Assembly: GCA_044440125.1 (NCBI GenBank)
Contig: JBITAJ010000015.1
Span: 64,001 to 128,000 of the forward strand
Length of the DNA: 64,000 bases
Source of the DNA: Sedimentisphaeraceae bacterium JB056
GTDB taxonomy: Bacteria > Planctomycetota > Phycisphaerae > Sedimentisphaerales > Sedimentisphaeraceae
Reading direction: 5' to 3'
Shown here in pieces: positions 1 to 64,000 of the stretch. Every line of letters starts with the position of its first letter. The first letter of the stretch is position 1. A model generated the notes under the pieces. The model was not told the DNA's origin. It ran no database searches and saw only the letters and a list, made by a program, of their open reading frames with translations. Both the position numbers and the translations under genes were made by a program.

Positions 1-1931
1 TGTCTTGCGAGTTTTACAAGTTCCTGATTATTCAATGATTCAATCCGATTGACAACCGCATTCAAGTCGGCCTTTTTAACCCAGTAGCTTCCTCTTAGTA
101 TCTCGGCCATTTCGGCTGAGCTTACGGCAAGTTTGAACTCTTCGCTAATTTGATTAGCTGCATTAAATTTGTCTACTGACATTGACTGATTGGTCTCTTC
201 AACTTTATCTGTCACAGGATCTTTATAGCGTACATAGACGGTGAAGGCATTAGTTTTTTCAGTGGCCTTTGCTTTGTCAGTATCCCATAGTTTCAGTTCG
301 TAGAGAGCGGTAGTGCTGTGGCCGGCGTTTATTTCTCCACCGTCCTTGGTGTCGTCTCTGAAATCCTTGTCAGCAACATCGCGATTCTCATATCCGATAA
401 GTCTATAGCTTCGTATTATGTCGGGGTTGAATTCGACCTGGAATTTTACATCACGGCCAATGACCTGCAAAGCGGTTGACAGGTTGCTGAAGAGCTTCTT
501 AGCCTGATCGAAATTATCGATATAAGCATAATAGCCATTGCCTTTGTTGCCAAGCTGTTCAAGCAATACATCATTATAGTTGCCCATTCCGAAGCCCAGG
601 CTGCTGAGGTATATACCTTTGTCAACCTGTGATTTGATTTCGTTCAATATCTGGTCGGGGCCGGTTCTTCCGACGTTTGCCACGCCGTCACTGCAAAGTA
701 TTACGCGGTTTATCCAGCCCTTGCGGAATGCTTTTTCGGCCATGTCGTAACCCATTCTGATGCCTTGTTCTGCGTTAGTGCTTCCTTCGGGGCGCAACTG
801 GTCTATGGCGTTTATGATTTGTTCTCTGCCGTAGTTGATACTTGTATGTTCAAGGATTACGCGGCCTTTACTTCCATAGACAGCTATGCCGATCATGTCT
901 TCACTTTTGAGTCTGTCAACGAGATACCTTAGAGACTGCTTGACAAGCCCAAGGCGATTCTCTCTGTTCATAGAACCGGAAACATCGATGACAAATGTAA
1001 GTACTGCAGGAGTGCGCTGCTGGTCGCTGATTTCCTTTGCTTTAACACCAATCTTGAGGATTGTGTTATCTCTGCCGGTGTTGGCAAAGTCCCACTTTGC
1101 TGTTTCTGTATAGATGGCAAAATTGTCTTCTGAAGGGCTTGGGTATCCGTAATCGAAATAGTTGACGAATTCCTCGACCCTTATTGCTTCCTCAGGCGGC
1201 AGAGCATTCTGCTCAAATAAGTATCGTTTGGCCATCAGGAAGCTTGCCGTATCGACATCAGATGCAAATGTTGAAAGATTGTCATCATCGGTATCAACAA
1301 ACGGATTTACGCCGTAATTTTTGAAAAACATTGCATCAACCGGTTGACCATTGACAGGACTGCTTCCGTCAATTGGCGGCATTACCGGAGGGTAAACAGG
1401 CTGCAGTCCTTTAGCAAGACTATAGCTTTCGGCCATCTTAACTTTTGGAGACGCCGGTCTGCCAGCGATAATTTCAGACTTGACTCTCGCTTCTTCTTCT
1501 AAAGAAACTGCGACGGATGTTCCTCCAGTAAAATCCATATCTTCGGTTTGCTTAAGTTCCGTTGGTTTAGGAGCTTGCTGTGAGTATTGCTGTTTTGTCT
1601 GATTTTGGCGGATTACTGATGAAGATCGTGATTTGCCCAGTGTCGGCATGAAAATGTAGCAAATTCCTATCATTGCTGCCATTGATGTTATTGCTATAGC
1701 TGAAAACCTGAATAGTTTTGAGCGGCCTCTGTTTGTTTTATGCTGTGTATTGTCATTATTTTCGTTCATTGTATTATCCTTCTCTCCGTTCTGATCAAGA
1801 GCCTGCAGGGCCTGATTAATCAGACTATCTGCAAACTGTTTTTGATTCTCTTTGGAAGGAGCCTCGAAGTCAGTCGAGCTTTTGATCAAGCGGGAAATAT
1901 TATCGTTTAGTTGTTTGTTTTCTTTTTTCAT
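1..1931 (-). CDS. Membrane-anchored vWA-domain protein (YfbK-like) with anti-sigma-like N-terminus; 3' end runs off window
   Basis: Missing from the ORF track because no stop lies in the window. Manual translation from ATG 1931 gives MKKENKQLNDNISRLIK..., a TM segment FSAIAITSMAAMIGICYIF, then NPFVDTDDDNLSTFASDVDTASF, RVEEFVNYFDY, MIDAS motif FVIDVSGSM, ILCSDGVANVG and YRLIGYENR...DGGEINAGH. The start overlaps the sigma factor stop (ATGA). Confidence 0.88.
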   Translation of the reverse strand, partial: MKKENKQLNDNISRLIKSSTDFEAPSKENQKQFADSLINQALQALDQNGEKDNTMNENNDNTQHKTNRGRSKLFRFSAIAITSMAAMIGICYIFMPTLGKSRSSSVIRQNQTKQQYSQQAPKPTELKQTEDMDFTGGTSVAVSLEEEARVKSEIIAGRPASPKVKMAESYSLAKGLQPVYPPVMPPIDGSSPVNGQPVDAMFFKNYGVNPFVDTDDDNLSTFASDVDTASFLMAKRYLFEQNALPPEEAIRVEEFVNYFDYGYPSPSEDNFAIYTETAKWDFANTGRDNTILKIGVKAKEISDQQRTPAVLTFVIDVSGSMNRENRLGLVKQSLRYLVDRLKSEDMIGIAVYGSKGRVILEHTSINYGREQIINAIDQLRPEGSTNAEQGIRMGYDMAEKAFRKGWINRVILCSDGVANVGRTGPDQILNEIKSQVDKGIYLSSLGFGMGNYNDVLLEQLGNKGNGYYAYIDNFDQAKKLFSNLSTALQVIGRDVKFQVEFNPDIIRSYRLIGYENRDVADKDFRDDTKDGGEINAGHSTTALYELKLWDTDKAKATEKTNAFTVYVRYKDPVTDKVEETNQSMSVDKFNAANQISEEFKLAVSSAEMAEILRGSYWVKKADLNAVVNRIESLNNQELVKLAR

Positions 1932-2512
1932 GATTTTTCCTCCGCTAATAGAGGACATACTTTTTTGAGTTTTTCTGCAAAGAGCTTCCTTGCTCTATAA
2001 AGCAGACTGTGCACAGCCTTTTGTGATTTGCCGAGCTCGGTCGCAATGACTTTTGCCGGCAAGTCTTCGAGGTACATTGCTTCAAGCACTCGGCGGTAAG
2101 GTTCACCGAGCTGCTCAAGCGTTTCTCGAACTGCAAGAGCAGTTTCTGAGCGTTCCAATATATCAGGAGGTATCGGCTGGGTGTCCATCTGGTCTACACA
2201 TTTAGCAAGCTTCTCCATTGCCTGCCTTCGTGTTGCATTAGCCCTGAAAGCTTCGAGCATTACATTGCGTCCAATGCCGCATATCCATTGCACCGGTGCC
2301 GCTTTAGCCGGATCATAGTTGTTACGTTTCTGCACGGCTTTCATTACTGTCTGCTGGCAAAAATCCTGAGATTCATCGATGTTGAATCCGGCTTTGCGAA
2401 ACATTCCTAATAGCTTAGGAATTGCTTCTTCAAGCTCCTGCTGCCATTGACTATTGTCTCCAGCGGCAAATGAAGAGCGTTTTTTGAAATCTCCTGAATC
2501 TGATTCGCTCAT
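1928..2512 (-). CDS. ECF (sigma-70 family) RNA polymerase sigma factor
   Basis: 194 aa. Region 2-like DFCQQTVMKA...WICGIGRN and region 4 HTH AKVIATELGKSQKAVHSLLYRARK. Confidence 0.9.
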   Translation of the reverse strand: MSESDSGDFKKRSSFAAGDNSQWQQELEEAIPKLLGMFRKAGFNIDESQDFCQQTVMKAVQKRNNYDPAKAAPVQWICGIGRNVMLEAFRANATRRQAMEKLAKCVDQMDTQPIPPDILERSETALAVRETLEQLGEPYRRVLEAMYLEDLPAKVIATELGKSQKAVHSLLYRARKLFAEKLKKVCPLLAEEKS

Positions 2513-2787
2513 AACTGGCCTTAATTAAGTTTTAATACTTCTTGCACCTTACTATCAAGTGGTATCTACAATATAGTTTGCGCGAAAAGTCGGAATTACT
2601 CAAACTTTTTTTATTTTTATGGTATTTCTCTGATTTTTCTGCTTATTTTCGAATGTTTCAGTTCTTTGGTTTGAAGTTGAGAAGGTTTTCCGGTTAGCAA
2701 TAAGTTAATACGATTCAGTATTAACTTGAAAATTTTTGAATAGAGTTTATTATAATCAAAGCGAACGCTATGTATTGAGAATAATTT

Positions 2788-3819
2788 ATGAAGTCAAATG
2801 TTAAAATGGTTGATATTGCCCGTGAATTGGGCATTTCTTTGTCTACAGTGAGCAGGGCATTATCCGATAGTCCGCTTATAAATGTTGAGACCAAGAAAAA
2901 AGTCAAGGAGCTTTCATGCCAGCTTGGTTTTCGTGCAGATTTGACGGCACGTTCGATCATTACAAAAAAAAGCAATATCATTGGTTGTTTGGTTTATTCA
3001 TTATCTTACAATAACCCTCTTGCATCAATTTTAGAAATGGTTCAAGAGCATATTAAGACTCAAAATCATGAACTCTTTATTGTTAGCGGGTCCAATGATC
3101 TAAAGCTTCAAAGTTATCTTGTTGACAAGATGCTTTCGCGACGTGTTGACGGTATGATACTTGTGCCTCCATTTATTTTGCCCAATGCACGTTATGAGCC
3201 TTTGGATATGGTTATGCAGGCCGGTGTGCCTTGTACTGTTTTTGGTTATTATGCCAACTGTCCAACAAATCAGGTTTGTGTCGATCTCTTTTCAACAGGT
3301 TATTCAATAGGGTCACATTTAACAGGCTTAGGACATAAGAAAATTGCAACGGTTTATCTAATTGATAATGATCCTCGAATTTCTGGAATGAAAAAAGCGT
3401 TATCTGAGCATGATATAGAGTTGGATGATAATTTTTATATTAAACGTAAGCTTCTTAAAAGCAGAGATTTATGGGCGGAATCTGATTGCAGCGACTTGTG
3501 CCGTAAGATACTCAAAAGCGGAGCTACTGCAATTTTTGTTGACAGCGATTCTGTTGCTGTTGATATTGTTACTAACTTAAAAAAAATAGGAATTAAAATT
3601 CCGGAGCAAATTGCGGTTGCAACAGCAGGTGATTCATTGCCTCTTGATATACTTAATCCTGCCCTAACTTCGTATCAGTGGCCATATGAAGTGTTGGCTG
3701 AAAAACTTTCCGATGTTATTATGGATGCGGTACAAACTCCTTCCGCTCCAACTAAGCATATATTCTTACCCGGTACACTTGCTGTTCGGCAGTCCACTGA
3801 TTTGCGTTTATCCAAGTAA
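2788..3819 (+). CDS. LacI-family transcriptional regulator (paralogue A)
   Basis: N-terminal HTH MVDIARELGISLSTVSRAL, hinge ARSI, sugar-binding domain RVDGMI, GHKKIA, IPEQIAV, C-terminal LAVRQST. Confidence 0.95.
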   Translation: MKSNVKMVDIARELGISLSTVSRALSDSPLINVETKKKVKELSCQLGFRADLTARSIITKKSNIIGCLVYSLSYNNPLASILEMVQEHIKTQNHELFIVSGSNDLKLQSYLVDKMLSRRVDGMILVPPFILPNARYEPLDMVMQAGVPCTVFGYYANCPTNQVCVDLFSTGYSIGSHLTGLGHKKIATVYLIDNDPRISGMKKALSEHDIELDDNFYIKRKLLKSRDLWAESDCSDLCRKILKSGATAIFVDSDSVAVDIVTNLKKIGIKIPEQIAVATAGDSLPLDILNPALTSYQWPYEVLAEKLSDVIMDAVQTPSAPTKHIFLPGTLAVRQSTDLRLSK

Positions 3820-3853
3820 TATTAGTTGTATTATTATTGATTTATTAAATTAA

Positions 3854-3868
3854 TTGCAAGCGAGTGCA
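3854..3868. promoter_or_regulatory. Putative LacI-family operator, copy 1 (TTGCAAGCGAGTGCA)
   Basis: Imperfect palindrome centred on CG, resembling TGnAAnCGnTTnCA. Exactly repeated at 3938-3952 and lies just upstream of the -35 box. Confidence 0.75.
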
Positions 3869-3876
3869 GAAAGTGC

Positions 3877-3905
3877 TTGACAATTTAATTAGCTTTTTAT
3901 ATAGT
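3877..3905 (+). promoter_or_regulatory. Sigma-70 promoter of locus 1 operon
   Basis: TTGACA (3877-3882), 17-nt spacer, TATAGT (3900-3905). Confidence 0.8.
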
Positions 3906-3937
3906 ATCATAAAAGGTCTTTTTTTTTTGACCCGGTT

Positions 3938-3952
3938 TTGCAAGCGAGTGCA
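3938..3952. promoter_or_regulatory. Putative LacI-family operator, copy 2 (TTGCAAGCGAGTGCA)
   Basis: Identical 15-mer 84 bp downstream of copy 1, in the 5' leader. Confidence 0.75.
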
Positions 3953-3989
3953 AAAGTATATTGAGTATGTTTTTAATTGGAGCTTTACA

Positions 3990-4811
3990 ATGGAACTATC
4001 ATCTCACAGGTTAGCGGTGAAACATTTACGGCAGGCCTTCACTTTAATCGAACTTCTTGTTGTTATATCAATAATTGCGGTTTTAATGTCAATTTTAATG
4101 CCGGCATTGAGGAAAGTAAGAGAACAGGGCAAGGCCATAGTCTGTGCGTCACAGCAAAAAGATATCGGGGTTGCTCTTAATCTTTACGCCCAGGATTGGA
4201 AGGGGCAGCTTCCTACCGGAAACTGGAGTGGAACTGCCGGTTCGAAATATACGAGGCTTCCATATAAATTGAGACCTTATTATTTTGACAATCATAATGT
4301 TCCCAATGATGAAGTTTGGGATTACGAGCTTTTCCGCTGTACCACTCAGCCTATAGAGCTTGAAGCTAAAGGTACTTATGGATATAACACATATTTTTTC
4401 AGGGGATTTGAACCAGATTTTGCCGCAAGTACAGGTAAAGAGAGGCGGCTGTCTGAAATTAAAAATGCTACATCGCTGCCACTATTGGGATGCTTGAACG
4501 GAACTGTCGACCCTGCTTTTGGCGGTGATGGCGGTGGTCAGGAGATGATGTATCAGGGACCACATCCGGCGGCATTGAAATATGGATATGTTGGAGGCGA
4601 GATAAAGCCTGCGAATAGAGATATGATTAATAATTTCGGTCCTGCACCTAATCATGGCAAGAACTGTAATATGCTGATGGCTGATTTCCATGTTGAGGCT
4701 GTGAATGTGTGCGTTGATGGAGAATTCCCATGGACTGACCATATAGGCACAGCATTTCATCCTTCTCGGAATCCAGGAAAGACAGAAAAAGCAGGGTACT
4801 ATAACAAGTAA
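3990..4811 (+). CDS. Prepilin-type N-terminal cleavage/methylation protein (DUF1559-like, H-X9-DG-type C-terminus)
   Basis: [38 protein letters not shown] and C-terminal HGKNCNMLMADFHVE. Start moved to ATG 3990 (GGAG at 3979-3982) because the track's GTG start lies inside the promoter region. Confidence 0.92.
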   Translation: MELSSHRLAVKHLRQAFTLIELLVVISIIAVLMSILMPALRKVREQGKAIVCASQQKDIGVALNLYAQDWKGQLPTGNWSGTAGSKYTRLPYKLRPYYFDNHNVPNDEVWDYELFRCTTQPIELEAKGTYGYNTYFFRGFEPDFAASTGKERRLSEIKNATSLPLLGCLNGTVDPAFGGDGGGQEMMYQGPHPAALKYGYVGGEIKPANRDMINNFGPAPNHGKNCNMLMADFHVEAVNVCVDGEFPWTDHIGTAFHPSRNPGKTEKAGYYNK

Positions 4812-4866
4812 TGAGATTGATCTATCAGGTTAATCTTTATGTGATAATTTTTTCAAGGAGATTTTT

Positions 4867-6423
4867 ATGAAAAAGATTTGTACGAAAGTTTTTGTGGGCA
4901 TCGTTGTATTGTCATCGGTACTGATGGCGGATTTTTCTTCCCCAGGTATAGTGAATTATGATACTCTTGAGCTGTGGCAGATGGAGAGTATTGTCAGAAA
5001 TTCAGCATCATCACGGCTGGAAGGTTCAACCGTGGATAACACTCTTTGGTTTATGTTGATGGATGGAAGCGGTAATTCCTCGACAATCGGCGAGTTGGTT
5101 AGCGGCCCATCGGCTGACTTTGGTAACGCCGTATCATTTGCGGCAAATGCCCCGCTTGATGATACGCAGGTGCCGAATGTTTATGCAGGCACAAGAACCA
5201 GCGATTCATGGAAAGACTATGAATACGTAAAGGTCGAAATGTGGGTGAAATTCAATGAAACGGGACGACTTGAGTTTATATCCATGACGGATTCATGGCG
5301 TTTATATATGGGAGGTAATAAGTTGACATTCATCTGTTATTTTTCAGATGGTACAAATAGTCTACTTCAAGTTGATATGGGTTCGTATGATTATACTTCA
5401 CAGTGGCATTACATTACTGCCGGCCTTGATGTGGATGGTTCGCAGCAGCTAACTATAACGAGCTTTGACGAGAGCTTTGATCAAAGCACCTCTGCAGTTA
5501 ACGCCGGCAAAACACTTACATCGACCAATGGGTATATATACCTCGCAGCCGACAGGACGTTGAGAAGGTCTTTCAATGGAGCTATTGATAACGTAAGAAT
5601 ATCCCGCCCTGATGCTGAAGAACCTGATTTTCTTTCTCCTTTAGTTGATAACGGTGCTACACAAGCTTTATTTCATCTTGATGAAATAGCTGAAGGTATT
5701 ACACCGGATGATAACTCTGCTCAGATGAGAACGGCAAAGGATATGTCGGTAATCGGCACACCTGAAATAGTAGAAGATGGTGACTATCCCAATGATAACC
5801 CTGATTTTGCCGGTTGCGTGAGCCTTGATGGCATGACTGATTATTTTTCAGGAACTACTTCGTATGGAATGGATACATCCAATTTTAAGGTTGAATCATG
5901 GGTTAAGTTAAATCCTGGCTGGACTGATATTACTAATAAATTATGCTGGATTGCTAACTATGATACCGTCTTCAGGTTATATTTACAGAATGCATCTACT
6001 GGTCCTATCATGGTCTTTGTAGTGTGGGATTCAGCAGGCACTGCGGTAATCTTAAGTACTCCTTGCGGAGCATTGACTGACTGGACTCATCTGGCCGGCG
6101 AGTTTAATAACGGTGTGATTTCTCTCTATATTAACGGGATAAAAACAGCTACAATAAATGCGGCTCAAACTTCCGCTCAGGCTCCTTCTACTAATCCATT
6201 GAGAATTGGCTGTAATAGTCCAAGTGCTCTTTCGAGAGTATTCTGGGGCGAGATGGATGATTTTCGTTTTGGCAAGGCCGTTGCCGAGTGTGGAGATATG
6301 GGCTATATTGATGCTGATATCAACCGCGACTGCATTGTTGATATCGAAGATCTTAGTTTAATGGTTACAGATTGGCTCAAGTGTACGCTTGAAAGCGATC
6401 CAAGCTGTATAGTATTGAACTAA
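4867..6423 (+). CDS. Secreted protein with two LamG/ConA-like jelly-roll domains and a C-terminal half-dockerin-like tag
   Basis: Signal peptide. LamG motifs VEMWVK...QWHYIT...FNGAIDNVRIS and VESWVK...WTHLAG..LYING...FWGEMDDFR. Tail CGDMGYIDADINRDCIVDIEDL..WLKCT. Confidence 0.82.
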   Translation: MKKICTKVFVGIVVLSSVLMADFSSPGIVNYDTLELWQMESIVRNSASSRLEGSTVDNTLWFMLMDGSGNSSTIGELVSGPSADFGNAVSFAANAPLDDTQVPNVYAGTRTSDSWKDYEYVKVEMWVKFNETGRLEFISMTDSWRLYMGGNKLTFICYFSDGTNSLLQVDMGSYDYTSQWHYITAGLDVDGSQQLTITSFDESFDQSTSAVNAGKTLTSTNGYIYLAADRTLRRSFNGAIDNVRISRPDAEEPDFLSPLVDNGATQALFHLDEIAEGITPDDNSAQMRTAKDMSVIGTPEIVEDGDYPNDNPDFAGCVSLDGMTDYFSGTTSYGMDTSNFKVESWVKLNPGWTDITNKLCWIANYDTVFRLYLQNASTGPIMVFVVWDSAGTAVILSTPCGALTDWTHLAGEFNNGVISLYINGIKTATINAAQTSAQAPSTNPLRIGCNSPSALSRVFWGEMDDFRFGKAVAECGDMGYIDADINRDCIVDIEDLSLMVTDWLKCTLESDPSCIVLN

Positions 6424-6453
6424 AAGTAAATAATTCTAAATTTGGAGATAAAA

Positions 6454-7278
6454 ATGAATAAAACGATATATATCATTCTTATTACGCTTACGGCGACATT
6501 AGGATTTGCCAGAGTTAATTATAATATTCCTTATGTAGAGGTATTGCCTACTTATGACGGTGTTTTGCAGGCGGGTGAATGGGACGATGCTTTATCTATA
6601 GCTATAAGTTATGAGGATCTTGTTACTAACGGTAGCGGTGCGGATGTTCTTGGTTCTACTCCGGCGAGCAGTGATATCAGCGGTACTTATTATTTCAAAT
6701 GGGATGAAGATTTCCTATATATGGCATTTGACGTTACAGATGATATACAGGTATGGCGCAACAGTTATCCTGGTTCTTATAACGGACAGGATGATGTTCA
6801 AGTGTGTTTCAATCCTTTTGATGACCCTGCTGCCGTATTTATGACTGATGCCTGGATATTTGATTTTGCCGCAGAAACAAGCGATTTATATGGACCGGAT
6901 GTATATAGGCATACAGGTGATATATTTGTCGATCCTAATATGATAGCTTCGACACTTGAAACGGATGGTTATGTTATTGAGGTTGCTCTTTCATGGAAGG
7001 ATATAAGCTCTGAAATAACGGCAAAAGCCGGCGATTATCATGGCTTTGGTCTGATGATAGTAGATGTTGATTCAAGCACGGCAGAAAGCCTTCTATGTGA
7101 TTTCGGAGAAGGTGTAAATGTAATAAGCAACCCAGCTCAATGGAATATACTGCATTTGGTTGACAGTAAAGGATGCGGCAGTGTTGGCAGGCTTTCAGCG
7201 GATATCAATGCCGATTGCTATGTTGATCTTTCTGATTTTGTGATGATGACTTCCGACTGGATGGAGTCTTCTTTTTAG
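6454..7278 (+). CDS. Secreted CBM9-like (DOMON-like) sugar-binding protein with half-dockerin-like tag
   Basis: PTYDGVLQAGEW, KWDEDFLYMAFDVTDD, DDVQVCF, GYVIEVALSW. Tail CGSVGRLSADINADCYVDLSDF. Start ATG 6454 follows GGAG. Confidence 0.8.
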   Translation: MNKTIYIILITLTATLGFARVNYNIPYVEVLPTYDGVLQAGEWDDALSIAISYEDLVTNGSGADVLGSTPASSDISGTYYFKWDEDFLYMAFDVTDDIQVWRNSYPGSYNGQDDVQVCFNPFDDPAAVFMTDAWIFDFAAETSDLYGPDVYRHTGDIFVDPNMIASTLETDGYVIEVALSWKDISSEITAKAGDYHGFGLMIVDVDSSTAESLLCDFGEGVNVISNPAQWNILHLVDSKGCGSVGRLSADINADCYVDLSDFVMMTSDWMESSF

Positions 7279-7302
7279 AGGTGGTCTGATTAAACATTAA
7301 GC

Positions 7303-7339
7303 GTTCTCTGTCTGATGCATTACACGTCAGGCAGAGAAC
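7303..7339 (+). other. Intergenic RNA stem-loop without U-tail
   Basis: GTTCTCTGTCTGATG / CGTCAGGCAGAGAAC: 15-bp stem with two G-U pairs that form only on the + transcript. Confidence 0.65.
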
Positions 7340-7362
7340 ATTACCGTAAGAAAGGGATAATT

Positions 7363-8424
7363 ATGAAGATATCAATAAGTATAGTTTCTCTTGTTTTCTT
7401 ATTTGCTATTTGTCCGATGACGTTTGGTACAGTTTATGAGATTTACCATAATAATATAGCCGATCATTCTGATATCAATACTGTTGGTAGTATTGCCTGG
7501 TATATGAACGAGTATGGCGGATACAATACTTACAAACTTATGTCATCGGCAACATACTATTGTGACAATACTCTTTATGTTTCAGGCAGCTCTACACTCA
7601 GAGGATTGAGTGATAAGTCTTCAGTCATAGCATGCAGTGCAAACTGGACATCGGATGCATCTGATTATCTTATACGTTTAAATTGGGCTTCACAAGTTAA
7701 AGAATTAACGATAGATGGTATGTGGCGGCCACGGTATGTGATATACAGCAGCAGTGATGAGATTGTTGCCGATAACTGTATAATAGCCAAAAGCAAGAAA
7801 GCAGACGGTTGCCATCTTATACTGTTTGTTGGAGCGTCAGATATTCAGGTAACCAACTGTATGCTCAGACGTGCAGCTTGTGACAGTGGTGAGTATAATT
7901 TTGAGCGAAAGGCAGACATCTTGCATGTCAACGGATGCAGTCAGATAGTAATTGGAAATAATGACATGGCCTATGCCGCTGCCGGTGGAATCAGTATGCT
8001 GTATTGCACTGTTGTGAGGTGTACTGATAATCTTATTCATAATACAGGTCAATCTCGTACAAGTGGTTATCTTGGTGATTCAATTACTGGTTATCATAAC
8101 GGATTGGGGACAACCGATCTGAACTGGGAGATATTACGAAATGACATCTGGAACAGTTACAATCACGGTATACATGTTAGCGGCTATGGAATAGAGATTG
8201 AAGATAATGCAATCTGGAGTACTACATTAGGTGCACATATTTATATTGGAGATTGGAAGACCTCGCCTGACTGCAGTGCAGATTGTACCGTAAAGAACAA
8301 CTACTTTGATAATTGTCCCGCTACTAATACTTCAATGTGGATAAAACAGTATGACAGTCAGACTGTGACTTGTTCGGGTAATACGGGTTGTACAACTATT
8401 GTCTGGGGCCCAACCTGCAATTGA
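7363..8424 (+). CDS. Secreted right-handed parallel beta-helix (pectate-lyase-like fold) protein, Cys-rich
   Basis: Signal peptide MKISISIVSLVFLFAIC; repeated beta-helix coils (IVADNCII, IVIGNNDM, ILRNDIW, HGIHVSG, IEDNAIW, VKNNYF). Start moved to ATG 7363. Confidence 0.75.
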   Translation: MKISISIVSLVFLFAICPMTFGTVYEIYHNNIADHSDINTVGSIAWYMNEYGGYNTYKLMSSATYYCDNTLYVSGSSTLRGLSDKSSVIACSANWTSDASDYLIRLNWASQVKELTIDGMWRPRYVIYSSSDEIVADNCIIAKSKKADGCHLILFVGASDIQVTNCMLRRAACDSGEYNFERKADILHVNGCSQIVIGNNDMAYAAAGGISMLYCTVVRCTDNLIHNTGQSRTSGYLGDSITGYHNGLGTTDLNWEILRNDIWNSYNHGIHVSGYGIEIEDNAIWSTTLGAHIYIGDWKTSPDCSADCTVKNNYFDNCPATNTSMWIKQYDSQTVTCSGNTGCTTIVWGPTCN

Positions 8425-8434
8425 AAAAATAATA

Positions 8435-8458
8435 GCGGGGGATGTTTATATCTTCCGC
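8435..8458 (+). other. Intergenic RNA stem-loop without U-tail
   Basis: GCGGGGGAT...ATCTTCCGC with G-U pairs, preceded by AATAATA. Confidence 0.5.
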
Positions 8459-8493
8459 ATCCTCAAAAATCTAAAATGACATATTAATATAAA

Positions 8494-10584
8494 ATGCGAA
8501 ATATTTTTATAAGTTTATTGATAGTTTTTTCTTTCTGCCCGTTATCTAAGGGTGGCGGTCCATTATTTTTTACTGGAAGTGATAAAGCACGGATATTAAA
8601 CAATATGGCAGTTGATGATCGCATGCGCACAGTATCACAGTCAATCATATCAGATGCGCAAAATATAGATATTTCAACTTTACCGGTGGATGATTTTAAC
8701 TGGTGGAATTCTCCGGATGCTTACGCTTCAGATGAATATATGGCAGTGAGGTTCATGTTGATGGAATATAGTAATGCGGCAAGAAACTCTGCATATGGGT
8801 GGATGCTGAGTGATGATTCCAGTCTGGCTGAGAAGTCAAAGGCTATCTTGTTGTTGTTGAGTGAGTTTCGTTTTGAGTATTATGATGTGAATTCGGGAAT
8901 TGATTACTCTTCTGCAACATTGCCGGCTTTGCAGGCATATGAGCTTGTCTATGATTTTTTCGATCAGTCAGAACACAGCAAGATGGCTTTGTTTTTTGAT
9001 AATGCATTGCTGTCTATCAAAAAATGCAATGATTATTGGATGCAATATCATCCTGCCGGAAGCACAATGTCCAACCATGAAGGGTGGCATAATGTATTCT
9101 TTGCTATGTATGGATTTTTCTATGACGATCAGGAAATGATTTATAGAGCAATTGAGGGAGTGGGGGGCTTCAAGGCAATGCTCAGGGATGGTTTTCAGGA
9201 TGATGGTGTATGGCTTGAAGGTTCGCTGGGATACCATATGGTTCAGTTGACAACCATGACCTATATCGCTGATATGAGTTATAACTGTGGATATATCGAT
9301 AATTTATATGTATACAGTGAACAGGGACGAAGTTTTGTCGACACTTATGCAAATACTATAAGCCTGTTATTTCCAGATGGAATGATACCGTCTATTGGTG
9401 ATAACTATGGTAACCTGCGTTATCTTAAGACTTATCCTGAGATCGAACTGATTCATACCAGAACAGGTGACCAGCGTTTCGCATATCTTATAAACCAGAA
9501 CAGTGTACGAAACAGCAAGGCATTGCTTTGGGGTTTGCCTGTAATACCTCAGGATGTATCGGCTGTGGGAATTGGGTCGAAATTATGGCCGGAACATGGA
9601 TTTGCTGCATTACGTTTGAAAACAGATTCTGATTATTGGAATGGCGAATACGATACTGTATTTACTACATTTTCAAATAATGTTGCACACAGCCATGCCG
9701 ATGGACTTTCGCTAATGTTATACGGAAAAGGTCACCTTTGGCTGCGAGACAGTGAGTGCAAGAATGCCGGAACCAATACGTTTGGGTCGGATGTTAACCA
9801 GAATCTTAATTGGACGACAATATCACACAATACGATTCTTATTGATGAGTCGAATCAGGTGAGAAATCCGGAGCCTTTGGATCTTCTTGAATTCAGCGAT
9901 TTTTCCGGAACTAAAAAGATTCGTATTGCCGATTTGAATGGGCATTTATATAGTGGTGTAAGGCAGTGCAGGACAGTATTTTTGAATGATGATTATGTTC
10001 TTGATGTATTTGAAATAAACTCAGATGGGCAGCATAAAATCTCGTGGATTACGCATATAGACGGTGAGTCGAACTCAATGTCATACAATATTTGGCAGGA
10101 GAATCAGTGGCCTGAAGAAATGCCTTGGTCGTTTCTTAATGGTAAGTCAGTTTCAATGATGCCGAGTGTTTCATTTTGGGAAAGCTTTGTCAATAGTGAT
10201 AAGTATATGAGGATGGATGTAAAAGTTAACCAATCGGCAACATGCGTAAAAACGCAATATCCTGTTACTGAAATAGAACCGGTTGCTTATATACCGATGA
10301 GGCTTTTTGAGGTCAATGGAAGTTATGCTGTCTATGCGGTTGTTTACAGGACAGATAATTCTCCAATTACTTCTGACGCTAATATAACTATAAACGACTC
10401 TGATGTTGAAAATGTTATAATTACGGTCGAGATAAACGGCATTGAATCTTCGTTTGATTTGTCACAGCCGCTTGTTGAATGCGGCAGTGCCGGAGTTTTG
10501 GATACAGATTTGAATAAGGACTGTTATGTTGATATTCAAGATTTTATGATTCTGGCGGCTTCGTGGATGAAATCAACTATTTAA
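8494..10584 (+). CDS. Heparinase II/III-like polysaccharide lyase (PL15/PL17-like architecture) with half-dockerin-like tag
   Basis: SNHEGWHN, DDGVWLEGSLGYH, PSIGDN, HSHADGLS, SHNTILID. Tail CGSAGVLDTDLNKDCYVDIQDF..W. Confidence 0.82.
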   Translation: MRNIFISLLIVFSFCPLSKGGGPLFFTGSDKARILNNMAVDDRMRTVSQSIISDAQNIDISTLPVDDFNWWNSPDAYASDEYMAVRFMLMEYSNAARNSAYGWMLSDDSSLAEKSKAILLLLSEFRFEYYDVNSGIDYSSATLPALQAYELVYDFFDQSEHSKMALFFDNALLSIKKCNDYWMQYHPAGSTMSNHEGWHNVFFAMYGFFYDDQEMIYRAIEGVGGFKAMLRDGFQDDGVWLEGSLGYHMVQLTTMTYIADMSYNCGYIDNLYVYSEQGRSFVDTYANTISLLFPDGMIPSIGDNYGNLRYLKTYPEIELIHTRTGDQRFAYLINQNSVRNSKALLWGLPVIPQDVSAVGIGSKLWPEHGFAALRLKTDSDYWNGEYDTVFTTFSNNVAHSHADGLSLMLYGKGHLWLRDSECKNAGTNTFGSDVNQNLNWTTISHNTILIDESNQVRNPEPLDLLEFSDFSGTKKIRIADLNGHLYSGVRQCRTVFLNDDYVLDVFEINSDGQHKISWITHIDGESNSMSYNIWQENQWPEEMPWSFLNGKSVSMMPSVSFWESFVNSDKYMRMDVKVNQSATCVKTQYPVTEIEPVAYIPMRLFEVNGSYAVYAVVYRTDNSPITSDANITINDSDVENVIITVEINGIESSFDLSQPLVECGSAGVLDTDLNKDCYVDIQDFMILAASWMKSTI

Positions 10585-10604
10585 TCTTAAAGTAACTATA
10601 TATT

Positions 10605-12656
10605 ATGAAAAAAACTAAAATTATAATTTTGCTTAGTTCTCTATTTTTAGCTTCTCTGGCAGTTGCTGATGAAAGACCAAATTTGTTTTTTACAGACAGT
10701 GATATTGCCAGAATCAATTCTAATATCAAGAATGATGAATTTTTTAGGGAGCTTGCTTCGAACTTAATAAACAAAGCGGAGAGTGTTGATATTGCCAAGC
10801 TTCCATATAAAGATTTTGAGTTGTGGAATAAACCTGATATTCCTGACAGGAACGGGCCTAACTTGAGATTTATGCTGATGAAATTCAGTAATTCGGCGAG
10901 AGTTCTGGCTTACGCATGGATGCTTGATGGTGATAAGGAATTTGCGTTGAAATCAAAAAAGATACTTTTGTATCTGAGCGATTTTAAGTTTAATTACGAT
11001 GATGTTAATTCAGGTATTGACTATGCTTCTGCAACACTGCCGGCAATGCAGGCATATAGTCAGGTTTATGAGTATTTTGATGATCAAGAGCAGGAGAAGA
11101 TGAAAAGTTTCTTTTATACTGCCGTAAATGCAGTAAAGAAATGCAATGATTATTGGGCTTTGAATAATCCTGCGGGTGTTATGTACTCAAATCATGAAGG
11201 ATGGCATAATGTATGTTTTGCGATGGTTGGTTTTTTCTACAATGATCAAAGTTTGATCGACAGAGCAATAGACGGCAAGAGAGGTTTTAATAAAATGCTT
11301 CAATATGGCTTCCAGGATGATGGAGTTTGGCTTGAGGCATCGTTGCCGTATCATTTTGTACAGCTTTCGACTATGATTATGGTTGCTGATATGAGTTATA
11401 ACTGTGGTTATAAGACCAATCTGTATGAAAATAAAATTGATGGACGGAGTCTTTCACAATTGTATTTGAATATAATTGATCTTTCTTTTCCGAATACCAT
11501 GATTCCGCCGGTTGGTGATGGTTACGGGAAAGCCCGTTTCCTAAAGAATTATGGAGTGTATGAGCAGCTATATACAAAAACAGGTGAACCCGGATTTGTA
11601 TTTTTGATAAACCAGAACGATAAACGAAATAACGATTCATTGCTGTATGGCATGGGTGAGATTCCGCAAAAAACTGCTGCTCCAGAGGTTTATTCCAGAC
11701 TGTGGATGCAGCATGGTTATGCTATGTTGAGAATGCAGGAGGGAAAAGATTATTGGAAAGGTGAGGGCAACACACTGTTTGCTTCATTCTCGCATAACAG
11801 CTGTCATGCACATGCCGACGGGTTGTCTATAATGCTGTTTGGAGAGGAACGCTTATGGCTGCGGGATGCGGAGTGTAAGAATTCCGGAGCCAATACGTTT
11901 GGGTCGGATGTTAACCAGCATCTCAACTGGACTACTCCATCGCACAATACTGTTATTATTGATAATTGTAATCAGATACGGCATCCTGAGCCTCTTGGAT
12001 TGTTTGAATTTACCGTTTTGCCTGATCTTAAAAGAGTGTGTATTGGAGATTTGAACGGCCATTTGTATGAAGGCGTTAAGCAGTTGCGAACGTGTATTGT
12101 AACTGATGAGTATGTTTTGGATGTTTTTGAGGTGGAATCAGATGAGGCTCATGATGTTGCATGGGTAACGCATGTTGATGCTCGATCAGATGATATATTT
12201 TCAAGTCAATGGCGAGATGAGCAATGGACTCAGCAACAGCAGCCGGATGATGTAGTTAAAACATTCTCAAATAATACAGCGATTGCAAGTTGGTCTTTTT
12301 TAGGTGATAGGCAGATTTCTCAAACAGGGCACCAGTTTTGGGAAACATTTGTAAATGGAGATAAGAACTTCCGTATTGATGTCGTATGCAGTGAGCCGGC
12401 GAAATATGTGAAAACTCTTTTTCCGCTTGATGAATCAGCACCTCAAAAACAAATGCCTATGAGGTTGATAGAATCCAATGCTGACAATATTGTTTATGCG
12501 GCTCTGTATAGAATAAGTGATGAGAATATAGATGAACGGGTGGATATTGTGGTTTCAGAGGAAAGTAATACTCATGACTGGGATGTCGTGCTGAAATTCA
12601 GTGATCAAAGCATCAGTCATCGTGTGGCAGCAATAGAGAACAAAAAAGCAAACTAA
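10605..12656 (+). CDS. Heparinase II/III-like polysaccharide lyase, paralogue without dockerin-like tag
   Basis: Signal peptide; SNHEGWHN, DDGVWLEASLPYH, PPVGDG, HAHADGLS, SHNTVIID; collinear with the upstream gene. Confidence 0.82.
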   Translation: MKKTKIIILLSSLFLASLAVADERPNLFFTDSDIARINSNIKNDEFFRELASNLINKAESVDIAKLPYKDFELWNKPDIPDRNGPNLRFMLMKFSNSARVLAYAWMLDGDKEFALKSKKILLYLSDFKFNYDDVNSGIDYASATLPAMQAYSQVYEYFDDQEQEKMKSFFYTAVNAVKKCNDYWALNNPAGVMYSNHEGWHNVCFAMVGFFYNDQSLIDRAIDGKRGFNKMLQYGFQDDGVWLEASLPYHFVQLSTMIMVADMSYNCGYKTNLYENKIDGRSLSQLYLNIIDLSFPNTMIPPVGDGYGKARFLKNYGVYEQLYTKTGEPGFVFLINQNDKRNNDSLLYGMGEIPQKTAAPEVYSRLWMQHGYAMLRMQEGKDYWKGEGNTLFASFSHNSCHAHADGLSIMLFGEERLWLRDAECKNSGANTFGSDVNQHLNWTTPSHNTVIIDNCNQIRHPEPLGLFEFTVLPDLKRVCIGDLNGHLYEGVKQLRTCIVTDEYVLDVFEVESDEAHDVAWVTHVDARSDDIFSSQWRDEQWTQQQQPDDVVKTFSNNTAIASWSFLGDRQISQTGHQFWETFVNGDKNFRIDVVCSEPAKYVKTLFPLDESAPQKQMPMRLIESNADNIVYAALYRISDENIDERVDIVVSEESNTHDWDVVLKFSDQSISHRVAAIENKKAN

Positions 12657-12672
12657 CACTGAAGGTAACACA

Positions 12673-13719
12673 ATGGATAAGATATCGATGATAAAAGAAA
12701 TGCAAAAAAGTTCAGATTCAAAAAAACTCAGAGGTTTATTTGTCCTTGAAAAGTCTTTTTTCGAGGAAACCTACAGCTCTGAGGATGTAGATATAATTAA
12801 ATCTCTTGTCGATATATACGCTCCTCTGCAAACACGGGATATAATTGCGGATAATCCCGATATCCTTCGTGAAGCAGATGTGATATTTTCGGGCTGGGGA
12901 ATTTTGTCTGATAAGGACATGCCGATAGAGTATTTGGATAATCTTAAAGTTCTGTTCTATGGGGCAGGTTCTGTCAAGCATTTTGTAAATGAAAAGTACT
13001 GGGAAAAAGGCGTTCGTGTGAGCAGTGCAGCTCAGGCCAATGCCGTACCAGTTGCTGAATATACGCTGGCTCAAATTTTAATGGCAGCAAAGAGATGCTG
13101 GTATTATGCTGCGAAAGTTAAATATAATCGTACTTTTGCACCTTCAATTTGTGAAGTACCCGGCGCTTTTAATTCAACTGTTGGGCTTGTGTCTTTGGGA
13201 GCAACGGCAAGAATGCTCTATCGCTATTTAACTGCTTTCGATTTTAATTTGATAGCCTATGATCCTTATATATCATCTGAAGATTTAAGAAATATTGATG
13301 TCAAAATGACTGACTTGAATGATATATTTGAGAAGTCGGATATTGTTTCGCTGCATTCACCGCTTACTAATGAAACTGCCGGTTTGATAACAGGCGATCA
13401 TTTTATGAGAATGAAGTATGGTGCAACTTTGATAAACACGGCTCGAGGAGGGCTGATCAGAGAGGATGAGATGGTTGATGTCTTGAAACGGCGACCGGAT
13501 ATGACAGTTGTGCTTGATGTGACAGTTCCTGAACCTCCTACGCGTGAATCTTTGTTGTATGATCTGCCTAATGTAATTATTACGCCTCATATTGCTGGTG
13601 CTATGGCGGGTGAAAGGAGAAGACTTGGGCGTTTTGTGGTTGATGAGTTACGGCGTTATCTTAGCGGCAGGCCGCTTAAAGGTGAGATAAAGCATGAACT
13701 TTTGTCAATACAGGCGTGA
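12673..13719 (+). CDS. D-isomer-specific 2-hydroxyacid dehydrogenase
   Basis: NAVPVAEY, GLVSLGATAR, AYDPY, SLHSPL, LINTARGG, LDVTVPEP, TPHIAG. Confidence 0.92.
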   Translation: MDKISMIKEMQKSSDSKKLRGLFVLEKSFFEETYSSEDVDIIKSLVDIYAPLQTRDIIADNPDILREADVIFSGWGILSDKDMPIEYLDNLKVLFYGAGSVKHFVNEKYWEKGVRVSSAAQANAVPVAEYTLAQILMAAKRCWYYAAKVKYNRTFAPSICEVPGAFNSTVGLVSLGATARMLYRYLTAFDFNLIAYDPYISSEDLRNIDVKMTDLNDIFEKSDIVSLHSPLTNETAGLITGDHFMRMKYGATLINTARGGLIREDEMVDVLKRRPDMTVVLDVTVPEPPTRESLLYDLPNVIITPHIAGAMAGERRRLGRFVVDELRRYLSGRPLKGEIKHELLSIQA

Positions 13720-13908
13720 TAGAATCAGGTTCATGACTAATCTATTTTTATGTTAAAGTGACTCTTAATGCATATTTGCTGATTTTGAATATGGTGTCTT
13801 TTTGATATTACATCTGGTTTGGTAAATATTTATATGCATAAATACTTGAAAAAAACTAATTACAGATTATGATGATATGATTAGGGTGCGTTGTGTTTTG
13901 GAAAAGTT

Positions 13909-14928
13909 ATGAAATCAAATATAAAAATGATAGATATTGCTCGGCAATTGGGGTTGTCGCGTTCTACTGTAAGCAGGGCATTAGCAGACAGTCCGCTTAT
14001 AAATACCGAAACGCGAAAACGGGTTAAAGAACTTTCAGAGCAACTTGGTTTTCGTGCAGATCTCAACGCACGTTCAATGATCACGCAAAAAAGCAATATC
14101 ATAGGTTGTCTTGTATACTCATTAGCTTACAATGCTCCTCTTGCATCTATATTAGAAGTTGTACAGGAGCGTTTGAAATCGCTCAATTATGAGCTTTATA
14201 TTGTTAGTGGTGCCAATGATCCTGAGCTTCAAAGTTATCTTGTAGACAGGATGCTTTCAAGGCGTGTTGACGGGGTTATTTTGGTGCCTCCTCCAGTGAA
14301 TCCTATAACCAGATATGAGCCATTGAATATGGTGATTCAAGCCGGTGTCCCCTGTACTGTTTTTGGTTACTATTTTGACTGTCCTCTAAATCAAGTTTGT
14401 GTGGATTTGTTTTTAACCGGATATACTATAGGGCGTCACTTGATAGATATTGGGCATAAAAATATTGCTACGGTTTATCTTGATGCCGATGATCCTCGTA
14501 TCGCAGGTATGAAAAAGGCTCTTTCAGAGAGTGGAATGTCTTTGCCGGAAAAATACTTTATTCAGCGCAAGCCACATAAATATGGAGAGCCGGGATTTAA
14601 GTCTAACTGTGATCGGTTATGCAAGAAGATTATAGAAAGCGGTGCATCTGCTGTTTTTGTTGACAGTGATTACGTGTCTGTCTATGCCGTTAACAGTCTA
14701 AAGAAGCTTGGTGTGTCAGTTCCCAGTCAAATCGCAGTTGCTACCGCTGGAAATTCATTGCCGCTTAATTCTTTAACACCTTCAATAACTTCTTATGAAT
14801 GGCCGTATGACCTTCTGGCTGATACACTTGCTGATGTGATTGTTGAAGCAGTTGAGAAACCTTCTGCTCCGGTTAAGCACATCAATTTGCCGGGTTCTCT
14901 GGTTATTCGTGAATCTACATGTTCTTAA
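13909..14928 (+). CDS. LacI-family transcriptional regulator (paralogue B)
   Basis: MKSNIKMIDIARQLGLSRSTVSRAL; aligns end to end with 2788-3819; start set by homology. Confidence 0.95.
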   Translation: MKSNIKMIDIARQLGLSRSTVSRALADSPLINTETRKRVKELSEQLGFRADLNARSMITQKSNIIGCLVYSLAYNAPLASILEVVQERLKSLNYELYIVSGANDPELQSYLVDRMLSRRVDGVILVPPPVNPITRYEPLNMVIQAGVPCTVFGYYFDCPLNQVCVDLFLTGYTIGRHLIDIGHKNIATVYLDADDPRIAGMKKALSESGMSLPEKYFIQRKPHKYGEPGFKSNCDRLCKKIIESGASAVFVDSDYVSVYAVNSLKKLGVSVPSQIAVATAGNSLPLNSLTPSITSYEWPYDLLADTLADVIVEAVEKPSAPVKHINLPGSLVIRESTCS

Positions 14929-15108
14929 GGAAAAGTTATGGGTGTTATATAGCCGTATCAAAGAGGGGCAAAAGGAATACGAAGCTACTACAATCAGTAT
15001 ATTTATAAATAACTTGACTTTGCTATTATGTATAATATATACTTTAAGCAGTTGGTGCACGTTTTCAGGATTGTTTTTGGATGTTTTATTTAAGTTAAGA
15101 GTGTGCGA

Positions 15109-16848
15109 ATGTTTAAATATATATTGAGTTTGTGTGTTGTGTTGTTTGTTTCGTACTGTTGTTATGGTGTCACTTCTACATTTGATGACCAGGGGAATAC
15201 TACCTATACCAATGGTGCATCTATTGATGAGATAATCGGAGCAGATGTGTGGCATACGGCCGGGTATTACGGTTCCACTGTTAATGTGGCTAATGTTGAG
15301 GCCGGTCTTGCTGCTGATACTTTTACGCCCATATCATCGGCTCTTGCGAGTACTGATCAATATTATTACACACCGGCGACAGGTCTGACTACTACTGCGG
15401 ATTTCTATGATCTTCATGCTACCCAGACATCGACAGCCATGGCGGGAAGAAGCGTAAATCCGGCGTATAATGGAATTGCCAGTCAGGCAACCCTATACAG
15501 CGGGGCGGTAGCTACTGCTTTTGGTGAAAGCGGGAGCTTCAGTGTAAGCGATCAGAGCGTATACAATGGGTATTCCCAATATTATGGAGACAGTAAAAAC
15601 ATAAGTGTTATCAATAGCTCTTGGGGAGGGTCGACATACAGAACAACCTCAGGCTTGATAATAGATGCCCTGGCCTACAACAACACAACAACACTTCAGG
15701 TCTTCTCAGCGGGCAATTCGGGACCGGCGGAGAATACGGTCAGTGCCCCGGGTGTTAATTCACTTGTTGTCGGAGCTTCTGCTAACGGCAATGAAACGGC
15801 GAATTCATCGACTTTCATACCGCCTACGGAATTCAATACCTACGATAAGCTGGCGAGCTTTTCATCGATAGGGCCATCAAACTGGACTTTCTTCCGTGTA
15901 GAAGAAGATGGCACACAGAACCTCTATGGGCAACTGGCAGCGAGAGCTTCGGTTGATCTTATAGCTCCGGGTTCATATATTGCCACTACCGGTGATATGA
16001 CAGGCAGCAGTTCAAGCAGTGTATTTGGTACAAGCTATTCGGCTCCGATAACAGCCGGTGCCGCTGCTCTTATGGTTGATTATGCCAATCAGAACTTCAC
16101 CGGTAATACTCACAGCGAGGCTATAGATGCGAGGGTACTCAAAGCGACTATGATGAACAGTTGCGACAAAAATGAGGGTTGGGATAATATGCAGTCTGTT
16201 GTCTCCATAGATGGCAGAGATGTTATTGGTACCGGTTATGCGTTGGATTTCAAAACCGGGGCAGGTGTTCTGAATATGGAAAATGCTTACAGTCAATACA
16301 CACAAGGACAGACCGGAATTGAGGGTACATCTGATGGAAGCGGGTTTTATGTTCAGGCCGAACTTAGCGGCTGGGATCTTGGGAAAGTGTCTTTGGATGG
16401 ATCTAATGCGGGCTATTATAATGATATGAACAATATGTATGTGTTTGAAGATTTGACTGCAAGTTACCATCTTACTGCTACGCTAAGCTGGTTCAGAGCT
16501 ACAGAACAGTACATGGATGATGTAGAGGCTGCGTTTGTAGGCAATGATCTGTATGAAGCAGATCTTGACATGGGGATCTATTACTATGATGATTTAGTTA
16601 GTGATTGGGTTTTAATGGCTGTTTCGGCCAGCTCTTTCAGCTTGACAGAGCATCTTGATTTCACATTTGATGCAGAGGGTGATTATGCTATCGGCGTGTT
16701 GTATGAAGGAAATGCATTTGATAATACACTGGCAGATATTTTCAGCGAGGATTACGCACTTGCATGGAATCTTGAAGAAGTACCGGAGCCGATTACTTTA
16801 GCTCTTATTGGTCTTGGCTCTATTATGCTGAGAAGAAAAAAGTGCTGA
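15109..16848 (+). CDS. S8 subtilisin-family peptidase with PEP-CTERM sorting signal
   Basis: Signal peptide; NVEAG, HAT, INSSWG, FSAGNSG, DLIAPG, GTSYSAP; C-terminus VPEPITLALIGLGSIMLRRKK. Confidence 0.88.
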   Translation: MFKYILSLCVVLFVSYCCYGVTSTFDDQGNTTYTNGASIDEIIGADVWHTAGYYGSTVNVANVEAGLAADTFTPISSALASTDQYYYTPATGLTTTADFYDLHATQTSTAMAGRSVNPAYNGIASQATLYSGAVATAFGESGSFSVSDQSVYNGYSQYYGDSKNISVINSSWGGSTYRTTSGLIIDALAYNNTTTLQVFSAGNSGPAENTVSAPGVNSLVVGASANGNETANSSTFIPPTEFNTYDKLASFSSIGPSNWTFFRVEEDGTQNLYGQLAARASVDLIAPGSYIATTGDMTGSSSSSVFGTSYSAPITAGAAALMVDYANQNFTGNTHSEAIDARVLKATMMNSCDKNEGWDNMQSVVSIDGRDVIGTGYALDFKTGAGVLNMENAYSQYTQGQTGIEGTSDGSGFYVQAELSGWDLGKVSLDGSNAGYYNDMNNMYVFEDLTASYHLTATLSWFRATEQYMDDVEAAFVGNDLYEADLDMGIYYYDDLVSDWVLMAVSASSFSLTEHLDFTFDAEGDYAIGVLYEGNAFDNTLADIFSEDYALAWNLEEVPEPITLALIGLGSIMLRRKKC

Positions 16849-16862
16849 TACTATAAGTTTGT

Positions 16863-16904
16863 AAAAAAAAACACCACGTTGGATGACCCAACGTGGTGTT
16901 TTTT
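16863..16904. terminator. Bidirectional intrinsic terminator
   Basis: A-run, CACCACGTTGG / CCAACGTGGTG stem, T-run; lies between convergent S8 gene and purM. Confidence 0.9.
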
Positions 16905-16922
16905 AAGTTTCAGATATAATCC

Positions 16923-17990
16923 TTACAATATGACTTTTTTAGAGCCTTCTGTAAGCTTTCCTATAATTGTCGGATTTTCGCCGCTCTTTTTCAGGCTTTC
17001 CATTGCCGCATCGGAATAAGCCGGATCTATCGCTATCACATAACCTATTCCCATGTTGAAAACGCGGTACATTTCCTTTTCTTCGACAGGGCCGAGCTTT
17101 TGCATATAAGAGAATATTTCAGGTATTTTCCAGCTGTTTTTGTCTATTACGGCATCGCAGTTGTCAGGAAGTACTCTTGGAATATTGCCTACAAGCCCGC
17201 CGCCAGTGATGTGTGCCATGGCATGGACAGGGAGCTCTTCCATGTCTGCAAAGCTTTCAAGCATATCTACAATCGCTTTGACGTATATACGTGTAGGCTC
17301 AAGAAGCACTTCGCCGAGCATCTTTCCGCCAAGCTCGTCTATTTTGTCAGTAAGTTTAAGGCCTGCTTTGTTGAAACAGACGTTTCTTACTAACGAGTAG
17401 CCATTGGAATGTACGCCGCTTGAAGCGAGTCCTATCAGTACATCTCCGGGTTTTGCCTTGCTGCCTTTGATTATTCTATCTTTTTCAACCACGCCAACCG
17501 CAAAGCCAGCCATGTCAAAGTCGTTTTTGGCATATATGCCCGGCATCTCTGCTGTTTCACCGCCGATAAGAGAGCAGTTGGCCAATTTGCAAGCTCTTGC
17601 TATGCTGTCAACCAGTACGGCAACTTTTTCAGGTTTGAGTTCGTCAATAGCGAGATAATCAAGGAAAAACAGCGGCTCGGCTCCAAGCACAATCATGTCG
17701 TTGACGCTCATTGCGACAAGGTCCTGACCTACGGTGTCGAATTTCTCCATATCCCTCGCCAGCATTACTTTTGTACCTACGCCGTCAGTACAGGCCACCA
17801 TTACGGGATTCTTGTAGTTCTTTTTGAATTCAGCACTGTCTTCCATGCTGAAAAGGCCGGCAAATCCGCCGTGCAGATTTATAACACGCGGACTGAAGGT
17901 TGCTTTTACGCTGTCTTTAATTTTATCGACCATTTGGTCGTTGGCATCAATATTTACGCCGGATTGCTCATAACTTACATAATCAGCCAT
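16923..17990 (-). CDS. purM: Phosphoribosylformylglycinamidine cyclo-ligase (AIR synthetase)
   Basis: YEQSGVNID, CTDGVGTK, GAEPLFFLDY, IGGETAEMPG, SSGVHSNGYSL, AHITGGG, VFNMGIG. Confidence 0.98.
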   Translation of the reverse strand: MADYVSYEQSGVNIDANDQMVDKIKDSVKATFSPRVINLHGGFAGLFSMEDSAEFKKNYKNPVMVACTDGVGTKVMLARDMEKFDTVGQDLVAMSVNDMIVLGAEPLFFLDYLAIDELKPEKVAVLVDSIARACKLANCSLIGGETAEMPGIYAKNDFDMAGFAVGVVEKDRIIKGSKAKPGDVLIGLASSGVHSNGYSLVRNVCFNKAGLKLTDKIDELGGKMLGEVLLEPTRIYVKAIVDMLESFADMEELPVHAMAHITGGGLVGNIPRVLPDNCDAVIDKNSWKIPEIFSYMQKLGPVEEKEMYRVFNMGIGYVIAIDPAYSDAAMESLKKSGENPTIIGKLTEGSKKVIL

Positions 17991-19434
17991 TTTCTATCTC
18001 CAGATCCTCGAACAGGTTTCTGTATCCTCTTTCCATTGCAAGCTTTCCTTTTTGTTGGTATGTAGGAACTTTGTAGTCACCTGACCAGCATGCTGAACAA
18101 TAATGATCGTTTGGCAGTGAAGCACATCCGAGCATGCCATCTATAGATAGATATCCAAGGCTGTCAGCTTCAAGGAAATCTCTCAGTTCTTCAAGTGTCA
18201 TATTGTTTGCGACAAGCTCTTCCTTAGTTGGGAAGTCAACTCCATAAAAACATGGGAACTTAAGCGGCGGACAACTTATCCTGAGGTGGACTTCTGTTGC
18301 GCCTGCCTCCCTCAATGATCTTACTTTTCCGCGGGTTGTTGTGCCTCGAACGATAGAGTCATCGACTACTACCACGCGTTTGCCTTTTACGGCTTCTTTT
18401 ACTACGGCAAGCTTGAGCCTTACGGCAAGGTCACGCATTTCCTGAGTAGGGGAGATGAATGTACGGCCGACATAATGGCTTCTTACAAATCCCATGTCGA
18501 ACGGAATTCCGCTTTCATGAGAAAATCCGATAGCAGAGGCTGTGCCTGAATCAGGAATTGGAGTGACCAGATCGGCCTGGACCGGATGTTCCTGAGCAAG
18601 TCGTCTTCCTAATTTTTTGCGGACTTCGTGAACATTTTCGCCGAAAATATAGCTGTTTTGTTTTGAAAAATAGACGTGTTCGAATATACAATGTGCAGGC
18701 TTGATGTCTTCTTTTTCAACATAATGACGACTTGTCAGCCCTAAATCATCTATTGTTATTATTTCACCGGGTTCAACATCTCTTACAAATTCGGCACCTA
18801 TCGCGTCAAAAGCACAGCTTTCACTTGCTACGCAGTAAGCTCCGTCTTTTGTCTTGCCAATACTTAGCGGTCTCATGCCGTGAGTGTCACGGGCGGCCTC
18901 TATTCTGTCGGGGAACATAAATAAGACGCAAAAAGCTCCACTCAGATGTCGTAACACATGACCTATAGTGTCAGGTTTGTTGATGTGGGTCGGTTTTGCA
19001 AGAAGGTGTATTAGAATCTCGGTGTCGTTTGTTGATTTGAAAATACTGCCATATGCCTCATATTCATCTCTGATTATCGTGGCATTGGTAATATTGCCGT
19101 TATGGGCTACGCAAACTTGCCCACGCGAATATTCGGCAAGCATTGGCTGCGCGTTATTTCTGTTGCTGGATCCTGCAGTGGAATAACGTACATGTCCGAT
19201 GGCTCCGACTGCATTTTTGCTGAGCCTGGGCAGTACATTGCGTGACGGTCTGAAAACTCTTGAAACTGTACCCATGCCGGTGAAACAGTTTATAGTTTTC
19301 CCATCCGATGTGGCAATTCCAGCTGATTCCTGTCCTCTGTGCTGGAGACTGTGGATACCAAAATAAGTCTTTTCAGCAGCTGATTTGTCACCCCAGATAC
19401 CGAATATACCGCATTCTTCTTTTTTATCGTTCAT
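17983..19434 (-). CDS. purF: Amidophosphoribosyltransferase (short propeptide, Fe-S type)
   Basis: EECGIFG, LQHRGQESAG, GHVRYST, HNGN, VVVDDSIVRGTT, PCFYGVD, CSACW. Confidence 0.98.
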   Translation of the reverse strand: MNDKKEECGIFGIWGDKSAAEKTYFGIHSLQHRGQESAGIATSDGKTINCFTGMGTVSRVFRPSRNVLPRLSKNAVGAIGHVRYSTAGSSNRNNAQPMLAEYSRGQVCVAHNGNITNATIIRDEYEAYGSIFKSTNDTEILIHLLAKPTHINKPDTIGHVLRHLSGAFCVLFMFPDRIEAARDTHGMRPLSIGKTKDGAYCVASESCAFDAIGAEFVRDVEPGEIITIDDLGLTSRHYVEKEDIKPAHCIFEHVYFSKQNSYIFGENVHEVRKKLGRRLAQEHPVQADLVTPIPDSGTASAIGFSHESGIPFDMGFVRSHYVGRTFISPTQEMRDLAVRLKLAVVKEAVKGKRVVVVDDSIVRGTTTRGKVRSLREAGATEVHLRISCPPLKFPCFYGVDFPTKEELVANNMTLEELRDFLEADSLGYLSIDGMLGCASLPNDHYCSACWSGDYKVPTYQQKGKLAMERGYRNLFEDLEIENG

Positions 19435-19505
19435 TTTGAGTTATGTCGTTTTTCAAGTTGTGATAAATTATGTGTTTTAAGAAATTAAAGTCGTAACGGG
19501 CGCAT

Positions 19506-19534
19506 AGTTTACGCTAATTTGCCTGTTAAGTCAA
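19506..19534 (-). promoter_or_regulatory. Sigma-70 promoter for purF-purM
   Basis: TTGACT, 17 nt, TAAACT on the minus strand ~70 nt upstream of purF. Confidence 0.6.
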
Positions 19535-19897
19535 TGTAATTAGTCTTTAGTTTGGCAAACATGACGATAAAATAATATAAGATTTTCAATTAAATATTAT
19601 GGAGCGTATTTAGCTCTAAGTTTGCTGCGTTTTTAGGTTGTTTTGGAATAAAAAGTAAAAAATGTTGTTGAATTTTAATTTTATGCTATAATTAAACATA
19701 TAGTTTGAATAATGGGGAATCGGGAAGATTAAAATGGGATGTCTGGAAAGTATAAGTCTTCTTAATCAAATATCTTGTGAAATGCGCCTGTTCCCTAACT
19801 TATTTTTGCTATGGCTTTGAAGTTAATCAAGTTTAAAGTTGTTCAGGGTGAAGATAAATATTATAGAGTAGGAAAATTTATGAAAGGATGTAGGATT

Positions 19898-20536
19898 ATG
19901 AGGATTAAATTTCTAATATTATTATCCCTCGTATGGATTTCCGGTGCATATGCATTGTCAGGATTTCTTGTAAGTGACCAGGGAGAGCTCGAGGGAACTG
20001 GATTCTGGGTTGATGGAACCGGTATTAATGACTGGACTCCGGCTCGGATTGATTGGGAGGTTACGGATAACGGCAATTCTACGTGGCATTATGAATATAC
20101 GTTAAGTGTTTATGGTGCAGATGTTAGCCATTTTATACTGGAAACCTCGGAAACATTTACTGAATCAAATATTTTCAATCTCAGTGCACCTGGAACAGGT
20201 GTTGAATTGGGTACTTTTGTGCCTGATTCTGGTAACCCATCAATGCCGGGAAGTGTTTATGGAATCAAATTTGACAGTACATCTGGCACAGAAGTTACTA
20301 TAAGTTTTGATAGTGACAGGGATCCTGTTTGGGGTGATTTCTATGCTAAATGTGGTAATACTGGCGGTACACAGAATACTGTCTGGAATGAAGGCTTCTT
20401 GACGACAGATCCGATTAGTGCAGCAACTGATGGAACTTTGAGTAATCATATACTTGTTCCTGATACCGTGCCAGAGCCTGCAACATTAGCTTTGCTTGGC
20501 CTTGGCGGAATGCTAATAAGGCGTCGAAGAAAGTAA
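19898..20536 (+). CDS. PEP-CTERM sorting domain-containing secreted protein
   Basis: Signal peptide MRIKFLILLSLVWISGAYA; C-terminus VPEPATLALLGLGGMLIRRRRK. Start ATG 19898 preferred (19880 possible). Confidence 0.88.
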   Translation: MRIKFLILLSLVWISGAYALSGFLVSDQGELEGTGFWVDGTGINDWTPARIDWEVTDNGNSTWHYEYTLSVYGADVSHFILETSETFTESNIFNLSAPGTGVELGTFVPDSGNPSMPGSVYGIKFDSTSGTEVTISFDSDRDPVWGDFYAKCGNTGGTQNTVWNEGFLTTDPISAATDGTLSNHILVPDTVPEPATLALLGLGGMLIRRRRK

Positions 20537-20575
20537 AATTATATTCATATGTCTTCCGCTCTGTGAACTTTATAT

Positions 20576-20607
20576 AACCCTGCCTGAAAATGAGGCAGGG
20601 TTTTTTT
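20576..20607 (+). terminator. Intrinsic terminator
   Basis: AACCCTGCCT...AGGCAGGGTT followed by T-run. Confidence 0.85.
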
Positions 20608-20797
20608 GTGTTTAAGTATTTTATAAGTGTATTTGGGGTAGTTGCTTATGATTTAATGTGAAAAAAAGTAATAATAAAATGCACAAAACAAGGTTTTAAG
20701 TATTGATTTGTTTCAATAATTTGATAATATATTATCAAGGCTGAGCGGTAGATGTTAAGGCCGTTCATCAAATGATAAAATTATTGGGAGCAAAGAC

Positions 20798-20968
20798 ATG
20801 GAAAAGAAAAATGCTGTAAACAAGTATTTCGCTTGTGCAAGAACTGTTAAGCCGGCAGCGGCTTTGGTTAGTCGCTGCTCTGAAAAATCAGACAAAAAAT
20901 ATCCACTGGAACTTATAGCGTTCAATCAAGAGCAGATCAATTGGTTTAACTGTTACACGGCAAATTAG
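20798..20968 (+). CDS. Small hypothetical protein (56 aa), below ORF-track cutoff
   Basis: GGGAG RBS 7 nt before ATG; MEKKNAVNKYFACARTVKPAAALVSRCSEKSDKKYPLELIAFNQEQINWFNCYTAN; followed by a terminator. Confidence 0.6.
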   Translation: MEKKNAVNKYFACARTVKPAAALVSRCSEKSDKKYPLELIAFNQEQINWFNCYTAN

Positions 20969-21010
20969 GCCAACTCTTCGTTCCTGCTGCAAAGCTTGTT
21001 AAAAATAGAC

Positions 21011-21052
21011 AGATTCAAGGTGAGAAATATTTTCTTGCCTTGAATCTTTTTT
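21011..21052 (+). terminator. Intrinsic terminator
   Basis: AGATTCAAGG...CCTTGAATCT plus T-run, oriented for the + strand small ORF. Confidence 0.75.
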
Positions 21053-21073
21053 GTCAAAATGATCTGGTGATAT

Positions 21074-21382
21074 TTACTCTCGGCAAAGAAATTGAAGAAT
21101 ATGCGCTACGGAGATAAACATAATAAAAAACAGGAATTTCCCTGTTATGGCAATATCAGTGCCCGTGTCTTCTATTAAAAAACCTAAGAAAATAGCGGTT
21201 ATAAGTGAACCTATCACTATGCCTGTGATATTATTGCAGAGTTCGGCGAGGCTAACTATCGCTGTTGTAAGAATTATGATTACTGAGAAAATAAGAGCAT
21301 TTTTTGAGAGGATGTTTTCAAGATAAAGCGAAACCATAGTGCCGCCTGCCAAGCTAATAGACAATATTTTAAGCAACTGCAT
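21074..21382 (-). CDS. Small hypothetical integral membrane protein (~4 TM)
   Basis: Almost entirely hydrophobic; ATG 21382 preceded by AAGGG. Confidence 0.65.
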   Translation of the reverse strand: MQLLKILSISLAGGTMVSLYLENILSKNALIFSVIIILTTAIVSLAELCNNITGIVIGSLITAIFLGFLIEDTGTDIAITGKFLFFIMFISVAHILQFLCRE

Positions 21383-21618
21383 AAACAACCCTTGTATTGA
21401 AATACCCTGCAATTTTAACTAATTAATACCTGGACATATTATCAGATTAAAGAGGTAGAAGTCAAGATGTTGTTGAGTAATGTTTGAGTTTTATCTAACT
21501 TTTCATTTTTAGCGATTAATCCTCGTATATAATTGATAATTTTTATTTGGCATTGAGTTTCAAATGTTTATAATTTAGCTTTATTTATAAAATTAACCCA
21601 TTTTATGAGGTGTTTAAT

Positions 21619-23010
21619 ATGGCAAAAGAAAAAGCAGAAAAAATAGTTCTTGCTTACAGTGGCGGTTTGGATACGAGTGTTATCCTGCCGTGGCTCAAAG
21701 AAACATATGGTTACGAAGTAATCTGTTATGCGGCTGAACTGGGGCAGGGTGATGAACTCAAGGGCATCCAGAAAAAGGCTATGGCTACAGGCGCAGTAAA
21801 GTGTGTAGTTGATGATCTCCGTAAGGAGTTTGTTGAAGAATATGTGTGGAAACTTGTTAAGAGTGGTGCTGTTTATGAAAACGGCTATCTGCTTGGTACA
21901 AGTATTGCCCGTCCGCTGATTGCCAAGAGGCAGGTGGAAATTGCCCAGCAGTATGGGGCGACCGCGGTTGCTCACGGTGCGACAGGCAAGGGTAATGATC
22001 AGGTTCGTTTCGAACTTACTTTCATGTCGCTTGATCCTTCACTGAAGATTATTGCTCCTTGGAAGGATAAGAACTTTGATCTTACAAGTCGTGAAGCAGC
22101 TATTGATTATGCTAAGGCTCGCAAGATTCCTATCGATCAGACAAAGAAGAAAATCTATTCACGCGACCGTAACATCTGGCACATCAGCCATGAAGGCGCA
22201 GATATCGAAAATCCATGGAATGAGCCAAAGGATAACTTGTTTGTAATGAGCAAGCCGGTTTCAAAGACACCTGCAAAGCCTGGGTATGTTGAAGTTACAT
22301 TCAAGGAAGGTGTACCTGTTAAGGTTGACGGCAAGGCTATGAGTGCCGTTAAGATTCTTGAGACTCTTAACGAGATTGGCGGCAAGCATGGTGTTGGTCA
22401 GGTTGACCTTGTAGAGAACAGACTTGTAGGCATGAAGAGCCGTGGCGTTTATGAGACTCCGGGCGGTACTATCATTATGAATGCCCACGAAGCACTTGAG
22501 ACACTTACACTTGATCGTGATACATACCACTACAAGAAGCAGGTTGCTCTTAAGTATGCACAGGTAGTTTATAACGGCCAGTGGTTCTGCCCTGTACGTG
22601 AAGCTCTTGACGCATTTATTGACAGCACACAGAAGGTTGTCAACGGTGTTGTAAGAGTTAAGCTCTTCAAAGGTCGTGCAGTAGTAGTTGGAATTCAGAG
22701 CCCTAACAGTCTCTACAGCGATGAGCTTGCAAGTTTTGAGATGGGTGCTGAGTATGAGCCGACAGATGCTATTGGTTTTATCAGACTTTACGGTTTGCCG
22801 ATGAAGGTCAACGGTATGGTTAATAATCCAAAGCCTGCTAAGAAGAAAGCGGCAAAGAAGAAGACTGCAAAGAAAACGGCAAAGCCCGCCGCTAAGAAAA
22901 CGACCAAAAAGAAGACTTCCAGGAAGACCAAAAAAGTTTCCCAGGCCCAGCCGGCAGAGCCGATAGTATCTGCTCCGCAGGACCAGGAAACGGAAAAAAC
23001 ATCTGAATAA
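21619..23010 (+). CDS. argG: Argininosuccinate synthase with Lys/Ala-rich C-terminal extension
   Basis: LAYSGGLDTS, LGTSIARP, HGATGKGNDQVRFE, ENRLVGMKSRGVYETPG; GAGG RBS before ATG 21619. Confidence 0.98.
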   Translation: MAKEKAEKIVLAYSGGLDTSVILPWLKETYGYEVICYAAELGQGDELKGIQKKAMATGAVKCVVDDLRKEFVEEYVWKLVKSGAVYENGYLLGTSIARPLIAKRQVEIAQQYGATAVAHGATGKGNDQVRFELTFMSLDPSLKIIAPWKDKNFDLTSREAAIDYAKARKIPIDQTKKKIYSRDRNIWHISHEGADIENPWNEPKDNLFVMSKPVSKTPAKPGYVEVTFKEGVPVKVDGKAMSAVKILETLNEIGGKHGVGQVDLVENRLVGMKSRGVYETPGGTIIMNAHEALETLTLDRDTYHYKKQVALKYAQVVYNGQWFCPVREALDAFIDSTQKVVNGVVRVKLFKGRAVVVGIQSPNSLYSDELASFEMGAEYEPTDAIGFIRLYGLPMKVNGMVNNPKPAKKKAAKKKTAKKTAKPAAKKTTKKKTSRKTKKVSQAQPAEPIVSAPQDQETEKTSE

Positions 23011-23036
23011 TATTGTCTTTTCATTTATGGAAAATC

Positions 23037-23071
23037 AAAGGCCGGTCTGTATTTTACAGATCGGCCTTTTT
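23037..23071. terminator. Bidirectional intrinsic terminator
   Basis: AAAGGCCGGTCTGTA...TACAGATCGGCCTTTTT between convergent genes. Confidence 0.88.
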
Positions 23072-23091
23072 GCGTTATGCAGTGAGAATTT

Positions 23092-25329
23092 TTATGACTG
23101 CGGCTGTGTTGTCATGTTGCTTACCACTGGTGTTTGAGGAGAAAAATGCTTATTAAGTTTATCAACAACAATGAGCAGGTATTTAGTCATAGTATAGTGG
23201 CCCGCATCATACCATATTATATTGGCGTTGGATTTCGAAGCTAAGGATTGAGCACATTGCGGCGGTATAACCTTGTCGGTTTTACCGTTTATCATAAGTA
23301 TATTGGTATTGTGAAGCCTTTGAGCGTAATTGAGCGGTTCTATGGGCTGAAGTATTGCCTGAAGTTGATCACGGGTTACCTGATATTTTTCGATCGCCTT
23401 TTGTGCGAATTTGACTTCGCTGCAACCGGTGCTCAGGACTGTTGCAATATCTCCTCCGGCTAAGATTGTTGCGGCCTTGCTGAATCGTCCGTCAACTCCG
23501 GCACTTAACGCAGCTATTATTCCGCCAAGACTTGTGCCGCAGATTCCGATGTTGCTGCTGTCTATATTTTCCATACTTTCGAGCCAGCGAGCGGTTCGTC
23601 TTACATCTATAACACTCTGCTCTACTGCATTTATGAACTTGTCGAATTGCCCATCAAAGTCAGGTCTGTTACCATTGGGGTTGCGTTTGCCGTAATATGG
23701 CAGCGTCATTATGCATGAGTTTATTCCTTCGTTCGCTAATGAGTTTGCTATCAGTCTTGATATCATCATTGAGCCGTCAAGTACATCAAGCAAAACGACA
23801 GCGGGTCGTTTACCTTCTGTTTTGCAGTCGTAATATTCGCAGTAAACAGTATTGTTGGCTTTATCATCGCTTTCATAGGCTGATTGGAAAGAGACTTCAT
23901 ACACTTTGTATTTATTGGTTTCACCTGCGGTATTTAACTTCATACAGTAGTCAAAGGCTTCTGGTTTGACCTTATAGATATCAAGCAATGATTGAAGCTG
24001 CTTTTCATCGCAAGCAGGCCAATCCCTGAAAAGCTCCTTTTCAACAGTACCGTTTATAATCTCTGATGAGTTGTTTTCTGTGGTTTTAGATTTTGTCTTG
24101 GGTAACTGATTGTGATTCTCTATTATGTTGTTTGTCAGGTTGCTGGCATCGAGAATTGAGAGCAATTTGTTGAGATTGTATTTGTAGTAGGGTTGGCTGT
24201 GTGCAGCAAAGTTTTTTGTTGTTGTCGCATTTGCCGCATTTGATATCCAAAGCTCAAGTTTCTCAGGAGCAAACAGAACTCTGTGCAGACAGCTTTTCAT
24301 TGCAACAGGGCGGTTCATTAAATCAAGAGCTTTTTCAGTGTCTATTTTGCCGTAGTCCTGTTTTACTTTTGATACGAGATTTTTGTATCGCTCATCAGCA
24401 CTTAACAGTACGCAGTCTTTCAGAGGTGTTGGCAGTTTTTCATGTTTTTCGCCGGGCAGTATAGTCTCGAATATTTCAGGCGTACACGCAAGCCCTCTTG
24501 CATCAGGTATTTTGCCGTCAGATATTACATAATAGTATTCGCATGTACGAGCAGTGTCACGGAACAGTTTGACAGCCTGCTGGAGAGTTGAGGTTTCTTC
24601 GAGTGCTTTTCGTATCAGGAAGCTCATTGGCATACCATCCCAATTGCCTTCTCCTTTGCCTCCCATTTCACCTATTGCAATCTGCTTTGAATTCATGCCT
24701 GTAACAGAGCCTAGAAAACCGGCATAACCTACAGTTGCAAAGCTGTTGAAGCCGTCTGGCTTGGCGATTGTCAGGATGGCTACATTCTGCAGTCCTATTT
24801 CAGTCATATAATCAAGGATACGCCCATGAAGCAATGTTCCATTTTTTGTTGAATCTCCGAAAAGAGCGAAGCCGCTGCAATGGAATAGCTCTGGGAATAT
24901 ATTGGCGAGCTGAACATCTTCGAGAGGCAATTCTGCACCATCTGCAAGTCCCTGCATCTCTTCAAGGTAACGTTTGTCAATATGTTTGACGCATCTGTTG
25001 AATGCTTCTTTGATACTGCCGAGGTGGAAGTTCTTTTTGTTTGAAGCTTCTGCTACTCTTGTTACTGTCAATACGGTTGAAACAAGTTTCTGTGTTTCTT
25101 TCTTGAGAAGCCTGCCTTGCTGATAACCCATTTGATAGTTATTGCCTTCAAGCAGAAGCACCCGTTGGCCTGAGATATCCAGCAGCATCCCCTTGCCGTA
25201 CGTGTCGATTATCTTAGGCTCTGATTGCGGCATGACTGTTGCCGCTAAAATGGCTGAATTTAATATCGAAGGTACAAGTAATGATGCAATAATAAATGCA
25301 GTTATAATAGTTCTCTTTTGTAATTTCAT
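23092..25329 (-). CDS. Secreted fusion: C45/AAT-like Ntn-hydrolase + alpha/beta hydrolase
   Basis: Signal peptide; EEMQGLADG, H|CSGFA, HGRILDY, TGMN (Ntn domain); GTSLGG, GKTDKVI, AGHY (Ser-Asp-His). Confidence 0.82.
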   Translation of the reverse strand: MKLQKRTIITAFIIASLLVPSILNSAILAATVMPQSEPKIIDTYGKGMLLDISGQRVLLLEGNNYQMGYQQGRLLKKETQKLVSTVLTVTRVAEASNKKNFHLGSIKEAFNRCVKHIDKRYLEEMQGLADGAELPLEDVQLANIFPELFHCSGFALFGDSTKNGTLLHGRILDYMTEIGLQNVAILTIAKPDGFNSFATVGYAGFLGSVTGMNSKQIAIGEMGGKGEGNWDGMPMSFLIRKALEETSTLQQAVKLFRDTARTCEYYYVISDGKIPDARGLACTPEIFETILPGEKHEKLPTPLKDCVLLSADERYKNLVSKVKQDYGKIDTEKALDLMNRPVAMKSCLHRVLFAPEKLELWISNAANATTTKNFAAHSQPYYKYNLNKLLSILDASNLTNNIIENHNQLPKTKSKTTENNSSEIINGTVEKELFRDWPACDEKQLQSLLDIYKVKPEAFDYCMKLNTAGETNKYKVYEVSFQSAYESDDKANNTVYCEYYDCKTEGKRPAVVLLDVLDGSMMISRLIANSLANEGINSCIMTLPYYGKRNPNGNRPDFDGQFDKFINAVEQSVIDVRRTARWLESMENIDSSNIGICGTSLGGIIAALSAGVDGRFSKAATILAGGDIATVLSTGCSEVKFAQKAIEKYQVTRDQLQAILQPIEPLNYAQRLHNTNILMINGKTDKVIPPQCAQSLASKSNANIIWYDAGHYTMTKYLLIVVDKLNKHFSPQTPVVSNMTTQPQS

Positions 25330-25469
25330 ATTTATTCCTTAAAGATAACAATATGTTAAACGCTACATTTATTAATACACTAATCAATCGATATCGTTAC
25401 AATTTTTTGTTATTTGTTGTAGAAAATAAGGGAATCTCAAGTGGTTATTGTTTCTGTATAGCGAATAAG

Positions 25470-25507
25470 AAAAGGTGCGGCAATCTCTGGGACTGCCGCA
25501 CCTTTTT
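25470..25507 (-). terminator. Intrinsic terminator (bidirectional form)
   Basis: AAAAGGTGCGGCA...TGCCGCACCTTTTT downstream of the 1724-aa gene. Confidence 0.85.
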
Positions 25508-25541
25508 AAGTTAAATAGTGTATTAATCTATTTAAGTTTGT

Positions 25542-28500
25542 TTAATTTGTGTAATATATTGTTCCTGCCGAACCGGCTGACCCACGTCGTGAAGCCTCGT
25601 AAGTGGATGCTTCTCCGCCGGCACCACCGGTAGATGATAATTGTGACAGGCCGCTTAGGGTTCCTGTACTCTGACTTACTCCATTGACAATAAGAGTATC
25701 GGCTATGATGGCAATTCTTCCGCCACCGCCACCGCCGCCACCGCAGCCAGGCTTGTATGAAACTCCGCCGTCGCCGCCATCTACATTTAAGAGGGCGTTA
25801 GCATTTATTACCACGTCTGAAGCAGATTCAAGTACGATAGCACCGCCGCTGCCGCCAGCACCACTTCGGTATGATATTACAGTGTTATATCCACCATCGC
25901 CGCCAGTTGCATTTATTGTGCCGGTTATGGTAATATCGCCATCTGCATCAATCTTGATGGCTCCGCCACCAGCGCCACCTGCTCCGCCGCCGCCGGCATT
26001 ACCGCCGCCTCCGGCACCGCCGCTGCCGCCTTGCAGGGTTGAGACTGTAAGATTACCGTAAGTTGAGCCGCCTGCTCCGCCATAGCTGGCATTGTATGCT
26101 CCCTGGCCTCCAAGCCCTCCGAAGCCGCCACCGCCACCGGCGTTCCAGTCTGCAGTGCTGGCTGTTCCGCCGCCAGAGCCAGAACCGTTAGCTCCCAGTC
26201 CGGAGTTGGCTGCTCCGCCGTTTCCACCTGAGCTGCCACCTAATACACCTGCGGCACCTGTGCCGCCAGATGTAGAGTCGTTGCCTGAAACATCTATGGT
26301 GCCGTCTATGTCAACATTACCGGATGCCCTTAGTATGAGAGGGTTTACTCCTGTAACTGTAACAGTTGAGCCGCTTTGGATATCCAGGTCGCCGAAGTAG
26401 AATGTCGCAATACTTCCGGCTACATTACCATCTACATTTGTTCCACTATTTATAGAATAAGTTCCATTAGTGGTATCAAAAGCGATATTGTCGCTACTTG
26501 TTACAGTTACTGCTTTACCACTAGAGTAGGCCGTGCCATCGGAACCGTCATCACCTTTACGTGTTGGATCAAGATCCGAAACATCGCCACCAATACCACC
26601 ATTTACTTCAAATGCTGTTAGGCTATCAATGTTACCTACGTCTTGTGTTGTGCCAGCTACGATAAGGCTGGCTGCTGCTATAGCTATACGGCCTCCGCCG
26701 CCACCGCCGCCGCCAGAACCGACTTTGTACAGGTCTCCACCGTCTCCGCCGTTTGCGCTTAGAGTAATATTGCTTGCTATTGTGACACTGTTTCCAGCAT
26801 CAAGGACTATTGCACCGCCTGAGCCGCCAGCTCCACCGCGATAGGAGATAGTCGTGTTGTATCCGCCATCGCCGCCATCGGCATTAATGTCGGCATTGAT
26901 TGAGATATCTTGGCCTGCTACGATTTTGATAGCTCCGCCACCGGCACCGCCAGCACCGCCGCCTCCGGAATTACCACCGCCTCCTGCACCACCGCTGCCA
27001 CCTTGCAGGGTTGAGACTGTAATGTCGCCGTAAGTTGAACCGCCGGCACCACCGTAATTGTCTTGAAGGTGTCCGTCGCCACCAGAGCCGCCGAAACCAC
27101 CGCCGCCGCCGGCTTGATAGTATTTTGAACTTGGCTGGCCTGCTCCTGAGCCAGATCCTGCTGAACCCAAGCCTGTGTTTGCAGTGCCTCCATCGCCGCC
27201 GGCGCCACCGCCAGGACTCGCTGATGCTCCGGTTATACCGGTTATGGCATCAGCACCTGATACATCAATGCTGCTGCTGATATCGATGTCTTCTGCCGCT
27301 ACTAACTTTATAGCGTTTGTTCCTGTTACAGTAACGGTTGATCCGGATTGGATATTCAAATCGTTAAAACTGTATGTAGCAATACCGTTGGCAATAGAAC
27401 CTGATACCGCAGAACCACTATTTATGGAGTAGGTTCCGGCAGAGGTATCAAAGGCTATTGTATCGCTGCTTGTGATAACTACGTTTTCGTTTGTGCTAAA
27501 GCTCCAGACTTCACCTACGGCAATTACATTGCTGTTGGGGTCTATTGTATCAACAGCCCAGTAGTAGGTGGTATCTGGGCTCAGTGATATGCTTGAGTAA
27601 CTCGCAGTGCTGACATTGCCTTGATATGTTTCGCCTGTACCGTTGGTTACATCTGTAAGGTTTGTTCCAAAATATACATCGTAGGAATCTGCCCAGACAG
27701 AGTCATCCCATGATAGGGTGGATGTGATGTTTACAATATCATTGACATCAGGGTTAGGGTTTGTTGCTGATTTTCTTGTTAGAACTTCGCCTGTATTGTA
27801 GTAGAGCAGGTCATTGATAGTACTGGTGTTGTAGGTTGCAGAAGCATCGTAGCTTTCACGGTTTGACCAGTGGTCTTTTATGACCTTACGGTATTTATCT
27901 TTAATAGGCATTGAAATACGATAGCTATCAGTGTATAGACCAATGTCTTCAAATGGGATATCCGGAGCCCATGTTGGTGCAGGACTTGCAAATTCGAAAT
28001 TCAGACAATTCGGATCTGTAAATACGCTCATTGCTATATCGCGGTTATCACTTGCACTGACCATTGAGACGGTACTGATGTCGTTAGTTGCCGAACTCCA
28101 ACTGTATCGCCATTCAAAATTATTCGTATTACCGTAGAACATATTGTCATCAAAGTTACATTCTATCGGCCACATACGTCCATCTGTGCCGGTTTGGTTC
28201 ATGACGGTTTTGAATAATGGATAAGCGATATCCCAGGGGTTGTACTTCCAGCCTTCTACTCCAACAACTTGTTCGGTTCTCCAAATGTAATCGCCGACAT
28301 CGCCACGTGTATAGCCTGGGTCACCTGCATCGTAATGAGCTAAATCATCATATGCATCCTGAGCGTAGCTTTCTGTTTGATATACTCCAATGTAGCCATC
28401 AAGGAATACATTGTTTATAACGCTATGTCCGGCTCCGCCGTTAAGCAAGATTGCTCTATGCGCGGCTTTGTAGAATACGTTTTCGGAGAATATGTCTCCA

Positions 28501-30716
28501 GCATCCTGCTGATCGGCATACATTCCACCTTTTGTATGAGCTTGGGGCACGCACATTAAGTGGTGCAGGAAATTATGTTTCAGCAGGTTGTCGTATGTCC
28601 ACAGGTCGGCTGCCCAATAAATTGCACCGCCATCGCCTTCTTCAATCTGGACATTGAATATTTCATTTTGTTCTATTTCGTTTTCACAACCTGTAGCTGT
28701 CATAACCTGACCAATAAAGTTGTGGACGAGGTTGTTTTTGAATATATTCCCTACGCCGTCAATATTAATGCTGCCGTAAAAATCTTTTGCCTGAATTTGT
28801 GTGAAGTGGCAGTTTTTAACGTAATTACCTGCTGCAGTAATAGTGTTTGGATCATGTACGCCGCCATCAAGTCTGACATGACTGCCGAGGTCGTACAAGT
28901 CGCAGCTAAGCATGCCGTTTTCTGTTCCTCCGGTGAAGTAAACGCCATATCTTGAACAGTTTCTTATTGTACTTCCCTTGATGCTGTTGTATGAGCCACC
29001 GTTAAAATGTATTACGCCTGTACCTGATGTTACGCCCTGTACAGTTATTCCTTCGATGTTTACATATGAACACTCATTCAGTTCAATAAGCCCCGGGCCA
29101 GCCCATACACCAAGTTCTGTTGAAGAATCCATTGTTTCGAGAGGGTAGATGAAAAGCTCATCATTAGCTTCATCATAATACCATTCTCCTGGAGCATCAA
29201 GTTCGCAAAGCAATTCATAGAACGCGATTCTGCGTGGAATGTCTTCCACGTCTATCATTCCATACCTGCTGTGTTCAAGAAGCTGTATTGTTCCATCAGA
29301 GGCTATGTCTGCAATGGTGTGGCTTTCTTTATACCAGTCATAAGACATATAACCTGTTATGCGGGCTTGCTGAGCGTTGCTGAATTCTGTATACCAATTA
29401 CCACTGGTTGTTTCAGAGATTTTGAATTCGGCTCCTATAGGATTTGTCATGCTGTATGTTGGTGCAGGTGGAAGGTCACGTCCTTCTGCCCAGATTGTTC
29501 CAGAGTCAACTATTTGTGATACATGGGCATAGCCAACGTTTGGAAAACGTGATACTCCGCACATCGTACCGTTGAAGGTTATATAGGCACCGTTTTGTGA
29601 AAGGGCGGTTTGTAAGTTGCTATCAGTTATAGAAGCACTGTACACATTGCCACGAGCTGAGGTGCAAAGCCTGTCAAGGTCTGCCTGTGCGGTTACTTCT
29701 GAAAAGTCAGTAGCGTCAAGCATAAGACTGCCGTCAAAAATCACAGTTTCACCACTGTATGGCTTGATTGTTACCGGTTTTCCGGATTCTCCTGATTCGG
29801 TAGAGTTGATGTATGTTGTTCTGTCAAAGTAATATGTGCCGCCTCGCAGATGAACATCAATTCCGCCTGTTGGTAATCCTGATTCATTTTTAATATCTCT
29901 TATTTTGCTTAAAGCCCCCTCTAATGTATTGACAGGTGAAGCTATTGTGCCGAGGTTGTAATCTTTTCCGGTTGTAGAGACATATATATCTGATACTGAA
30001 GTTAATGCGGAGTTATAATCTTTTACATAAGCATTGTCGATATATGTTCCAAGTACACCGCTGCCGCCTCTAAAATTCATTCGATTGGCCGTTGATACTT
30101 CTGTATCTACGTCGGTTCTGCCTGTATCGAAATTGGAAATTCCAGTTGGTATCTCTATGCCGCCTCTTGAAAGATTGTAGACATTGATAGTAGCATATTC
30201 GAAATCTGTTCCGGTAAGCCTCAGTGTCACTCTTAACCAGTCGCCTTTTTCCCAGTATGGACCGTAGTATGTGGCTGAGGCAAAGTTGTTGCCATAATAA
30301 GTTGTGCCACTTTCTCCTGCAGGGCGAATTGCGATGTAGCCGCTTGAGAAACCAACGCTTGGGAAGTAGGTTGTTGAACTTCTCAAATACATTCGCGTAT
30401 TAACTAAGGATGTCTGGTCTTCACGTATATCAAAACCGTACTCAACTCCATCACTGTTTGAAGGGTCGAGTAAAAAATTTACGCCGCTTGAATCATGACG
30501 AGTTGTTTTGTCATCGTATGTGTTTGACCATAGCGATCTGCCGCCGGTATAGTTGGAATCGGTCGTGGTTGCAACCACATTAAATCCAGTATTGGCTTCC
30601 CAGCTTTCCTGGCTTGTCAGGGTGCCAATTGAGAACGTATCGAAGTCCTCATTGAACCCGCCGCAACATATATTAACAACCAATAATACACTTAATAGAA
30701 ACAGTAATTGTTTCAT
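25542..30716 (-). CDS. Large secreted multidomain protein: unrecognised ~215-aa domain + GH141-like beta-helix + Fn3-like + two Gly-rich repeats
   Basis: Signal peptide; IYVSTTGKD...LRGGTYY, SRFPN, ELDAPGEWYYD, DGGAIY; LSWDD..YDVYFGT..YYWAVD..VWSFST; duplicated Gly-rich C-terminus. Confidence 0.85.
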   Translation of the reverse strand: MKQLLFLLSVLLVVNICCGGFNEDFDTFSIGTLTSQESWEANTGFNVVATTTDSNYTGGRSLWSNTYDDKTTRHDSSGVNFLLDPSNSDGVEYGFDIREDQTSLVNTRMYLRSSTTYFPSVGFSSGYIAIRPAGESGTTYYGNNFASATYYGPYWEKGDWLRVTLRLTGTDFEYATINVYNLSRGGIEIPTGISNFDTGRTDVDTEVSTANRMNFRGGSGVLGTYIDNAYVKDYNSALTSVSDIYVSTTGKDYNLGTIASPVNTLEGALSKIRDIKNESGLPTGGIDVHLRGGTYYFDRTTYINSTESGESGKPVTIKPYSGETVIFDGSLMLDATDFSEVTAQADLDRLCTSARGNVYSASITDSNLQTALSQNGAYITFNGTMCGVSRFPNVGYAHVSQIVDSGTIWAEGRDLPPAPTYSMTNPIGAEFKISETTSGNWYTEFSNAQQARITGYMSYDWYKESHTIADIASDGTIQLLEHSRYGMIDVEDIPRRIAFYELLCELDAPGEWYYDEANDELFIYPLETMDSSTELGVWAGPGLIELNECSYVNIEGITVQGVTSGTGVIHFNGGSYNSIKGSTIRNCSRYGVYFTGGTENGMLSCDLYDLGSHVRLDGGVHDPNTITAAGNYVKNCHFTQIQAKDFYGSINIDGVGNIFKNNLVHNFIGQVMTATGCENEIEQNEIFNVQIEEGDGGAIYWAADLWTYDNLLKHNFLHHLMCVPQAHTKGGMYADQQDAGDIFSENVFYKAAHRAILLNGGAGHSVINNVFLDGYIGVYQTESYAQDAYDDLAHYDAGDPGYTRGDVGDYIWRTEQVVGVEGWKYNPWDIAYPLFKTVMNQTGTDGRMWPIECNFDDNMFYGNTNNFEWRYSWSSATNDISTVSMVSASDNRDIAMSVFTDPNCLNFEFASPAPTWAPDIPFEDIGLYTDSYRISMPIKDKYRKVIKDHWSNRESYDASATYNTSTINDLLYYNTGEVLTRKSATNPNPDVNDIVNITSTLSWDDSVWADSYDVYFGTNLTDVTNGTGETYQGNVSTASYSSISLSPDTTYYWAVDTIDPNSNVIAVGEVWSFSTNENVVITSSDTIAFDTSAGTYSINSGSAVSGSIANGIATYSFNDLNIQSGSTVTVTGTNAIKLVAAEDIDISSSIDVSGADAITGITGASASPGGGAGGDGGTANTGLGSAGSGSGAGQPSSKYYQAGGGGGFGGSGGDGHLQDNYGGAGGSTYGDITVSTLQGGSGGAGGGGNSGGGGAGGAGGGAIKIVAGQDISINADINADGGDGGYNTTISYRGGAGGSGGAIVLDAGNSVTIASNITLSANGGDGGDLYKVGSGGGGGGGGRIAIAAASLIVAGTTQDVGNIDSLTAFEVNGGIGGDVSDLDPTRKGDDGSDGTAYSSGKAVTVTSSDNIAFDTTNGTYSINSGTNVDGNVAGSIATFYFGDLDIQSGSTVTVTGVNPLILRASGNVDIDGTIDVSGNDSTSGGTGAAGVLGGSSGGNGGAANSGLGANGSGSGGGTASTADWNAGGGGGFGGLGGQGAYNASYGGAGGSTYGNLTVSTLQGGSGGAGGGGNAGGGGAGGAGGGAIKIDADGDITITGTINATGGDGGYNTVISYRSGAGGSGGAIVLESASDVVINANALLNVDGGDGGVSYKPGCGGGGGGGGRIAIIADTLIVNGVSQSTGTLSGLSQLSSTGGAGGEASTYEASRRGSAGSAGTIYYTN
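25545..27480 (-). repeat. Intragenic tandem duplication of a ~324-aa Gly-rich unit
   Basis: CCTTGCAGGGTTGAGACTGTAA at 26029 and 27001 (period 972 nt); both units start V(I/T)TSSDxIAFDT and share STLQGGSGGAGGGG and GGSGGAIVL. Confidence 0.9.
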
Positions 30717-30812
30717 TATTTATCTCCTTATTTAGGTGAAACTCTTTCTATATCTTCTGCAGCTTCCTTGTAACATCGTAAGGAAACTATTACATTACAT
30801 ACGCACCTATTA

Positions 30813-30896
30813 TCAACACCAACATGGTAAAGCCGGTGGAGGTATGCCGGTTATCTGCGCGAACCGGTGCTGTGAAGACTTAGGGTAAATAGTCAC
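30813..30896 (-). CDS. Possible 27-aa leader peptide (MTIYPKSSQHRFAQITGIPPPALPCWC)
   Basis: AGGAGG 8 nt upstream of GTG; lies in the leader of the 1724-aa gene. Confidence 0.35.
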   Translation of the reverse strand: MTIYPKSSQHRFAQITGIPPPALPCWC

Positions 30897-31179
30897 TATT
30901 AATTCCTCCTATAAATCTTTTAGGTTGTTCAGTGAAGTGAGGCAGTGGAGATTATTTATCAAAATTATTTTTATATAATTTCAGTTATGCGTTTATTTTT
31001 TCTAATGTAATCAAACAGCTCTTGGCGTCATTTGACATTAGTGTTATACCGTAGTGTTTTTATCTTCAGGTGTTAGGCCTGCTGCTCCGATCAGCTCTGC
31101 TGTGAGTGTAGATTTCTTCTCAGTAAAATTCTGAATGGTTTGCAGGCAGGTATTATTTACGATTTTTGCGCATAAATAA

Positions 31180-31209
31180 CACTCATTGCCGAATGAACGG
31201 CAATGAGTG
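31180..31209 (-). terminator. Stem-loop/terminator downstream of GH2 gene
   Basis: Perfect 12-bp stem CACTCATTGCCG / CGGCAATGAGTG followed by TTATTT on the minus strand. Confidence 0.7.
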
Positions 31210-31277
31210 CTCAGAACAAATTTTGTTTGTTAGTCCGATAAGTTTCCTCCTTAAAAAAACTTCGGGTTTATTATGTT

Positions 31278-34200
31278 TCAGGACACAAGCATCCCTTTAT
31301 TTTTTATATTGTCGCATTGTAGGCCTAAGAGCCTCATTGCGAACATTTTAGCCGTTGGGTTTGTAGAGGTTCTTCCGGCAATATTCAGTTGATTAACTAT
31401 GAAGGAACCTTTGCCGTGTTTCTTCTCTCCGCAAGCAATAACCTGACACCAGTTTGAGTTGTCATCAGCGTTTCCGGCGTTAAGTATCGGCTTGATATCG
31501 TCACCAGTAAATGTCGTCTCTACTACCGGAGATATCATATCGGCTGACGGATCGTACCAATAGTTGAAATCGAATTCTTTGAATCCTTCAACCAGTTCAT
31601 GGTTTGTTTTTCTTGATACGAAATGAAGCGGATTGAATCGGCTGCTTTTGACATCTATAATGCTTCCGGCTATATCGTACTTGTCTTCATTGACAAGCCC
31701 CATGAAAATAGCAGTGGCACCATTTGATACCATTGTGTCTATCTGTTTCTTGTTATCAAGATAATCAGTGTAGTCACTTATTATTATAATATCACTGTTT
31801 CCTAACGGTACATTTTTCAAACCTATTTCATTCGCCAGCTTTTTGCCGGGGCCGTTATGTCCGATTACCGAGACTTCTGTATCAGGAATTTCTATTTGCG
31901 GGAATACTTCAATGTCAGCATAATTATCATTCACCAACTTACCATTGTTGTCAATGATAGCGATTTGAAGTTTCATTTCCTGTCTGTTATCAATTTCAGG
32001 GGCATCAATTTCTATATATCCCTGGAATGTGCTTTTGCACGCTTCTATTTTAGCATCAGCTTTCTGCGAGAAAATGATTTCACCATTACATTCGAGCTGG
32101 TAATGCAGTGTTAAGGATTCTTGTGTCTGAGGCTTGTCGTTTGATATCCATGCCTCAAAACGCATTTTTTCGCCTGAGAAGAATTTTGTCCTGTCGGTTC
32201 GGATTGTCGGCAAGATTGGAGCCAAAGCACTTCTGTAAGCGAAATAACCCTTTTTAGGATTGCGTTCACAGTCCATTATTGTTTTCATCCAGCCTGAGGG
32301 GAAGGCATCTATAAACAAATGCACGGCAAAGGTTACCATACGGTTGTCTCTTCTGAACGCTTCTGTCAGAATTTTAAGTGAACGAGCCTGATGCTGTTGG
32401 CTGGCTTCTATCCAGTCTTTGAGCGAATTACGCGTGTCAAAGAAGAAGTAGTGGAACATTCCTGTCTGAGCCTTGAATATTTTTGAAGGCGTCCAGTTCT
32501 TTTCCTGTTCCTCACTTTGAGGAAGCCAGCTTGTCGGATAGTACTTCCTCATGATTTCCGCGGATTCAAGACCTTCAGCCCCAAATTCACCGCATCCGTA
32601 GTACCAGTCAGGTTTGGTTGGTTGCCAGTGGCCTTTTATCAGCATTCCTATGTCAAGTCCCTGCCCGTTGTACCATGTGGTGTAGCAGTGACGATCCTGA
32701 ATGCCTGCGGCAGGAGGATCGTAGTCGCCGTCGCATGGTTTTATAACGCGGTCGGGATTAAGGTGATGAACTATATCGTCAGCGGCACGGAAGAAGTCTT
32801 CCATTTCATTTCTGCTTATGTTACGATGAGGCTTGTTTTTTCCGTTAGGGAACGGCTCGTTTATATAGCTCATCATAATGTTGCAGGGATGGCTTCTTAC
32901 GAGTTTTTCAACCTCCGCAACTTGCCTTAGGGCTTCGTTGTACTGTGTTCTGGTGATACAGCCGAATGTCGGCAGGTCGCTTTGCGTCATAAGTCCGAGC
33001 ATGTCACAGTAATCGTAAATTTCCTGCTGTACCGGACGCTGGGTCAGACGCAGGAAGTTCATGTTGCATATCTTGGCCAAAAGAATATCGTCAATAAGCT
33101 GGTCAAAATCTTTTTTGAATACGCATTGCTGCTCATGTCCCATTGTATTGGCACCTCGCAGGCGTATAGGTTTTTCATTGAAATACAGTTGGCCTTTGGG
33201 ATCGCTGTTTTCGTCCATACGGAAGCTGCGCATTCCAAAATGCCCCTCTGAGGCATCTATTAGATTACCTTCATTGTCGATAACTTCAACATGAAGCTGG
33301 TAGAGCCATGGCGTCTCAAGTGACCATATATTAGGGTTTTCAATATCAAATGACACATTGAAGCTGTTCTTCCCACGTTCCACAAATAGTGGTATTGGCT
33401 TGTTGTATGTGCCGTCAGCTTTGGCAAAGGCAATATTGAGGTCGTCATTGAGACCGCTGATATTGTTGCTTGAAGGTTTGTATACAAGACCTTCGAAAAT
33501 GGTTTTCTTAAAGTTTCGTCCATAGAGGCTGAGTCTAAGATCTACGGCCTTTTCTCCGATATCACAGCTATGAAGTTCTATATTTGCCTGAGCTGATTTT
33601 TCGGTAAGAAGAGGGCGTACGAAGATATCGCTTACGAAGATTTTGGGCCGAAATTCTACGTAAACATCCTGATATATACCCATGCCGGGCGGGCAGTGAT
33701 GCCATCCATAGTATGGCTCATCGTATCCAAGGCCGGTGGCGGCATATATTTTCTCGCCGCAATGCGTACCGTTCCAGGCGTTGTTGCTGCCCATTATGAA
33801 GTCGTTTTCGACTTTTACTACAAGCGTATTTTCCCCAACACATGCACAACCGGTGAAATCAAACTCAAAAGGAGCGAAAAAACCTTCATGCGATCCGAGA
33901 TATGTGCCATTAATGAATACATGGGCCTTGTAATCAACGCCCTTGAAATGTATGAAAGCGGCTCCGGTGTCAAGTTGCTCTTGTGTAATATTAAATGAAG
34001 TTCTGTAATAAGTAACTGCAAGACCGAGTGGTTCGCCATAGTGGGGAACGTTTACCTGTTCCCATTGCCCATCACCTGAAAGCACTGACAGGAAATTCTT
34101 TTTATCGTTTTCAGTCTCTACCCGCCAGTCAAATTCGGTAAGCCCGATTTTTTTTCGAGTATCTTTGATCGCAGGTGCATGGTTTTGCATGAAGGGCTTA

Positions 34201-34412
34201 TACTGCTGTCTGCGTTTTTCCAGTTCGGTCGAGAGTTTTTCTGCGTTATCTATATGTTCAGCAGGCGAAAAAGCCGCATCCGCATCATTTTCTGAAGGAA
34301 GATATTTTTCTTCAAGCTTTACAGGTGTCGGTTCGACCAGCTGTTTGTCTCTGTATGAAATACGTTGGGAGGCTATATCTGCAAAGACATCGTTTTTTTT
34401 GTTCTGATCCAT
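31278..34412 (-). CDS. Glycoside hydrolase family 2-like protein, no signal peptide
   Basis: HFKGVDYKAHVFINGTYLGSHEGFF, GIYQDV, WSLETPWLY, FGMRSF, LRGAN, RSHPC...INEP (acid/base), GEFGAEG (nucleophile). Confidence 0.85.
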   Translation of the reverse strand: MDQNKKNDVFADIASQRISYRDKQLVEPTPVKLEEKYLPSENDADAAFSPAEHIDNAEKLSTELEKRRQQYKPFMQNHAPAIKDTRKKIGLTEFDWRVETENDKKNFLSVLSGDGQWEQVNVPHYGEPLGLAVTYYRTSFNITQEQLDTGAAFIHFKGVDYKAHVFINGTYLGSHEGFFAPFEFDFTGCACVGENTLVVKVENDFIMGSNNAWNGTHCGEKIYAATGLGYDEPYYGWHHCPPGMGIYQDVYVEFRPKIFVSDIFVRPLLTEKSAQANIELHSCDIGEKAVDLRLSLYGRNFKKTIFEGLVYKPSSNNISGLNDDLNIAFAKADGTYNKPIPLFVERGKNSFNVSFDIENPNIWSLETPWLYQLHVEVIDNEGNLIDASEGHFGMRSFRMDENSDPKGQLYFNEKPIRLRGANTMGHEQQCVFKKDFDQLIDDILLAKICNMNFLRLTQRPVQQEIYDYCDMLGLMTQSDLPTFGCITRTQYNEALRQVAEVEKLVRSHPCNIMMSYINEPFPNGKNKPHRNISRNEMEDFFRAADDIVHHLNPDRVIKPCDGDYDPPAAGIQDRHCYTTWYNGQGLDIGMLIKGHWQPTKPDWYYGCGEFGAEGLESAEIMRKYYPTSWLPQSEEQEKNWTPSKIFKAQTGMFHYFFFDTRNSLKDWIEASQQHQARSLKILTEAFRRDNRMVTFAVHLFIDAFPSGWMKTIMDCERNPKKGYFAYRSALAPILPTIRTDRTKFFSGEKMRFEAWISNDKPQTQESLTLHYQLECNGEIIFSQKADAKIEACKSTFQGYIEIDAPEIDNRQEMKLQIAIIDNNGKLVNDNYADIEVFPQIEIPDTEVSVIGHNGPGKKLANEIGLKNVPLGNSDIIIISDYTDYLDNKKQIDTMVSNGATAIFMGLVNEDKYDIAGSIIDVKSSRFNPLHFVSRKTNHELVEGFKEFDFNYWYDPSADMISPVVETTFTGDDIKPILNAGNADDNSNWCQVIACGEKKHGKGSFIVNQLNIAGRTSTNPTAKMFAMRLLGLQCDNIKNKGMLVS

Positions 34413-34463
34413 ATTAAATATGTTTCCTGGGTTTTACTAAAATTGTTATATATGATTGAGTTA

Positions 34464-34491
34464 ATTTTAGCGGTAAAATGCTATATGTCAA
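34464..34491 (-). promoter_or_regulatory. Sigma-70 promoter for GH2 gene, overlapped by CG-centred palindrome
   Basis: TTGACA, 16 nt, TAAAAT on the minus strand; ATTTTAGCGGTAAAAT (34464-34479) is a near-palindrome. Confidence 0.55.
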
Positions 34492-34596
34492 GGGAATTTA
34501 GCTGTTTTGTGGGTGTTTTGTGAGTAAAATGGCTAAATTTACTAAAGTTTAGTGGTTTTTTAGTTAAAATAAAGTTGTTGTTTTTTTAATAAATCA

Positions 34597-34625
34597 TTGA
34601 CATGCTTCTTTTGTTGTGTTATATT
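34597..34625 (+). promoter_or_regulatory. Sigma-70 promoter (extended -10) for LacI/locus 2 operon
   Basis: TTGACA, 17 nt including TGn, TATATT. Confidence 0.72.
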
Positions 34626-34654
34626 TATTGTAGATTCTGAAAGGATTATTTACC

Positions 34655-35710
34655 ATGAGTATAGCAAAAGTAGCAGAGATTGCAGGTGTATCAAACACTA
34701 CAGTTTCCTTTGTAATCAACGGCAAGCCGGGAATATCTCAGGATACAGTTGATAAGGTTTGGGATGCAATACGTAAAACAGGTTATGTGCCTCGTGGCAG
34801 TGGCGGAGCTAAGAAGGTCTCTGGAGCTGATTCTCCGGGCTTGAAAACCAGGAATATCGGCATTCTTATGCCTGAAGGTGTTATGAGTACTATTCCTTTT
34901 TATGCGCGTCTTTTCGAGGCTATTCATAAGGAGCTTGATAAACGTAACCTTAATATGTCGCCTATACGCTGCGGCAATGCTTCAGATCTCTCCAGGTCAT
35001 CTTTTAATGATCTTGACGGTCTCTTTCTCTGCAATTATCTAAAGAACATTACTGACTTGATTTCGTTTCCTTTTGTGACAATTCTTGGTCATCCCGATGT
35101 GGAAGATAAACTCAATGCCGATCATATAGAACCAGCCAATGACAAAATAGGCGTGATGGCGGCTTCTTATCTTGTAAACCGCGGTCATAAGAAAGTTCTT
35201 TCGATCAATCCCTCTACGACTTCCCATCCTGCTATGATCACGCGATGCCAGTATTTCACCGATTATGTTGCCAAAAAGGGGGGGGGAGCGGAGTTTATGG
35301 AGCTTTCGTTCACAGAACGCGATAAATATGGCAGGCTGCGTGACGGCATGAGTGTCAATAACGTAAGAGAATTCGTGCTGGATTTCAAGAATCGTAAAGA
35401 CCGTCCCACGGCGATATTTATTCCCTGCGACTCGCATATGGTAATAGTGCAGAAGGCTTTTGCGGCAGAGGGCATTAATCCCGGTGAGGATGTTGAATTC
35501 GTGGGATGTAACAATGAGTCTATACTGCTTGACGGTATGGAGCCTCGTCCTACGACGATAGATATTAATCCGCAAGCTATGGCAAGAGCCGCTTTGGTGG
35601 CTCTGCTTCAAAGAATAAAATACCCAGACAGTTACGATGATATATATAAGGTGGTCAGTATTGAACCGTCTCTTGTACTTCATGGTGCCGGTGTCAGGGG
35701 AAAATGGTGA
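34655..35710 (+). CDS. LacI-family transcriptional regulator
   Basis: SIAKVAEIAGVSNTTVSFVING, GHKKV, RPTAIF, PTTIDIN. Confidence 0.93.
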   Translation: MSIAKVAEIAGVSNTTVSFVINGKPGISQDTVDKVWDAIRKTGYVPRGSGGAKKVSGADSPGLKTRNIGILMPEGVMSTIPFYARLFEAIHKELDKRNLNMSPIRCGNASDLSRSSFNDLDGLFLCNYLKNITDLISFPFVTILGHPDVEDKLNADHIEPANDKIGVMAASYLVNRGHKKVLSINPSTTSHPAMITRCQYFTDYVAKKGGGAEFMELSFTERDKYGRLRDGMSVNNVREFVLDFKNRKDRPTAIFIPCDSHMVIVQKAFAAEGINPGEDVEFVGCNNESILLDGMEPRPTTIDINPQAMARAALVALLQRIKYPDSYDDIYKVVSIEPSLVLHGAGVRGKW

Positions 35711-35745
35711 TTTCATAATTTTAATACTTTTTTCAAGGAGCTGTA

Positions 35746-38700
35746 ATGAAAAAGATGTTATTAATGATCGTCGCGGTTATCGTATTGGGTACGTCAGCCC
35801 ACGCCGCATTCAATGAGGATTTTGACACATTCTCTCTCGGTGCATTAACTGCACAGGAAAGCTGGGAGGCGCATGCTACCGTAACGGTTGAAACTACTGC
35901 GACAAGTGGTGAATACACCGGCGGCAGGGCGCTTAAGACTAATTCAACCGGTGATGAATGGCCTCGCCATGATTCAACAGGTGTTGCCCTTGGTCTTACG
36001 CTTGATCAGGACGGTATTGAATACGGTTTCGATGTAAGGGAAGATAATACTTCTGCCGTGAGTGCATATCTCTTTATGCGTCAGGGACGTACTGCTAACT
36101 ACGGTGCGGCAGTTGGTCTTGGTGGAGGCTATTTTGCCATTCGTCCGAATGCTACCAGTGGCGATACTATTACCGGTAACTGGGTAGGAGCCGATGGTGG
36201 AGCGTATTGGGAAAAGGGTGACTGGTTAAGAATAAAAATAAGGCTAACCGGTACAAATTTCAGTACAGCAACTGTTTACTGCTATAATCTGACAAAGAGT
36301 ATCGATGTTCCTACCGGGATTACAGGTTATGATACAGGTATTAATTATCTTTCAAAGGCTGCTTCATGGACAGGTTTAAATTTAAGGCTGACTTTAAGTA
36401 CAGGAACTTATGTTGACAATCTTTATATTGAAGATTACACTGCACCTGTAGCACCTACACCTTCAATGTATATTGAAGATTTTGAGTCAGAAACTCTTGG
36501 TTCAATAAATCAAACAGGTTGGCGTGATAATGCTCCTGCAGTAACAATTGTATCAACCTCAGACAGTGGTGAGTATGTCGGTGGAGCTCAGGCTATGAAG
36601 TCTGGTTCTACGGGTGATGAGTGGCCTCAGTATGCATTAGACAGATTTGTTGATCCTGGTTTGCAGGTTGGCACTTTTGACGGTATTGAAATGGGTTTTG
36701 ATTTCAGAGAAGACAATACCTCGCTTGCAAGCTGCAGAATGCACTTCAGAGTTGATGTAACTAGTTCTTACAGTCCTGCTTTCGGTCTTAATGTTGGCAA
36801 TTTCGCCATCAGAGAAAATGGTGACGGCGGTACTACACATACCGGTAATGCTATTGGAAGCGCCGGTGCGAGCCTGTGGGAAAAAGGTGACTGGGTAAGA
36901 TTGACTCTTGTATTGACAGGTACTTCTTACAGTCGTGCAACTCTTTACGCTTACAACCTTGATAAAGGTGTTGAGATTCCTACAGGTCTTGAGAGTGTTT
37001 CTCTTGCTGTTAGTCCTCAAATCAATGCTGCAGATTGGTCTCGTCTTGTATTCAGGATGGGTAACTCATCAGGTACTTACGTAGATAATGCTTATGTTAC
37101 TGATTATGTGAATACAAATGTACTTGCAGAAAATCCAACTCCTGCAGATGGCGAGTATCCTGTAGCTATTTCAGGCGGCGTAACTCTCAGTTGGGACGGC
37201 GCACCTTCTGCTGATTCTCACAAGGTTTATTTCGGAACTGCCTCAGATGAACTTACTCTGGAAACAGATACAACCTCTGAGTCTTATCTGCTTCCTTATA
37301 CCCTTGAAAAAGGTGTTACATACTACTGGCGTATAGATGAAGTTATTGCCGGTGTTGACAATGAAGGTATGGTTTGGTCGTTTACTACAGAGCTTGGCGA
37401 TTTGAATTATCCTCGCAGAATGGCTTATGAAGGCTTTGATTATGATCAGTATGTTGCGTTAAAAAACACTTCCAATGGTGGTTTTGGCTGGGAAACAAGC
37501 TGGGAACGTTCTGCAGGCGGCTGGTGCTACCTCAATGTAGGTCCTGGAAGTCTTACTCCTGCTATGGATTACCTGCTTGGTACAAATGGCAACCGTATTC
37601 AGCATCCTGCTTCTACTGCTAATGACGGTATGAGAGAGCTCAGCTATCCAATTGATGCGAGAGCTGATCAGGATTACTATATCAGCTATCTTGCTATGGG
37701 TGAATATGATGGGTATAATCAGGTTAATTTCGCTGTTTATGAATCTAAGAGCGGTGCTTATTTATTCCAGAACCACATGTTCTATACCGGTTATTCCGGC
37801 ATAACATCTCCTCAATTTGCGTTGAGAGACCCAAGCGGCGCATGGAATAACAAACTTTACGGTTCATGGGCATCAGATGAAGTTTATGTTGTAGTTGTTA
37901 AAATCAGTGCTACAGCAACCGGTGATGATACTGTTTCTGTAAGCGTATTTGATGCAACTAATCCGCTTCCTGCTACAGAACCGACTGTCTGGGATGAATC
38001 GTTTACTACACAGAGTGACAAGGTTTATCCATGGATATCTATATCAGGTCGAAGTGATGCTTATGACCTTTGGAATATGGACGAAATACATGTAGGAACA
38101 GGCTGGGGAGCTGTAACAGGTTGGGCTGAAGCCTGTGGTGATTTCGGTACTCTAATGGCTTATGATCTTAATGAGGACTGTTATGTAGATCTTGGCGATT
38201 ATGCTTTAATGGCGTCAGATTGGTTTAAGTCAACAGATCCTTCTGTTGAAGGCAGCGAGTGGGTAATTGAGGATAATGATCCTAACTTTACTACACTGTT
38301 TACTGATCTTGATGCTTCTCAGTTAAATGTTTATGAGACAGATACTGTAACAGTTGACGGCAATCTCAGTGAATGGTCAAGCTCTCGCTGGTATAACACT
38401 CTGTTTACTTCAGGTTATCAGACAACAAGTGTAAGTGATGTAACAGATGCAGAAGTTGCTTTGAAATGGGATCCTGCTAATCCTGATACCGTTTATATGG
38501 CACTTAAAGTAACAGATACTAACCAGAGTTTTGCTGCTACTCCTGATGCCTGGAATGCAGGCGATAATATCGAAATACGTTTCAGCGTAAACGATACATC
38601 AAGCAGTGAAACATGGCTTGATAATGAGACTTTCGATACTGCACAGTATTATCAGATATTCCCACAGACCGGTGGTTTCTACGCGAACCTTGGTCCTATC

Positions 38701-39120
38701 GGAACCGCTATGGATGCTGAAGTTTATACTGATATAGAAGCAGCAGTTTCTGTTGACGGTGATATTATCACCTACGAAATAGCTTTGCCTGTTTACAGCA
38801 GCTATGATATTAACAGCCAATCAGGAACTTCTTACAATCTTACTGATAGTGATGTTGTGGCTTTCAATCTCCAGATAAATTCAGTTAATGGTGGAGAATT
38901 TGGCGGATTGTTTGCTGATCAGGGACATGCTCCTGACGGTTGGCCGGCATTTACAGTTACTCTTAACAGCTCATTGCCTCTTGGAGCTTTCGGCTTCTTT
39001 GATGCAGACCTTGATGAGAACGGTATGGTGGGTCTTAGCGATCTTGATACCATAATCTTGAAGTGGTTAAGCTGTACAGACCCTGAAGGTGTTGGCTGCG
39101 ATCAGCCATGGATGCCTTAA
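35746..39120 (+). CDS. Secreted, apparently non-catalytic multidomain protein: 2x unrecognised domain + Fn3-like + CBM9-like domain between two half-dockerin motifs
   Basis: Signal peptide; tandem domains each with WEKGDW.R and TYVDN; LSWDG..HKVYFGT..YYWRIDE..VWSFTT; VDGNLSEW...YMALKVTD; DLNEDCYVDLGDY and DLDENGMVGLSDL..WLSCTDP. Confidence 0.82.
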   Translation: MKKMLLMIVAVIVLGTSAHAAFNEDFDTFSLGALTAQESWEAHATVTVETTATSGEYTGGRALKTNSTGDEWPRHDSTGVALGLTLDQDGIEYGFDVREDNTSAVSAYLFMRQGRTANYGAAVGLGGGYFAIRPNATSGDTITGNWVGADGGAYWEKGDWLRIKIRLTGTNFSTATVYCYNLTKSIDVPTGITGYDTGINYLSKAASWTGLNLRLTLSTGTYVDNLYIEDYTAPVAPTPSMYIEDFESETLGSINQTGWRDNAPAVTIVSTSDSGEYVGGAQAMKSGSTGDEWPQYALDRFVDPGLQVGTFDGIEMGFDFREDNTSLASCRMHFRVDVTSSYSPAFGLNVGNFAIRENGDGGTTHTGNAIGSAGASLWEKGDWVRLTLVLTGTSYSRATLYAYNLDKGVEIPTGLESVSLAVSPQINAADWSRLVFRMGNSSGTYVDNAYVTDYVNTNVLAENPTPADGEYPVAISGGVTLSWDGAPSADSHKVYFGTASDELTLETDTTSESYLLPYTLEKGVTYYWRIDEVIAGVDNEGMVWSFTTELGDLNYPRRMAYEGFDYDQYVALKNTSNGGFGWETSWERSAGGWCYLNVGPGSLTPAMDYLLGTNGNRIQHPASTANDGMRELSYPIDARADQDYYISYLAMGEYDGYNQVNFAVYESKSGAYLFQNHMFYTGYSGITSPQFALRDPSGAWNNKLYGSWASDEVYVVVVKISATATGDDTVSVSVFDATNPLPATEPTVWDESFTTQSDKVYPWISISGRSDAYDLWNMDEIHVGTGWGAVTGWAEACGDFGTLMAYDLNEDCYVDLGDYALMASDWFKSTDPSVEGSEWVIEDNDPNFTTLFTDLDASQLNVYETDTVTVDGNLSEWSSSRWYNTLFTSGYQTTSVSDVTDAEVALKWDPANPDTVYMALKVTDTNQSFAATPDAWNAGDNIEIRFSVNDTSSSETWLDNETFDTAQYYQIFPQTGGFYANLGPIGTAMDAEVYTDIEAAVSVDGDIITYEIALPVYSSYDINSQSGTSYNLTDSDVVAFNLQINSVNGGEFGGLFADQGHAPDGWPAFTVTLNSSLPLGAFGFFDADLDENGMVGLSDLDTIILKWLSCTDPEGVGCDQPWMP

Positions 39121-39134
39121 TGCATTGAATAATA

Positions 39135-39164
39135 GTCGGGGTGCAAATTGCACCCCGACATTTT
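39135..39164 (+). terminator. Strong intra-operon hairpin/weak terminator
   Basis: GTCGGGGTGCA-AAT-TGCACCCCGAC followed by ATTTT. Confidence 0.7.
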
Positions 39165-39254
39165 AATAAGTATTTTCAGCTTTTTATCATTATAAAGGTG
39201 GTCAAAAGCCGGAAATATGCGTAATGTAAAATTAACTTTTTTGAGGATAATAAA

Positions 39255-40076
39255 ATGAAAAAGATGACTCCAAAACAAGGCTTTACTCTTATTGAACTTC
39301 TTGTTGTAATTTCTATAATTGCTATCTTGATGGCAGTGATGATGCCTGCACTTGGCAAAGCAAGAGAGGTTGCCAAGAATGTTATATGCCGTTCCAATAT
39401 AAAAGGAATTGGTACAGCTTCGTTGCTCTGGAGTGAAGATAATGAGAACTGGGTGCTTCCTGCTCTTTGGGACAGAGGCAACAGCGAAGGTGACAGTTTA
39501 CTCTTACCCTATCTTGGTGATGCCGAAGCCGGCAGTAAAGTCATGCTTTGTCCTGCAGTACCGGCAAAATATGCAGGGAAGACATATGAAGAGCTTGGTC
39601 TTGAGAAAGATGTTGCAGGTCTTGCAAACGGAGGTAACTATTACAACAGCTACGGTTATAATATGAAGCTTTGTGCACCGACAAGCCAATGTCCGGGAAG
39701 TTATGACAAATCTAATGATGACGGCAGTACCTGGGGTAAAGACGGCGTGTGGTATAAGAAGCATGGTAACTGTAAATTGTTTAGCATACGTAAACCGTCA
39801 ACAACAATTATGTTTGCTGAAAGTATTGTATATCTCAGCTATCCTGAATATTACACCAAAGCCATGGCAAACCCTGCTTTCAGCGATCCGGCAGCGAGAG
39901 GTCGTCGTCATAATCCCAAAAAGAGACGCGTCGGCAGCGATGATGTTGAGTACTGCGGCAACATGAACATTGCCTGGATGGATGGCAGTGTATCTGAAGA
40001 ACCTGATGATATGGATATTCGCTCTGACGATGGAAGAACCTACAATATCAACGGCAACTACTGGTATGGAAAATAA
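39255..40076 (+). CDS. Prepilin-type N-terminal cleavage/methylation protein (DUF1559-like)
   Basis: [47 protein letters not shown]-terminal RRH...[11 protein letters not shown]. Confidence 0.93.
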
Positions 40077-40230
40077 GCTAACGTTGGCTTTATCCTCAAT
40101 CAGCAACAAAAGAATTAAGGATGTAGTTAACTATCGCTCACGATTTTATGGTATTTCCATCTACTAACTTCTATATTCTATATTCTATGTTCTTGTATTA
40201 AAGTTAATAACCATCTATTCAGGATAGAAA

Positions 40231-43200
40231 ATGAAATACATAGCAATTCTCTTAGTTCTTGTTTTGTCAGGATTTTCTGCGGGTTCGACAGTATATTTTG
40301 ATCTTGATGATAGCTACATTGTTTCAGGTAATTGGAATACTGTTAGTGATTGGACCGAGGGCGTACACGTTATTGATGCTATCGACAGTGATGGTAATCA
40401 GACCGCTGTTTCCTTGAATTGTGCCGATGGTTTTGCTATGTATAATTCAAGCGGTGAATCGGCTGTAACAGCTTATCCGACAGAAGCGGGAATGGATTCT
40501 TTTTATCTTTCATATTCCAACAGTTATGCGAAAATTCAGATAGGCGGTCTGACGGAAGGACAGAGTTATGATTTTACGTTTTTCGGTTCACGTGCATCAA
40601 GCGGCCCCAGAGCTCTCGATATATCTATCGGCGGCACTCAAGTTACTCTTGATGCGGCATACAATATAAGTGATACCGTTACAATAAACGGAGTAGTTGC
40701 GCCGTCAAGCGGAATAGTGCAGATTAGTGTTTCGCTCTCTTCGGGCAGTAGTTACGGCTATCTTGGTGTTATCGAGATAAACGGCAATTTCGCTGCCCCT
40801 CAAATTCAGCCCGAAGGCATTTTTGTCGCTCCGTGGGGTCTTGATTCCAACCCGGGTACGTATAACTGGCCTAAAGCTACGATGTCAGGTGCTTTTGATG
40901 CGGTTGCTGATTATAAGCAGACTAACGGCTTACCGGTCGGCGGGTTGGACGTGAATTTCAGAGGCGGTCATTACTATTTTACTTCTACTGCTTTTGCTGA
41001 TAGTTCTATAGATGGCGAGGCAGGAAAACCTGTAACATTTAAGCCTTACAATGATGAAGAGGTTATTTTTGATGGAAGCGTTGAGATTAACAGCAGTGAC
41101 TTTTCACTTGTAACAGACCAGAGTGTTTTAGGGCGGCTTGGAGATAATGCTGCGGGTAATGTATATGGTTGTTATATTTCTGAGAGCAGTTTGAGAGATC
41201 AGCTTTCAAATGTAAATTCAGTTGTTGATCTTGATGGTAAAATGGCTCAGGTGAGCCGTTATCCAAATGTAGGAAATTCGCATATTGACAGTGTTATAGA
41301 TGCTGGTGAGATTTACGCTGTTGGTCGTACACCGGGTGATCCGCCGACTTACAGTATGTCTGACCCTATCGGAGCGGAATTTACTATACAAGAAACTGAT
41401 GCCGCAGAGTGGGAACTTGAATACCAATCTGTACAAAAGGCAGTTCTTACCGGTTATCTTGCTAATGACTGGTATAAGGAAAGTCATACAATCGCCTCGA
41501 TTAATTCCGGTGCAGTCAAATTATTGGAATACAGTCGATATGAGATAAACAGCAGTGGTGCAAGAAGATTTTATGTACTCAATCTTATGTGTGAATTAGA
41601 TTCAGAGGGTGAGTGGTACTTTGATGAGTCTGCGAATATTCTTTATGTATGGCCTTATGAACCGATAACCTCACAGACCGATATTGGTGTGTGGAATGGT
41701 CCTGAATTTTTGAAAATATATTGCAGTTATGTTAATTTTGAAGATTTTATAATTCAGGGAACAACACAGGGAGCAAGCGGAAGCGGTATGATTACTTTCT
41801 ATGCCGGTGATAATGTTAAATTTACCGGTTGTACCTTCCGTAATACCTCAAGACCTGCCGTCTCTTTCATGTCAGATTGCACAACTACAAACAGTGGTGT
41901 TGTCGGATGCGATTTTTATGATGCTTCTTCACACCTGAATATCTACGGTGGAGTAGCTGATGAGAATGAGATAACTGCCGCCGGTAATTACGCTATAAAC
42001 TGCCATTTTACACAGGTTCAGGCACGTGATTATCTTGGCCGTGTGTATTTCCGTGGTGTTGGCAATATTTTCCGCAACAACCTGATTCACAATCTGCCTG
42101 ATGATCCTGTAAAAGCAGGCGGATATGATAATGTTTTTGAACTTAACGAAATATTCAACTGCGGCTTTGAGAGTGGTGATGGCGGAGCTATATATTGGTC
42201 AGCCGGTATGGAAAGTTATGGGAATATATTCCGCAACAATTTTCTTCATCATCTCATGTGTACTCCCGGATTGCATCCAAAGGGTGGAATGTATCCTGAT
42301 CAGCTTGATGCCGGTGATACTTTTCAGCAGAATGTTTTTTATAAGGCGGCACATAGAGCTATACTTCTCAATGGCGGTGCAGGGCATCGTGTAGAGGCGA
42401 ATGTTTTCCTTCAAGGGTGTATTGGGTTGTATCAGACTGAAAGCTATGCGCAGGGTGCTTATGACGACATACCTCTTTACGATAACGGTACACTTACCCG
42501 CGGTGATGTTGGTGATTATATCTGGCGTACAGAACAGGTTGTCGGCGTAGAAGGCTGGAACAGTGAACCATGGCTTTCTCATTTTCCATTGTTTGCAACT
42601 GTTATGAATCAGGAAATGATGCGTTTCTGGCCAATTGAAAACTATTTCAATGATAATATGTTCTATGGAAATACCGATAGTAATCTTCAATATCGATTTA
42701 CTTCAAGCAGCGTTACTACTGATTTTGCATCACTTCCATCTTATGTGAGCGCAAGCGATAACAGGAATATAACACTTGATGTTTTTGTTGACCCATCTAA
42801 GCTCAACTTTAAATTTGTTGATAATGCACCATTGTGGGCACCTGCAATACCTTTTGATAACATCGGTCTTTATGTTGGCGATGGAAGGACAAGTGTGCCT
42901 AATAAAAACACTTATCGCAGCCTGATTAAAGAAAATTTTGCCGCTCGTCCAAGTTATGACGAATCTGCTTCGTATAATCCAGCTACGATAAACTCTCTGG
43001 TTTACTATAATACAGGTGAGCTTCTTATGAATCTACCTGATGCAGATTTTAATAGTGATGGCATTGTGAATATGCTTGATTATTCAGTGCTTGGCAGTGA
43101 ATGGCAACGAAGCGATGAAGAGTTTCAATGGAATGTATTTGATTTTGATACATTCACACTTGGCGAGCTTACTGCACAGCAAGGCTGGGAGGCTAAGAGC

Positions 43201-43881
43201 ACAATAGATGTTGTAGCAACCTCTGATGATGGTCTTTACACAGCGGGAAGGGCATTGAAAGATAGCAACTATGGTGATGATTGGCCTCGCGCAGATCAAA
43301 ACGGCATTGATTTAGGTATTGACACCTCTCAATGCGATATGATAAAGATAAGCTTTGATGTTCGTGAGGGTACGAATCCAAGTGAGGGAACAACACTTTA
43401 CAGTGCACGTTTATTCCTGCGTAATGGAGCTACATCAAACTATTCTCCTTCATTTGGTATTTCTGCGGGCAAAGTTGCTCTAAGACCAGAAGGTGAGCAG
43501 GGTGATACAATAGAGGGAAATAATCTTGCCGGAAGCGCATATTATGGTGCGGATAAATACTGGGAGAAAGGCGACTGGCTTAGAATTACCCTGATTCTTG
43601 ACGGTGAAACTTACAGGAATGCAACACTTGAAATTAAGAACCTATCAAAAGGCGGAACAGATATACCTACCGGAATAGCAAATATTGATGTCGGCAGAGA
43701 TATTGGCAGTGATGCTTCACTTTGGAACAGACCAACTTTCAGACTCAGCGGTTCTTATAATACTTATGTTGATAATATAATAACTGCGGGAGAAATAAAA
43801 TTTGTCCCTGTGGCTGATGTAACACTTGACGGTAGTGTTGATATTGATGATTTAGCTGAGTTAGCAGCTCAATGGTTATAA
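40231..43881 (+). CDS. Secreted GH141-like beta-helix protein with N-terminal beta-sandwich and a C-terminal unrecognised domain flanked by half-dockerin motifs
   Basis: FVAPWGLDSNPG, FRGGHYY, SRYPN, ELDSEGEWYFD, DGGAIY, YKAAHRAILLNGGAGH; DFNSDGIVNMLDY and DVTLDGSVDIDDL..W. Confidence 0.85.
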   Translation: MKYIAILLVLVLSGFSAGSTVYFDLDDSYIVSGNWNTVSDWTEGVHVIDAIDSDGNQTAVSLNCADGFAMYNSSGESAVTAYPTEAGMDSFYLSYSNSYAKIQIGGLTEGQSYDFTFFGSRASSGPRALDISIGGTQVTLDAAYNISDTVTINGVVAPSSGIVQISVSLSSGSSYGYLGVIEINGNFAAPQIQPEGIFVAPWGLDSNPGTYNWPKATMSGAFDAVADYKQTNGLPVGGLDVNFRGGHYYFTSTAFADSSIDGEAGKPVTFKPYNDEEVIFDGSVEINSSDFSLVTDQSVLGRLGDNAAGNVYGCYISESSLRDQLSNVNSVVDLDGKMAQVSRYPNVGNSHIDSVIDAGEIYAVGRTPGDPPTYSMSDPIGAEFTIQETDAAEWELEYQSVQKAVLTGYLANDWYKESHTIASINSGAVKLLEYSRYEINSSGARRFYVLNLMCELDSEGEWYFDESANILYVWPYEPITSQTDIGVWNGPEFLKIYCSYVNFEDFIIQGTTQGASGSGMITFYAGDNVKFTGCTFRNTSRPAVSFMSDCTTTNSGVVGCDFYDASSHLNIYGGVADENEITAAGNYAINCHFTQVQARDYLGRVYFRGVGNIFRNNLIHNLPDDPVKAGGYDNVFELNEIFNCGFESGDGGAIYWSAGMESYGNIFRNNFLHHLMCTPGLHPKGGMYPDQLDAGDTFQQNVFYKAAHRAILLNGGAGHRVEANVFLQGCIGLYQTESYAQGAYDDIPLYDNGTLTRGDVGDYIWRTEQVVGVEGWNSEPWLSHFPLFATVMNQEMMRFWPIENYFNDNMFYGNTDSNLQYRFTSSSVTTDFASLPSYVSASDNRNITLDVFVDPSKLNFKFVDNAPLWAPAIPFDNIGLYVGDGRTSVPNKNTYRSLIKENFAARPSYDESASYNPATINSLVYYNTGELLMNLPDADFNSDGIVNMLDYSVLGSEWQRSDEEFQWNVFDFDTFTLGELTAQQGWEAKSTIDVVATSDDGLYTAGRALKDSNYGDDWPRADQNGIDLGIDTSQCDMIKISFDVREGTNPSEGTTLYSARLFLRNGATSNYSPSFGISAGKVALRPEGEQGDTIEGNNLAGSAYYGADKYWEKGDWLRITLILDGETYRNATLEIKNLSKGGTDIPTGIANIDVGRDIGSDASLWNRPTFRLSGSYNTYVDNIITAGEIKFVPVADVTLDGSVDIDDLAELAAQWL

Positions 43882-43894
43882 GAATGGCTTTTTT

Positions 43895-45517
43895 ATGAAT
43901 CGTAGGACTTTTCTTAAAGGTATATGTGCGGCGGGTGCTTGCTCTTTAGTTTCTGATACTGTTTTTTCTTCAGAAAAGAAGCGAAGGCCCAATGTTGTAT
44001 TTATAATTGTTGATGATAGTGAATTTGTCGAATACGGTTGTTACGATGGCATGGCTCTTACTCCAAATATCGATAAACTCGCGAACAGCGGCGTTAAATT
44101 TGAGAATGCATTTACCAGCTCTTCGGTTTGTACGCCGACAAGATATACCTGTCTTAGCGGTAAGTATGCAAGCAGGGCAAAGTCGCTTCTGACTGAAGAT
44201 AAGCAACCTGAAGATATGCCAAGATTTGTTCGCTGGAACAGCCATCTTAAATCTGGTGGATGGAATGTCGCGTCTGTATTGCAGAAAAATGGTTACTTCA
44301 CAGGGCTATGCGGTAAATGGCATGTTGGGCATGGTGAGTATTACCAAGAGCATCTGAAGGCACTTAATGTGCCGGCAGAAGTTTCACAGGCAGATCAAAT
44401 TGATCCTACTAACCCAATAGTTGATAAATATCTTGAAGAAAAATATGCTTTGCAGGTAGAAGATATTAAGAGGAGCTTTGGGTTTGATTTTGTTGGCAGT
44501 TTTTATTCCGGCAATCTTACCGATTATCCCAAGAACTATTCAAAATTAAATAAACATAATCACGACTGGATAACCCAATCAGCTTTGAATTTCATAGATG
44601 AATCACAGACGAAACAAAAGCCTTTTTTCCTGTATTTATCAACAACGCTTCAGCATGGTCCTACGCCTTTGAATTCTATTGAGGCGGATAGGAAAATCAC
44701 ATCAAAGGGACTGCTTGAAAAAGCTCCGGATGTTCAGCCTGGCTTCAAGTCGATGTATAAGAGGCTTGATGACGCAGGTGTTTCCAGAGAGATGGCTCCT
44801 TCTTTGTGGCTCGATGATGGAGTTGGTGCGGTTATGAAGAAATTGAAAGATTACGGCATTGAAGATGACACTGCCGTTTTCTTTTTTTCTGACCAGCAGT
44901 CATGGGGCAAGGGAAGTTGTTTCGATGGAGGTGTAAGAACTCCCTTAATATTCAGTTGGAAAGGGAGTGTAAAATCATCACAGGTTGAGGAGAATTTAGT
45001 CTCAAATATTGATTTTGTACCTACAATTTTTGATATATGCTCAGTTGAGGCACCTGCGGGTATGAAACTTGACGGCAGGAGTTTTCTGCCGCTTGTCAGT
45101 GGCGAATCAGAAGATTGGAGAGATGCCGTCTTTTTTGAACTTGGTAATATGAGGGCTGTAAGAACCAAAAGTTTTAAGTATATAGCTACTCGAAGCTATA
45201 CTGAAAAGCAATGGCAGGAGTTTCCTGAAGATGTTCGCCGGTCGCAGTGGTACAGAAGAAAGTATTTTAGGCTTAATTCAACATGGAAACCGCCATTAGA
45301 ATCAACAGCTTCAGTTTCGGCTGTGGCAAAATGGCGGCATGAACATTTTCAATATGCCGAAGATGCTGATCAGTTGTATGATTTGCGAATTGATCCGAGT
45401 GAGAATATGAACCTTGCAGATAGTATTGAGTATCAGGGTATACTAAAAAGAATGAAAAGTTTGCTTACAGATTGGCTTCAAACTATGCCTGGTTCTTTTG
45501 CAGAGTTTAAACAATAG
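43895..45517 (+). CDS. Sulfatase (S1, formylglycine-dependent) with Tat signal
   Basis: NRRTFLK Tat motif; RPNVVFIIVDD, CTPTR, GKWHVG, VSNIDFVPT, LYDLRIDPSE. Confidence 0.95.
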   Translation: MNRRTFLKGICAAGACSLVSDTVFSSEKKRRPNVVFIIVDDSEFVEYGCYDGMALTPNIDKLANSGVKFENAFTSSSVCTPTRYTCLSGKYASRAKSLLTEDKQPEDMPRFVRWNSHLKSGGWNVASVLQKNGYFTGLCGKWHVGHGEYYQEHLKALNVPAEVSQADQIDPTNPIVDKYLEEKYALQVEDIKRSFGFDFVGSFYSGNLTDYPKNYSKLNKHNHDWITQSALNFIDESQTKQKPFFLYLSTTLQHGPTPLNSIEADRKITSKGLLEKAPDVQPGFKSMYKRLDDAGVSREMAPSLWLDDGVGAVMKKLKDYGIEDDTAVFFFSDQQSWGKGSCFDGGVRTPLIFSWKGSVKSSQVEENLVSNIDFVPTIFDICSVEAPAGMKLDGRSFLPLVSGESEDWRDAVFFELGNMRAVRTKSFKYIATRSYTEKQWQEFPEDVRRSQWYRRKYFRLNSTWKPPLESTASVSAVAKWRHEHFQYAEDADQLYDLRIDPSENMNLADSIEYQGILKRMKSLLTDWLQTMPGSFAEFKQ

Positions 45518-45558
45518 TTTTTAGATATAGAGTAGTTAAAAAACATAGGGTTAATACT

Positions 45559-46578
45559 ATGACTTCCAAAGAGCGTGTGCGCAAAGCGATATGCTTCCAG
45601 GGACCGGACAAGGTCCCTCATTTTTTACCGGACGATAAAGAGAATGATCTTTTCTGGGCGGCGAGCTGGAATGTTGGCGGCAATCCAGGAAATATTTCAA
45701 AGAAGCCATGGACTGATATTGAGGGTACTGATTTTCAGGAGCACATTGATGCATGGGGTGTTGTGTGGCATAGACATATCACTGACAGCGGCAAGGGTGA
45801 GGCTAAGGAATATCCTATTGCTGATATTGCAAAGCAGGCTGAATACAAATTTCCCGATCTTAATCATCCGGCGTATTTTGATGCCGTGAAAAAAGTTGTT
45901 CAGGATAATGAAAAATCAGACAATCCGAAATATATTTTAGGTGTTGCTCCGTTTGCCACTCTCAACGAAGGTACGCATAATATCCGGGGTCTGCAGAATA
46001 TGTTTATGGATTATTATACAAATGCCGATGATCTTAAGGCCTTGATAGGCCGGCTTGCTGATAAGCAGGCTGAGGGGATCAGGTGTCTTGCGAAAGCCGG
46101 TTGTGATGGCGTGATGTTTTATGATGACTGGGGCCTGCAGGACAGGCTTATGGTAAGCCCTGATTTGATTGAGGAATTCTTTATGCCGTTCTACCGTAGA
46201 AACTGGCAGCTTTCCCACGAACTTGGGATGGAAAACTGGATGCATTCCTGCGGCTATATCATTGAGATGCTTCCTGTTTTCGCTGAGGCCGGGCTTAATG
46301 TGGCTCAGATAGATCAGCAGGAAAATATGGGATTGGAGAATTTAGCGGAGCAGGTTGGTGGCAAGGTTGCATTTTGGGCTCCTGTAGATATACAAAAGAC
46401 CATGATAGAAGGTTCGCTTGATGATATAAAGGCCTACGTTAAAAGAATGATAAGCACCATAGGCTCTTTCAATGGCGGCCTTGTAAGCATGGCTTATACG
46501 ACACCCGAAGATATTGGGCATACTCCTGAAAAGATCGCAGCAATGTGCGAAGCCTTCAGGGAATATGGAATATATTAA
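45559..46578 (+). CDS. Uroporphyrinogen decarboxylase-like (URO-D/MtaA-CmuA superfamily) protein
   Basis: MTSKERVRKAI, DAWGVVW, RGLQNMFMD, YDDWGLQDRLMVSP, MHSCG, PVDIQ. Confidence 0.85.
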   Translation: MTSKERVRKAICFQGPDKVPHFLPDDKENDLFWAASWNVGGNPGNISKKPWTDIEGTDFQEHIDAWGVVWHRHITDSGKGEAKEYPIADIAKQAEYKFPDLNHPAYFDAVKKVVQDNEKSDNPKYILGVAPFATLNEGTHNIRGLQNMFMDYYTNADDLKALIGRLADKQAEGIRCLAKAGCDGVMFYDDWGLQDRLMVSPDLIEEFFMPFYRRNWQLSHELGMENWMHSCGYIIEMLPVFAEAGLNVAQIDQQENMGLENLAEQVGGKVAFWAPVDIQKTMIEGSLDDIKAYVKRMISTIGSFNGGLVSMAYTTPEDIGHTPEKIAAMCEAFREYGIY

Positions 46579-46643
46579 AAAGCTGTCGATGGAGGGTGTA
46601 TAATCAATAGTCGCGAGATTAATTAATCAGGTTGTGGGTATAA

Positions 46644-49607
46644 ATGTTGCTTTTAATGAATAAGAAAATTATCTCGGCAGGTATTTTTGTGTTTTTTGTA
46701 TTCTCAGCGTCTTTTGCATATGCCAAGGCCGCTGAAAATACAAAGATGAGTTTCCGTTTTACGTTCGGGCTTAAAGATGACGTTGCGGTCGAATGGAACG
46801 GAGAGATGAATATATCTGCTGGTGAGATTTTAAAAGCTTCTGCTTTAGACGTATGGCCGGATGAGTCTCGATCTGATTTTGTAATCGCTGATAGCGAACT
46901 AAGCTGGCAAGGTGGCTCAAAAAAAGATAAAAATCCCGACTGGGTCAAAGGCAATAATCATAAGCTGCCCGGCTATACGCCGTGGATCCATGATTATTCT
47001 ATATCCCGACCTTATAGTTTTATAGTAACTATTGAGACCGTTGCAGATACCAGAATTGCCGTCAAGACTCAAAGCCACGGTGAATTTACTTTTACTGCCG
47101 GTGAATTATCATTGGGCAGCAGTAAGAAATTTCTCGGTGGCCAGGTTGAAGTTGCCGCTTGTGCTTCTTCAAGTGAGGTAATGGCGATCGACAGGACAAC
47201 TCTGCCGATGAAATATAACGATTTCCCTTCTGTCTGCAACGATGAAGCCGGAACCGTGTATACAGCTTTTGTGTCGTTTACAGGCGGCACGAGTTCGCTT
47301 CTCAAACCCGGTACGGTAATATCGGGTAAAGGCAGAATTGAAAATTTCAGCGAAATTAACGATGAGCTTGGCGGCGATCAGATATTGCTTGTAAGGCAGC
47401 AGGACGGTCATATGTCTGAGCCTGAGCAGATAACCGATAGCGGAAAAGATATTTTTAGGGTTCAGATAGAATCAGCCGGCAACGATAAACTCTGGATAGT
47501 CTGGAGTGAACAGGTAAACGGAAATTGGGATTTATATCTCAAAATCCGTGAAAATGGAGACTGGAGTGAAATTCGCAGGCTTACCGCCGATGTCAACCCC
47601 GATATAAACCACGTGGTCGCAGAAGACGGCAAAGGCGGGCTGCATATAGTATGGCAGGGTTTCCGTGGAACCAATTCCGATATACTGTATATGCATCTTG
47701 ATTCTGAGGGCAATGTTTCCCCCGAGAAAACGGTAGCCTCTACGAACGCCAACGAATGGACGCCGGCAATAGCCGTGTCAGATGAGGGGAAAGTCGCTGT
47801 TGCCTGGGATACTTATGATAAAGGCGATTATGATGTCTATTACTGCCTCATGAATAAAGACGGCAGCTTTACCCAACCCCGGCCGGTGGCCGCAAGCCGT
47901 AAGTTTGAGGCCAGGCCCTCGGCGGTTTTTGATAAGGACCAGAGGCTTTGGATAGCCTATGAAGAAGCTGACGAGAACTGGGGCAAAGATGTCGGTGATG
48001 AGAGCCAGGTCAGCAAAAAAGCGGTCAATCTGCATATGGGAAGCACTATCGGTATAAGGTGCTTCAACGACGGCAGGGTGTATCAGCCCTGTGCGATGCC
48101 CCAATCCGTTATCGATATGGAAAGTTCCTATATTTATTATTACAAGAGATTTCAGAACCCGCGGGAATATTCAGTATACACTTCTCCGAATTATTATCTA
48201 TCGTTCCCGGTTCTTGCCAAAGATGCTGACGGCGGGATCAATCTCGTATATAAGAAGCAGTTGCTCAACGCTGTGGATATGCCCTTTGCAATCGTTTTTG
48301 GCAATTATATAACCCGTTTTGACGGTGTTTACTGGAGCCGACCGGTATATATGGCCGATTGTGAAGGTCATAGTTTTCAGAAGCCTGCCGTGGCAGAATT
48401 AAAGGATGGGCTTGTAGTTGCTTCGGGCTGCAATATGAGTGCTTCGAGTTCAAAGGGTCTTCAGAATGTCAGGCTCTCGAGAATCAATTTCCAAGACGAA
48501 ACTTTTGACTACCGGTTTCTGGAAGTCGATGAAGTAACTGTCGATAAGCCTAAGCAGGCAAGGGTTGAGGAAAAAGAAGATGTTGCCGCGATACGCGAAT
48601 TCCGTTCTGAGGCTAATGATACGGAGTATAGAATATTCAGTGGTGATTGCCACAGGCATACCACATTCTCCGGGGACGGCGGTTCGGATGGTTCAATATT
48701 TGACAGTATGAGATACGGACTTGATGTTGCCTCACTCAATTGGATGGGTAACGGCGATCATGACAACGGCTACAGGGAGTATGCGTGGTATATTACGCAG
48801 AAGATGTACGACGTATTCAAGATCAAGGATCATTTTGTGCCGATGTTCTGCTATGAGAGGAGCTACGGCTACCCCAGAGGGCACCGCAACGTACTTATGG
48901 CACATCGCGGTTTCAGGGTACTGCCCAGAAAAGGCGGAGCCAATGAAGATACCCTGTATGAATTCTGCCGCAAATACGATGCGATAAGTATTCCCCACAC
49001 AACCGGAACAAGAGCTGCCGGTACCGATTGGAGCTTCAATGACCCGGTGGCAGAGCCGGTTATGGAAATATACCAAGGTGCGAGAAATTCTTACGAGTAT
49101 CGGGGAGCCCCGCGAAGTGCGGGTGCGGATAGTAAAAATCCCGGTTTTTATTGGGATGCCCTTAAAAAAGGCTTTAAGATGGGCGTTATTTCCAGTTCCG
49201 ATCATAAGTCAACGCATTGCAGCTATGCGATGGTGTATCTTGATGATTATACAAGAACCGGGCTTATCGAAGCCTTGCGTAAACGCCATTGTTATGCGGC
49301 AACCGATAATATTATTCTTGAAGTTAAGTGCGGAGAGAATATGATGGGAGATATCTTTACGGTTGAAGGTGGTGTGAAGCTGGATATATACGCGAGAGGC
49401 ACTGATGAGATAAAGCAAATAGACATCATAAAGAATTGTGAAATAGTGAAAACCTTCAAGCCGCAAAAGCAGGAAGTTAAATTTACATGGCAGGATAATG
49501 ATGCCGGAAGCGGCGAAAACCATTATTATGTTCGGGTTTGGCAGCAAGACGGTGAACTTGCCTGGGGGACGCCTTTATGGATAACTATAAATTCTCAGAG
49601 CGAATGA
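46644..49607 (+). CDS. Secreted PHP-fold metallohydrolase (DUF3604/CehA-McbA-like) with beta-propeller region
   Basis: Propeller-like repeats (LWIVWSEQ, LHIVWQ, VAVAWD, LWIAYE); GDCHRHT, GDHD, GHRNV, IPHT, MEIYQ, SSSDH. Start may be 46656. Confidence 0.78.
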   Translation: MLLLMNKKIISAGIFVFFVFSASFAYAKAAENTKMSFRFTFGLKDDVAVEWNGEMNISAGEILKASALDVWPDESRSDFVIADSELSWQGGSKKDKNPDWVKGNNHKLPGYTPWIHDYSISRPYSFIVTIETVADTRIAVKTQSHGEFTFTAGELSLGSSKKFLGGQVEVAACASSSEVMAIDRTTLPMKYNDFPSVCNDEAGTVYTAFVSFTGGTSSLLKPGTVISGKGRIENFSEINDELGGDQILLVRQQDGHMSEPEQITDSGKDIFRVQIESAGNDKLWIVWSEQVNGNWDLYLKIRENGDWSEIRRLTADVNPDINHVVAEDGKGGLHIVWQGFRGTNSDILYMHLDSEGNVSPEKTVASTNANEWTPAIAVSDEGKVAVAWDTYDKGDYDVYYCLMNKDGSFTQPRPVAASRKFEARPSAVFDKDQRLWIAYEEADENWGKDVGDESQVSKKAVNLHMGSTIGIRCFNDGRVYQPCAMPQSVIDMESSYIYYYKRFQNPREYSVYTSPNYYLSFPVLAKDADGGINLVYKKQLLNAVDMPFAIVFGNYITRFDGVYWSRPVYMADCEGHSFQKPAVAELKDGLVVASGCNMSASSSKGLQNVRLSRINFQDETFDYRFLEVDEVTVDKPKQARVEEKEDVAAIREFRSEANDTEYRIFSGDCHRHTTFSGDGGSDGSIFDSMRYGLDVASLNWMGNGDHDNGYREYAWYITQKMYDVFKIKDHFVPMFCYERSYGYPRGHRNVLMAHRGFRVLPRKGGANEDTLYEFCRKYDAISIPHTTGTRAAGTDWSFNDPVAEPVMEIYQGARNSYEYRGAPRSAGADSKNPGFYWDALKKGFKMGVISSSDHKSTHCSYAMVYLDDYTRTGLIEALRKRHCYAATDNIILEVKCGENMMGDIFTVEGGVKLDIYARGTDEIKQIDIIKNCEIVKTFKPQKQEVKFTWQDNDAGSGENHYYVRVWQQDGELAWGTPLWITINSQSE

Positions 49608-49638
49608 TATTGGATAGAAAATTATTGGAGAGTATTAA

Positions 49639-52632
49639 ATGAAGTGGTTGAATTTACTATTAATTCTGGTACTGGCAGGCTATGTTTCCGCTATAGATAT
49701 TTATGTTTCGCCTGATGGTAAAGATTCTGCTGACGGCAGTCTTGAAGCTCCTTATAAGACCATACAAAGGGCAAGAGACCAACTGCGTCACCTCAAAAGC
49801 AATACTGATGAAGAAATCGCTGCGACAGTTTATATAAAGGGCGGTACATATGAGCTGACAGAGACGCTTGAATTCAACGAACTTGACAGTGGAACCGAAG
49901 ATGCTCCGATAGTTTATCGCAACTATGCCGGTCAGGATGTTCATATCGTGGGCGGCCGTCTTTTGAATTCTTCGGCGTTCAGTAAAGTATCGGATGATAA
50001 GGTGCTTGAGAAGCTTAGTGAAGAAGCCCGTGAGAACGTGCTTGAGGCTGATCTCAAAGAGATGGGTATCGCTGACTACGGGCAGTTCGGCCAATACGGA
50101 CATGTCATGGTTATCCCAGCTCCTATGGAACTTTTCTTTGGCGGCAATACGATGCAGATCGCACGTTATCCCAATGAAGGTTACGTTCATATAGGCAAGG
50201 TTATTGATAAAGGTTCGGTGCCGCGTATGGGTGATTACAGTAATCGCGGCGGAACGTTTGAATATACCGACCCGCGCCATGAAAAGTGGGCAGGGGTGGA
50301 AGATATTTGGCTTCAGGGAACGTTCAATAACGGCTATTCTGATGACAATATCCGTGTCGAATCCATTGATCCCCAAAGCGGACAGGTTAAACTGGCCCAG
50401 CCGTATCTTTACGGTCTGGCTTCAGGAAGGCACCATCAGCATTATTACGCCTACAATATCCTTTGCGAACTCGATAGCCCCGGTGAATATTATATAAATC
50501 GTAATACCGGAAAACTTTACTTCTGGCCGCCTTCGGATATCAATTCCTCTGATGCAGTAGTTTCAATGTTTGATGATCCGATCATTGCTATGGAAGGTGT
50601 GGAGTATATTACTCTTGAAGGTCTTACAGTGGAGGCATCACGGGGCATAGGTATCTATGTTGAGCGTGCTAATAATAATACTATTGCAGGGTGTACTGTA
50701 CGCAATACCGGAACAAGCGGTATATTCATGGGCATGGGAGCACATCAGACGTTTCCATTGCTAACTCATAACGATTATGAAGGCGTGCCGCGCAGCCGCC
50801 GTGTTGGAAGTTACCAAGGGCATATGTACCTGAATACCACATGGGACAGAAAAGCCGGAAATAACAACAAAGTGATAAGCTGTGACATTTATAATACCGG
50901 CAGCGGAGGAATACAACTCAGCGGCGGAAGCAAGAGGCATCTTATAAACGGCAACAGCGAAGTGGTCAATTGCAAACTGTATAATTTTAACAGACGTAAC
51001 AAATTCCTCTGGGCTGGCATTAACGTTGATGGGTGCGGCAATCGTATCGCAAACTGCGATATATCAGACAGCCATTTTCAGGCGATATATGTTCGGGGTA
51101 ATGAGCATGTTTTTGAATACAACTACATTCATCAGATCGCAAAGGATTCTGATGATACATCAGCATGGTATCTTGGACGCGATCCCAGCGACCGCGGCAA
51201 CATAGTACGTTACAATTTTTTCTATGATGTCGGCAGGGAAGACAGGAGCGTGATGGGCGTCTATTGCGACGATGCTACAACTGATGTTAAGGTGATCGGC
51301 AATATCTTCTATAAGGTCGGTCAGGGAAGAGCAACGGTATTTAGCAATGCCGGACAGGATTTGCTGGTTAAAAACAATATATTCGTGGATTGCGGCAGTG
51401 CCGTTGAGCTGAGTTCATTCTTTTACACATGGGGAAGAACTAAGGGGCCTCACGGTCAGCCCCAGGCCGGCGGGATATTCTATGAGCTCTTCGAAAATCC
51501 GGGCGTATATCCGGTACGACTGGGCAAGGTTAATTTTAAGCAGCCCCCTTACAGTGAAAAGTATCCCGGTCTCACCGACTGGTTAGACAGGCTCCCCGAT
51601 GAGCCGCAGGGCTATGTGGGCATTCGTCCAAGAAGAAACCTTATGATAAACAACGTCCTGTATAACTGCAAGGAAAAAGTCAACTATAAAGGCGATTATG
51701 CTCAGTTTGAGACGAAAAATAATTTTGTTGCCGATAAAAATCCAGGCTTTGTTGATCTGGCAAATCTTGACATGAGACTCAAAGATGATTCGGTTGTTTA
51801 TGATGAAATCCCGGGTTTTGAGCGTATACCTTTCGAGAAAATAGGTCTCTACGATGACGAATACCGCAAATCAGAAAGTGATAAATATTCGAATGAGCCC
51901 AGCAGCGGCAAAGAACTTGAAGAAAAGACTTCCGCCGAACAGGTAACAGAGTACGACCCTTCACAGGATATGTCGCTTTCACCTCAGCAACGTAAGTGGG
52001 AGTTGACCCTTAAAGAGAATCTTGGCGACTTCTATTATCCGATATATCTCAGGGAGCGTGCTAAAGGCACAGAGCAGGCGTGGGATTACGTCGAAGATGA
52101 TCCGAAACTGCCGAGAATGCTTGTGATCGGAGACTCTATCTCCCGTGGATATACTCTGCCTCTGCGTCACAGTCTTGAAGGCAAGGCCAATGTCCACAGG
52201 GCACCGGCTAATTGCGGACCTACGACAAAAGGTCTCGAAAAACTTTCCATATGGCTTGATGAAGGAAAATGGGATATTATATCTTTTAATTTCGGAATAC
52301 ACGACAGAAACACGCCACTGGATGTCTACAATGATAATCTTCGCGAGCTGGTCAGCCGGTTGAAAAAGACTGGAGCAAAGCTTGTATGGGTTAGTTCAAC
52401 TCCGATACCTCCGGGTGCTGATATATATGTTGAAGGCGCCATTGATAATATGAATGCGGCTGCCGAAATGATAATGAAAGAAAATGAAATACCCATTATT
52501 AATCTTCATGATTATATACAACCGGTTATCGGACAATATCAATTGCCGAATAATTGTCATTATAAAAGTGAGGGATATGAATATATGGGGCATTTTCTTG
52601 CTTCGCAGATAGAAAAGCAACTACAAAGTTAA
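49639..52632 (+). CDS. GH141-like beta-helix protein fused to SGNH/GDSL esterase
   Basis: IYVSPDGKD, IKGGTY, ARYPN, ELDSPGEYY, GVYCDD; C-terminal IGDSISRGY, FNFGIHD, NNCHY. Confidence 0.85.
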   Translation: MKWLNLLLILVLAGYVSAIDIYVSPDGKDSADGSLEAPYKTIQRARDQLRHLKSNTDEEIAATVYIKGGTYELTETLEFNELDSGTEDAPIVYRNYAGQDVHIVGGRLLNSSAFSKVSDDKVLEKLSEEARENVLEADLKEMGIADYGQFGQYGHVMVIPAPMELFFGGNTMQIARYPNEGYVHIGKVIDKGSVPRMGDYSNRGGTFEYTDPRHEKWAGVEDIWLQGTFNNGYSDDNIRVESIDPQSGQVKLAQPYLYGLASGRHHQHYYAYNILCELDSPGEYYINRNTGKLYFWPPSDINSSDAVVSMFDDPIIAMEGVEYITLEGLTVEASRGIGIYVERANNNTIAGCTVRNTGTSGIFMGMGAHQTFPLLTHNDYEGVPRSRRVGSYQGHMYLNTTWDRKAGNNNKVISCDIYNTGSGGIQLSGGSKRHLINGNSEVVNCKLYNFNRRNKFLWAGINVDGCGNRIANCDISDSHFQAIYVRGNEHVFEYNYIHQIAKDSDDTSAWYLGRDPSDRGNIVRYNFFYDVGREDRSVMGVYCDDATTDVKVIGNIFYKVGQGRATVFSNAGQDLLVKNNIFVDCGSAVELSSFFYTWGRTKGPHGQPQAGGIFYELFENPGVYPVRLGKVNFKQPPYSEKYPGLTDWLDRLPDEPQGYVGIRPRRNLMINNVLYNCKEKVNYKGDYAQFETKNNFVADKNPGFVDLANLDMRLKDDSVVYDEIPGFERIPFEKIGLYDDEYRKSESDKYSNEPSSGKELEEKTSAEQVTEYDPSQDMSLSPQQRKWELTLKENLGDFYYPIYLRERAKGTEQAWDYVEDDPKLPRMLVIGDSISRGYTLPLRHSLEGKANVHRAPANCGPTTKGLEKLSIWLDEGKWDIISFNFGIHDRNTPLDVYNDNLRELVSRLKKTGAKLVWVSSTPIPPGADIYVEGAIDNMNAAAEMIMKENEIPIINLHDYIQPVIGQYQLPNNCHYKSEGYEYMGHFLASQIEKQLQS

Positions 52633-52644
52633 GAAAGGCTACAA

Positions 52645-54420
52645 GTGCATCTTACTATTTATGATTATTGTGTCATAGCATTTTATCTTGTTTTTATGTT
52701 TTCGCTGGGGCCGATATATAAGAGCTTCAGCAAGACTTCCAGCGATTATTTCCGCGGCGGTGGAACTATGCTCTGGTGGATAGTCGGTATCTCATCGGTA
52801 ATGACCGGCTTTTCGGCCATGGCGTTTGTCGGCACTGCTGCGAAGACTTACGAAACCGGAACTTTTTATCTCGTGCTCTGGGCCTGCGGCACGGCGGCCT
52901 TGGTCTTTATGTTTTTCTTCACCGCCGCAAAATACAGACAAATGCGTGTTGTTACTGCCGTGGAAGCTGTACGTGATCGTTTTGGGAAAGCTAATGAACA
53001 GATATTCACTTGGCTGCTGATACCCACATTTCTCATATGGGGCGGCGTAGGATTATATGCAATCGCTGTTTTTATGAGTGGCGTTTTTGGTTTCAATATG
53101 GAAATAACGATTATCTCGCTCTCGGCTGCGGTTGTAGGTATGACTCTTCTGGGCGGCAGTTGGGCGGCTACCGCTGGCGACTTTGTACAGATGCTGATTG
53201 TGTTCTGCATAACTATGCTGATGGCCTTTCTCGTATTACGACATCCTGATATAGGGGGATTCAGCGGTCTGCTTCATAAATTACCTGATTATCATTTCAA
53301 CTGGACCGGCTTTGCGCGTCCGGGCGTTTTGATATTCTTTATTGTTATGCTGTTTTTCAATCAATTGATGGTTATGAACAGCATTGCCATGGGAGCGGCC
53401 AAATATGTATTCGTTAAAACAGGTGCCGATGCAAAGAAAGCCGTTCTGCTTACTATAATCGGCCTGACTTTCGTTACCCCGCTGCTGCTGATACCTCCTG
53501 CCGCGGCAACTATTTTCTTCCCTGATCTAACGCAGGATTATGGTAATTTGAACAATCCTAATGAAGCGGCATATGTTGCCATGGCAATTAAATTTCTGCC
53601 ACAGGGACTTTTGGGTATGCTGATATGTGCGGTGTTCGCATCGAGCCTGACATCAATGAACAGCAGTCTTAATACAATAACCGCTACTTTTGTGCGAAAT
53701 TTCTACATAGAGCTGATAGATAAAAAGGCCTCTGAGCAAAAACAGATATTCATTGGCCGTATATTCATGCTTGTATTCGGGGTCGTTCTGGTAGGCATAG
53801 CACTTGTCTTTAAGAACATGAAAGGTCTTCAGCTTTTTGATCTTATGATACTTGTTGCAGCATCTATAAATATTCCGCTTTCAGTACCAACGTTTCTTGG
53901 AATATTTATCAAGAAAACGCCATCATGGGCCGGCTGGGGAACGATGGTTGTGGGTATGTCTGCCGCGATGATATCGAGATTTTTTCTCTCAAACGATTTG
54001 ATAGAGAGCAGCGTTTCCGGTATTTTTACGCTTTCAACACCTCTTAGCGCAAGAGAGTTGGGTGATCTTAATATCGCAATAACCACCGCGATAATGCTCC
54101 TGGTCTGCAACGGATTTTTCTTTTTCTCCATGCTTTTCTACAAGCCTGACGAAGAGGAGAAGAAGCGTGTTGATGGTTTCTTCAAACGAATGAATACGCC
54201 GGTAGATGTTGAAAAAGAACATGGGCCGACTTACGAAAGTGACAAACGGCAGGTTGGTGTTTTGGGTAATCTGAGCCTCGTTTATGGCTGTTTTATTGTC
54301 TTGATGCTTCTAATTCCTAATGAAATGAAGTCAAGATTACATATAGCGATTATAGCAGCTGTTATTCTTGGTTTTGGTATCACATTGAAGTATATTGCAA
54401 AGAAGTACAGAAATGGTTAA
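52645..54420 (+). CDS. Sodium:solute symporter (SSS family) sugar transporter
   Basis: DYFRGG, many TM helices, GGSWA...DFVQ, LPQGLLGML...SSMNSSLN-like segment; GTG start. Confidence 0.92.
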   Translation: MHLTIYDYCVIAFYLVFMFSLGPIYKSFSKTSSDYFRGGGTMLWWIVGISSVMTGFSAMAFVGTAAKTYETGTFYLVLWACGTAALVFMFFFTAAKYRQMRVVTAVEAVRDRFGKANEQIFTWLLIPTFLIWGGVGLYAIAVFMSGVFGFNMEITIISLSAAVVGMTLLGGSWAATAGDFVQMLIVFCITMLMAFLVLRHPDIGGFSGLLHKLPDYHFNWTGFARPGVLIFFIVMLFFNQLMVMNSIAMGAAKYVFVKTGADAKKAVLLTIIGLTFVTPLLLIPPAAATIFFPDLTQDYGNLNNPNEAAYVAMAIKFLPQGLLGMLICAVFASSLTSMNSSLNTITATFVRNFYIELIDKKASEQKQIFIGRIFMLVFGVVLVGIALVFKNMKGLQLFDLMILVAASINIPLSVPTFLGIFIKKTPSWAGWGTMVVGMSAAMISRFFLSNDLIESSVSGIFTLSTPLSARELGDLNIAITTAIMLLVCNGFFFFSMLFYKPDEEEKKRVDGFFKRMNTPVDVEKEHGPTYESDKRQVGVLGNLSLVYGCFIVLMLLIPNEMKSRLHIAIIAAVILGFGITLKYIAKKYRNG

Positions 54421-54426
54421 ACTTTT

Positions 54427-56667
54427 ATGAATTGCAAAATGTGCAAAAATTTACGTAGTCTTATGCCTCTGATTGTTTTTAGCATGATAATTTGTTTCTC
54501 ATGGGAAACGCTGGCTCGGCCGAAAGCAAATTCTATAGCTTATTACGTTGCATCTGATGCAGATGGAAGTGGTGATGGTTCAATAAGAAGCCCTTTCTCC
54601 TCTCTTGAACAGGCAAGAGATGCTCTTCGCTGCTTAAAAGAGGATGGTGAGCTTGAGGCTTCCGTTACTATTTATCTTCGTGGCGGTGATTATTTTATCA
54701 ATGACTCATTTAAGCTTGATCAGAGAGATTCCGGCTCTTCGGATTACAGGGTAACCTATTGTGCTTATAACGATGAGAAGGTGAGATTTATTGGCGGCGT
54801 CAGTATTCCCCTTTCAGAGTTTGAGGAAGTAACTGACAAATCAATACTTGATAGACTGCCTGATGAATCATCTGGTAAGGTTCTTAAAGTAAATCTTAAA
54901 AAGAGAGGTATAACGGATTATGGAAAAATGTCTCTCTATGGTCATAGTATGGGTTTTCTCAATGCTGTTACTAAATTCAAATCAGGAGCAGCTTCCTCTC
55001 AGTTATTTTATAATGATGAGTCTATGCAGATAGCCAGATGGCCTAATGACGACTTTGCTAAGATAGATGAAGTCGTGCAAGCCGGTTCTGTTCCGCGGCA
55101 TTGGATGGATGATATGAAAGGCTCTGATAATAAGAGTGTATTAGCTACATATATCCAGCCAGAGGATCGTGAAGATCCGCCGCTTGGATTCAAGATAAAG
55201 ATATCTGATGATCGTATAAAACGCTGGACTAAGGCTGAAGATATATGGATGTTCGGATACTGGTACTGGGACTGGTCCGATCAGAGTGTTGAGGTTGAGA
55301 GCATTGATTTCGAGAATAATATTATATCCAGCGTTCAGCCCAGTGCTTACGGCGTGCGTGAGAAACAGCGATTCTATGTGTATAATCTTCTCGAAGAGAT
55401 AGACATGCCGGGTGAGTGGTATCTGGACAGGCAAACCGGTGATCTTTATTTCTATCCGCCTGCTGATGCTTCCGGAGGTGATGTAAAGCTTTCACTGCTT
55501 GACAAACCTATGATCGAGATGAAGGATGTTCACAATGTAACTGTCAAGGGTATTGATATAAGCGTTTCGAGAAGCAGTGCGTTTGTGATAAAAGATGGCG
55601 GCAACTGTCTTGTATCTGACTGCATGGTAAGCAAGGTAGGCGGTACGGCAATTTCCACTAGTGGTGGTAAGGCTCATGGCGTCAAGAATTGTGTTGTCTT
55701 TGATGTAGCCGCAAGTGGTATTTCTGTCAGTGGCGGTGATCGTCATACGCTTTCTCCGGCAGGTCATTACGTGGAAAACTGTCATATACACAGCTTCGGC
55801 AGAATGGCCAAGACATACAATCCCGCCATAAGCATCAGCGGTGTAGGCAACAGGGCAGTTCACAACGAAATACACAACGGCCCCCATGCCGGACTTATCT
55901 TTGGCGGTAACGACCACATAATAGCCTACAACGAGATATACGACGTGGTCAACGAATCGCAGGATATGGGCGCGATCTATTGCGGCAGGGACCTTACCGG
56001 TCGCGGCAATGTTATAAAGCATAACTTCATACACGATGTGAAAGGTGTTGAAGGGGGCCATCCCAACCTTATACACGGCATATATTTTGATGATATGTAT
56101 TCAGGCTGTTACGTTATCGGCAATGTATTCAGTAATATGCCTACCGGCGTACTGGTGAACGGCGGCCGCGACCATACCATCGATAACAACATATTCGTCA
56201 ATATATCTAATAAACCTGTTATCCTTGCCACCTCCGGTTTTATGAGCTGGTCTGCCAAGCATTGGAAAAATCATGCCTATGGTCTCAACAGCGATCCAAG
56301 GAGGGCTGATGTTGAAAGCCAGGGCGGCAGTGCCGTGCCGTGGGATAGGGCCCCGTATGACAAGTATCCTCATATGACCAATATACGTGAGGATGAGCCA
56401 AAACATCCCAAGTATAACAGCGTGGCGAAAAATGTATTCTACAATTCGCCCGATATGTATATCTGGATAAGGGGCGAAATTGATTTTGGCGAGGAAATGG
56501 TTCGCGGTTATTCGAACATAAGAGATAATTTCCTGGCTCAGAATGATCCGGGATTTGAAGATGCTGAGGATATGGCGTTTTCACTTAAAAGTGATTCGGT
56601 TGTTTATCAGAAGATATCCGGTTTCGAGCCGATACCCTTCGATACGATCGGCCCTGTAACTAAATAA
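54427..56667 (+). CDS. GH141-like right-handed beta-helix protein
   Basis: YYVASD, LRGGDY, ARWPN, EEIDMPGEWYLD, DMGAIYCGRD, GIYFDD. Confidence 0.85.
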   Translation: MNCKMCKNLRSLMPLIVFSMIICFSWETLARPKANSIAYYVASDADGSGDGSIRSPFSSLEQARDALRCLKEDGELEASVTIYLRGGDYFINDSFKLDQRDSGSSDYRVTYCAYNDEKVRFIGGVSIPLSEFEEVTDKSILDRLPDESSGKVLKVNLKKRGITDYGKMSLYGHSMGFLNAVTKFKSGAASSQLFYNDESMQIARWPNDDFAKIDEVVQAGSVPRHWMDDMKGSDNKSVLATYIQPEDREDPPLGFKIKISDDRIKRWTKAEDIWMFGYWYWDWSDQSVEVESIDFENNIISSVQPSAYGVREKQRFYVYNLLEEIDMPGEWYLDRQTGDLYFYPPADASGGDVKLSLLDKPMIEMKDVHNVTVKGIDISVSRSSAFVIKDGGNCLVSDCMVSKVGGTAISTSGGKAHGVKNCVVFDVAASGISVSGGDRHTLSPAGHYVENCHIHSFGRMAKTYNPAISISGVGNRAVHNEIHNGPHAGLIFGGNDHIIAYNEIYDVVNESQDMGAIYCGRDLTGRGNVIKHNFIHDVKGVEGGHPNLIHGIYFDDMYSGCYVIGNVFSNMPTGVLVNGGRDHTIDNNIFVNISNKPVILATSGFMSWSAKHWKNHAYGLNSDPRRADVESQGGSAVPWDRAPYDKYPHMTNIREDEPKHPKYNSVAKNVFYNSPDMYIWIRGEIDFGEEMVRGYSNIRDNFLAQNDPGFEDAEDMAFSLKSDSVVYQKISGFEPIPFDTIGPVTK

Positions 56668-56700
56668 TCAAACGATAAAATTCGGGAAAGGATAATCATA

Positions 56701-58824
56701 ATGAAAAAAACTGTACTTATTTTATTCATTTGTTCGTTAGTATTCGCAAGAGATTTTTACGTTTCACCCGAGGGTCGCGATGATGCCGGGGGCAATGGCA
56801 GCAAAGACAGGCCCGTAGCTTCTGTCGCCAGAGCGGTTGAGAGGGCGGCAAAGTTTATTGAATTGAGAGGATGCCCCGAAGAAGGTATTGTCATCAACGT
56901 AGACGCCGGTGTTTACCGCATAGATGAGACGATAAAGATCGATAAAACCCTTAGCGGCAGCGAGAACGGCCAGATCGTTATTAAAGCAGCAGACGGCGGC
57001 AAGGTTGAGATAATCGGCGGTCCGAAGTTTACTCTCAGCGAGTTTTCTCCGGTAACGGACCCCGAAATAGAAAAGCGTCTCCATCCTGCAGCCAAAGGAA
57101 AAGCAGTTGTGCTTGATCTTAAAAAACGCGGCATTACCGAATACGGCCAGTTGCCGTTATATGGCCACAGTATGTATTGTCTTAACGCCAAGACCCGCTA
57201 CAAGAGCGGCGGCCAGGCTCCAGAGTTGTTTTTCAACGCCAAGCCGCTTACCATAGCCCGCTGGCCCAACGAAGGCTTTGCTAAAACCGGCTCAGTCGTT
57301 GAAAAGGGCGATATCATAAGGGACTGGATGGATGATCGCAAGGGCCAGGATGCTTACGTTGCACCCGAGCAGCGCAACGACCCGCCCAAAGGCATCGCTT
57401 TCAAAATGGATAAAGAGCGTCTCGAAAGGTGGAAGAATGCCGAGGATATCTGGCTCTATGGATACTGGTTCAACAATTGGTCCGATCAGACGCTTCAGGT
57501 GGCCGGTATTGATGCCCAAGAGGGCATAATCCGCAGCGTTCAGCCCAGCGGCTACGGTGTGAAAAAGGATCAGCGGTTCTACGCGTTCAACCTCCTGGAG
57601 GAAATGGACGAGCCGGGAGAATGGTATCTCGACCGCTCAAAAGGTAAGCTCTATTTGATCCCGCCGGAAAACGACCCGGATGCGGAGCTTCACTTATCTT
57701 TGCTTAAAGATAAGTTTATGGCAATTGATGGCGTATCTAACTTGCTCATAGAGGGCATAGACTTCGGGTACACGCGAGGCAGCGGCATAGATATTGATAA
57801 TTCCAGCAGCGTAAAACTTTTGGACTGCAAAGTCGCCAATACAGGCAGCTACGGCATACGCATTCAGGGCGGCAAAAATAATTCAGTTGTCAGATGTGAA
57901 GTGTTTAACAATGGCAGCGGCGGCATAACTGTCAACGGCGGAAATGTAAACACTTTGACCCCAGCCGGTCATTTCGTCGAAAATTGCCTTATCTACGATT
58001 ATGCACGTATAGAAAAGACTTACAAACCGGCAATCAATCTCTCCGGTGTAGGCAATCGTGCCTCTCATAACGAAATACATTCCGGAGCTCATATGGCTGT
58101 AGGCTTCAGTGGAAATAATCATATTATCGAGTTTAATCATATATATGATGTTGCTCGGGAGACTGATGATATGTCGGCCATATATTCGGGTCGCTCATGG
58201 TATTCCCGCGGTACCGTAATACGCTATAACCTCCTTCGCAACATTACCGGCTATAAGGCCGGCACTCACCGCGTTTCGGGCGTATATCTTGATGACGGTA
58301 TCAGCGGTATTACGGTTGAAGGCAACATCTTTCTTAACGTCGCGCAGGGGCTGATGTTCAACGGCGGACGTGATAATACCGCAGTGAATAACATATTTAT
58401 TGATGTAGAGAATATGGCTCGCAGCACCAGTCTTAAAGAGGCTTTCAAAGGGTGGGCCGCATCAAGCTGGAAGACGCTCAATGAAAATATACGCAAAATG
58501 CCGATAAACGAGGAGCCCTGGCACAGTGCCTACCCCCATCTTGCGAATATGCTGGAAGATGAGCCGGAATTGCCAAAGTATACGACTATAAAGAATAACC
58601 TGCGTTACAACTCGCCGATAATAATCAGCAAGGAAGGCATACACGAGGTTGTAACTGAGTTTGGTGATGTCCAAAACAATCTTGAGATTGATAAAAAACC
58701 CGGCAGTTACGATTCTCAAAGCGGCCATTTCAAATTCGACCCTTCCTCCGGTGTTTTCGATATCATGGGCGATTTGAAGAATATCCCAACTGAGAAAATA
58801 GGAAGAATGAAGAGCGAAAGCTGA
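56701..58824 (+). CDS. GH141-like right-handed beta-helix protein
   Basis: FYVSPEG, ARWPN, EEMDEPGEWYLD, DMSAIYSGR, GVYLDDG; close paralogue of the upstream gene (YGHSM, WMDD, VQPS.YGV). Confidence 0.85.
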   Translation: MKKTVLILFICSLVFARDFYVSPEGRDDAGGNGSKDRPVASVARAVERAAKFIELRGCPEEGIVINVDAGVYRIDETIKIDKTLSGSENGQIVIKAADGGKVEIIGGPKFTLSEFSPVTDPEIEKRLHPAAKGKAVVLDLKKRGITEYGQLPLYGHSMYCLNAKTRYKSGGQAPELFFNAKPLTIARWPNEGFAKTGSVVEKGDIIRDWMDDRKGQDAYVAPEQRNDPPKGIAFKMDKERLERWKNAEDIWLYGYWFNNWSDQTLQVAGIDAQEGIIRSVQPSGYGVKKDQRFYAFNLLEEMDEPGEWYLDRSKGKLYLIPPENDPDAELHLSLLKDKFMAIDGVSNLLIEGIDFGYTRGSGIDIDNSSSVKLLDCKVANTGSYGIRIQGGKNNSVVRCEVFNNGSGGITVNGGNVNTLTPAGHFVENCLIYDYARIEKTYKPAINLSGVGNRASHNEIHSGAHMAVGFSGNNHIIEFNHIYDVARETDDMSAIYSGRSWYSRGTVIRYNLLRNITGYKAGTHRVSGVYLDDGISGITVEGNIFLNVAQGLMFNGGRDNTAVNNIFIDVENMARSTSLKEAFKGWAASSWKTLNENIRKMPINEEPWHSAYPHLANMLEDEPELPKYTTIKNNLRYNSPIIISKEGIHEVVTEFGDVQNNLEIDKKPGSYDSQSGHFKFDPSSGVFDIMGDLKNIPTEKIGRMKSES

Positions 58825-58828
58825 ACCG

Positions 58829-59896
58829 ATGAATGACTATATCAACATTGATTCGGCGCAGCTTGATCGACTGGATGCTGTTAAAGAGGGATATAAGCGC
58901 CTCTATGAACAACCGTCTCAGTGCCGTCCGATGATAATAATAAATGTTGTCGGCGGCAGATCGGTAAGCTGGGAAGAAAAGCTTGCCGATCCGATGGTGA
59001 TGCTCAGGGCAAAGCTTGACGAGATCAAGCTGCATTTGGCCGTGGAGGATGATATCGTTCCGGCGGCACGTGTCGATTTTGGCACAGGTATAATCGCCTC
59101 GGCTTTCGGTTGTGAGATAACTTATCCGGAGAACAATCTGCCGGCTGTTAAGAGTCATCCTGTAGAAAATACGGCCGATATTTATCGTCTTGAGAAGCCT
59201 CGCCTTAATGCCGGTCTGATAGCCAAAGCCTTTGATTGGATCGGGCTTTGGAAAGAAAACTTGCCCGATTGGATACGTATTCAGCCCTTTGACATACAGG
59301 GTCCGTTCAATAATGCTCACCTGATCCGCGGCAACGACATCCTTCTGGACTTCTATGATGATGCGGCGGCAGTGCAAAAATTGCTTGATATCATTACCGA
59401 TTATACCATTGATGTGGTCAGAGAGATGAATAAGCTTATCGATGTTGAAGACGGTTGGTTCTGTGATTGGGGCGGGGCGTACTGGAAAGGCGCTGCCAGA
59501 ATATCGAATTGTTCGACGGATATGATAAGTCCCCAGTTCTACATCGATAATGTTTTTGATCGTGATGTGCGATTGTTAAGCAGCTTGGGCAGCGGACGTA
59601 TGCACTACTGCGGCAGCCACAGGGCGGTAATAGACGAGTTTTTCAAAAACCCTGCTATTACCGGTCTTGATATTGATGCAAGCATCCATGATTTATGGGA
59701 AGTAGCGGAATCTGCCCCTGAAAAACTTGTTCTCGTATTTCAGGACTATAATGGTGCATTTCCCGATGTGCAGCGTCTTCTCGATGGAGACTGGCCGGAG
59801 AAACGAAATATAGTATTGATAACTAATGTTGAAACAGTAGAGGAAGGTAAAGACCTTAGAGCCAAATTACTGGAATCGATGCCTTACCAAAATTAA
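58829..59896 (+). CDS. URO-D-like superfamily protein (second subtype)
   Basis: FGTGIIASAFG, DIQGPFNNAHLIRG, DMISP, MHYCG. Confidence 0.75.
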   Translation: MNDYINIDSAQLDRLDAVKEGYKRLYEQPSQCRPMIIINVVGGRSVSWEEKLADPMVMLRAKLDEIKLHLAVEDDIVPAARVDFGTGIIASAFGCEITYPENNLPAVKSHPVENTADIYRLEKPRLNAGLIAKAFDWIGLWKENLPDWIRIQPFDIQGPFNNAHLIRGNDILLDFYDDAAAVQKLLDIITDYTIDVVREMNKLIDVEDGWFCDWGGAYWKGAARISNCSTDMISPQFYIDNVFDRDVRLLSSLGSGRMHYCGSHRAVIDEFFKNPAITGLDIDASIHDLWEVAESAPEKLVLVFQDYNGAFPDVQRLLDGDWPEKRNIVLITNVETVEEGKDLRAKLLESMPYQN

Positions 59897-59911
59897 GAAG
59901 GAAACGATATA

Positions 59912-62900
59912 ATGAAGAATGTACTGAAAACAGGAGTGGTCTTATTGTTTTTGCCTTGTCTTGTGTTTGCATATGATATTTATGTTTCACCTAACGGCAG
60001 TGATGTTAACACAGGAACAGAGGATAAACCGACTGCTTCTATTGGCAGGGCACTCAAAAGAGCGGAGAAGCTTATTGAACTCAGGGGTTACCCTGCTGAA
60101 GGCATTAATATTATAATAGAACCCGGTGAATACGGCTTTGATGAAACTTTGTTTTTGGGTGACAGCATCTCTGGTTCGCCAGATAATCCGTTGGCAATAA
60201 AATGTGTTGATGGAAAGGCCTTTTTTAATGGTGGAATCGCATTAGATACAGCAGGCGGTAAGATAACGCAGAATGAACCATTGCTTTCTCCAAAGGCTCG
60301 TGGCAATGTATATGCCGTTGAGATAACCGATGGCAAGCTTATTTCACTGCTTTCCAATAGGAGTGTGAAACTCAGTCAGCAGGGCCAAATGATGTCGCTG
60401 GCGAAATATCCTAATATTGGCTATGCTCACATCAAAGAAGTTATCGATAAGGGTGCCGTTTATGCTCATGGAAGAACTAAGGGTGACCCGCCCCAATACA
60501 GCATGGATGAACCGACAGGAGGAGTATTCACTGTAAGGGATAAAGATGTGTCCGCATGGGAAAAGGAATTTGAAAAATTCAAAAAAGCCTATGTAGTCGG
60601 ATATCTCTCTAATGATTGGTACAAGGAGAATCACAGAATAGCTTCTATTACAGATGAGCAGATTAAGCTTATTGATTACAGCCGTTATGGGCTTGGAGTC
60701 AAAAAGGAGATACCCCGTCGTTTTATAATAAACGATCTTTTAAGCGAACTTGACAGCCCCGGTGAATTTTTCTTTGATGAAAATGCCAATAAACTTTATT
60801 TTTGGCCTTTTAATGAAGGGGATGTTTCCGGATTGAGTATATGGGGAGGTGAGTCGTTTGCTGAGTTTAAAAATGCTTCGAATGTAAGACTTGAGAATAT
60901 AGTTATCGAAGGTGTTTCTCAGGGTAAATCTGTTGTAAATATAAGTGACAGTGAAAATGTTGAGCTTGCCGGATGTGTTATCCGAAATTGTTCGCGGCCG
61001 GCTGTGATGATCGAAGGCGGCAGCCATTGCGGCATCAGAAGCTGTGATATTTACGATGTGCCTTATCATCTGAAACTTAGCGGCGGAAATGTTAAAGAAC
61101 TCAAACCCTCAGATAATTATGCCGAAAACTGCCATTTCACGCAGGTGCAGGCGAGCGATTATTACGGCAAAATTCAGATCAGCGGTGTAGGTCAGGTTTT
61201 CCGCAACAACCTCGTGCATAATTTTATCGGTCAGGTAATGACGGTCGGTGATAACGACCACCTTATCGAATACAACGAATTTTTCAATATCGGCATCGAA
61301 GAAGGTGACGGTGGAACGATGTACAGCGGTGCTGCCATGTGGAGCTGGGGAAATGTGTATCAGCATAATTTCCTGCATCACCTGATGTGTTTGCCGCAGG
61401 CTCATCCTCGCGGCGGCATATACCCCGATGATCGCGATCAGGGCGACACTATAAAGCAGAATGTCTTCTATAAGGCTGCTCATCGTGCGGTGCTTATAAA
61501 CGGCGGTGCCGGGCATAATGTGAACGATAATATATTCCTCGAAGGCTATATCGGTATATATAACACCGAGGCCGGCTCACAAAAGATGTATGATATGCAG
61601 TCTGAGTACAACAGCGGCAAACTCAAACGCGGCGACAAAATGGACTATATCTGGAGAACCGAGCAGGTTATCGGCGAAGAGGGCTGGAACAAAGAGCCGT
61701 GGATAAGCAGGTACCCGCTTTTTGCGAATATCATGAATCAGCCTAAGATGAGGTTCTGGCCGATAGAATGCGATTTCAGCGGCAACTATTTTCATGGAAA
61801 CGCCGAAAATATACAGTATCGTTTTGGTTACGGTCGAAACGATACAAAGGATATTTCTGAAGTGGAGTACATAGAGGCCCGAAACAACAAGGATATACCT
61901 CTTGATATATTCAAAGATGCAGATGCTCTTGATTTTAATTATGCTGCTGAAAGAGTAGCTCAAAGGATGCCTGATATCCAGTTCGACAGGATAGGACTTT
62001 ATCAGGATGAATATCGGAAAGATGTGCCGGACAAAAAGCTCTATCGTAAGCTTCTTGCCGATAAATTTCGCGACCGTAAATCTTACGACCCGGACGCTCG
62101 GTACGACCCCGATACCATCAGTGATATGATATATTTCAATACCGGCAAATTATTGACTGAAATGACATCCGGAAATTTAACTCAGGAAAATGGCAGAATT
62201 GAACCGGATGCTCAAAGTTATAAGGTATCAAAGGAAGATTACGATTATGCCATGGATATTTATAACGCTCAGGAGCCGGAGTTGATTTTTCCTAATCCGC
62301 ATCCGGGAGCTCAGTGGTTCACAGAGGCCGGGCTGGGATTGTTTATGCACTGGGGAATTCACAGCGTAAAGGCTCTGCAGCCTTCCTGGTCGATGATAAG
62401 GGATTACAGGTTTGCACATTATCCCGAAGATGAAGACCCGAACAAGTATATCGGATTCAATTATTATCATCTGGCTGAAAAATTCGATCCCCAATCATAC
62501 GACCCGGATATGTGGTTTAAGGCTGCCGCCGATGCGGGATTTAAATACGCGGTTCTCACTACAAAGCACCACGACGGCTATGCCCTGTGGCCCAGCAAAT
62601 ACGGCAATATGTCAACCCGTACTTATATGGGCGGTCGCGATCTGATCAATGAATATGTCGAAGCTTGCAGGAAAAACGGCCTGAAGGTTGGTTTCTACTT
62701 CTCCCAGCGCGACTGGCATTATCCGAATTTTCCCGTTTTGGATGTCGGCTTTGACAACAAAAGGAGGGGCGAAGAATATCAAATGAGCGAGGATGAGGCA
62801 AGAAAACTGTTTCAGGATTTCTATGCTTACACTATCAACCAGTTGAGAGAATTGCTGACTAATTACGGCACTATAGATGTGCTCTGGTTTGACGGCCTTG

Positions 62901-63280
62901 GCTCCTGGCCCGGTCTAAAGGAAAAAAGAGGGGATACGAAAGTTCTTCAAACGTATCAGTGGATACGTTCGCTTCAGCCGGGGATAGTCATAAACGACCG
63001 CTGGGACAAACGTATCGGGGATATGAGTACCCCTGAAGGACATGTGCCCGAAGATAAAATTGAAGGCTGGTGGGAAAGCTGCATCTCGATTAAGGGTCAT
63101 TGGGGTTATTCGCCGCATAGGGATATGTGGAGTATTGAGAAATTCTGCGATACTTATAATGAGATACGAGAAAAGGGTGGAAATTTTCTGGCAAACGTCG
63201 GCCCGGCACCGGACGGAACTATGCCTGATGAGTTTTATGAACTTTGTGAAAAACTCAACGAAGGCGAATGTGAGGAATGA
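59912..63280 (+). CDS. GH141-like beta-helix fused to GH29 alpha-L-fucosidase
   Basis: Beta-helix part shares YKAAHRA, DYIWRTEQV with the 1724/1216-aa proteins; GH29 part has GLFMHWG, TTKHHDGYALWPS, LWFDG, INDRW, NVGPAPDG. Confidence 0.9.
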   Translation: MKNVLKTGVVLLFLPCLVFAYDIYVSPNGSDVNTGTEDKPTASIGRALKRAEKLIELRGYPAEGINIIIEPGEYGFDETLFLGDSISGSPDNPLAIKCVDGKAFFNGGIALDTAGGKITQNEPLLSPKARGNVYAVEITDGKLISLLSNRSVKLSQQGQMMSLAKYPNIGYAHIKEVIDKGAVYAHGRTKGDPPQYSMDEPTGGVFTVRDKDVSAWEKEFEKFKKAYVVGYLSNDWYKENHRIASITDEQIKLIDYSRYGLGVKKEIPRRFIINDLLSELDSPGEFFFDENANKLYFWPFNEGDVSGLSIWGGESFAEFKNASNVRLENIVIEGVSQGKSVVNISDSENVELAGCVIRNCSRPAVMIEGGSHCGIRSCDIYDVPYHLKLSGGNVKELKPSDNYAENCHFTQVQASDYYGKIQISGVGQVFRNNLVHNFIGQVMTVGDNDHLIEYNEFFNIGIEEGDGGTMYSGAAMWSWGNVYQHNFLHHLMCLPQAHPRGGIYPDDRDQGDTIKQNVFYKAAHRAVLINGGAGHNVNDNIFLEGYIGIYNTEAGSQKMYDMQSEYNSGKLKRGDKMDYIWRTEQVIGEEGWNKEPWISRYPLFANIMNQPKMRFWPIECDFSGNYFHGNAENIQYRFGYGRNDTKDISEVEYIEARNNKDIPLDIFKDADALDFNYAAERVAQRMPDIQFDRIGLYQDEYRKDVPDKKLYRKLLADKFRDRKSYDPDARYDPDTISDMIYFNTGKLLTEMTSGNLTQENGRIEPDAQSYKVSKEDYDYAMDIYNAQEPELIFPNPHPGAQWFTEAGLGLFMHWGIHSVKALQPSWSMIRDYRFAHYPEDEDPNKYIGFNYYHLAEKFDPQSYDPDMWFKAAADAGFKYAVLTTKHHDGYALWPSKYGNMSTRTYMGGRDLINEYVEACRKNGLKVGFYFSQRDWHYPNFPVLDVGFDNKRRGEEYQMSEDEARKLFQDFYAYTINQLRELLTNYGTIDVLWFDGLGSWPGLKEKRGDTKVLQTYQWIRSLQPGIVINDRWDKRIGDMSTPEGHVPEDKIEGWWESCISIKGHWGYSPHRDMWSIEKFCDTYNEIREKGGNFLANVGPAPDGTMPDEFYELCEKLNEGECEE

Positions 63281-63352
63281 TTTGCTCTCGAAATGGAAAA
63301 TCTATACGTCTGATATAACAGGCTAATAATTCAAGGAAAGTAAGTATCTGAT

Positions 63353-64000
63353 ATGTTAAAAATAATAATAAAGAGTTTGGTAGTTGCAGCAGTATTATCT
63401 GTTTTTATGGCAGGATGCAGTCTGCCTGAGAAGTGTAGTGATGTTTCGTTTTATGTTGCTCCTGATGGAGATGACAGTGCCAACGGTTCAATTAATGCTC
63501 CTTTCAGGACATTAGAAGCAGCCAGAGATGCTGTTCGTCGATTGCGGGCAGAAGGGAAATTAGGCCATGATGGTGTTACTGTCAATCTCAGAGCCGGCAG
63601 ATATGAAATAAGCGAAACATTTGAACTCGATGAACGTGACAGCGGAACTCAAACCGCCCGTATTATTTATCGCAGTTTTCCCGGTGAGAAGGTTTATATA
63701 AGCGGCGGAAAGTCAATACCCGCTTCTGCATTTAAGCCCGTAGGCGACAAAAAGGTGCTGGATAGGTTCGTCGATAAGAGGGCGGCTTCAAAGATAGTCT
63801 GCGTTGATCTGAACTCGCTTGGTATTACAAATTACGGCAAGATGAGTGCAAGGGGTTTTAGAAGGCCATACGTTAATCCCGGTCTTGAGCTGTTTTTTAA
63901 CGAGCAGGCTATGACTATTGCCAGATGGCCCAATGAGGGTTTTGTTCCAATTGGTAAGGTTGTGGATAAGGGGTCTGTGCCGCGGTTTGATGATTTTGAG
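63353..64000 (+). CDS. GH141-like beta-helix protein, probable lipoprotein (partial, runs off window)
   Basis: Manual translation MLKIIIKSLVVAAVLSVFMAGC (lipobox) ...FYVAPDGDDSANGSINAPFRTLE...LRAGRY...ARWPNEG...DKGSVPR. Confidence 0.85.
   Translation, partial: MLKIIIKSLVVAAVLSVFMAGCSLPEKCSDVSFYVAPDGDDSANGSINAPFRTLEAARDAVRRLRAEGKLGHDGVTVNLRAGRYEISETFELDERDSGTQTARIIYRSFPGEKVYISGGKSIPASAFKPVGDKKVLDRFVDKRAASKIVCVDLNSLGITNYGKMSARGFRRPYVNPGLELFFNEQAMTIARWPNEGFVPIGKVVDKGSVPRFDDFE

Follow-up and report, generated by a model that had tools for sequence, protein, structure and literature searches.

Background

Two sugar loci of Sedimentisphaeraceae bacterium JB056 each combine a LacI-type regulator, a gene for a pilin-like protein, lectin-like exported proteins and carbohydrate-active enzymes (CAZymes), and they raise the question of what a pilin does in a sugar operon. 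Both lie in a stretch of 64,000 nt (contig JBITAJ010000015.1, positions 64,001 to 128,000 of the forward strand), here called the window; positions are counted from its first letter and proteins are named by the first position of their gene. The question bears on polysaccharide uptake by planctomycetes and relatives that lack SusC/D or many TonB-dependent transporters. The group to which the Sedimentisphaerales belong ranks among the richest in CAZymes (PMC11131199). In Planctopirus, 68 paralogues of the DUF1559/H-X9-DG type are reported, two of them essential (PMC10632474). For Planctopirus and Gemmata, binding of dextran to pili-like fibres of crateriform structures and periplasmic uptake of the whole polymer are described, with a link between import and these structures and fibres offered by the authors as speculation (PMC5394234). 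In a verrucomicrobium, according to its report, a pulG-like pseudopilin with 67 homologues lies in an alginate-induced cluster, and a pseudopilin is also among three alginate-overexpressed genes outside two induced clusters (PMC13274419).

A first-pass annotation of the window had proposed that each locus supplies a substrate-specific minor pilin and partner binding proteins for a fibre-based glycan-capture system, an interpretation that is partly supported by the present analysis. Our own reading, plausible but held tentatively and somewhat short of probable, is that the two loci belong to a class of nutrient-acquisition operons spread across the genome and the order, in which tagged binding proteins would dock on a pilin fibre and the ligand would be imported. 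Literature searches found no published description of a module of regulator, pilin and tagged binder.

Methods

The window has 41 ORFs of at least 150 aa; 33 of them were scanned with Pfam, the other 8 being nested antisense inside longer ORFs. In the genome (4.54 Mb, Sedimentisphaerales-like, 99.77% complete) 3517 genes were called by a simple ORF caller. We considered as a class III signal peptide a short basic leader with Gly (rarely Ala) at -1, Phe+1 and Glu+5, followed by a hydrophobic helix. The search pattern for the C-terminal tag described below fixes its first D and the W.

Results

Two loci with the same set of genes

The Pfam scan confirmed both loci as first annotated, each with a LacI gene at its head, a pilin-like gene, lectin-like neighbours and CAZymes (Table 1). 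A LacI HTH and a periplasmic-binding-protein-like sensor were both detected in all three regulators of the window; the third regulator gene (13891-14928) heads only one gene, for a PEP-CTERM protein.

Table 1. Features of the two loci, in window coordinates
Feature	Position	Strand	Evidence
LacI-family regulator, first gene of locus 1	2788..3819	+	Pfam LacI HTH and Peripla_BP_3; PF00356 match in the genome-wide search
Pilin-like gene 1	3990..4811	+	N_methyl 3e-7; leader ending in KHLRQ, then AFTLIELL
Exported LamG x2 protein	4867..6423	+	Laminin_G_3, two stretches (Pfam)
Exported CBM9-like protein	6442..7278	+	CBM9_1 5e-12 (Pfam)
Beta-helix protein, untagged	7315..8424	+	Beta_helix 2.4e-7
Heparinase II/III / alginate-lyase-like enzyme	8494..10584	+	Pfam
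Second heparinase II/III / alginate-lyase-like lyase, without tag	10605..12656	+	Pfam
2-hydroxyacid dehydrogenase (cytoplasmic step), closes locus 1	12673..13719	+	2-Hacid_dh_C 9e-43
LacI-family regulator, first gene of locus 2	34655..35710	+	Pfam LacI 1.6e-12; PF00356 match
Exported multidomain protein, 1124 aa	35746..39120	+	Sequence, BLASTP, AF2/Foldseek
Pilin-like gene 2	39255..40076	+	N_methyl 1.4e-8; MKKMTPKQ, then GFTLIELL
Exported beta-helix/GH141-like protein, 1216 aa, ConA-like domain	40231..43881	+	Pfam
Untagged rest of operon 2	43895..63280	+	Pfam, NCBIfam; one strand, short gaps

The frame of pilin 1 is open from 3864 (3864-4811), with the prepilin motif at aa 58 of that frame; judged from the sequence, its start is likely the ATG at 3990, which would leave a 15-aa leader. 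In locus 1 the 4867 LamG protein has a visible signal peptide, ends in a dockerin-like repeat followed by the tail WLKCTLESDPSC, and has at least 5 paralogues that adjoin paralogous pilins. The 6442 protein ends in a short dockerin-like repeat (DINADCYVDLSDFVMMTSDW), and the 8494 lyase carries a dockerin-like tail as well (DLNKDCYVDIQDFMILAASW).

In locus 2 the LacI gene is separated by 35 nt from the gene of the 35746 protein. This protein has two jelly-roll domains of the ConA-like kind, a dockerin-like repeat within the chain (aa 806) and a CBM9-like domain, and it ends in another such repeat with the tail WLSCTDPEGVGC. Its CBM9-like part, already suspected at first pass, had no match in the Pfam search and was recovered by a single BLASTP comparison with the 6442 protein (25% identity over 216 columns, E 3e-7). 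The AF2 model of the whole protein (pLDDT 69) had 70 Foldseek matches at E <= 1e-3, mostly ConA-like folds among the matches listed; two orthologues (P0122 and P0123) retain both repeats and the tail. The 40231 protein likewise has one internal and one terminal dockerin-like repeat. The untagged genes that follow encode a sulfatase, two URO-D-like proteins, a beta-propeller-lectin/CehA-like protein, an SSF symporter, GH141-like beta-helix proteins (one with GDSL) and a beta-helix protein with a GH29 fucosidase, the majority of the products with N-terminal signal peptides.

As first noted, no TonB-receptor, SusD or cohesin family was found by Pfam among the 33 window ORFs. In the whole genome SusD_RagB had 0 matches and TonB_dep_Rec a single one (C29:87142), and the adjacent SusC-like transporter and SusD-like protein that characterize a Sus-like polysaccharide utilisation locus were found neither in the window nor in the genome. 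Like the Sus-like loci of Bacteroidota, the loci devote each regulated operon to one substrate and combine non-catalytic binders with a few tethered enzymes, many untethered exported enzymes and an inner-membrane transporter. Unlike them, they lack the SusC/D pair, their regulator is of the LacI type, a dockerin-like tag replaces the lipid anchor on the binders, and the pilin-like gene occupies the place of the transporter pair.

A single-repeat dockerin-like tag

The first-pass annotation had reserved a WLxCT-x6-C ending for the two proteins adjacent to the pilins. This is correct for the Cys tail within the window; the underlying repeat is found at the end of five proteins of the window (4867, 6442, 8494, 35746 and 40231). 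Genome-wide, 143 exported proteins, corresponding to 4% of the proteome, terminate in one dockerin-like repeat, and 31 of them have the WLxC[TS]..C variant of the tail, which adds a C-x7-C loop. Taken together, the tails conform to the calcium-loop consensus of type I dockerins (D-x-[ND]-x-[DN]-G-x-[VI]-[DN]-x-x-D plus a helix). The tag consensus is a calcium loop D-x-N-x-D-[CG]-x-V-D-x-x-D and a helix after it, with N in 100, D in 126, V in 129 and D in 140 of the 143 tails at their respective positions; in 93/143 a Cys stands in place of the loop Gly. A crude signal-peptide rule is passed by 141 of the 143 proteins, and by 34% of all genes too.

Laminin_G_3 (39 proteins), GLUG (13), CBM9 (9) and FG-GAP (8) are the Pfam domains recorded on tagged proteins, and 56/143 have no Pfam match. 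Most tagged proteins are thus lectin-like or unannotated and non-catalytic, with an enzyme domain in 17/143; the 8494 lyase and some other enzymes carry the tag as well. The tag also occurs on proteins away from sugar loci, and 36/143 tagged genes lie outside pilin operons, including those for GLUG-repeat proteins and peptidases.

Like type I dockerins, the tag has a calcium loop and a helix and is placed C-terminally on exported proteins that act on glycans. It differs from cellulosomal dockerins in having usually one repeat instead of two, a Cys in the loop, the C-x7-C loop in 31 proteins, and no cohesin match in the genome. These features bear on the possibility that the tags are ordinary dockerins for a divergent cohesin scaffoldin, as in a cellulosome-like scaffold of the 'planctosome' type, with the pilins as unrelated neighbours. 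Other Phycisphaerae are reported to have cohesin/dockerin modules (PMC6461901), one tail of the genome has a match among solved dockerin structures (PDB 2y3n_B, E 5.7e-4), and 5/143 tails, all full two-repeat type I dockerins, reach the Dockerin_1 thresholds used. However, most tails have a single repeat, as have those of the window, the best of which (40231) scores 17.1 bits against the 22.9 of PF00404; PF00963 detected 0 cohesins in the 99.77% complete genome and was positive in control genomes, a search that divergent cohesins could escape; and the adjacency to pilins exceeds within-operon chance, as given below. We therefore regard this scaffold as very unlikely.

Pilin-like proteins close to GspG and ComGC

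The genome has 86 pilin-motif genes and 92 PF07963 matches. Both window pilins have a class III signal peptide (PF07963; Table 1), with Ala at -1 in pilin 1 and Gly in pilin 2; genome-wide, this residue is Gly in 45/86 and Ala in 41/86 pilins, and Ala may impair cleavage. Glu+5 is a residue linked to filament assembly. It is present in 86/86 pilins, a count that the search motif itself demands.

The minor-pilin identity first proposed was not borne out: the proteins, 250-330 aa long, resemble the GspG/ComGC type (major pseudopilin-like), enlarged by an insertion, more than any known minor pilin. Their top NCBIfam matches are ComGC and GspG, in the N-terminus only (TIGR01710 for GspG, 32-33 bits against a cut-off of 88.85), and the T2SSG domain PF08334 was detected in neither window pilin; the canonical GspG encoded in the genome's T2SS cluster does have it (9e-29). 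They share with GspG/PulG, ComGC and PilA the class III leader with Phe+1 and Glu+5 and a hydrophobic N-terminal helix, which is ~50 residues long and precedes a sheet in the predicted structure of pilin 2. They are set apart from GspG/PulG by the insertion of ~150 residues, by the undetected T2SSG domain, by structural Z scores of 3.8-4.7 and by their location, ~80 being orphan copies outside machine clusters, in nutrient operons. The AF2 model of pilin 2 (pLDDT 88) predicts a 51-residue N-terminal helix (12-62) and C-terminal sheet strands; Foldseek gave no match at E <= 1e-3, with pilins ranked at the top, and the nearest structures (VIA) were PilA4 (Z 4.7 over 123 residues) and EpsG (Z 3.8).

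Of the label 'DUF1559-like prepilin', the prepilin motif stood and the domain stayed sub-threshold: PF07596 (DUF1559, 'SBP_bac_10') gave 19.0 bits (E 0.0016) for pilin 1 and 15.1 bits (E 0.024) for pilin 2, below the gathering score of 23.3. Many matches of the pilin search carry PF07596, found on the more distant ones, or the JGI name 'H-X9-DG protein'. The window pilins had no match to the H-X9-DG prepilin model in NCBIfam at E <= 0.01; by eye, pilin 1 has H-X9-DF and pilin 2 Y-X9-DG. Overall build and paralogue expansion are like those of the DUF1559/H-X9-DG families of Planctomycetota, Verrucomicrobiota and Lentisphaerota, from which the pilins of this genome differ in the sub-threshold Pfam scores of the window pair and in having the strict motif in 25/86 only.

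NCBI names one relative 'DUF1559 family PulG-like putative transporter', and this name agrees with a bindosome-like reading, in which the pilin-like proteins are helix-anchored ligand receptors of the periplasm or envelope that deliver B12 or oligosaccharides to transporters of the inner membrane while the tagged lectins act on their own. Archaeal sugar-binding proteins can carry pilin-type signal peptides, and this precedent, the SSF symporter of operon 2 and the Ala at -1 in half of the pilins point the same way. Each paralogue has a distinct orthologue group, which is compatible with ligand specificity (for pilin 2, a homologue search gave 33 orthologues at 50-74% identity, the next relatives falling to <=40%). 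We nevertheless hold it to be quite improbable: the predicted structure of pilin 2 combines a pilin-type helix with a sheet and leaves solute-binding folds unmatched, Glu+5 is invariant, although required by the search motif, and the tight adjacency to tagged proteins would go unexplained.

Regulator, pilin and tagged protein form a recurrent unit

The enrichment of this trio beyond chance, posed as a check at first pass, was borne out genome-wide. The genome has 67 LacI-sensor-type regulators, 32 of them with the LacI HTH (PF00356), and the recurring order at the operon head is regulator, tagged proteins and pilin, with enzymes after. A LacI-sensor-type regulator lies <=3 genes away from 42/86 pilins (shuffle mean 9.4) and a tagged protein from 55/86 (shuffle mean 18.7), while 23/31 WLxCT-tail genes have a pilin <=3 genes away (shuffle mean 4.3); 0/300 genome shuffles reached any of these values. 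A pilin is also <=3 genes from 21 of the 32 PF00356 LacI genes (expected 4.6). When genes were shuffled within operons, the 36/59 pilins that adjoin a tagged gene compared with 20.4 +/- 3.4 (0/2000 shuffles reached the observed value), and the pattern of a regulator, 0-3 tagged genes and a pilin occurred 24 times against 4.8 +/- 2.0 expected. We conclude that the trio recurs as a genuine unit.

Among the 29 pilins with a paralogue at >=60 bits, 20 have a homologous tagged neighbour at the locus of that paralogue, against a background of 4.9% of locus pairs; similarity of pilins and of their neighbours overall showed no significant correlation (rho 0.076, shuffle sd 0.054). Cassettes were clearly duplicated as units, and pilin-containing operons hold 822/3517 genes (23%), so that one could think of co-location without joint function, the three kinds of gene having spread together by segmental duplication of sugar loci. 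We consider this highly improbable given that the operon-head order is constant across dissimilar loci and in another genus, that the pairing recurs under riboswitches, and that an orthologous pair is intact on an independent contig (L163, where the pilin 2 orthologue is followed by that of the 40231 protein, 50% identity, 9e-96).

The tag was found in 41/41 genomes sampled from the Sedimentisphaerales. Of the 20 pilin loci in a genome of the same family, 12 have a regulator <=3 genes away, and 12 a tagged gene. The tag model matched 10/100 other Planctomycetota genomes, only 2 of them with >=10 matches, and in the PVC phyla pilin-like genes are abundant without the tag, a C-terminal tag being nearby in only 2/80 sampled loci. 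The tag is thus largely restricted to one order while the pilin family is PVC-wide, and because of this rarity the tag cannot be the general partner of the family. Across the 41 genomes the counts of tag matches and pilin candidates correlate with rho 0.42, no better than their correlations with genome size (0.42 and 0.71).

Cobalamin riboswitches head the same operon type

Both cobalamin riboswitches of the genome (2/2) are directly upstream of operons with tagged proteins and pilins. Since they head the same type of operon, the module serves nutrient acquisition in general, and the glycan-specific apparatus first envisaged is too narrow. One of the two operons encodes a DUF4465 protein (5e-46) with PEP-CTERM beside a protein with the dockerin tag; a pilin-like gene comes after. 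DUF4465 is reported to be a B12-binding domain (bioRxiv 10.1101/2025.08.21.671476). The arrangement is like the B12 relay of Bacteroides (BtuG, BtuH, BtuJ to BtuB) in placing a cobalamin riboswitch over exported binders that include a DUF4465 protein, and unlike it in that this operon is without a BtuB-type TonB-dependent transporter and has the tag and a pilin-like gene.

Filament machines and the question of secretion

The same genome holds prepilin peptidase and assembly machinery: 6 secretins, T2SSF proteins, 1 prepilin peptidase (Peptidase_A24), 10 T2SSE (T2SS/T4P) ATPases, 4 of which are 364-384 aa long, and a canonical GspD-E-F-G cluster. With a complete T2SS cluster and GspG-like pilins, each locus pilin could be a cargo-specific pseudopilin for T2SS export or surface placement of its own tagged proteins, the tag being a recognition or anchoring signal and nutrients crossing the outer membrane by another route. 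We regard this secretion or display adaptor as possible but rather doubtful. The signal-peptide evidence for export of the tagged proteins agrees with it, T2SS export is proposed for the verrucomicrobial alginate cluster by its authors (PMC13274419), and up-regulation of a T2SS on fucoidan is reported (PMC11685898). Moreover, the structural neighbours found in the Atlas for a tagged protein under riboswitch control bear PEP-CTERM or T9SS tails in other phyla, which suggests, as a lead only, a role of the tag in sorting or anchoring. On the other hand, import would stay unexplained, with no SusD match and one TonB-receptor match in the genome, and most exported enzymes of the loci are without the tag. 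To our knowledge, a single pseudopilin set serves all cargo in the T2SS described so far, which also tells against it.

Discussion

The architecture suggests a pilus-type device that catches sugars and vitamin B12, in place of outer-membrane transporters. We infer pilin processing, filament assembly, the contact between pilin and tag, and import. In the reading that we prefer, each operon is headed by a nutrient sensor, namely a LacI-type repressor in the window or a cobalamin riboswitch elsewhere in the genome. It encodes one locus-specific GspG-like pilin, 1-3 Sec-exported ligand binders and sometimes one enzyme, all with the common calcium-loop/helix tag, together with untagged exported enzymes and an inner-membrane transporter. 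Upon induction the pilin would be cut by the single prepilin peptidase, and a T2SS/T4P-type machine (secretin, long ATPase, PilT-like ATPase) would polymerise it into a short fibre or pseudopilus. The tagged binders would dock via the tag to this fibre or to its portal and capture a glycan or corrinoid, and retraction or hand-over would move the ligand across the outer membrane, the role played elsewhere by SusC/D or TonB-dependent transporters.

Retraction of DNA-uptake pseudopili pulls the ligand inward. Modular type IV pilins, such as PilB of Streptococcus sanguinis with its vWA module, are described as filaments that gain binding through an added module (PMC8179133); in our loci, unlike these, the binding modules are separate, unfused proteins with a docking tag, and the ligands would be glycans and corrinoids. 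The crateriform fibres offer fibre-based glycan binding in the same phylum. They differ in that they belong to another class, the Planctomycetia, in that the text of that study names no genes and has 0 mentions of 'pilin' (PMC5394234), and in that the tag is rare outside Sedimentisphaerales.

A stronger form of the model is that in Sedimentisphaerales a type IV filament with calcium-dependent tagged binders carries out outer-membrane nutrient import, by PilT-like retraction through a secretin, replacing TonB-dependent transporters. The GspG-like subunit of the fibre would come from whichever operon is induced, the binders would join it already loaded with glycan or corrinoid, and the cargo would be released to the periplasm. 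We think this unlikely. If it were true, filament import would be the nutrient-uptake counterpart of DNA-uptake pili and would explain in molecular terms what the glycan-binding fibres of planctomycetes are.

The two riboswitch-controlled operons lend themselves to clean genetic and biochemical work with a single ligand (B12), and the loci offer concrete, testable candidates for the role of the large DUF1559-type pilin-like families. If the model is true, it would introduce a new logic for polysaccharide utilisation loci and a role for the single-repeat dockerin-like tag.

Gene sets and searches

Genes of the 4.54-Mb genome (99.8% complete, ~42% G+C), in which the window corresponds to G000:C15:64001-128000, were called with a simple longest-ORF caller, which gave 3517 genes (92% coding). 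We considered as pilins the 86 genes found by a search for the prepilin N-terminal motif (PF07963 matched 92 places), as regulators the 67 genes matched by an HMM seeded with the three LacI genes of the window (32 with a LacI HTH), and as tagged proteins the 143 with a dockerin-like repeat at most 40 residues from the C-terminus, 31 of which have a W-x-x-C-[TS]...C tail (Cys-tail). The tagged proteins were scanned with Pfam at E <= 1e-4 (first 72) or E <= 1e-5 (other 71). In the window, the Pfam scan covered 33 of the 41 ORFs of at least 150 aa, the eight omitted being nested in longer opposite-strand ORFs.

The sugar loci of the window

Two LacI-headed sugar loci lie in the window (see table). 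Among the scanned ORFs no TonB-receptor, SusD or cohesin family was matched by Pfam, as the first-pass annotation had stated, and the two C-terminal tails that it quoted were found exactly as given. Its view that only two proteins carry such a tail is true of the Cys-containing variant, but the underlying shorter motif, one dockerin-like calcium loop followed by a helix, is found at the C-terminus of five proteins of the window, a lyase and a beta-helix protein among them. Likewise, both genes called DUF1559-like prepilins scored below the DUF1559 threshold, and NCBIfam matched their N-termini only, best with ComGC and GspG. LacI genes do head the two sugar loci, whereas the third one (13891) heads a PEP-CTERM gene only. 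With both PEP-CTERM and the dockerin-like repeat present, two kinds of C-terminal tag are thus in use in this genome.

The CBM9-like part of the tagged protein at 35746 is invisible to Pfam but aligns to the CBM9 protein of the other locus. The N-terminal repeated domain of the 35746 protein recurs in the tagged protein at 40231 and in a 1724-aa exported protein, and is a predicted beta-sandwich of moderate confidence (pLDDT 69). Foldseek gave 70 matches at E <= 1e-3 and, since those listed were mostly concanavalin-A-like jelly rolls, 'lectin-like' is a reasonable label for this predicted domain, though lyases and glucanases share the fold. The two URO-D-like proteins may act on methylated sugars as methyltransferase-type enzymes, which is interesting next to the B12-capture operons described below. 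Palindromes with at most one mismatch are frequent in the AT-rich spacers, and none was assignable as a LacI operator.

Features of the window and related loci of the genome (G000; C1, C15 and C16 are contigs, C15 being JBITAJ010000015.1; other positions are those of the window)
Feature	Position	Strand	Content
Locus 1	2788-13719	+	LacI regulator, pilin-like gene, LamG x2, CBM9-like, beta-helix, two heparinase/alginate-lyase-like enzymes, 2-hydroxyacid dehydrogenase
Pilin 1 (locus 1)	ORF from 3864, likely ATG 3990	+	pilin-like gene
Locus 2, 5' part	from 34655	+	LacI regulator, 1124-aa multidomain protein, pilin-like gene (pilin 2), 1216-aa beta-helix protein
Locus 2, remainder	to at least 63280	+	sulfatase, two URO-D-like, GH141-like beta-helix proteins, SSF symporter, GH29 fucosidase
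Divergent from locus 1	3-2512	-	ECF-type sigma factor gene, then VWA/YfbK-type protein gene
TTTGCA..TGCAAA palindrome	3937-3954		5' of pilin 1
Third LacI gene	13891-16848		with the gene it heads (581-aa PEP-CTERM protein)
Second PEP-CTERM protein	19811-20536		241 aa, near third LacI
1724-aa exported protein	25542-30716	-	no Pfam match; N-terminal ConA-like domain as in 35746/40231 (46% identity); long Gly-rich repeats at end
Palindrome GGGTGCAAATTGCACCC	39139-39155		perfect; between 35746 gene and pilin 2
URO-D-like proteins	45559-46578; 58829-59896		cytoplasmic; within sulfatase/fucosidase operon
987-aa protein	46644-49607		beta-propeller-lectin-like region and CehA/McbA-type metallohydrolase domain, both NCBIfam matches below cut-off
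Filament-machine cluster	G000:C15:17421-33743		~30 kb upstream of window; two long T2SSE ATPases, PilT-like ATPase, T2SSF protein, five large pilin-like genes (282-354 aa), 1036-aa protein without Pfam match
C16 operon	G000:C16:56581-59783		cobalamin riboswitch, tagged 357-aa protein, DUF4465 protein with PEP-CTERM (5e-46), pilin
C1 operon	G000:C1:23155-29737		cobalamin riboswitch, two tagged proteins, pilin, small gene, tagged protein, pilin, tagged protein

Recurrence of the module in the genome

The recurrence of LacI, pilin and tagged lectin, proposed from the two loci alone, was borne out genome-wide. A regulator lay within three genes of 42 of the 86 pilins (shuffle mean 9.4) and a tagged gene within three genes of 55 (shuffle mean 18.7), while 23 of the 31 Cys-tail genes had a pilin at that distance (shuffle mean 4.3); for none of the three pairs was the observed value attained in 300 label shuffles. 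For Pfam-confirmed LacI genes the count was 21 of 32 versus 4.6 expected. The 35 regulators without a LacI HTH (~380-418 aa) had a pilin within three genes in 21 cases, as often as the HTH type.

Because pilins, regulators and tagged genes all live in sugar loci, gene order was also shuffled inside operons. A tagged gene was touched by 36 of 59 pilins versus 20.4 +/- 3.4, a value reached in none of 2000 shuffles, and the order regulator, zero to three tagged genes, pilin occurred 24 times versus 4.8 +/- 2.0 (maximum 13 in within-operon shuffles). These genes stand at the 5' end of the operon strings, with the enzymes behind, and pilin-containing operons hold 107 of the 143 tagged genes and 42 of the 67 regulators, with 822 of 3517 genes overall. 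Mere co-location is a very improbable explanation.

Pilins and tagged neighbours also appear to be paired across paralogous loci. Among 29 pilins with a paralogue of at least 60 bits, 20 had a homologous tagged neighbour at the locus of the paralogue (locus-pair background, 4.9%), and each of the six paralogues closest to pilin 1 lies next to proteins related to the tagged neighbours of pilin 1, at a similarity of 55-309 bits between neighbours. A Mantel-type correlation of pilin with neighbour similarity was not significant overall, and the co-variation of pilin and tag copy number across the order was inseparable from genome size; both results weaken the capture model discussed below.

The C-terminal tag

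Laminin_G_3 was the domain most often matched in the 143 tagged proteins (39), beside GLUG (13), CBM9 (9) and FG-GAP (8), with no match in 56; an enzyme domain is present in 17 (lyases, GH16, GH26, esterase, peptidases, PAP2, NAGPA, others). NCBIfam assigned no family. The loop consensus of the tags is D-[LI]-N-x-D-[CG]-x-V-[DN]-x-x-D-[LF]-x-x-x-A-x-x-W-L, the usual Gly being replaced by Cys in 93 of 143. Dockerin_1 was found at the scan thresholds in five of the 143, all two-repeat, and one tail resembles the solved dockerin 2y3n_B (E 5.7e-4), so that the tag grades into true type I dockerins. Despite this gradation, a cohesin search of the genome found none, and a hidden cohesin scaffold is a very improbable explanation. 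For another family of Phycisphaerae, a cohesin/dockerin 'planctosome' is proposed (PMC6461901).

Pilins and filament machinery

Named relatives of the window pilin-like proteins belong to Sedimentisphaera, Anaerohalosphaera and other Phycisphaerae, one being called 'DUF1559 family PulG-like putative transporter' at NCBI. In the AF2 model of pilin 2 (pLDDT 88), a middle part of ~150 residues separates an N-terminal helix of 51 residues from a C-terminal sheet. Its best structural neighbours were type IV pilins and the pseudopilin EpsG, at only Z 3.8-4.7, and Foldseek against the PDB gave no match at E <= 1e-3. A complex prediction of pilin 2 residues 30-273 with Ca and a 58-residue tail, run with no controls, scored 0.00 and speaks neither for nor against binding. 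A bindosome-like receptor role of the pilins is improbable.

Besides three classical pilin or machine clusters, the genome encodes a canonical GspD-E-F-G set, one prepilin peptidase, 6 secretins and 10 T2SSE ATPases, four of them PilT-like in size. Immediately before Phe+1, 45 of the 86 pilin-like proteins have Gly, and the other 41, pilin 1 (window 3990-4030) among them, have Ala. Ala at -1 in half of the pilins weakens the capture model.

The chief rival is that the pilins are cargo-specific adaptors for secretion or display, which we consider rather unlikely. In a verrucomicrobium, an alginate-induced cluster contains a pulG-like pseudopilin with 67 homologues, for which the authors suggest T2SS export; three alginate-overexpressed genes outside the two induced clusters also include a pseudopilin (PMC13274419). 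Capture or import is preferred over pure enzyme secretion mainly on account of riboswitch control and of the position of the pilin in the operons described next.

Cobalamin riboswitch operons

The genome has two cobalamin riboswitches, each immediately upstream of an operon with tagged and pilin genes (see table), so that the glycan-specific role first given to the module is not sustained. That a riboswitch controls these operons suggests that they serve to acquire the nutrient it senses. Neither operon contains a BtuB-type transporter; in other bacteria, BtuB is encoded at the position held here by the pilin. DUF4465 is reported to be a B12-binding domain (bioRxiv 10.1101/2025.08.21.671476). 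In a phmmer search of the tagged proteins of these operons against the PDB, the dockerin ends matched and nothing else, with no BtuG/H. A phosphate counterpart of the module was searched for in the genome with PF12849, which found one ordinary 277-aa PstS only, with no adjoining pilin.

Conservation

For pilin 2, 33 orthologues share 50-74% identity; its paralogues are sharply lower (<=40%), and this gap sets each paralogue apart as a separate conserved lineage. Orthologues of the 35746 protein retain both repeats and the WLSCTDPExxGC tail; agreeing contig sizes (33603 and 140672) suggest that they share contigs with pilin 2 orthologues, adjacency not being implied. An orthologue of the 40231 protein comes next after a 74%-identical pilin on contig L163. 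The metagenome-contig synteny search returned two loci only, one a 29%-identity match. Among 40 GTDB relatives, two matched pilin 2 at E <= 1e-30 (best 38-39% identity). At the 20 best-scoring pilin loci of a complete genome of another genus in the same family, a regulator within three genes was found at 12 and a tagged gene at 12.

The tag model matched all 41 sampled genomes of the order, this one included (10-147 matches each), and 10 of 100 other Planctomycetota genomes, with at least 10 matches in two only. Of 80 pilin loci sampled broadly from PVC genomes by the N-terminal pattern alone, with no close orthologues among them, 10 had a LacI-like gene nearby and 2 a C-terminal tag; these figures are rough, as the ORF caller performs poorly on high-GC DNA. 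Pilins throughout PVC and a tag largely restricted to the order imply that the pilin family is old and wide and the tag an order-level addition.

A proposed capture model

We found no description of a regulator, pilin and dockerin-tag module in the literature outside subscription journals. Dextran-binding fibres are described in Planctomycetia, with no genes named (PMC5394234). The 36 tagged genes (a quarter of 143) outside pilin operons weaken the capture model, which we nevertheless favour, tentatively. From the gene content, order, regulation and conservation observed, we infer processing, assembly, docking and import: locus-specific GspG-like pilins would be built into a fibre or pseudopilus by a type IV filament machine, this structure would hold or retrieve the dockerin-tagged binders, and the ligand would thereby be moved across the outer membrane.

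Follow-up and report, generated by a model that had tools for sequence, protein, structure and literature searches.

The window analysed here, a 64,000-nucleotide stretch from Sedimentisphaeraceae bacterium JB056, contains a sugar-degrading gene cluster in which a module of ~210 residues occurs in four copies across three likely secreted proteins. The 1724-aa ORF (25542..30716, minus strand) encodes a signal-like start, directly followed by copy A (30015..30656, minus strand; residues 21–234), a GH141-like beta-helix enzyme domain (27747..29996, minus strand; approximately residues 241–990; subfamily A by tree) that retains both Asp motifs (DGGAIY and YxD), an FN3-like domain and two Gly-rich repeats with 62% mutual identity. 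The 1124-aa ORF (35746..39120, plus strand) starts with tandem copies B1 (35809..36438, plus strand; residues 22–231), the copy used for modelling, and B2 (36469..37107, plus strand; residues 242–454), followed by an FN3-like domain, a second beta-sandwich and a CBM9-like domain between two dockerin-like half repeats. No recognisable catalytic domain was found in this ORF and its Pfam search gave no match; its orthologue P0013 matches CBM9_1 and fn3, and the low-confidence model of its non-module part (pLDDT 50) had CBM9 as top Foldseek match, which is a hint only. The 1216-aa ORF (40231..43881, plus strand) comprises an N-terminal domain, a GH141-like beta-helix enzyme (approximately 40801–43050) and a split dockerin-like tag, with copy C (43138..43785, plus strand; residues 970–1185) lying between two EF-hand half repeats, one at 43039..43122 (plus strand; recognised by motif and by Pfam Dockerin_1 at E 0.006, under the cut-off) and one at 43810..43878 (plus strand; by motif).

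Other genes of the locus include a GH2 glycosidase (31278..34412, minus strand) that is syntenic in the related loci L005 and L006, a LacI-family regulator at the head of the operon (34655..35710, plus strand), a prepilin-type gene (39255..40076, plus strand; N_methyl and weak DUF1559) between the 1124-aa and 1216-aa genes, and the only sulfatase of the locus (43895..45517, plus strand). A third GH141-like enzyme of subfamily A (59912..63280, plus strand) is fused to a GH29 alpha-L-fucosidase and has no module, which indicates that the module is dispensable.

All four copies were confirmed, in frame in the three ORFs, where a sequence-only reading had placed them. Their pairwise identity is about 40–48% (BLASTP, E 4e-42 to 1e-63) and their alignment has 48 invariant columns. 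The motifs which that reading had listed as shared could be upheld: FDxRE, WEKGDW[LV]R, NL...PTG and TY[VI]DN are present in 4/4 copies, and in G.L..Q..W copy B2 has I for L. A four-copy profile matched just those four genome-wide (next match in the six-frame translation of the 4.5-Mb genome at E 0.24); a broader profile added two distant relatives on contig C11 (E 8e-10 and 3e-4) and gave zero matches at E ≤ 1 in a reversed-sequence control. A repeat or assembly artefact was rejected, as DNA identity among the copies is just 68–88% over 32–142 bases and syntenic loci occur in other genomes.

Sequence searches, predicted fold and conserved residues

The searches of Pfam, NCBIfam, PHROG and PDB sequences bore out the earlier view that the module belongs to no existing family in these libraries. 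Pfam matched 0/4 copies at E ≤ 0.1, and across 30 family members it matched only tags, besides one GEVED (E 0.004) and one CBM_25 (E 3.6). No Pfam or NCBIfam HMM, including those for LamG, DUF1080, CBM families, Polysacc_lyase, DUF6645 and Sialidase-like_CBM, matched over the module. NCBIfam returned tag families only for the module proteins, PHROG profiles gave no family match, PDB sequences searched with two module profiles yielded chance matches only, and HHalign against the LamG protein of a neighbouring locus gave a probability of 1.7. In the ESM Atlas, the homologue P0022 had feature scores of 0.97–0.98 with unnamed Verrucomicrobiota/Planctomycetota PEP-CTERM sandwich clusters and of 0.92–0.94 with the named families DUF6645, DUF6772 and Sialidase-like_CBM, which have just 124–156 of 256 features in common with P0022 and whose HMMs do not match the copies. 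No description of the module was found by a word search of the literature, which an unnamed domain would escape and whose scope did not extend to supplements.

The AlphaFold model of copy B1 is confident (pLDDT 96.8, pTM 0.92) and almost wholly beta, and over residues 1–210 it aligns as a two-sheet jelly-roll sandwich of the ConA-like lectin/glucanase type, so that the jelly-roll fold proposed from the sequence stands. Calreticulin was the best structural neighbor (Z 14.8, rmsd 3.1, 179 residues aligned), followed by a phage CBM2 (Z 13.7, rmsd 3.1, 174 aligned), peanut lectin (Z 13.5, rmsd 3.6, 176 aligned) and, further off, CBM66 (Z 11.8, rmsd 3.4, 152 aligned). These neighbors are all distant and many unrelated families tie within 1–2 Z units, therefore the likeness is at fold level only. 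Calreticulin/calnexin lectin domains (5hcf, 3pos, 1jhn), L-type lectins (1ciw and ERGIC-53, 1r1z) and the phage J-1 Dit CBM2 (5ly8) share the sandwich (Z 12.5–14.8, 174–180 aligned, rmsd 3.1–3.6 Å), but have 9–17% identity to the module and no sequence-profile match. CBM66 (4b1m), domain 4 of the GH43 AbnA (5hon) and the CBM40-type domain of the V. cholerae sialidase (2w68) are sandwiches appended to glycosidases (Z 10.9–11.8), and by analogy the module may have the same role. It is, however, larger (210 versus 165–206 residues), has no Pfam match and, unlike CBM66-type modules, is carried by GH141-like hosts or stands alone with a PEP-CTERM anchor. No close solved relative was found by the fold search, which leaves room for a numbered CAZy CBM family. 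The module would represent a new carbohydrate-binding family if the binding predicted from its alignment and model holds.

ConA-like domains have a structural calcium site composed of an N-terminal loop, a Gly and a C-terminal Asp. In the module, D/E6 is conserved in 23/23 sequences, G39 in 23/24 and D203 in 26/26, and by analogy with that anatomy and with X122 (PMC10916295) its terminal D-N probably serves as the calcium site. Two arginines, R112 and R193 (36142–36144 and 36385–36387, plus strand, in copy B1), occur in 26/26 core domains and in 15/16 and 13/16 distant domains, respectively; R/K is found at positions 87 and 91 in 22/25 sequences each, and all four residues point to the polar side of the strand that carries them. 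Strand alternation and the topology of ConA lead us to infer a binding face that is marked by the invariant R112 and R193 rather than by tryptophans. Position 89 is Y, F, H or R in 10, 7, 5 and 3 of 25 sequences, and positions 101–105 read S/A-x-G. Conserved Trp residues, which the sequence-only reading had regarded as the binding signature, did not prove to be one: W19 and W139 lie off the predicted binding sheet, and W51, the sole Trp on it, is kept in 12/24. A Trp-platform binding site was rejected on these grounds and on the full conservation of R112 and R193.

Distribution of the module and its host enzymes

The module family is rare, with 17 representatives at E ≤ 1e-30 among 1.8 billion, and no module locus was found in metagenome scans. 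Membership was defined conservatively: locus L007 was dropped for a 30-residue match at chance level, and four weak matches (E 5e-4 to 9e-4) and four from a profile that included the PEP-CTERM tail (E 6e-11 to 3e-9) were left out. Where an enzyme domain was recovered for an enzyme-fused core copy, it belongs in every case (6/6) to a single GH141-like clade (support 100). The copies occupy four positions: N-terminal (window), within a split dockerin tag (window, P0007 and P0008), directly C-terminal (P0067) and within the enzyme (P0006). That the enzyme-fused copies form one clade was rejected by an AU test (p 4e-6), whose groups had been named after a first tree was seen. Three of the nine enzymes in the clade are without the module, which is therefore accessory. 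A divergent variant with 22–32% identity to the core is carried by another GH141-like clade (4/6 rows); its copies in a PEP-CTERM protein, in a CBM9-like insert and on an enzyme of genome G454 are 73–81% identical to one another. Stand-alone forms consisting of signal, module and PEP-CTERM were found in P0017, P0019, P0022, P0024 and L005:9052-9804, and the P0014 cluster (10 members) is also among the stand-alone secreted or anchored forms; the window has no PEP-CTERM copy. These sequence comparisons support a module that is mobile in a CBM-like manner and repeatedly fused to one enzyme subfamily.

The earlier suggestion that the module is twice attached to the same beta-helix subfamily proved correct, as the beta-helix domains of the 1724-aa and 1216-aa proteins are 53% identical and belong to one clade. 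The traits of these hosts are those of GH141 in part: the 1216-aa ORF matches Pfam Beta_helix (E 3e-8), whereas GH141_M is under the cut-off (E 0.006) and the match to the BT_1002 structure 5mqp (E 4e-9) is mostly in the N-terminal stretch. Both Asp motifs, which we take to be D523 and D564 of GH141, are present in 21/21 aligned GH141-like enzymes. The predicted fold is self-contained and is fused to enzymes with both motifs, consistent with a CBM as a discrete fold within a carbohydrate-active enzyme. The fucoidan-active GH141*6 branch has the signature HQxWxxxD (PMC12786026), which was found in 0/21 GH141-like enzymes here. The locus also holds only one of the 73 sulfatase matches of the genome. 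Specificity for a sulfated, fucose-containing glycan, as first proposed, was thus not sustained, and fucoidan specificity was rejected as an established fact.

Interpretation and alternatives

Judging from its alignment and model, this is probably a binding module, new and non-catalytic, whose ligand is an acidic glycan. With its predicted ConA-like fold, the mobile, extracellular module likely binds, without cutting, the acidic polysaccharide degraded by the gene cluster, and a concave face lined with arginines is the likely site of contact. On GH141-like enzymes it would keep the enzyme on its substrate, and in tandem on the 1124-aa protein, or alone on a PEP-CTERM anchor in related loci, it would serve to catch that polysaccharide on the surface of the cell. 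This proposal presumes that the proteins are secreted, that the module binds a glycan and that its ligand is anionic, either uronic or sulfated. On the other side, the module domains are acidic overall (pI 4.1–5.6), the ConA-like fold also carries enzymes (GH16, PL14 and GH131, Z 11–12), and stand-alone secreted or anchored forms are equally typical of enzymes. Moreover, the searches for enzyme and module relied in part on one another and the two share loci, so that the subfamily pairing may reflect shuffling among neighbors, not matched ligands.

In our assessment, the module is unlikely to be a structural element or spacer that has no ligand, a calcium-stabilised sandwich that positions or stabilises its hosts, although Gly and the putative calcium site account for about half of the invariant residues, and the lectin domain of galactocerebrosidase (Z 13.2) helps to build an active site and binds a protein partner. 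X122 (8q28, 8q2a) is a further precedent: this orphan jelly-roll shares the fold, has a calcium site and carries a conserved inner patch centred on Arg, and its domains are reported to have been inactive and to have bound none of the glycans assayed (PMC10916295); this result also speaks against a binding reading. X122 and Cip1 (3zyp) align with the model at Z 10.6 each, with 13–14% identity and different host proteins, and the X122 patch has a conserved His and Phe, whereas the module has two Arg and no conserved His. A spacer would have no need for a pair of invariant arginines on the surface side that persist at identities as low as about 25%, nor would it be expected as the sole domain of PEP-CTERM proteins within the same loci or at four separate places in the enzymes of a single clade. 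A somewhat lower probability still is given to a small enzyme, a PL20/PL14/Cip1-type lyase or a hydrolase acting beside the GH141-like enzymes. The fold of the module is common to PL14 (Z 12.3), GH16 (11.7), GH131 (11.5) and Cip1 (10.6), an arginine has been proposed as lyase residue in Cip1/X122, free and anchored single-domain forms exist, and Atlas feature neighbors include polysaccharide-lyase clusters (0.89–0.90). The catalytic motif of GH16 is ExD(x)E, and PL7, PL14 and PL20 lyases have invariant His, Tyr or Lys catalytic residues in their cleft. In the alignment, the predicted cleft strands of the module have no invariant acid, His, Tyr or Lys, and the conserved acids are dispersed (positions 6, 49, 71, 75, 116, 138, 166 and 203) and none forms the ExD(x)E motif, on which ground GH16-type catalysis was rejected. 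To be duplicated in tandem and inserted into a CBM9-like domain is also more usual for a binding module.

Most improbable is a protein-docking tag for a cellulosome-like assembly of the locus enzymes on their own PEP-CTERM copy or on the locus pilin. Near-identical copies in the anchored, scaffold-like and enzyme proteins of G454, a related pilin gene in every module-bearing locus examined and one copy inside a dockerin-like tag would fit such a tag. Yet the pilins keep 53–63% identity across four related loci whose modules are just 22–32% identical, the window copies are only about 40–48% alike with no PEP-CTERM copy beside them, and the conserved surface is where the ConA-like fold binds sugars. 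Predicting B1 in complex with the head domain of the pilin gave a score of 0.00, which counts neither for nor against docking.

The module could also be the founding member of a new Arg-faced CBM family for an anionic glycan and the recognition unit of a Sus-less PVC capture system, in which each locus deals one ligand-matched variant to a PEP-CTERM anchor, a multivalent dockerin-tagged binder and GH141-like enzymes, and module subtype predicts enzyme subfamily and substrate. We advance this wider proposal tentatively and consider it somewhat doubtful.

In Bacteroidota, surface glycan capture is the job of SusD and surface glycan-binding proteins, and the module bears on how polysaccharides are captured without SusC/SusD in planctomycetes and their kin. 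Characterised binding modules for sulfated or uronic marine glycans are few; a 2025 review names two for fucoidan (PMC11943901). The sulfated-fucan CBMs WfCBM47 and Fun174A-CBM are beta-sandwiches that marine bacteria carry on enzymes degrading fucan (PMC11943901), and theirs is the role first proposed for the module. The module differs from these in having no CBM47-type Pfam or PDB match and GH141-like, not GH174, hosts, Fun174A-CBM being compared by description. The fold and kind of the module are well known, its family has few members, and descriptions of new CBM families appear regularly. Nevertheless, a single domain that is small, folds well and occurs by itself at the surface as well as on enzymes is easy to work with: its ligand, once named, would also reveal what an uncharacterised GH141-like subfamily degrades, and the module could yield a probe for anionic glycans. 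A search of sequencing runs listed no RNA run for the module sequence and, as a possible source of this DNA, one DNA run labelled algae metagenome.

Module copies and their distribution

The window encodes four copies of a ~210-residue module, one in a 1724-aa ORF (25542-30716, - strand), two in a 1124-aa ORF (35746-39120, +) and one in a 1216-aa ORF (40231-43881, +). All four align end to end at 40–48% identity (pairwise E 4e-42 to 1e-63), which bears out the four-copy repeat described by the sequence-only reading, as well as its restriction to one locus, since a profile of the four matched nothing else genome-wide (next match E 0.24). Nucleotide-level similarity among the copies is limited to short stretches, and they are therefore old duplications, an assembly artefact being rejected on the same grounds. 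A broader profile, with an empty reversed-sequence control, found two further distant relatives on C11, another contig of this genome (E 8e-10 and 3e-4). These lie in a locus with a sulfatase and BNR repeats (L008:9031-13320) and lack some conserved arginines.

Homologue searching yielded 11 proteins, and 34 representatives among 1.84 billion matched at E<=0.001 (17 at E<=1e-30). The four-copy profile matched none of 60 relatives and none of 400 genomes of the phylum, and two real loci, L005 and L006, came out of a pattern scan covering 185,579 species genomes. Strong matches in 2 of 250 same-order genomes are these two loci again and add nothing to the count. Among the carriers, names are available only for Kiritimatiellales records and for the two MAGs from which L005 and L006 come. 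Both loci share synteny with the window (GH2, LacI, a tandem-module protein 56% identical, pilin and GH141-like enzymes), and have in addition a stand-alone module+PEP-CTERM gene directly after LacI, of the core type in L005 and of a divergent variant (22–32% identical to the core) in L006. An exosortase and ~17 PEP-CTERM-like ORF ends are present in the genome of the window, in which no PEP-CTERM-anchored module copy was found.

Predicted fold, conserved residues and family

An AlphaFold2 model built from 30 sequences (pLDDT 96.8, pTM 0.92) led in every structural search to ConA-like sandwiches: calreticulin (Z 14.8, rmsd 3.1, 179 aligned), a phage CBM2 (13.7), legume lectins (13–14), the galactocerebrosidase lectin domain (13.2), PL14 (12.3), CBM66 (11.8), GH16 (11.7), and X122 and Cip1 (10.6). 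The jelly-roll fold proposed earlier thus stands as a predicted structure; with sequence identity to all neighbours <=17%, the modelled likeness is at fold level, without a close relative.

In the 26 core domains, some of which are close to redundant, six residues never vary: R112, R193, G103, N160, D203 and N204 (numbered on the first copy in the 1124-aa protein). R112 is kept in 15/16 and R193 in 13/16 distant domains, and both in all five domains added later. By strand alternation, the polar side of adjacent strands carries R/K87, aromatic 89, R91, S101, G103, R112, R189 and R193. From ConA/GH16 topology we take these strands to form the concave ligand face; this arginine-bearing face would be flanked by D49 (23/24), Y98 (21/26) and E116 (22/26). 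D/E6, G39 and D203 presumably fit the calcium site of this fold. Conserved Trp residues had been put forward as the binding signature, a view that lost ground: W19 and W139, retained even in distant relatives, are read as structural, and W51, the sole Trp on the inferred face, is variable.

Searches of sequence libraries gave no strong match to an existing family. None of the four copies matched Pfam or PHROGs, their profile had no match among PDB sequences, and 30 aligned members against Pfam and NCBIfam gave only anchor-motif matches besides one to GEVED (E 0.004) and one to CBM_25 (E 3.6). In the ESM Atlas, homologue P0022 was nearest to unnamed PVC PEP-CTERM clusters (0.97–0.98); remoter clusters, with few shared features, were TSP_C, lyase, LamG, legume-lectin, DUF6645, DUF6772 and Sialidase-like_CBM. 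Neither the DUF6645 nor the Sialidase-like_CBM model matches the copies. Literature word searches over article listings and over passages of PMC11131199 and PMC11943901 gave no description of the module; an unnamed domain escapes such searching. Relative to Pfam, NCBIfam, PHROGs and PDB sequences, the module is an unnamed family inside a known superfamily and probably a new CBM family.

Architectures, enzyme clades and proposed function

The module is N-terminal in the 1724-aa protein, C-terminal inside a split dockerin tag in the 1216-aa protein and homologues P0007 and P0008, directly C-terminal on an enzyme in P0067, and inserted within one in P0006 (residues 216–427). It is tandem in P0001-P0003 and P0012 (partial), alone with PEP-CTERM in P0017, P0019, P0022 and P0024, alone without an anchor in P0014, and joined to other tails in P0009, P0010, P0011 and P0016. 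This spread across enzymes, a putative binding-only protein and surface anchors is the unusual feature of the family.

In a FastTree phylogeny of 21 GH141-like enzymes, two of them as partial rows, all six core-module enzymes fall with three module-free ones in one nine-row clade (support 100), in agreement with the claimed double attachment to one beta-helix subfamily. A second clade (support 100, 6 rows) held all four divergent-variant enzymes and two without a module; none of the other six rows carries a module. The module tree, which omits P0024 as too short, shows the enzyme-fused copies arising from separate branches, and AU tests, with groups named after the first tree was seen, rejected grouping the enzyme-fused copies together (p-AU 4e-6) and the four window copies together (p-AU 7e-6). 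Because of these separate branches and the rejected monophyly, the module appears to have joined the same enzyme clade several times; alternatively, shuffling among neighbouring genes could be the source of the pairing. In another genome, G454, the divergent variant is 73–81% identical between a PEP-CTERM protein, a CBM9-like-domain insert and an enzyme, copies which we infer belong to one locus because the two contigs' ends appear to carry halves of one protein. A divergent copy is also embedded in the CBM9-like domain of a homologue of the 1124-aa protein (L024:1-915; P0023 residues 836–1013).

We consider it reasonably probable that the module is a putative non-catalytic binder of anionic glycan, whose paired arginines would hold the ligand without catalysis, and which would target GH141-like enzymes when fused and capture substrate at the surface when tandem or anchored. 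A ligand-less structural domain, against which the invariant arginines speak, is an unlikely alternative to such a binder. X122 has this fold together with a calcium site and an Arg patch like those proposed for the module, and neither activity nor binding was found for it (PMC10916295), a warning against reading fold and Arg patch as proof of binding. Slightly less likely is a small lyase or hydrolase: the strand that bears a conserved acid pair (E71 and D75) belongs by assignment to the other sheet, E71 is replaced by Lys in 4/25, and the alignment shows neither an ExD(x)E motif nor an invariant His, Tyr or Lys. We give least weight to a protein docking tag; the module of the 1216-aa protein sits between two dockerin-like half repeats (43039-43878), and the CBM9-like domain of the 1124-aa protein is likewise enclosed (38160-39090). 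Such split tags hold an entire domain between two EF-hand half repeats, the guest being the module, the CBM9-like domain or a distant C11 relative (L008:9031-10464).

Gene content and possible substrate of the locus

The locus is a polysaccharide-utilisation cluster, apparently planctomycete-like in its genes. It encodes seven GH141-like beta-helix proteins, which account for all seven BLAST matches in the genome; its other members are GH2, LacI, the 1124-aa protein, a prepilin-type gene, a single sulfatase, a GH29 domain, esterases (SGNH among them), a pair of URO-D-family proteins, and sodium:solute symporters. SusC/D was not found among the ORFs scanned. Both module-carrying enzymes retain two Asp motifs, which we equate with D523/D564 of BT_1002. 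They are termed GH141-like rather than proven GH141 because the PDB match to BT_1002 falls mainly in the N-terminal part. D523 and D564 are called essential in PMC12786026.

The GH29 and GH141-like genes, listed among fucoidan-locus markers in Planctomycetota in PMC11685898, suggest fucose in the substrate. A heavily sulfated fucan is disfavoured, because the locus holds one of the genome's 73 sulfatase matches and no Pfam-recognised endo-fucanase, and the fucoidan-branch signature is missing from 21/21 GH141-like enzymes. The earlier proposal of sulfated-fucose specificity is weakened by these counts, and sulfated fucose as the ligand is doubtful; a glycan with fucose and uronate, acetylated and lightly sulfated, is as good a fit as fucoidan. 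The surroundings of L006 include four sulfatases, GH29, GH38, BNR and two heparinase II/III-like genes.

Several neighbouring features were also recorded. The two URO-D/MtaA-like genes (45559-46578 and 58829-59896), present too in L006 and L008, possibly serve O-methyl removal from sugars. The 1724-aa protein ends C-terminally in two tandem 320-residue Gly-rich repeats (25545-27490, -; 27–29% Gly, 62% mutual identity), without a Pfam match or another copy in the genome, which we presume may be polyglycine-II bundles. The 1124-aa protein carries a second unnamed beta-sandwich of ~240 residues (37400-38130, +), kept in orthologues and with one weak paralogue on contig C18. At its N-terminus the 1216-aa enzyme has an unassigned domain of 170 residues (40285-40800, +), which occurs also on other-clade GH141-like enzymes in L005, L006, L024 and L025. 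A 987-aa protein (46644-49607) combines beta-propeller-like and CehA/McbA metallohydrolase-like parts, both matches below cut-off. Upstream of the 1724-aa gene lies a 29-codon frame (30790-30879, -) in which a short stretch looks like a prepilin cleavage motif; the frame may be the remnant of a pilin gene, or the likeness may be chance.
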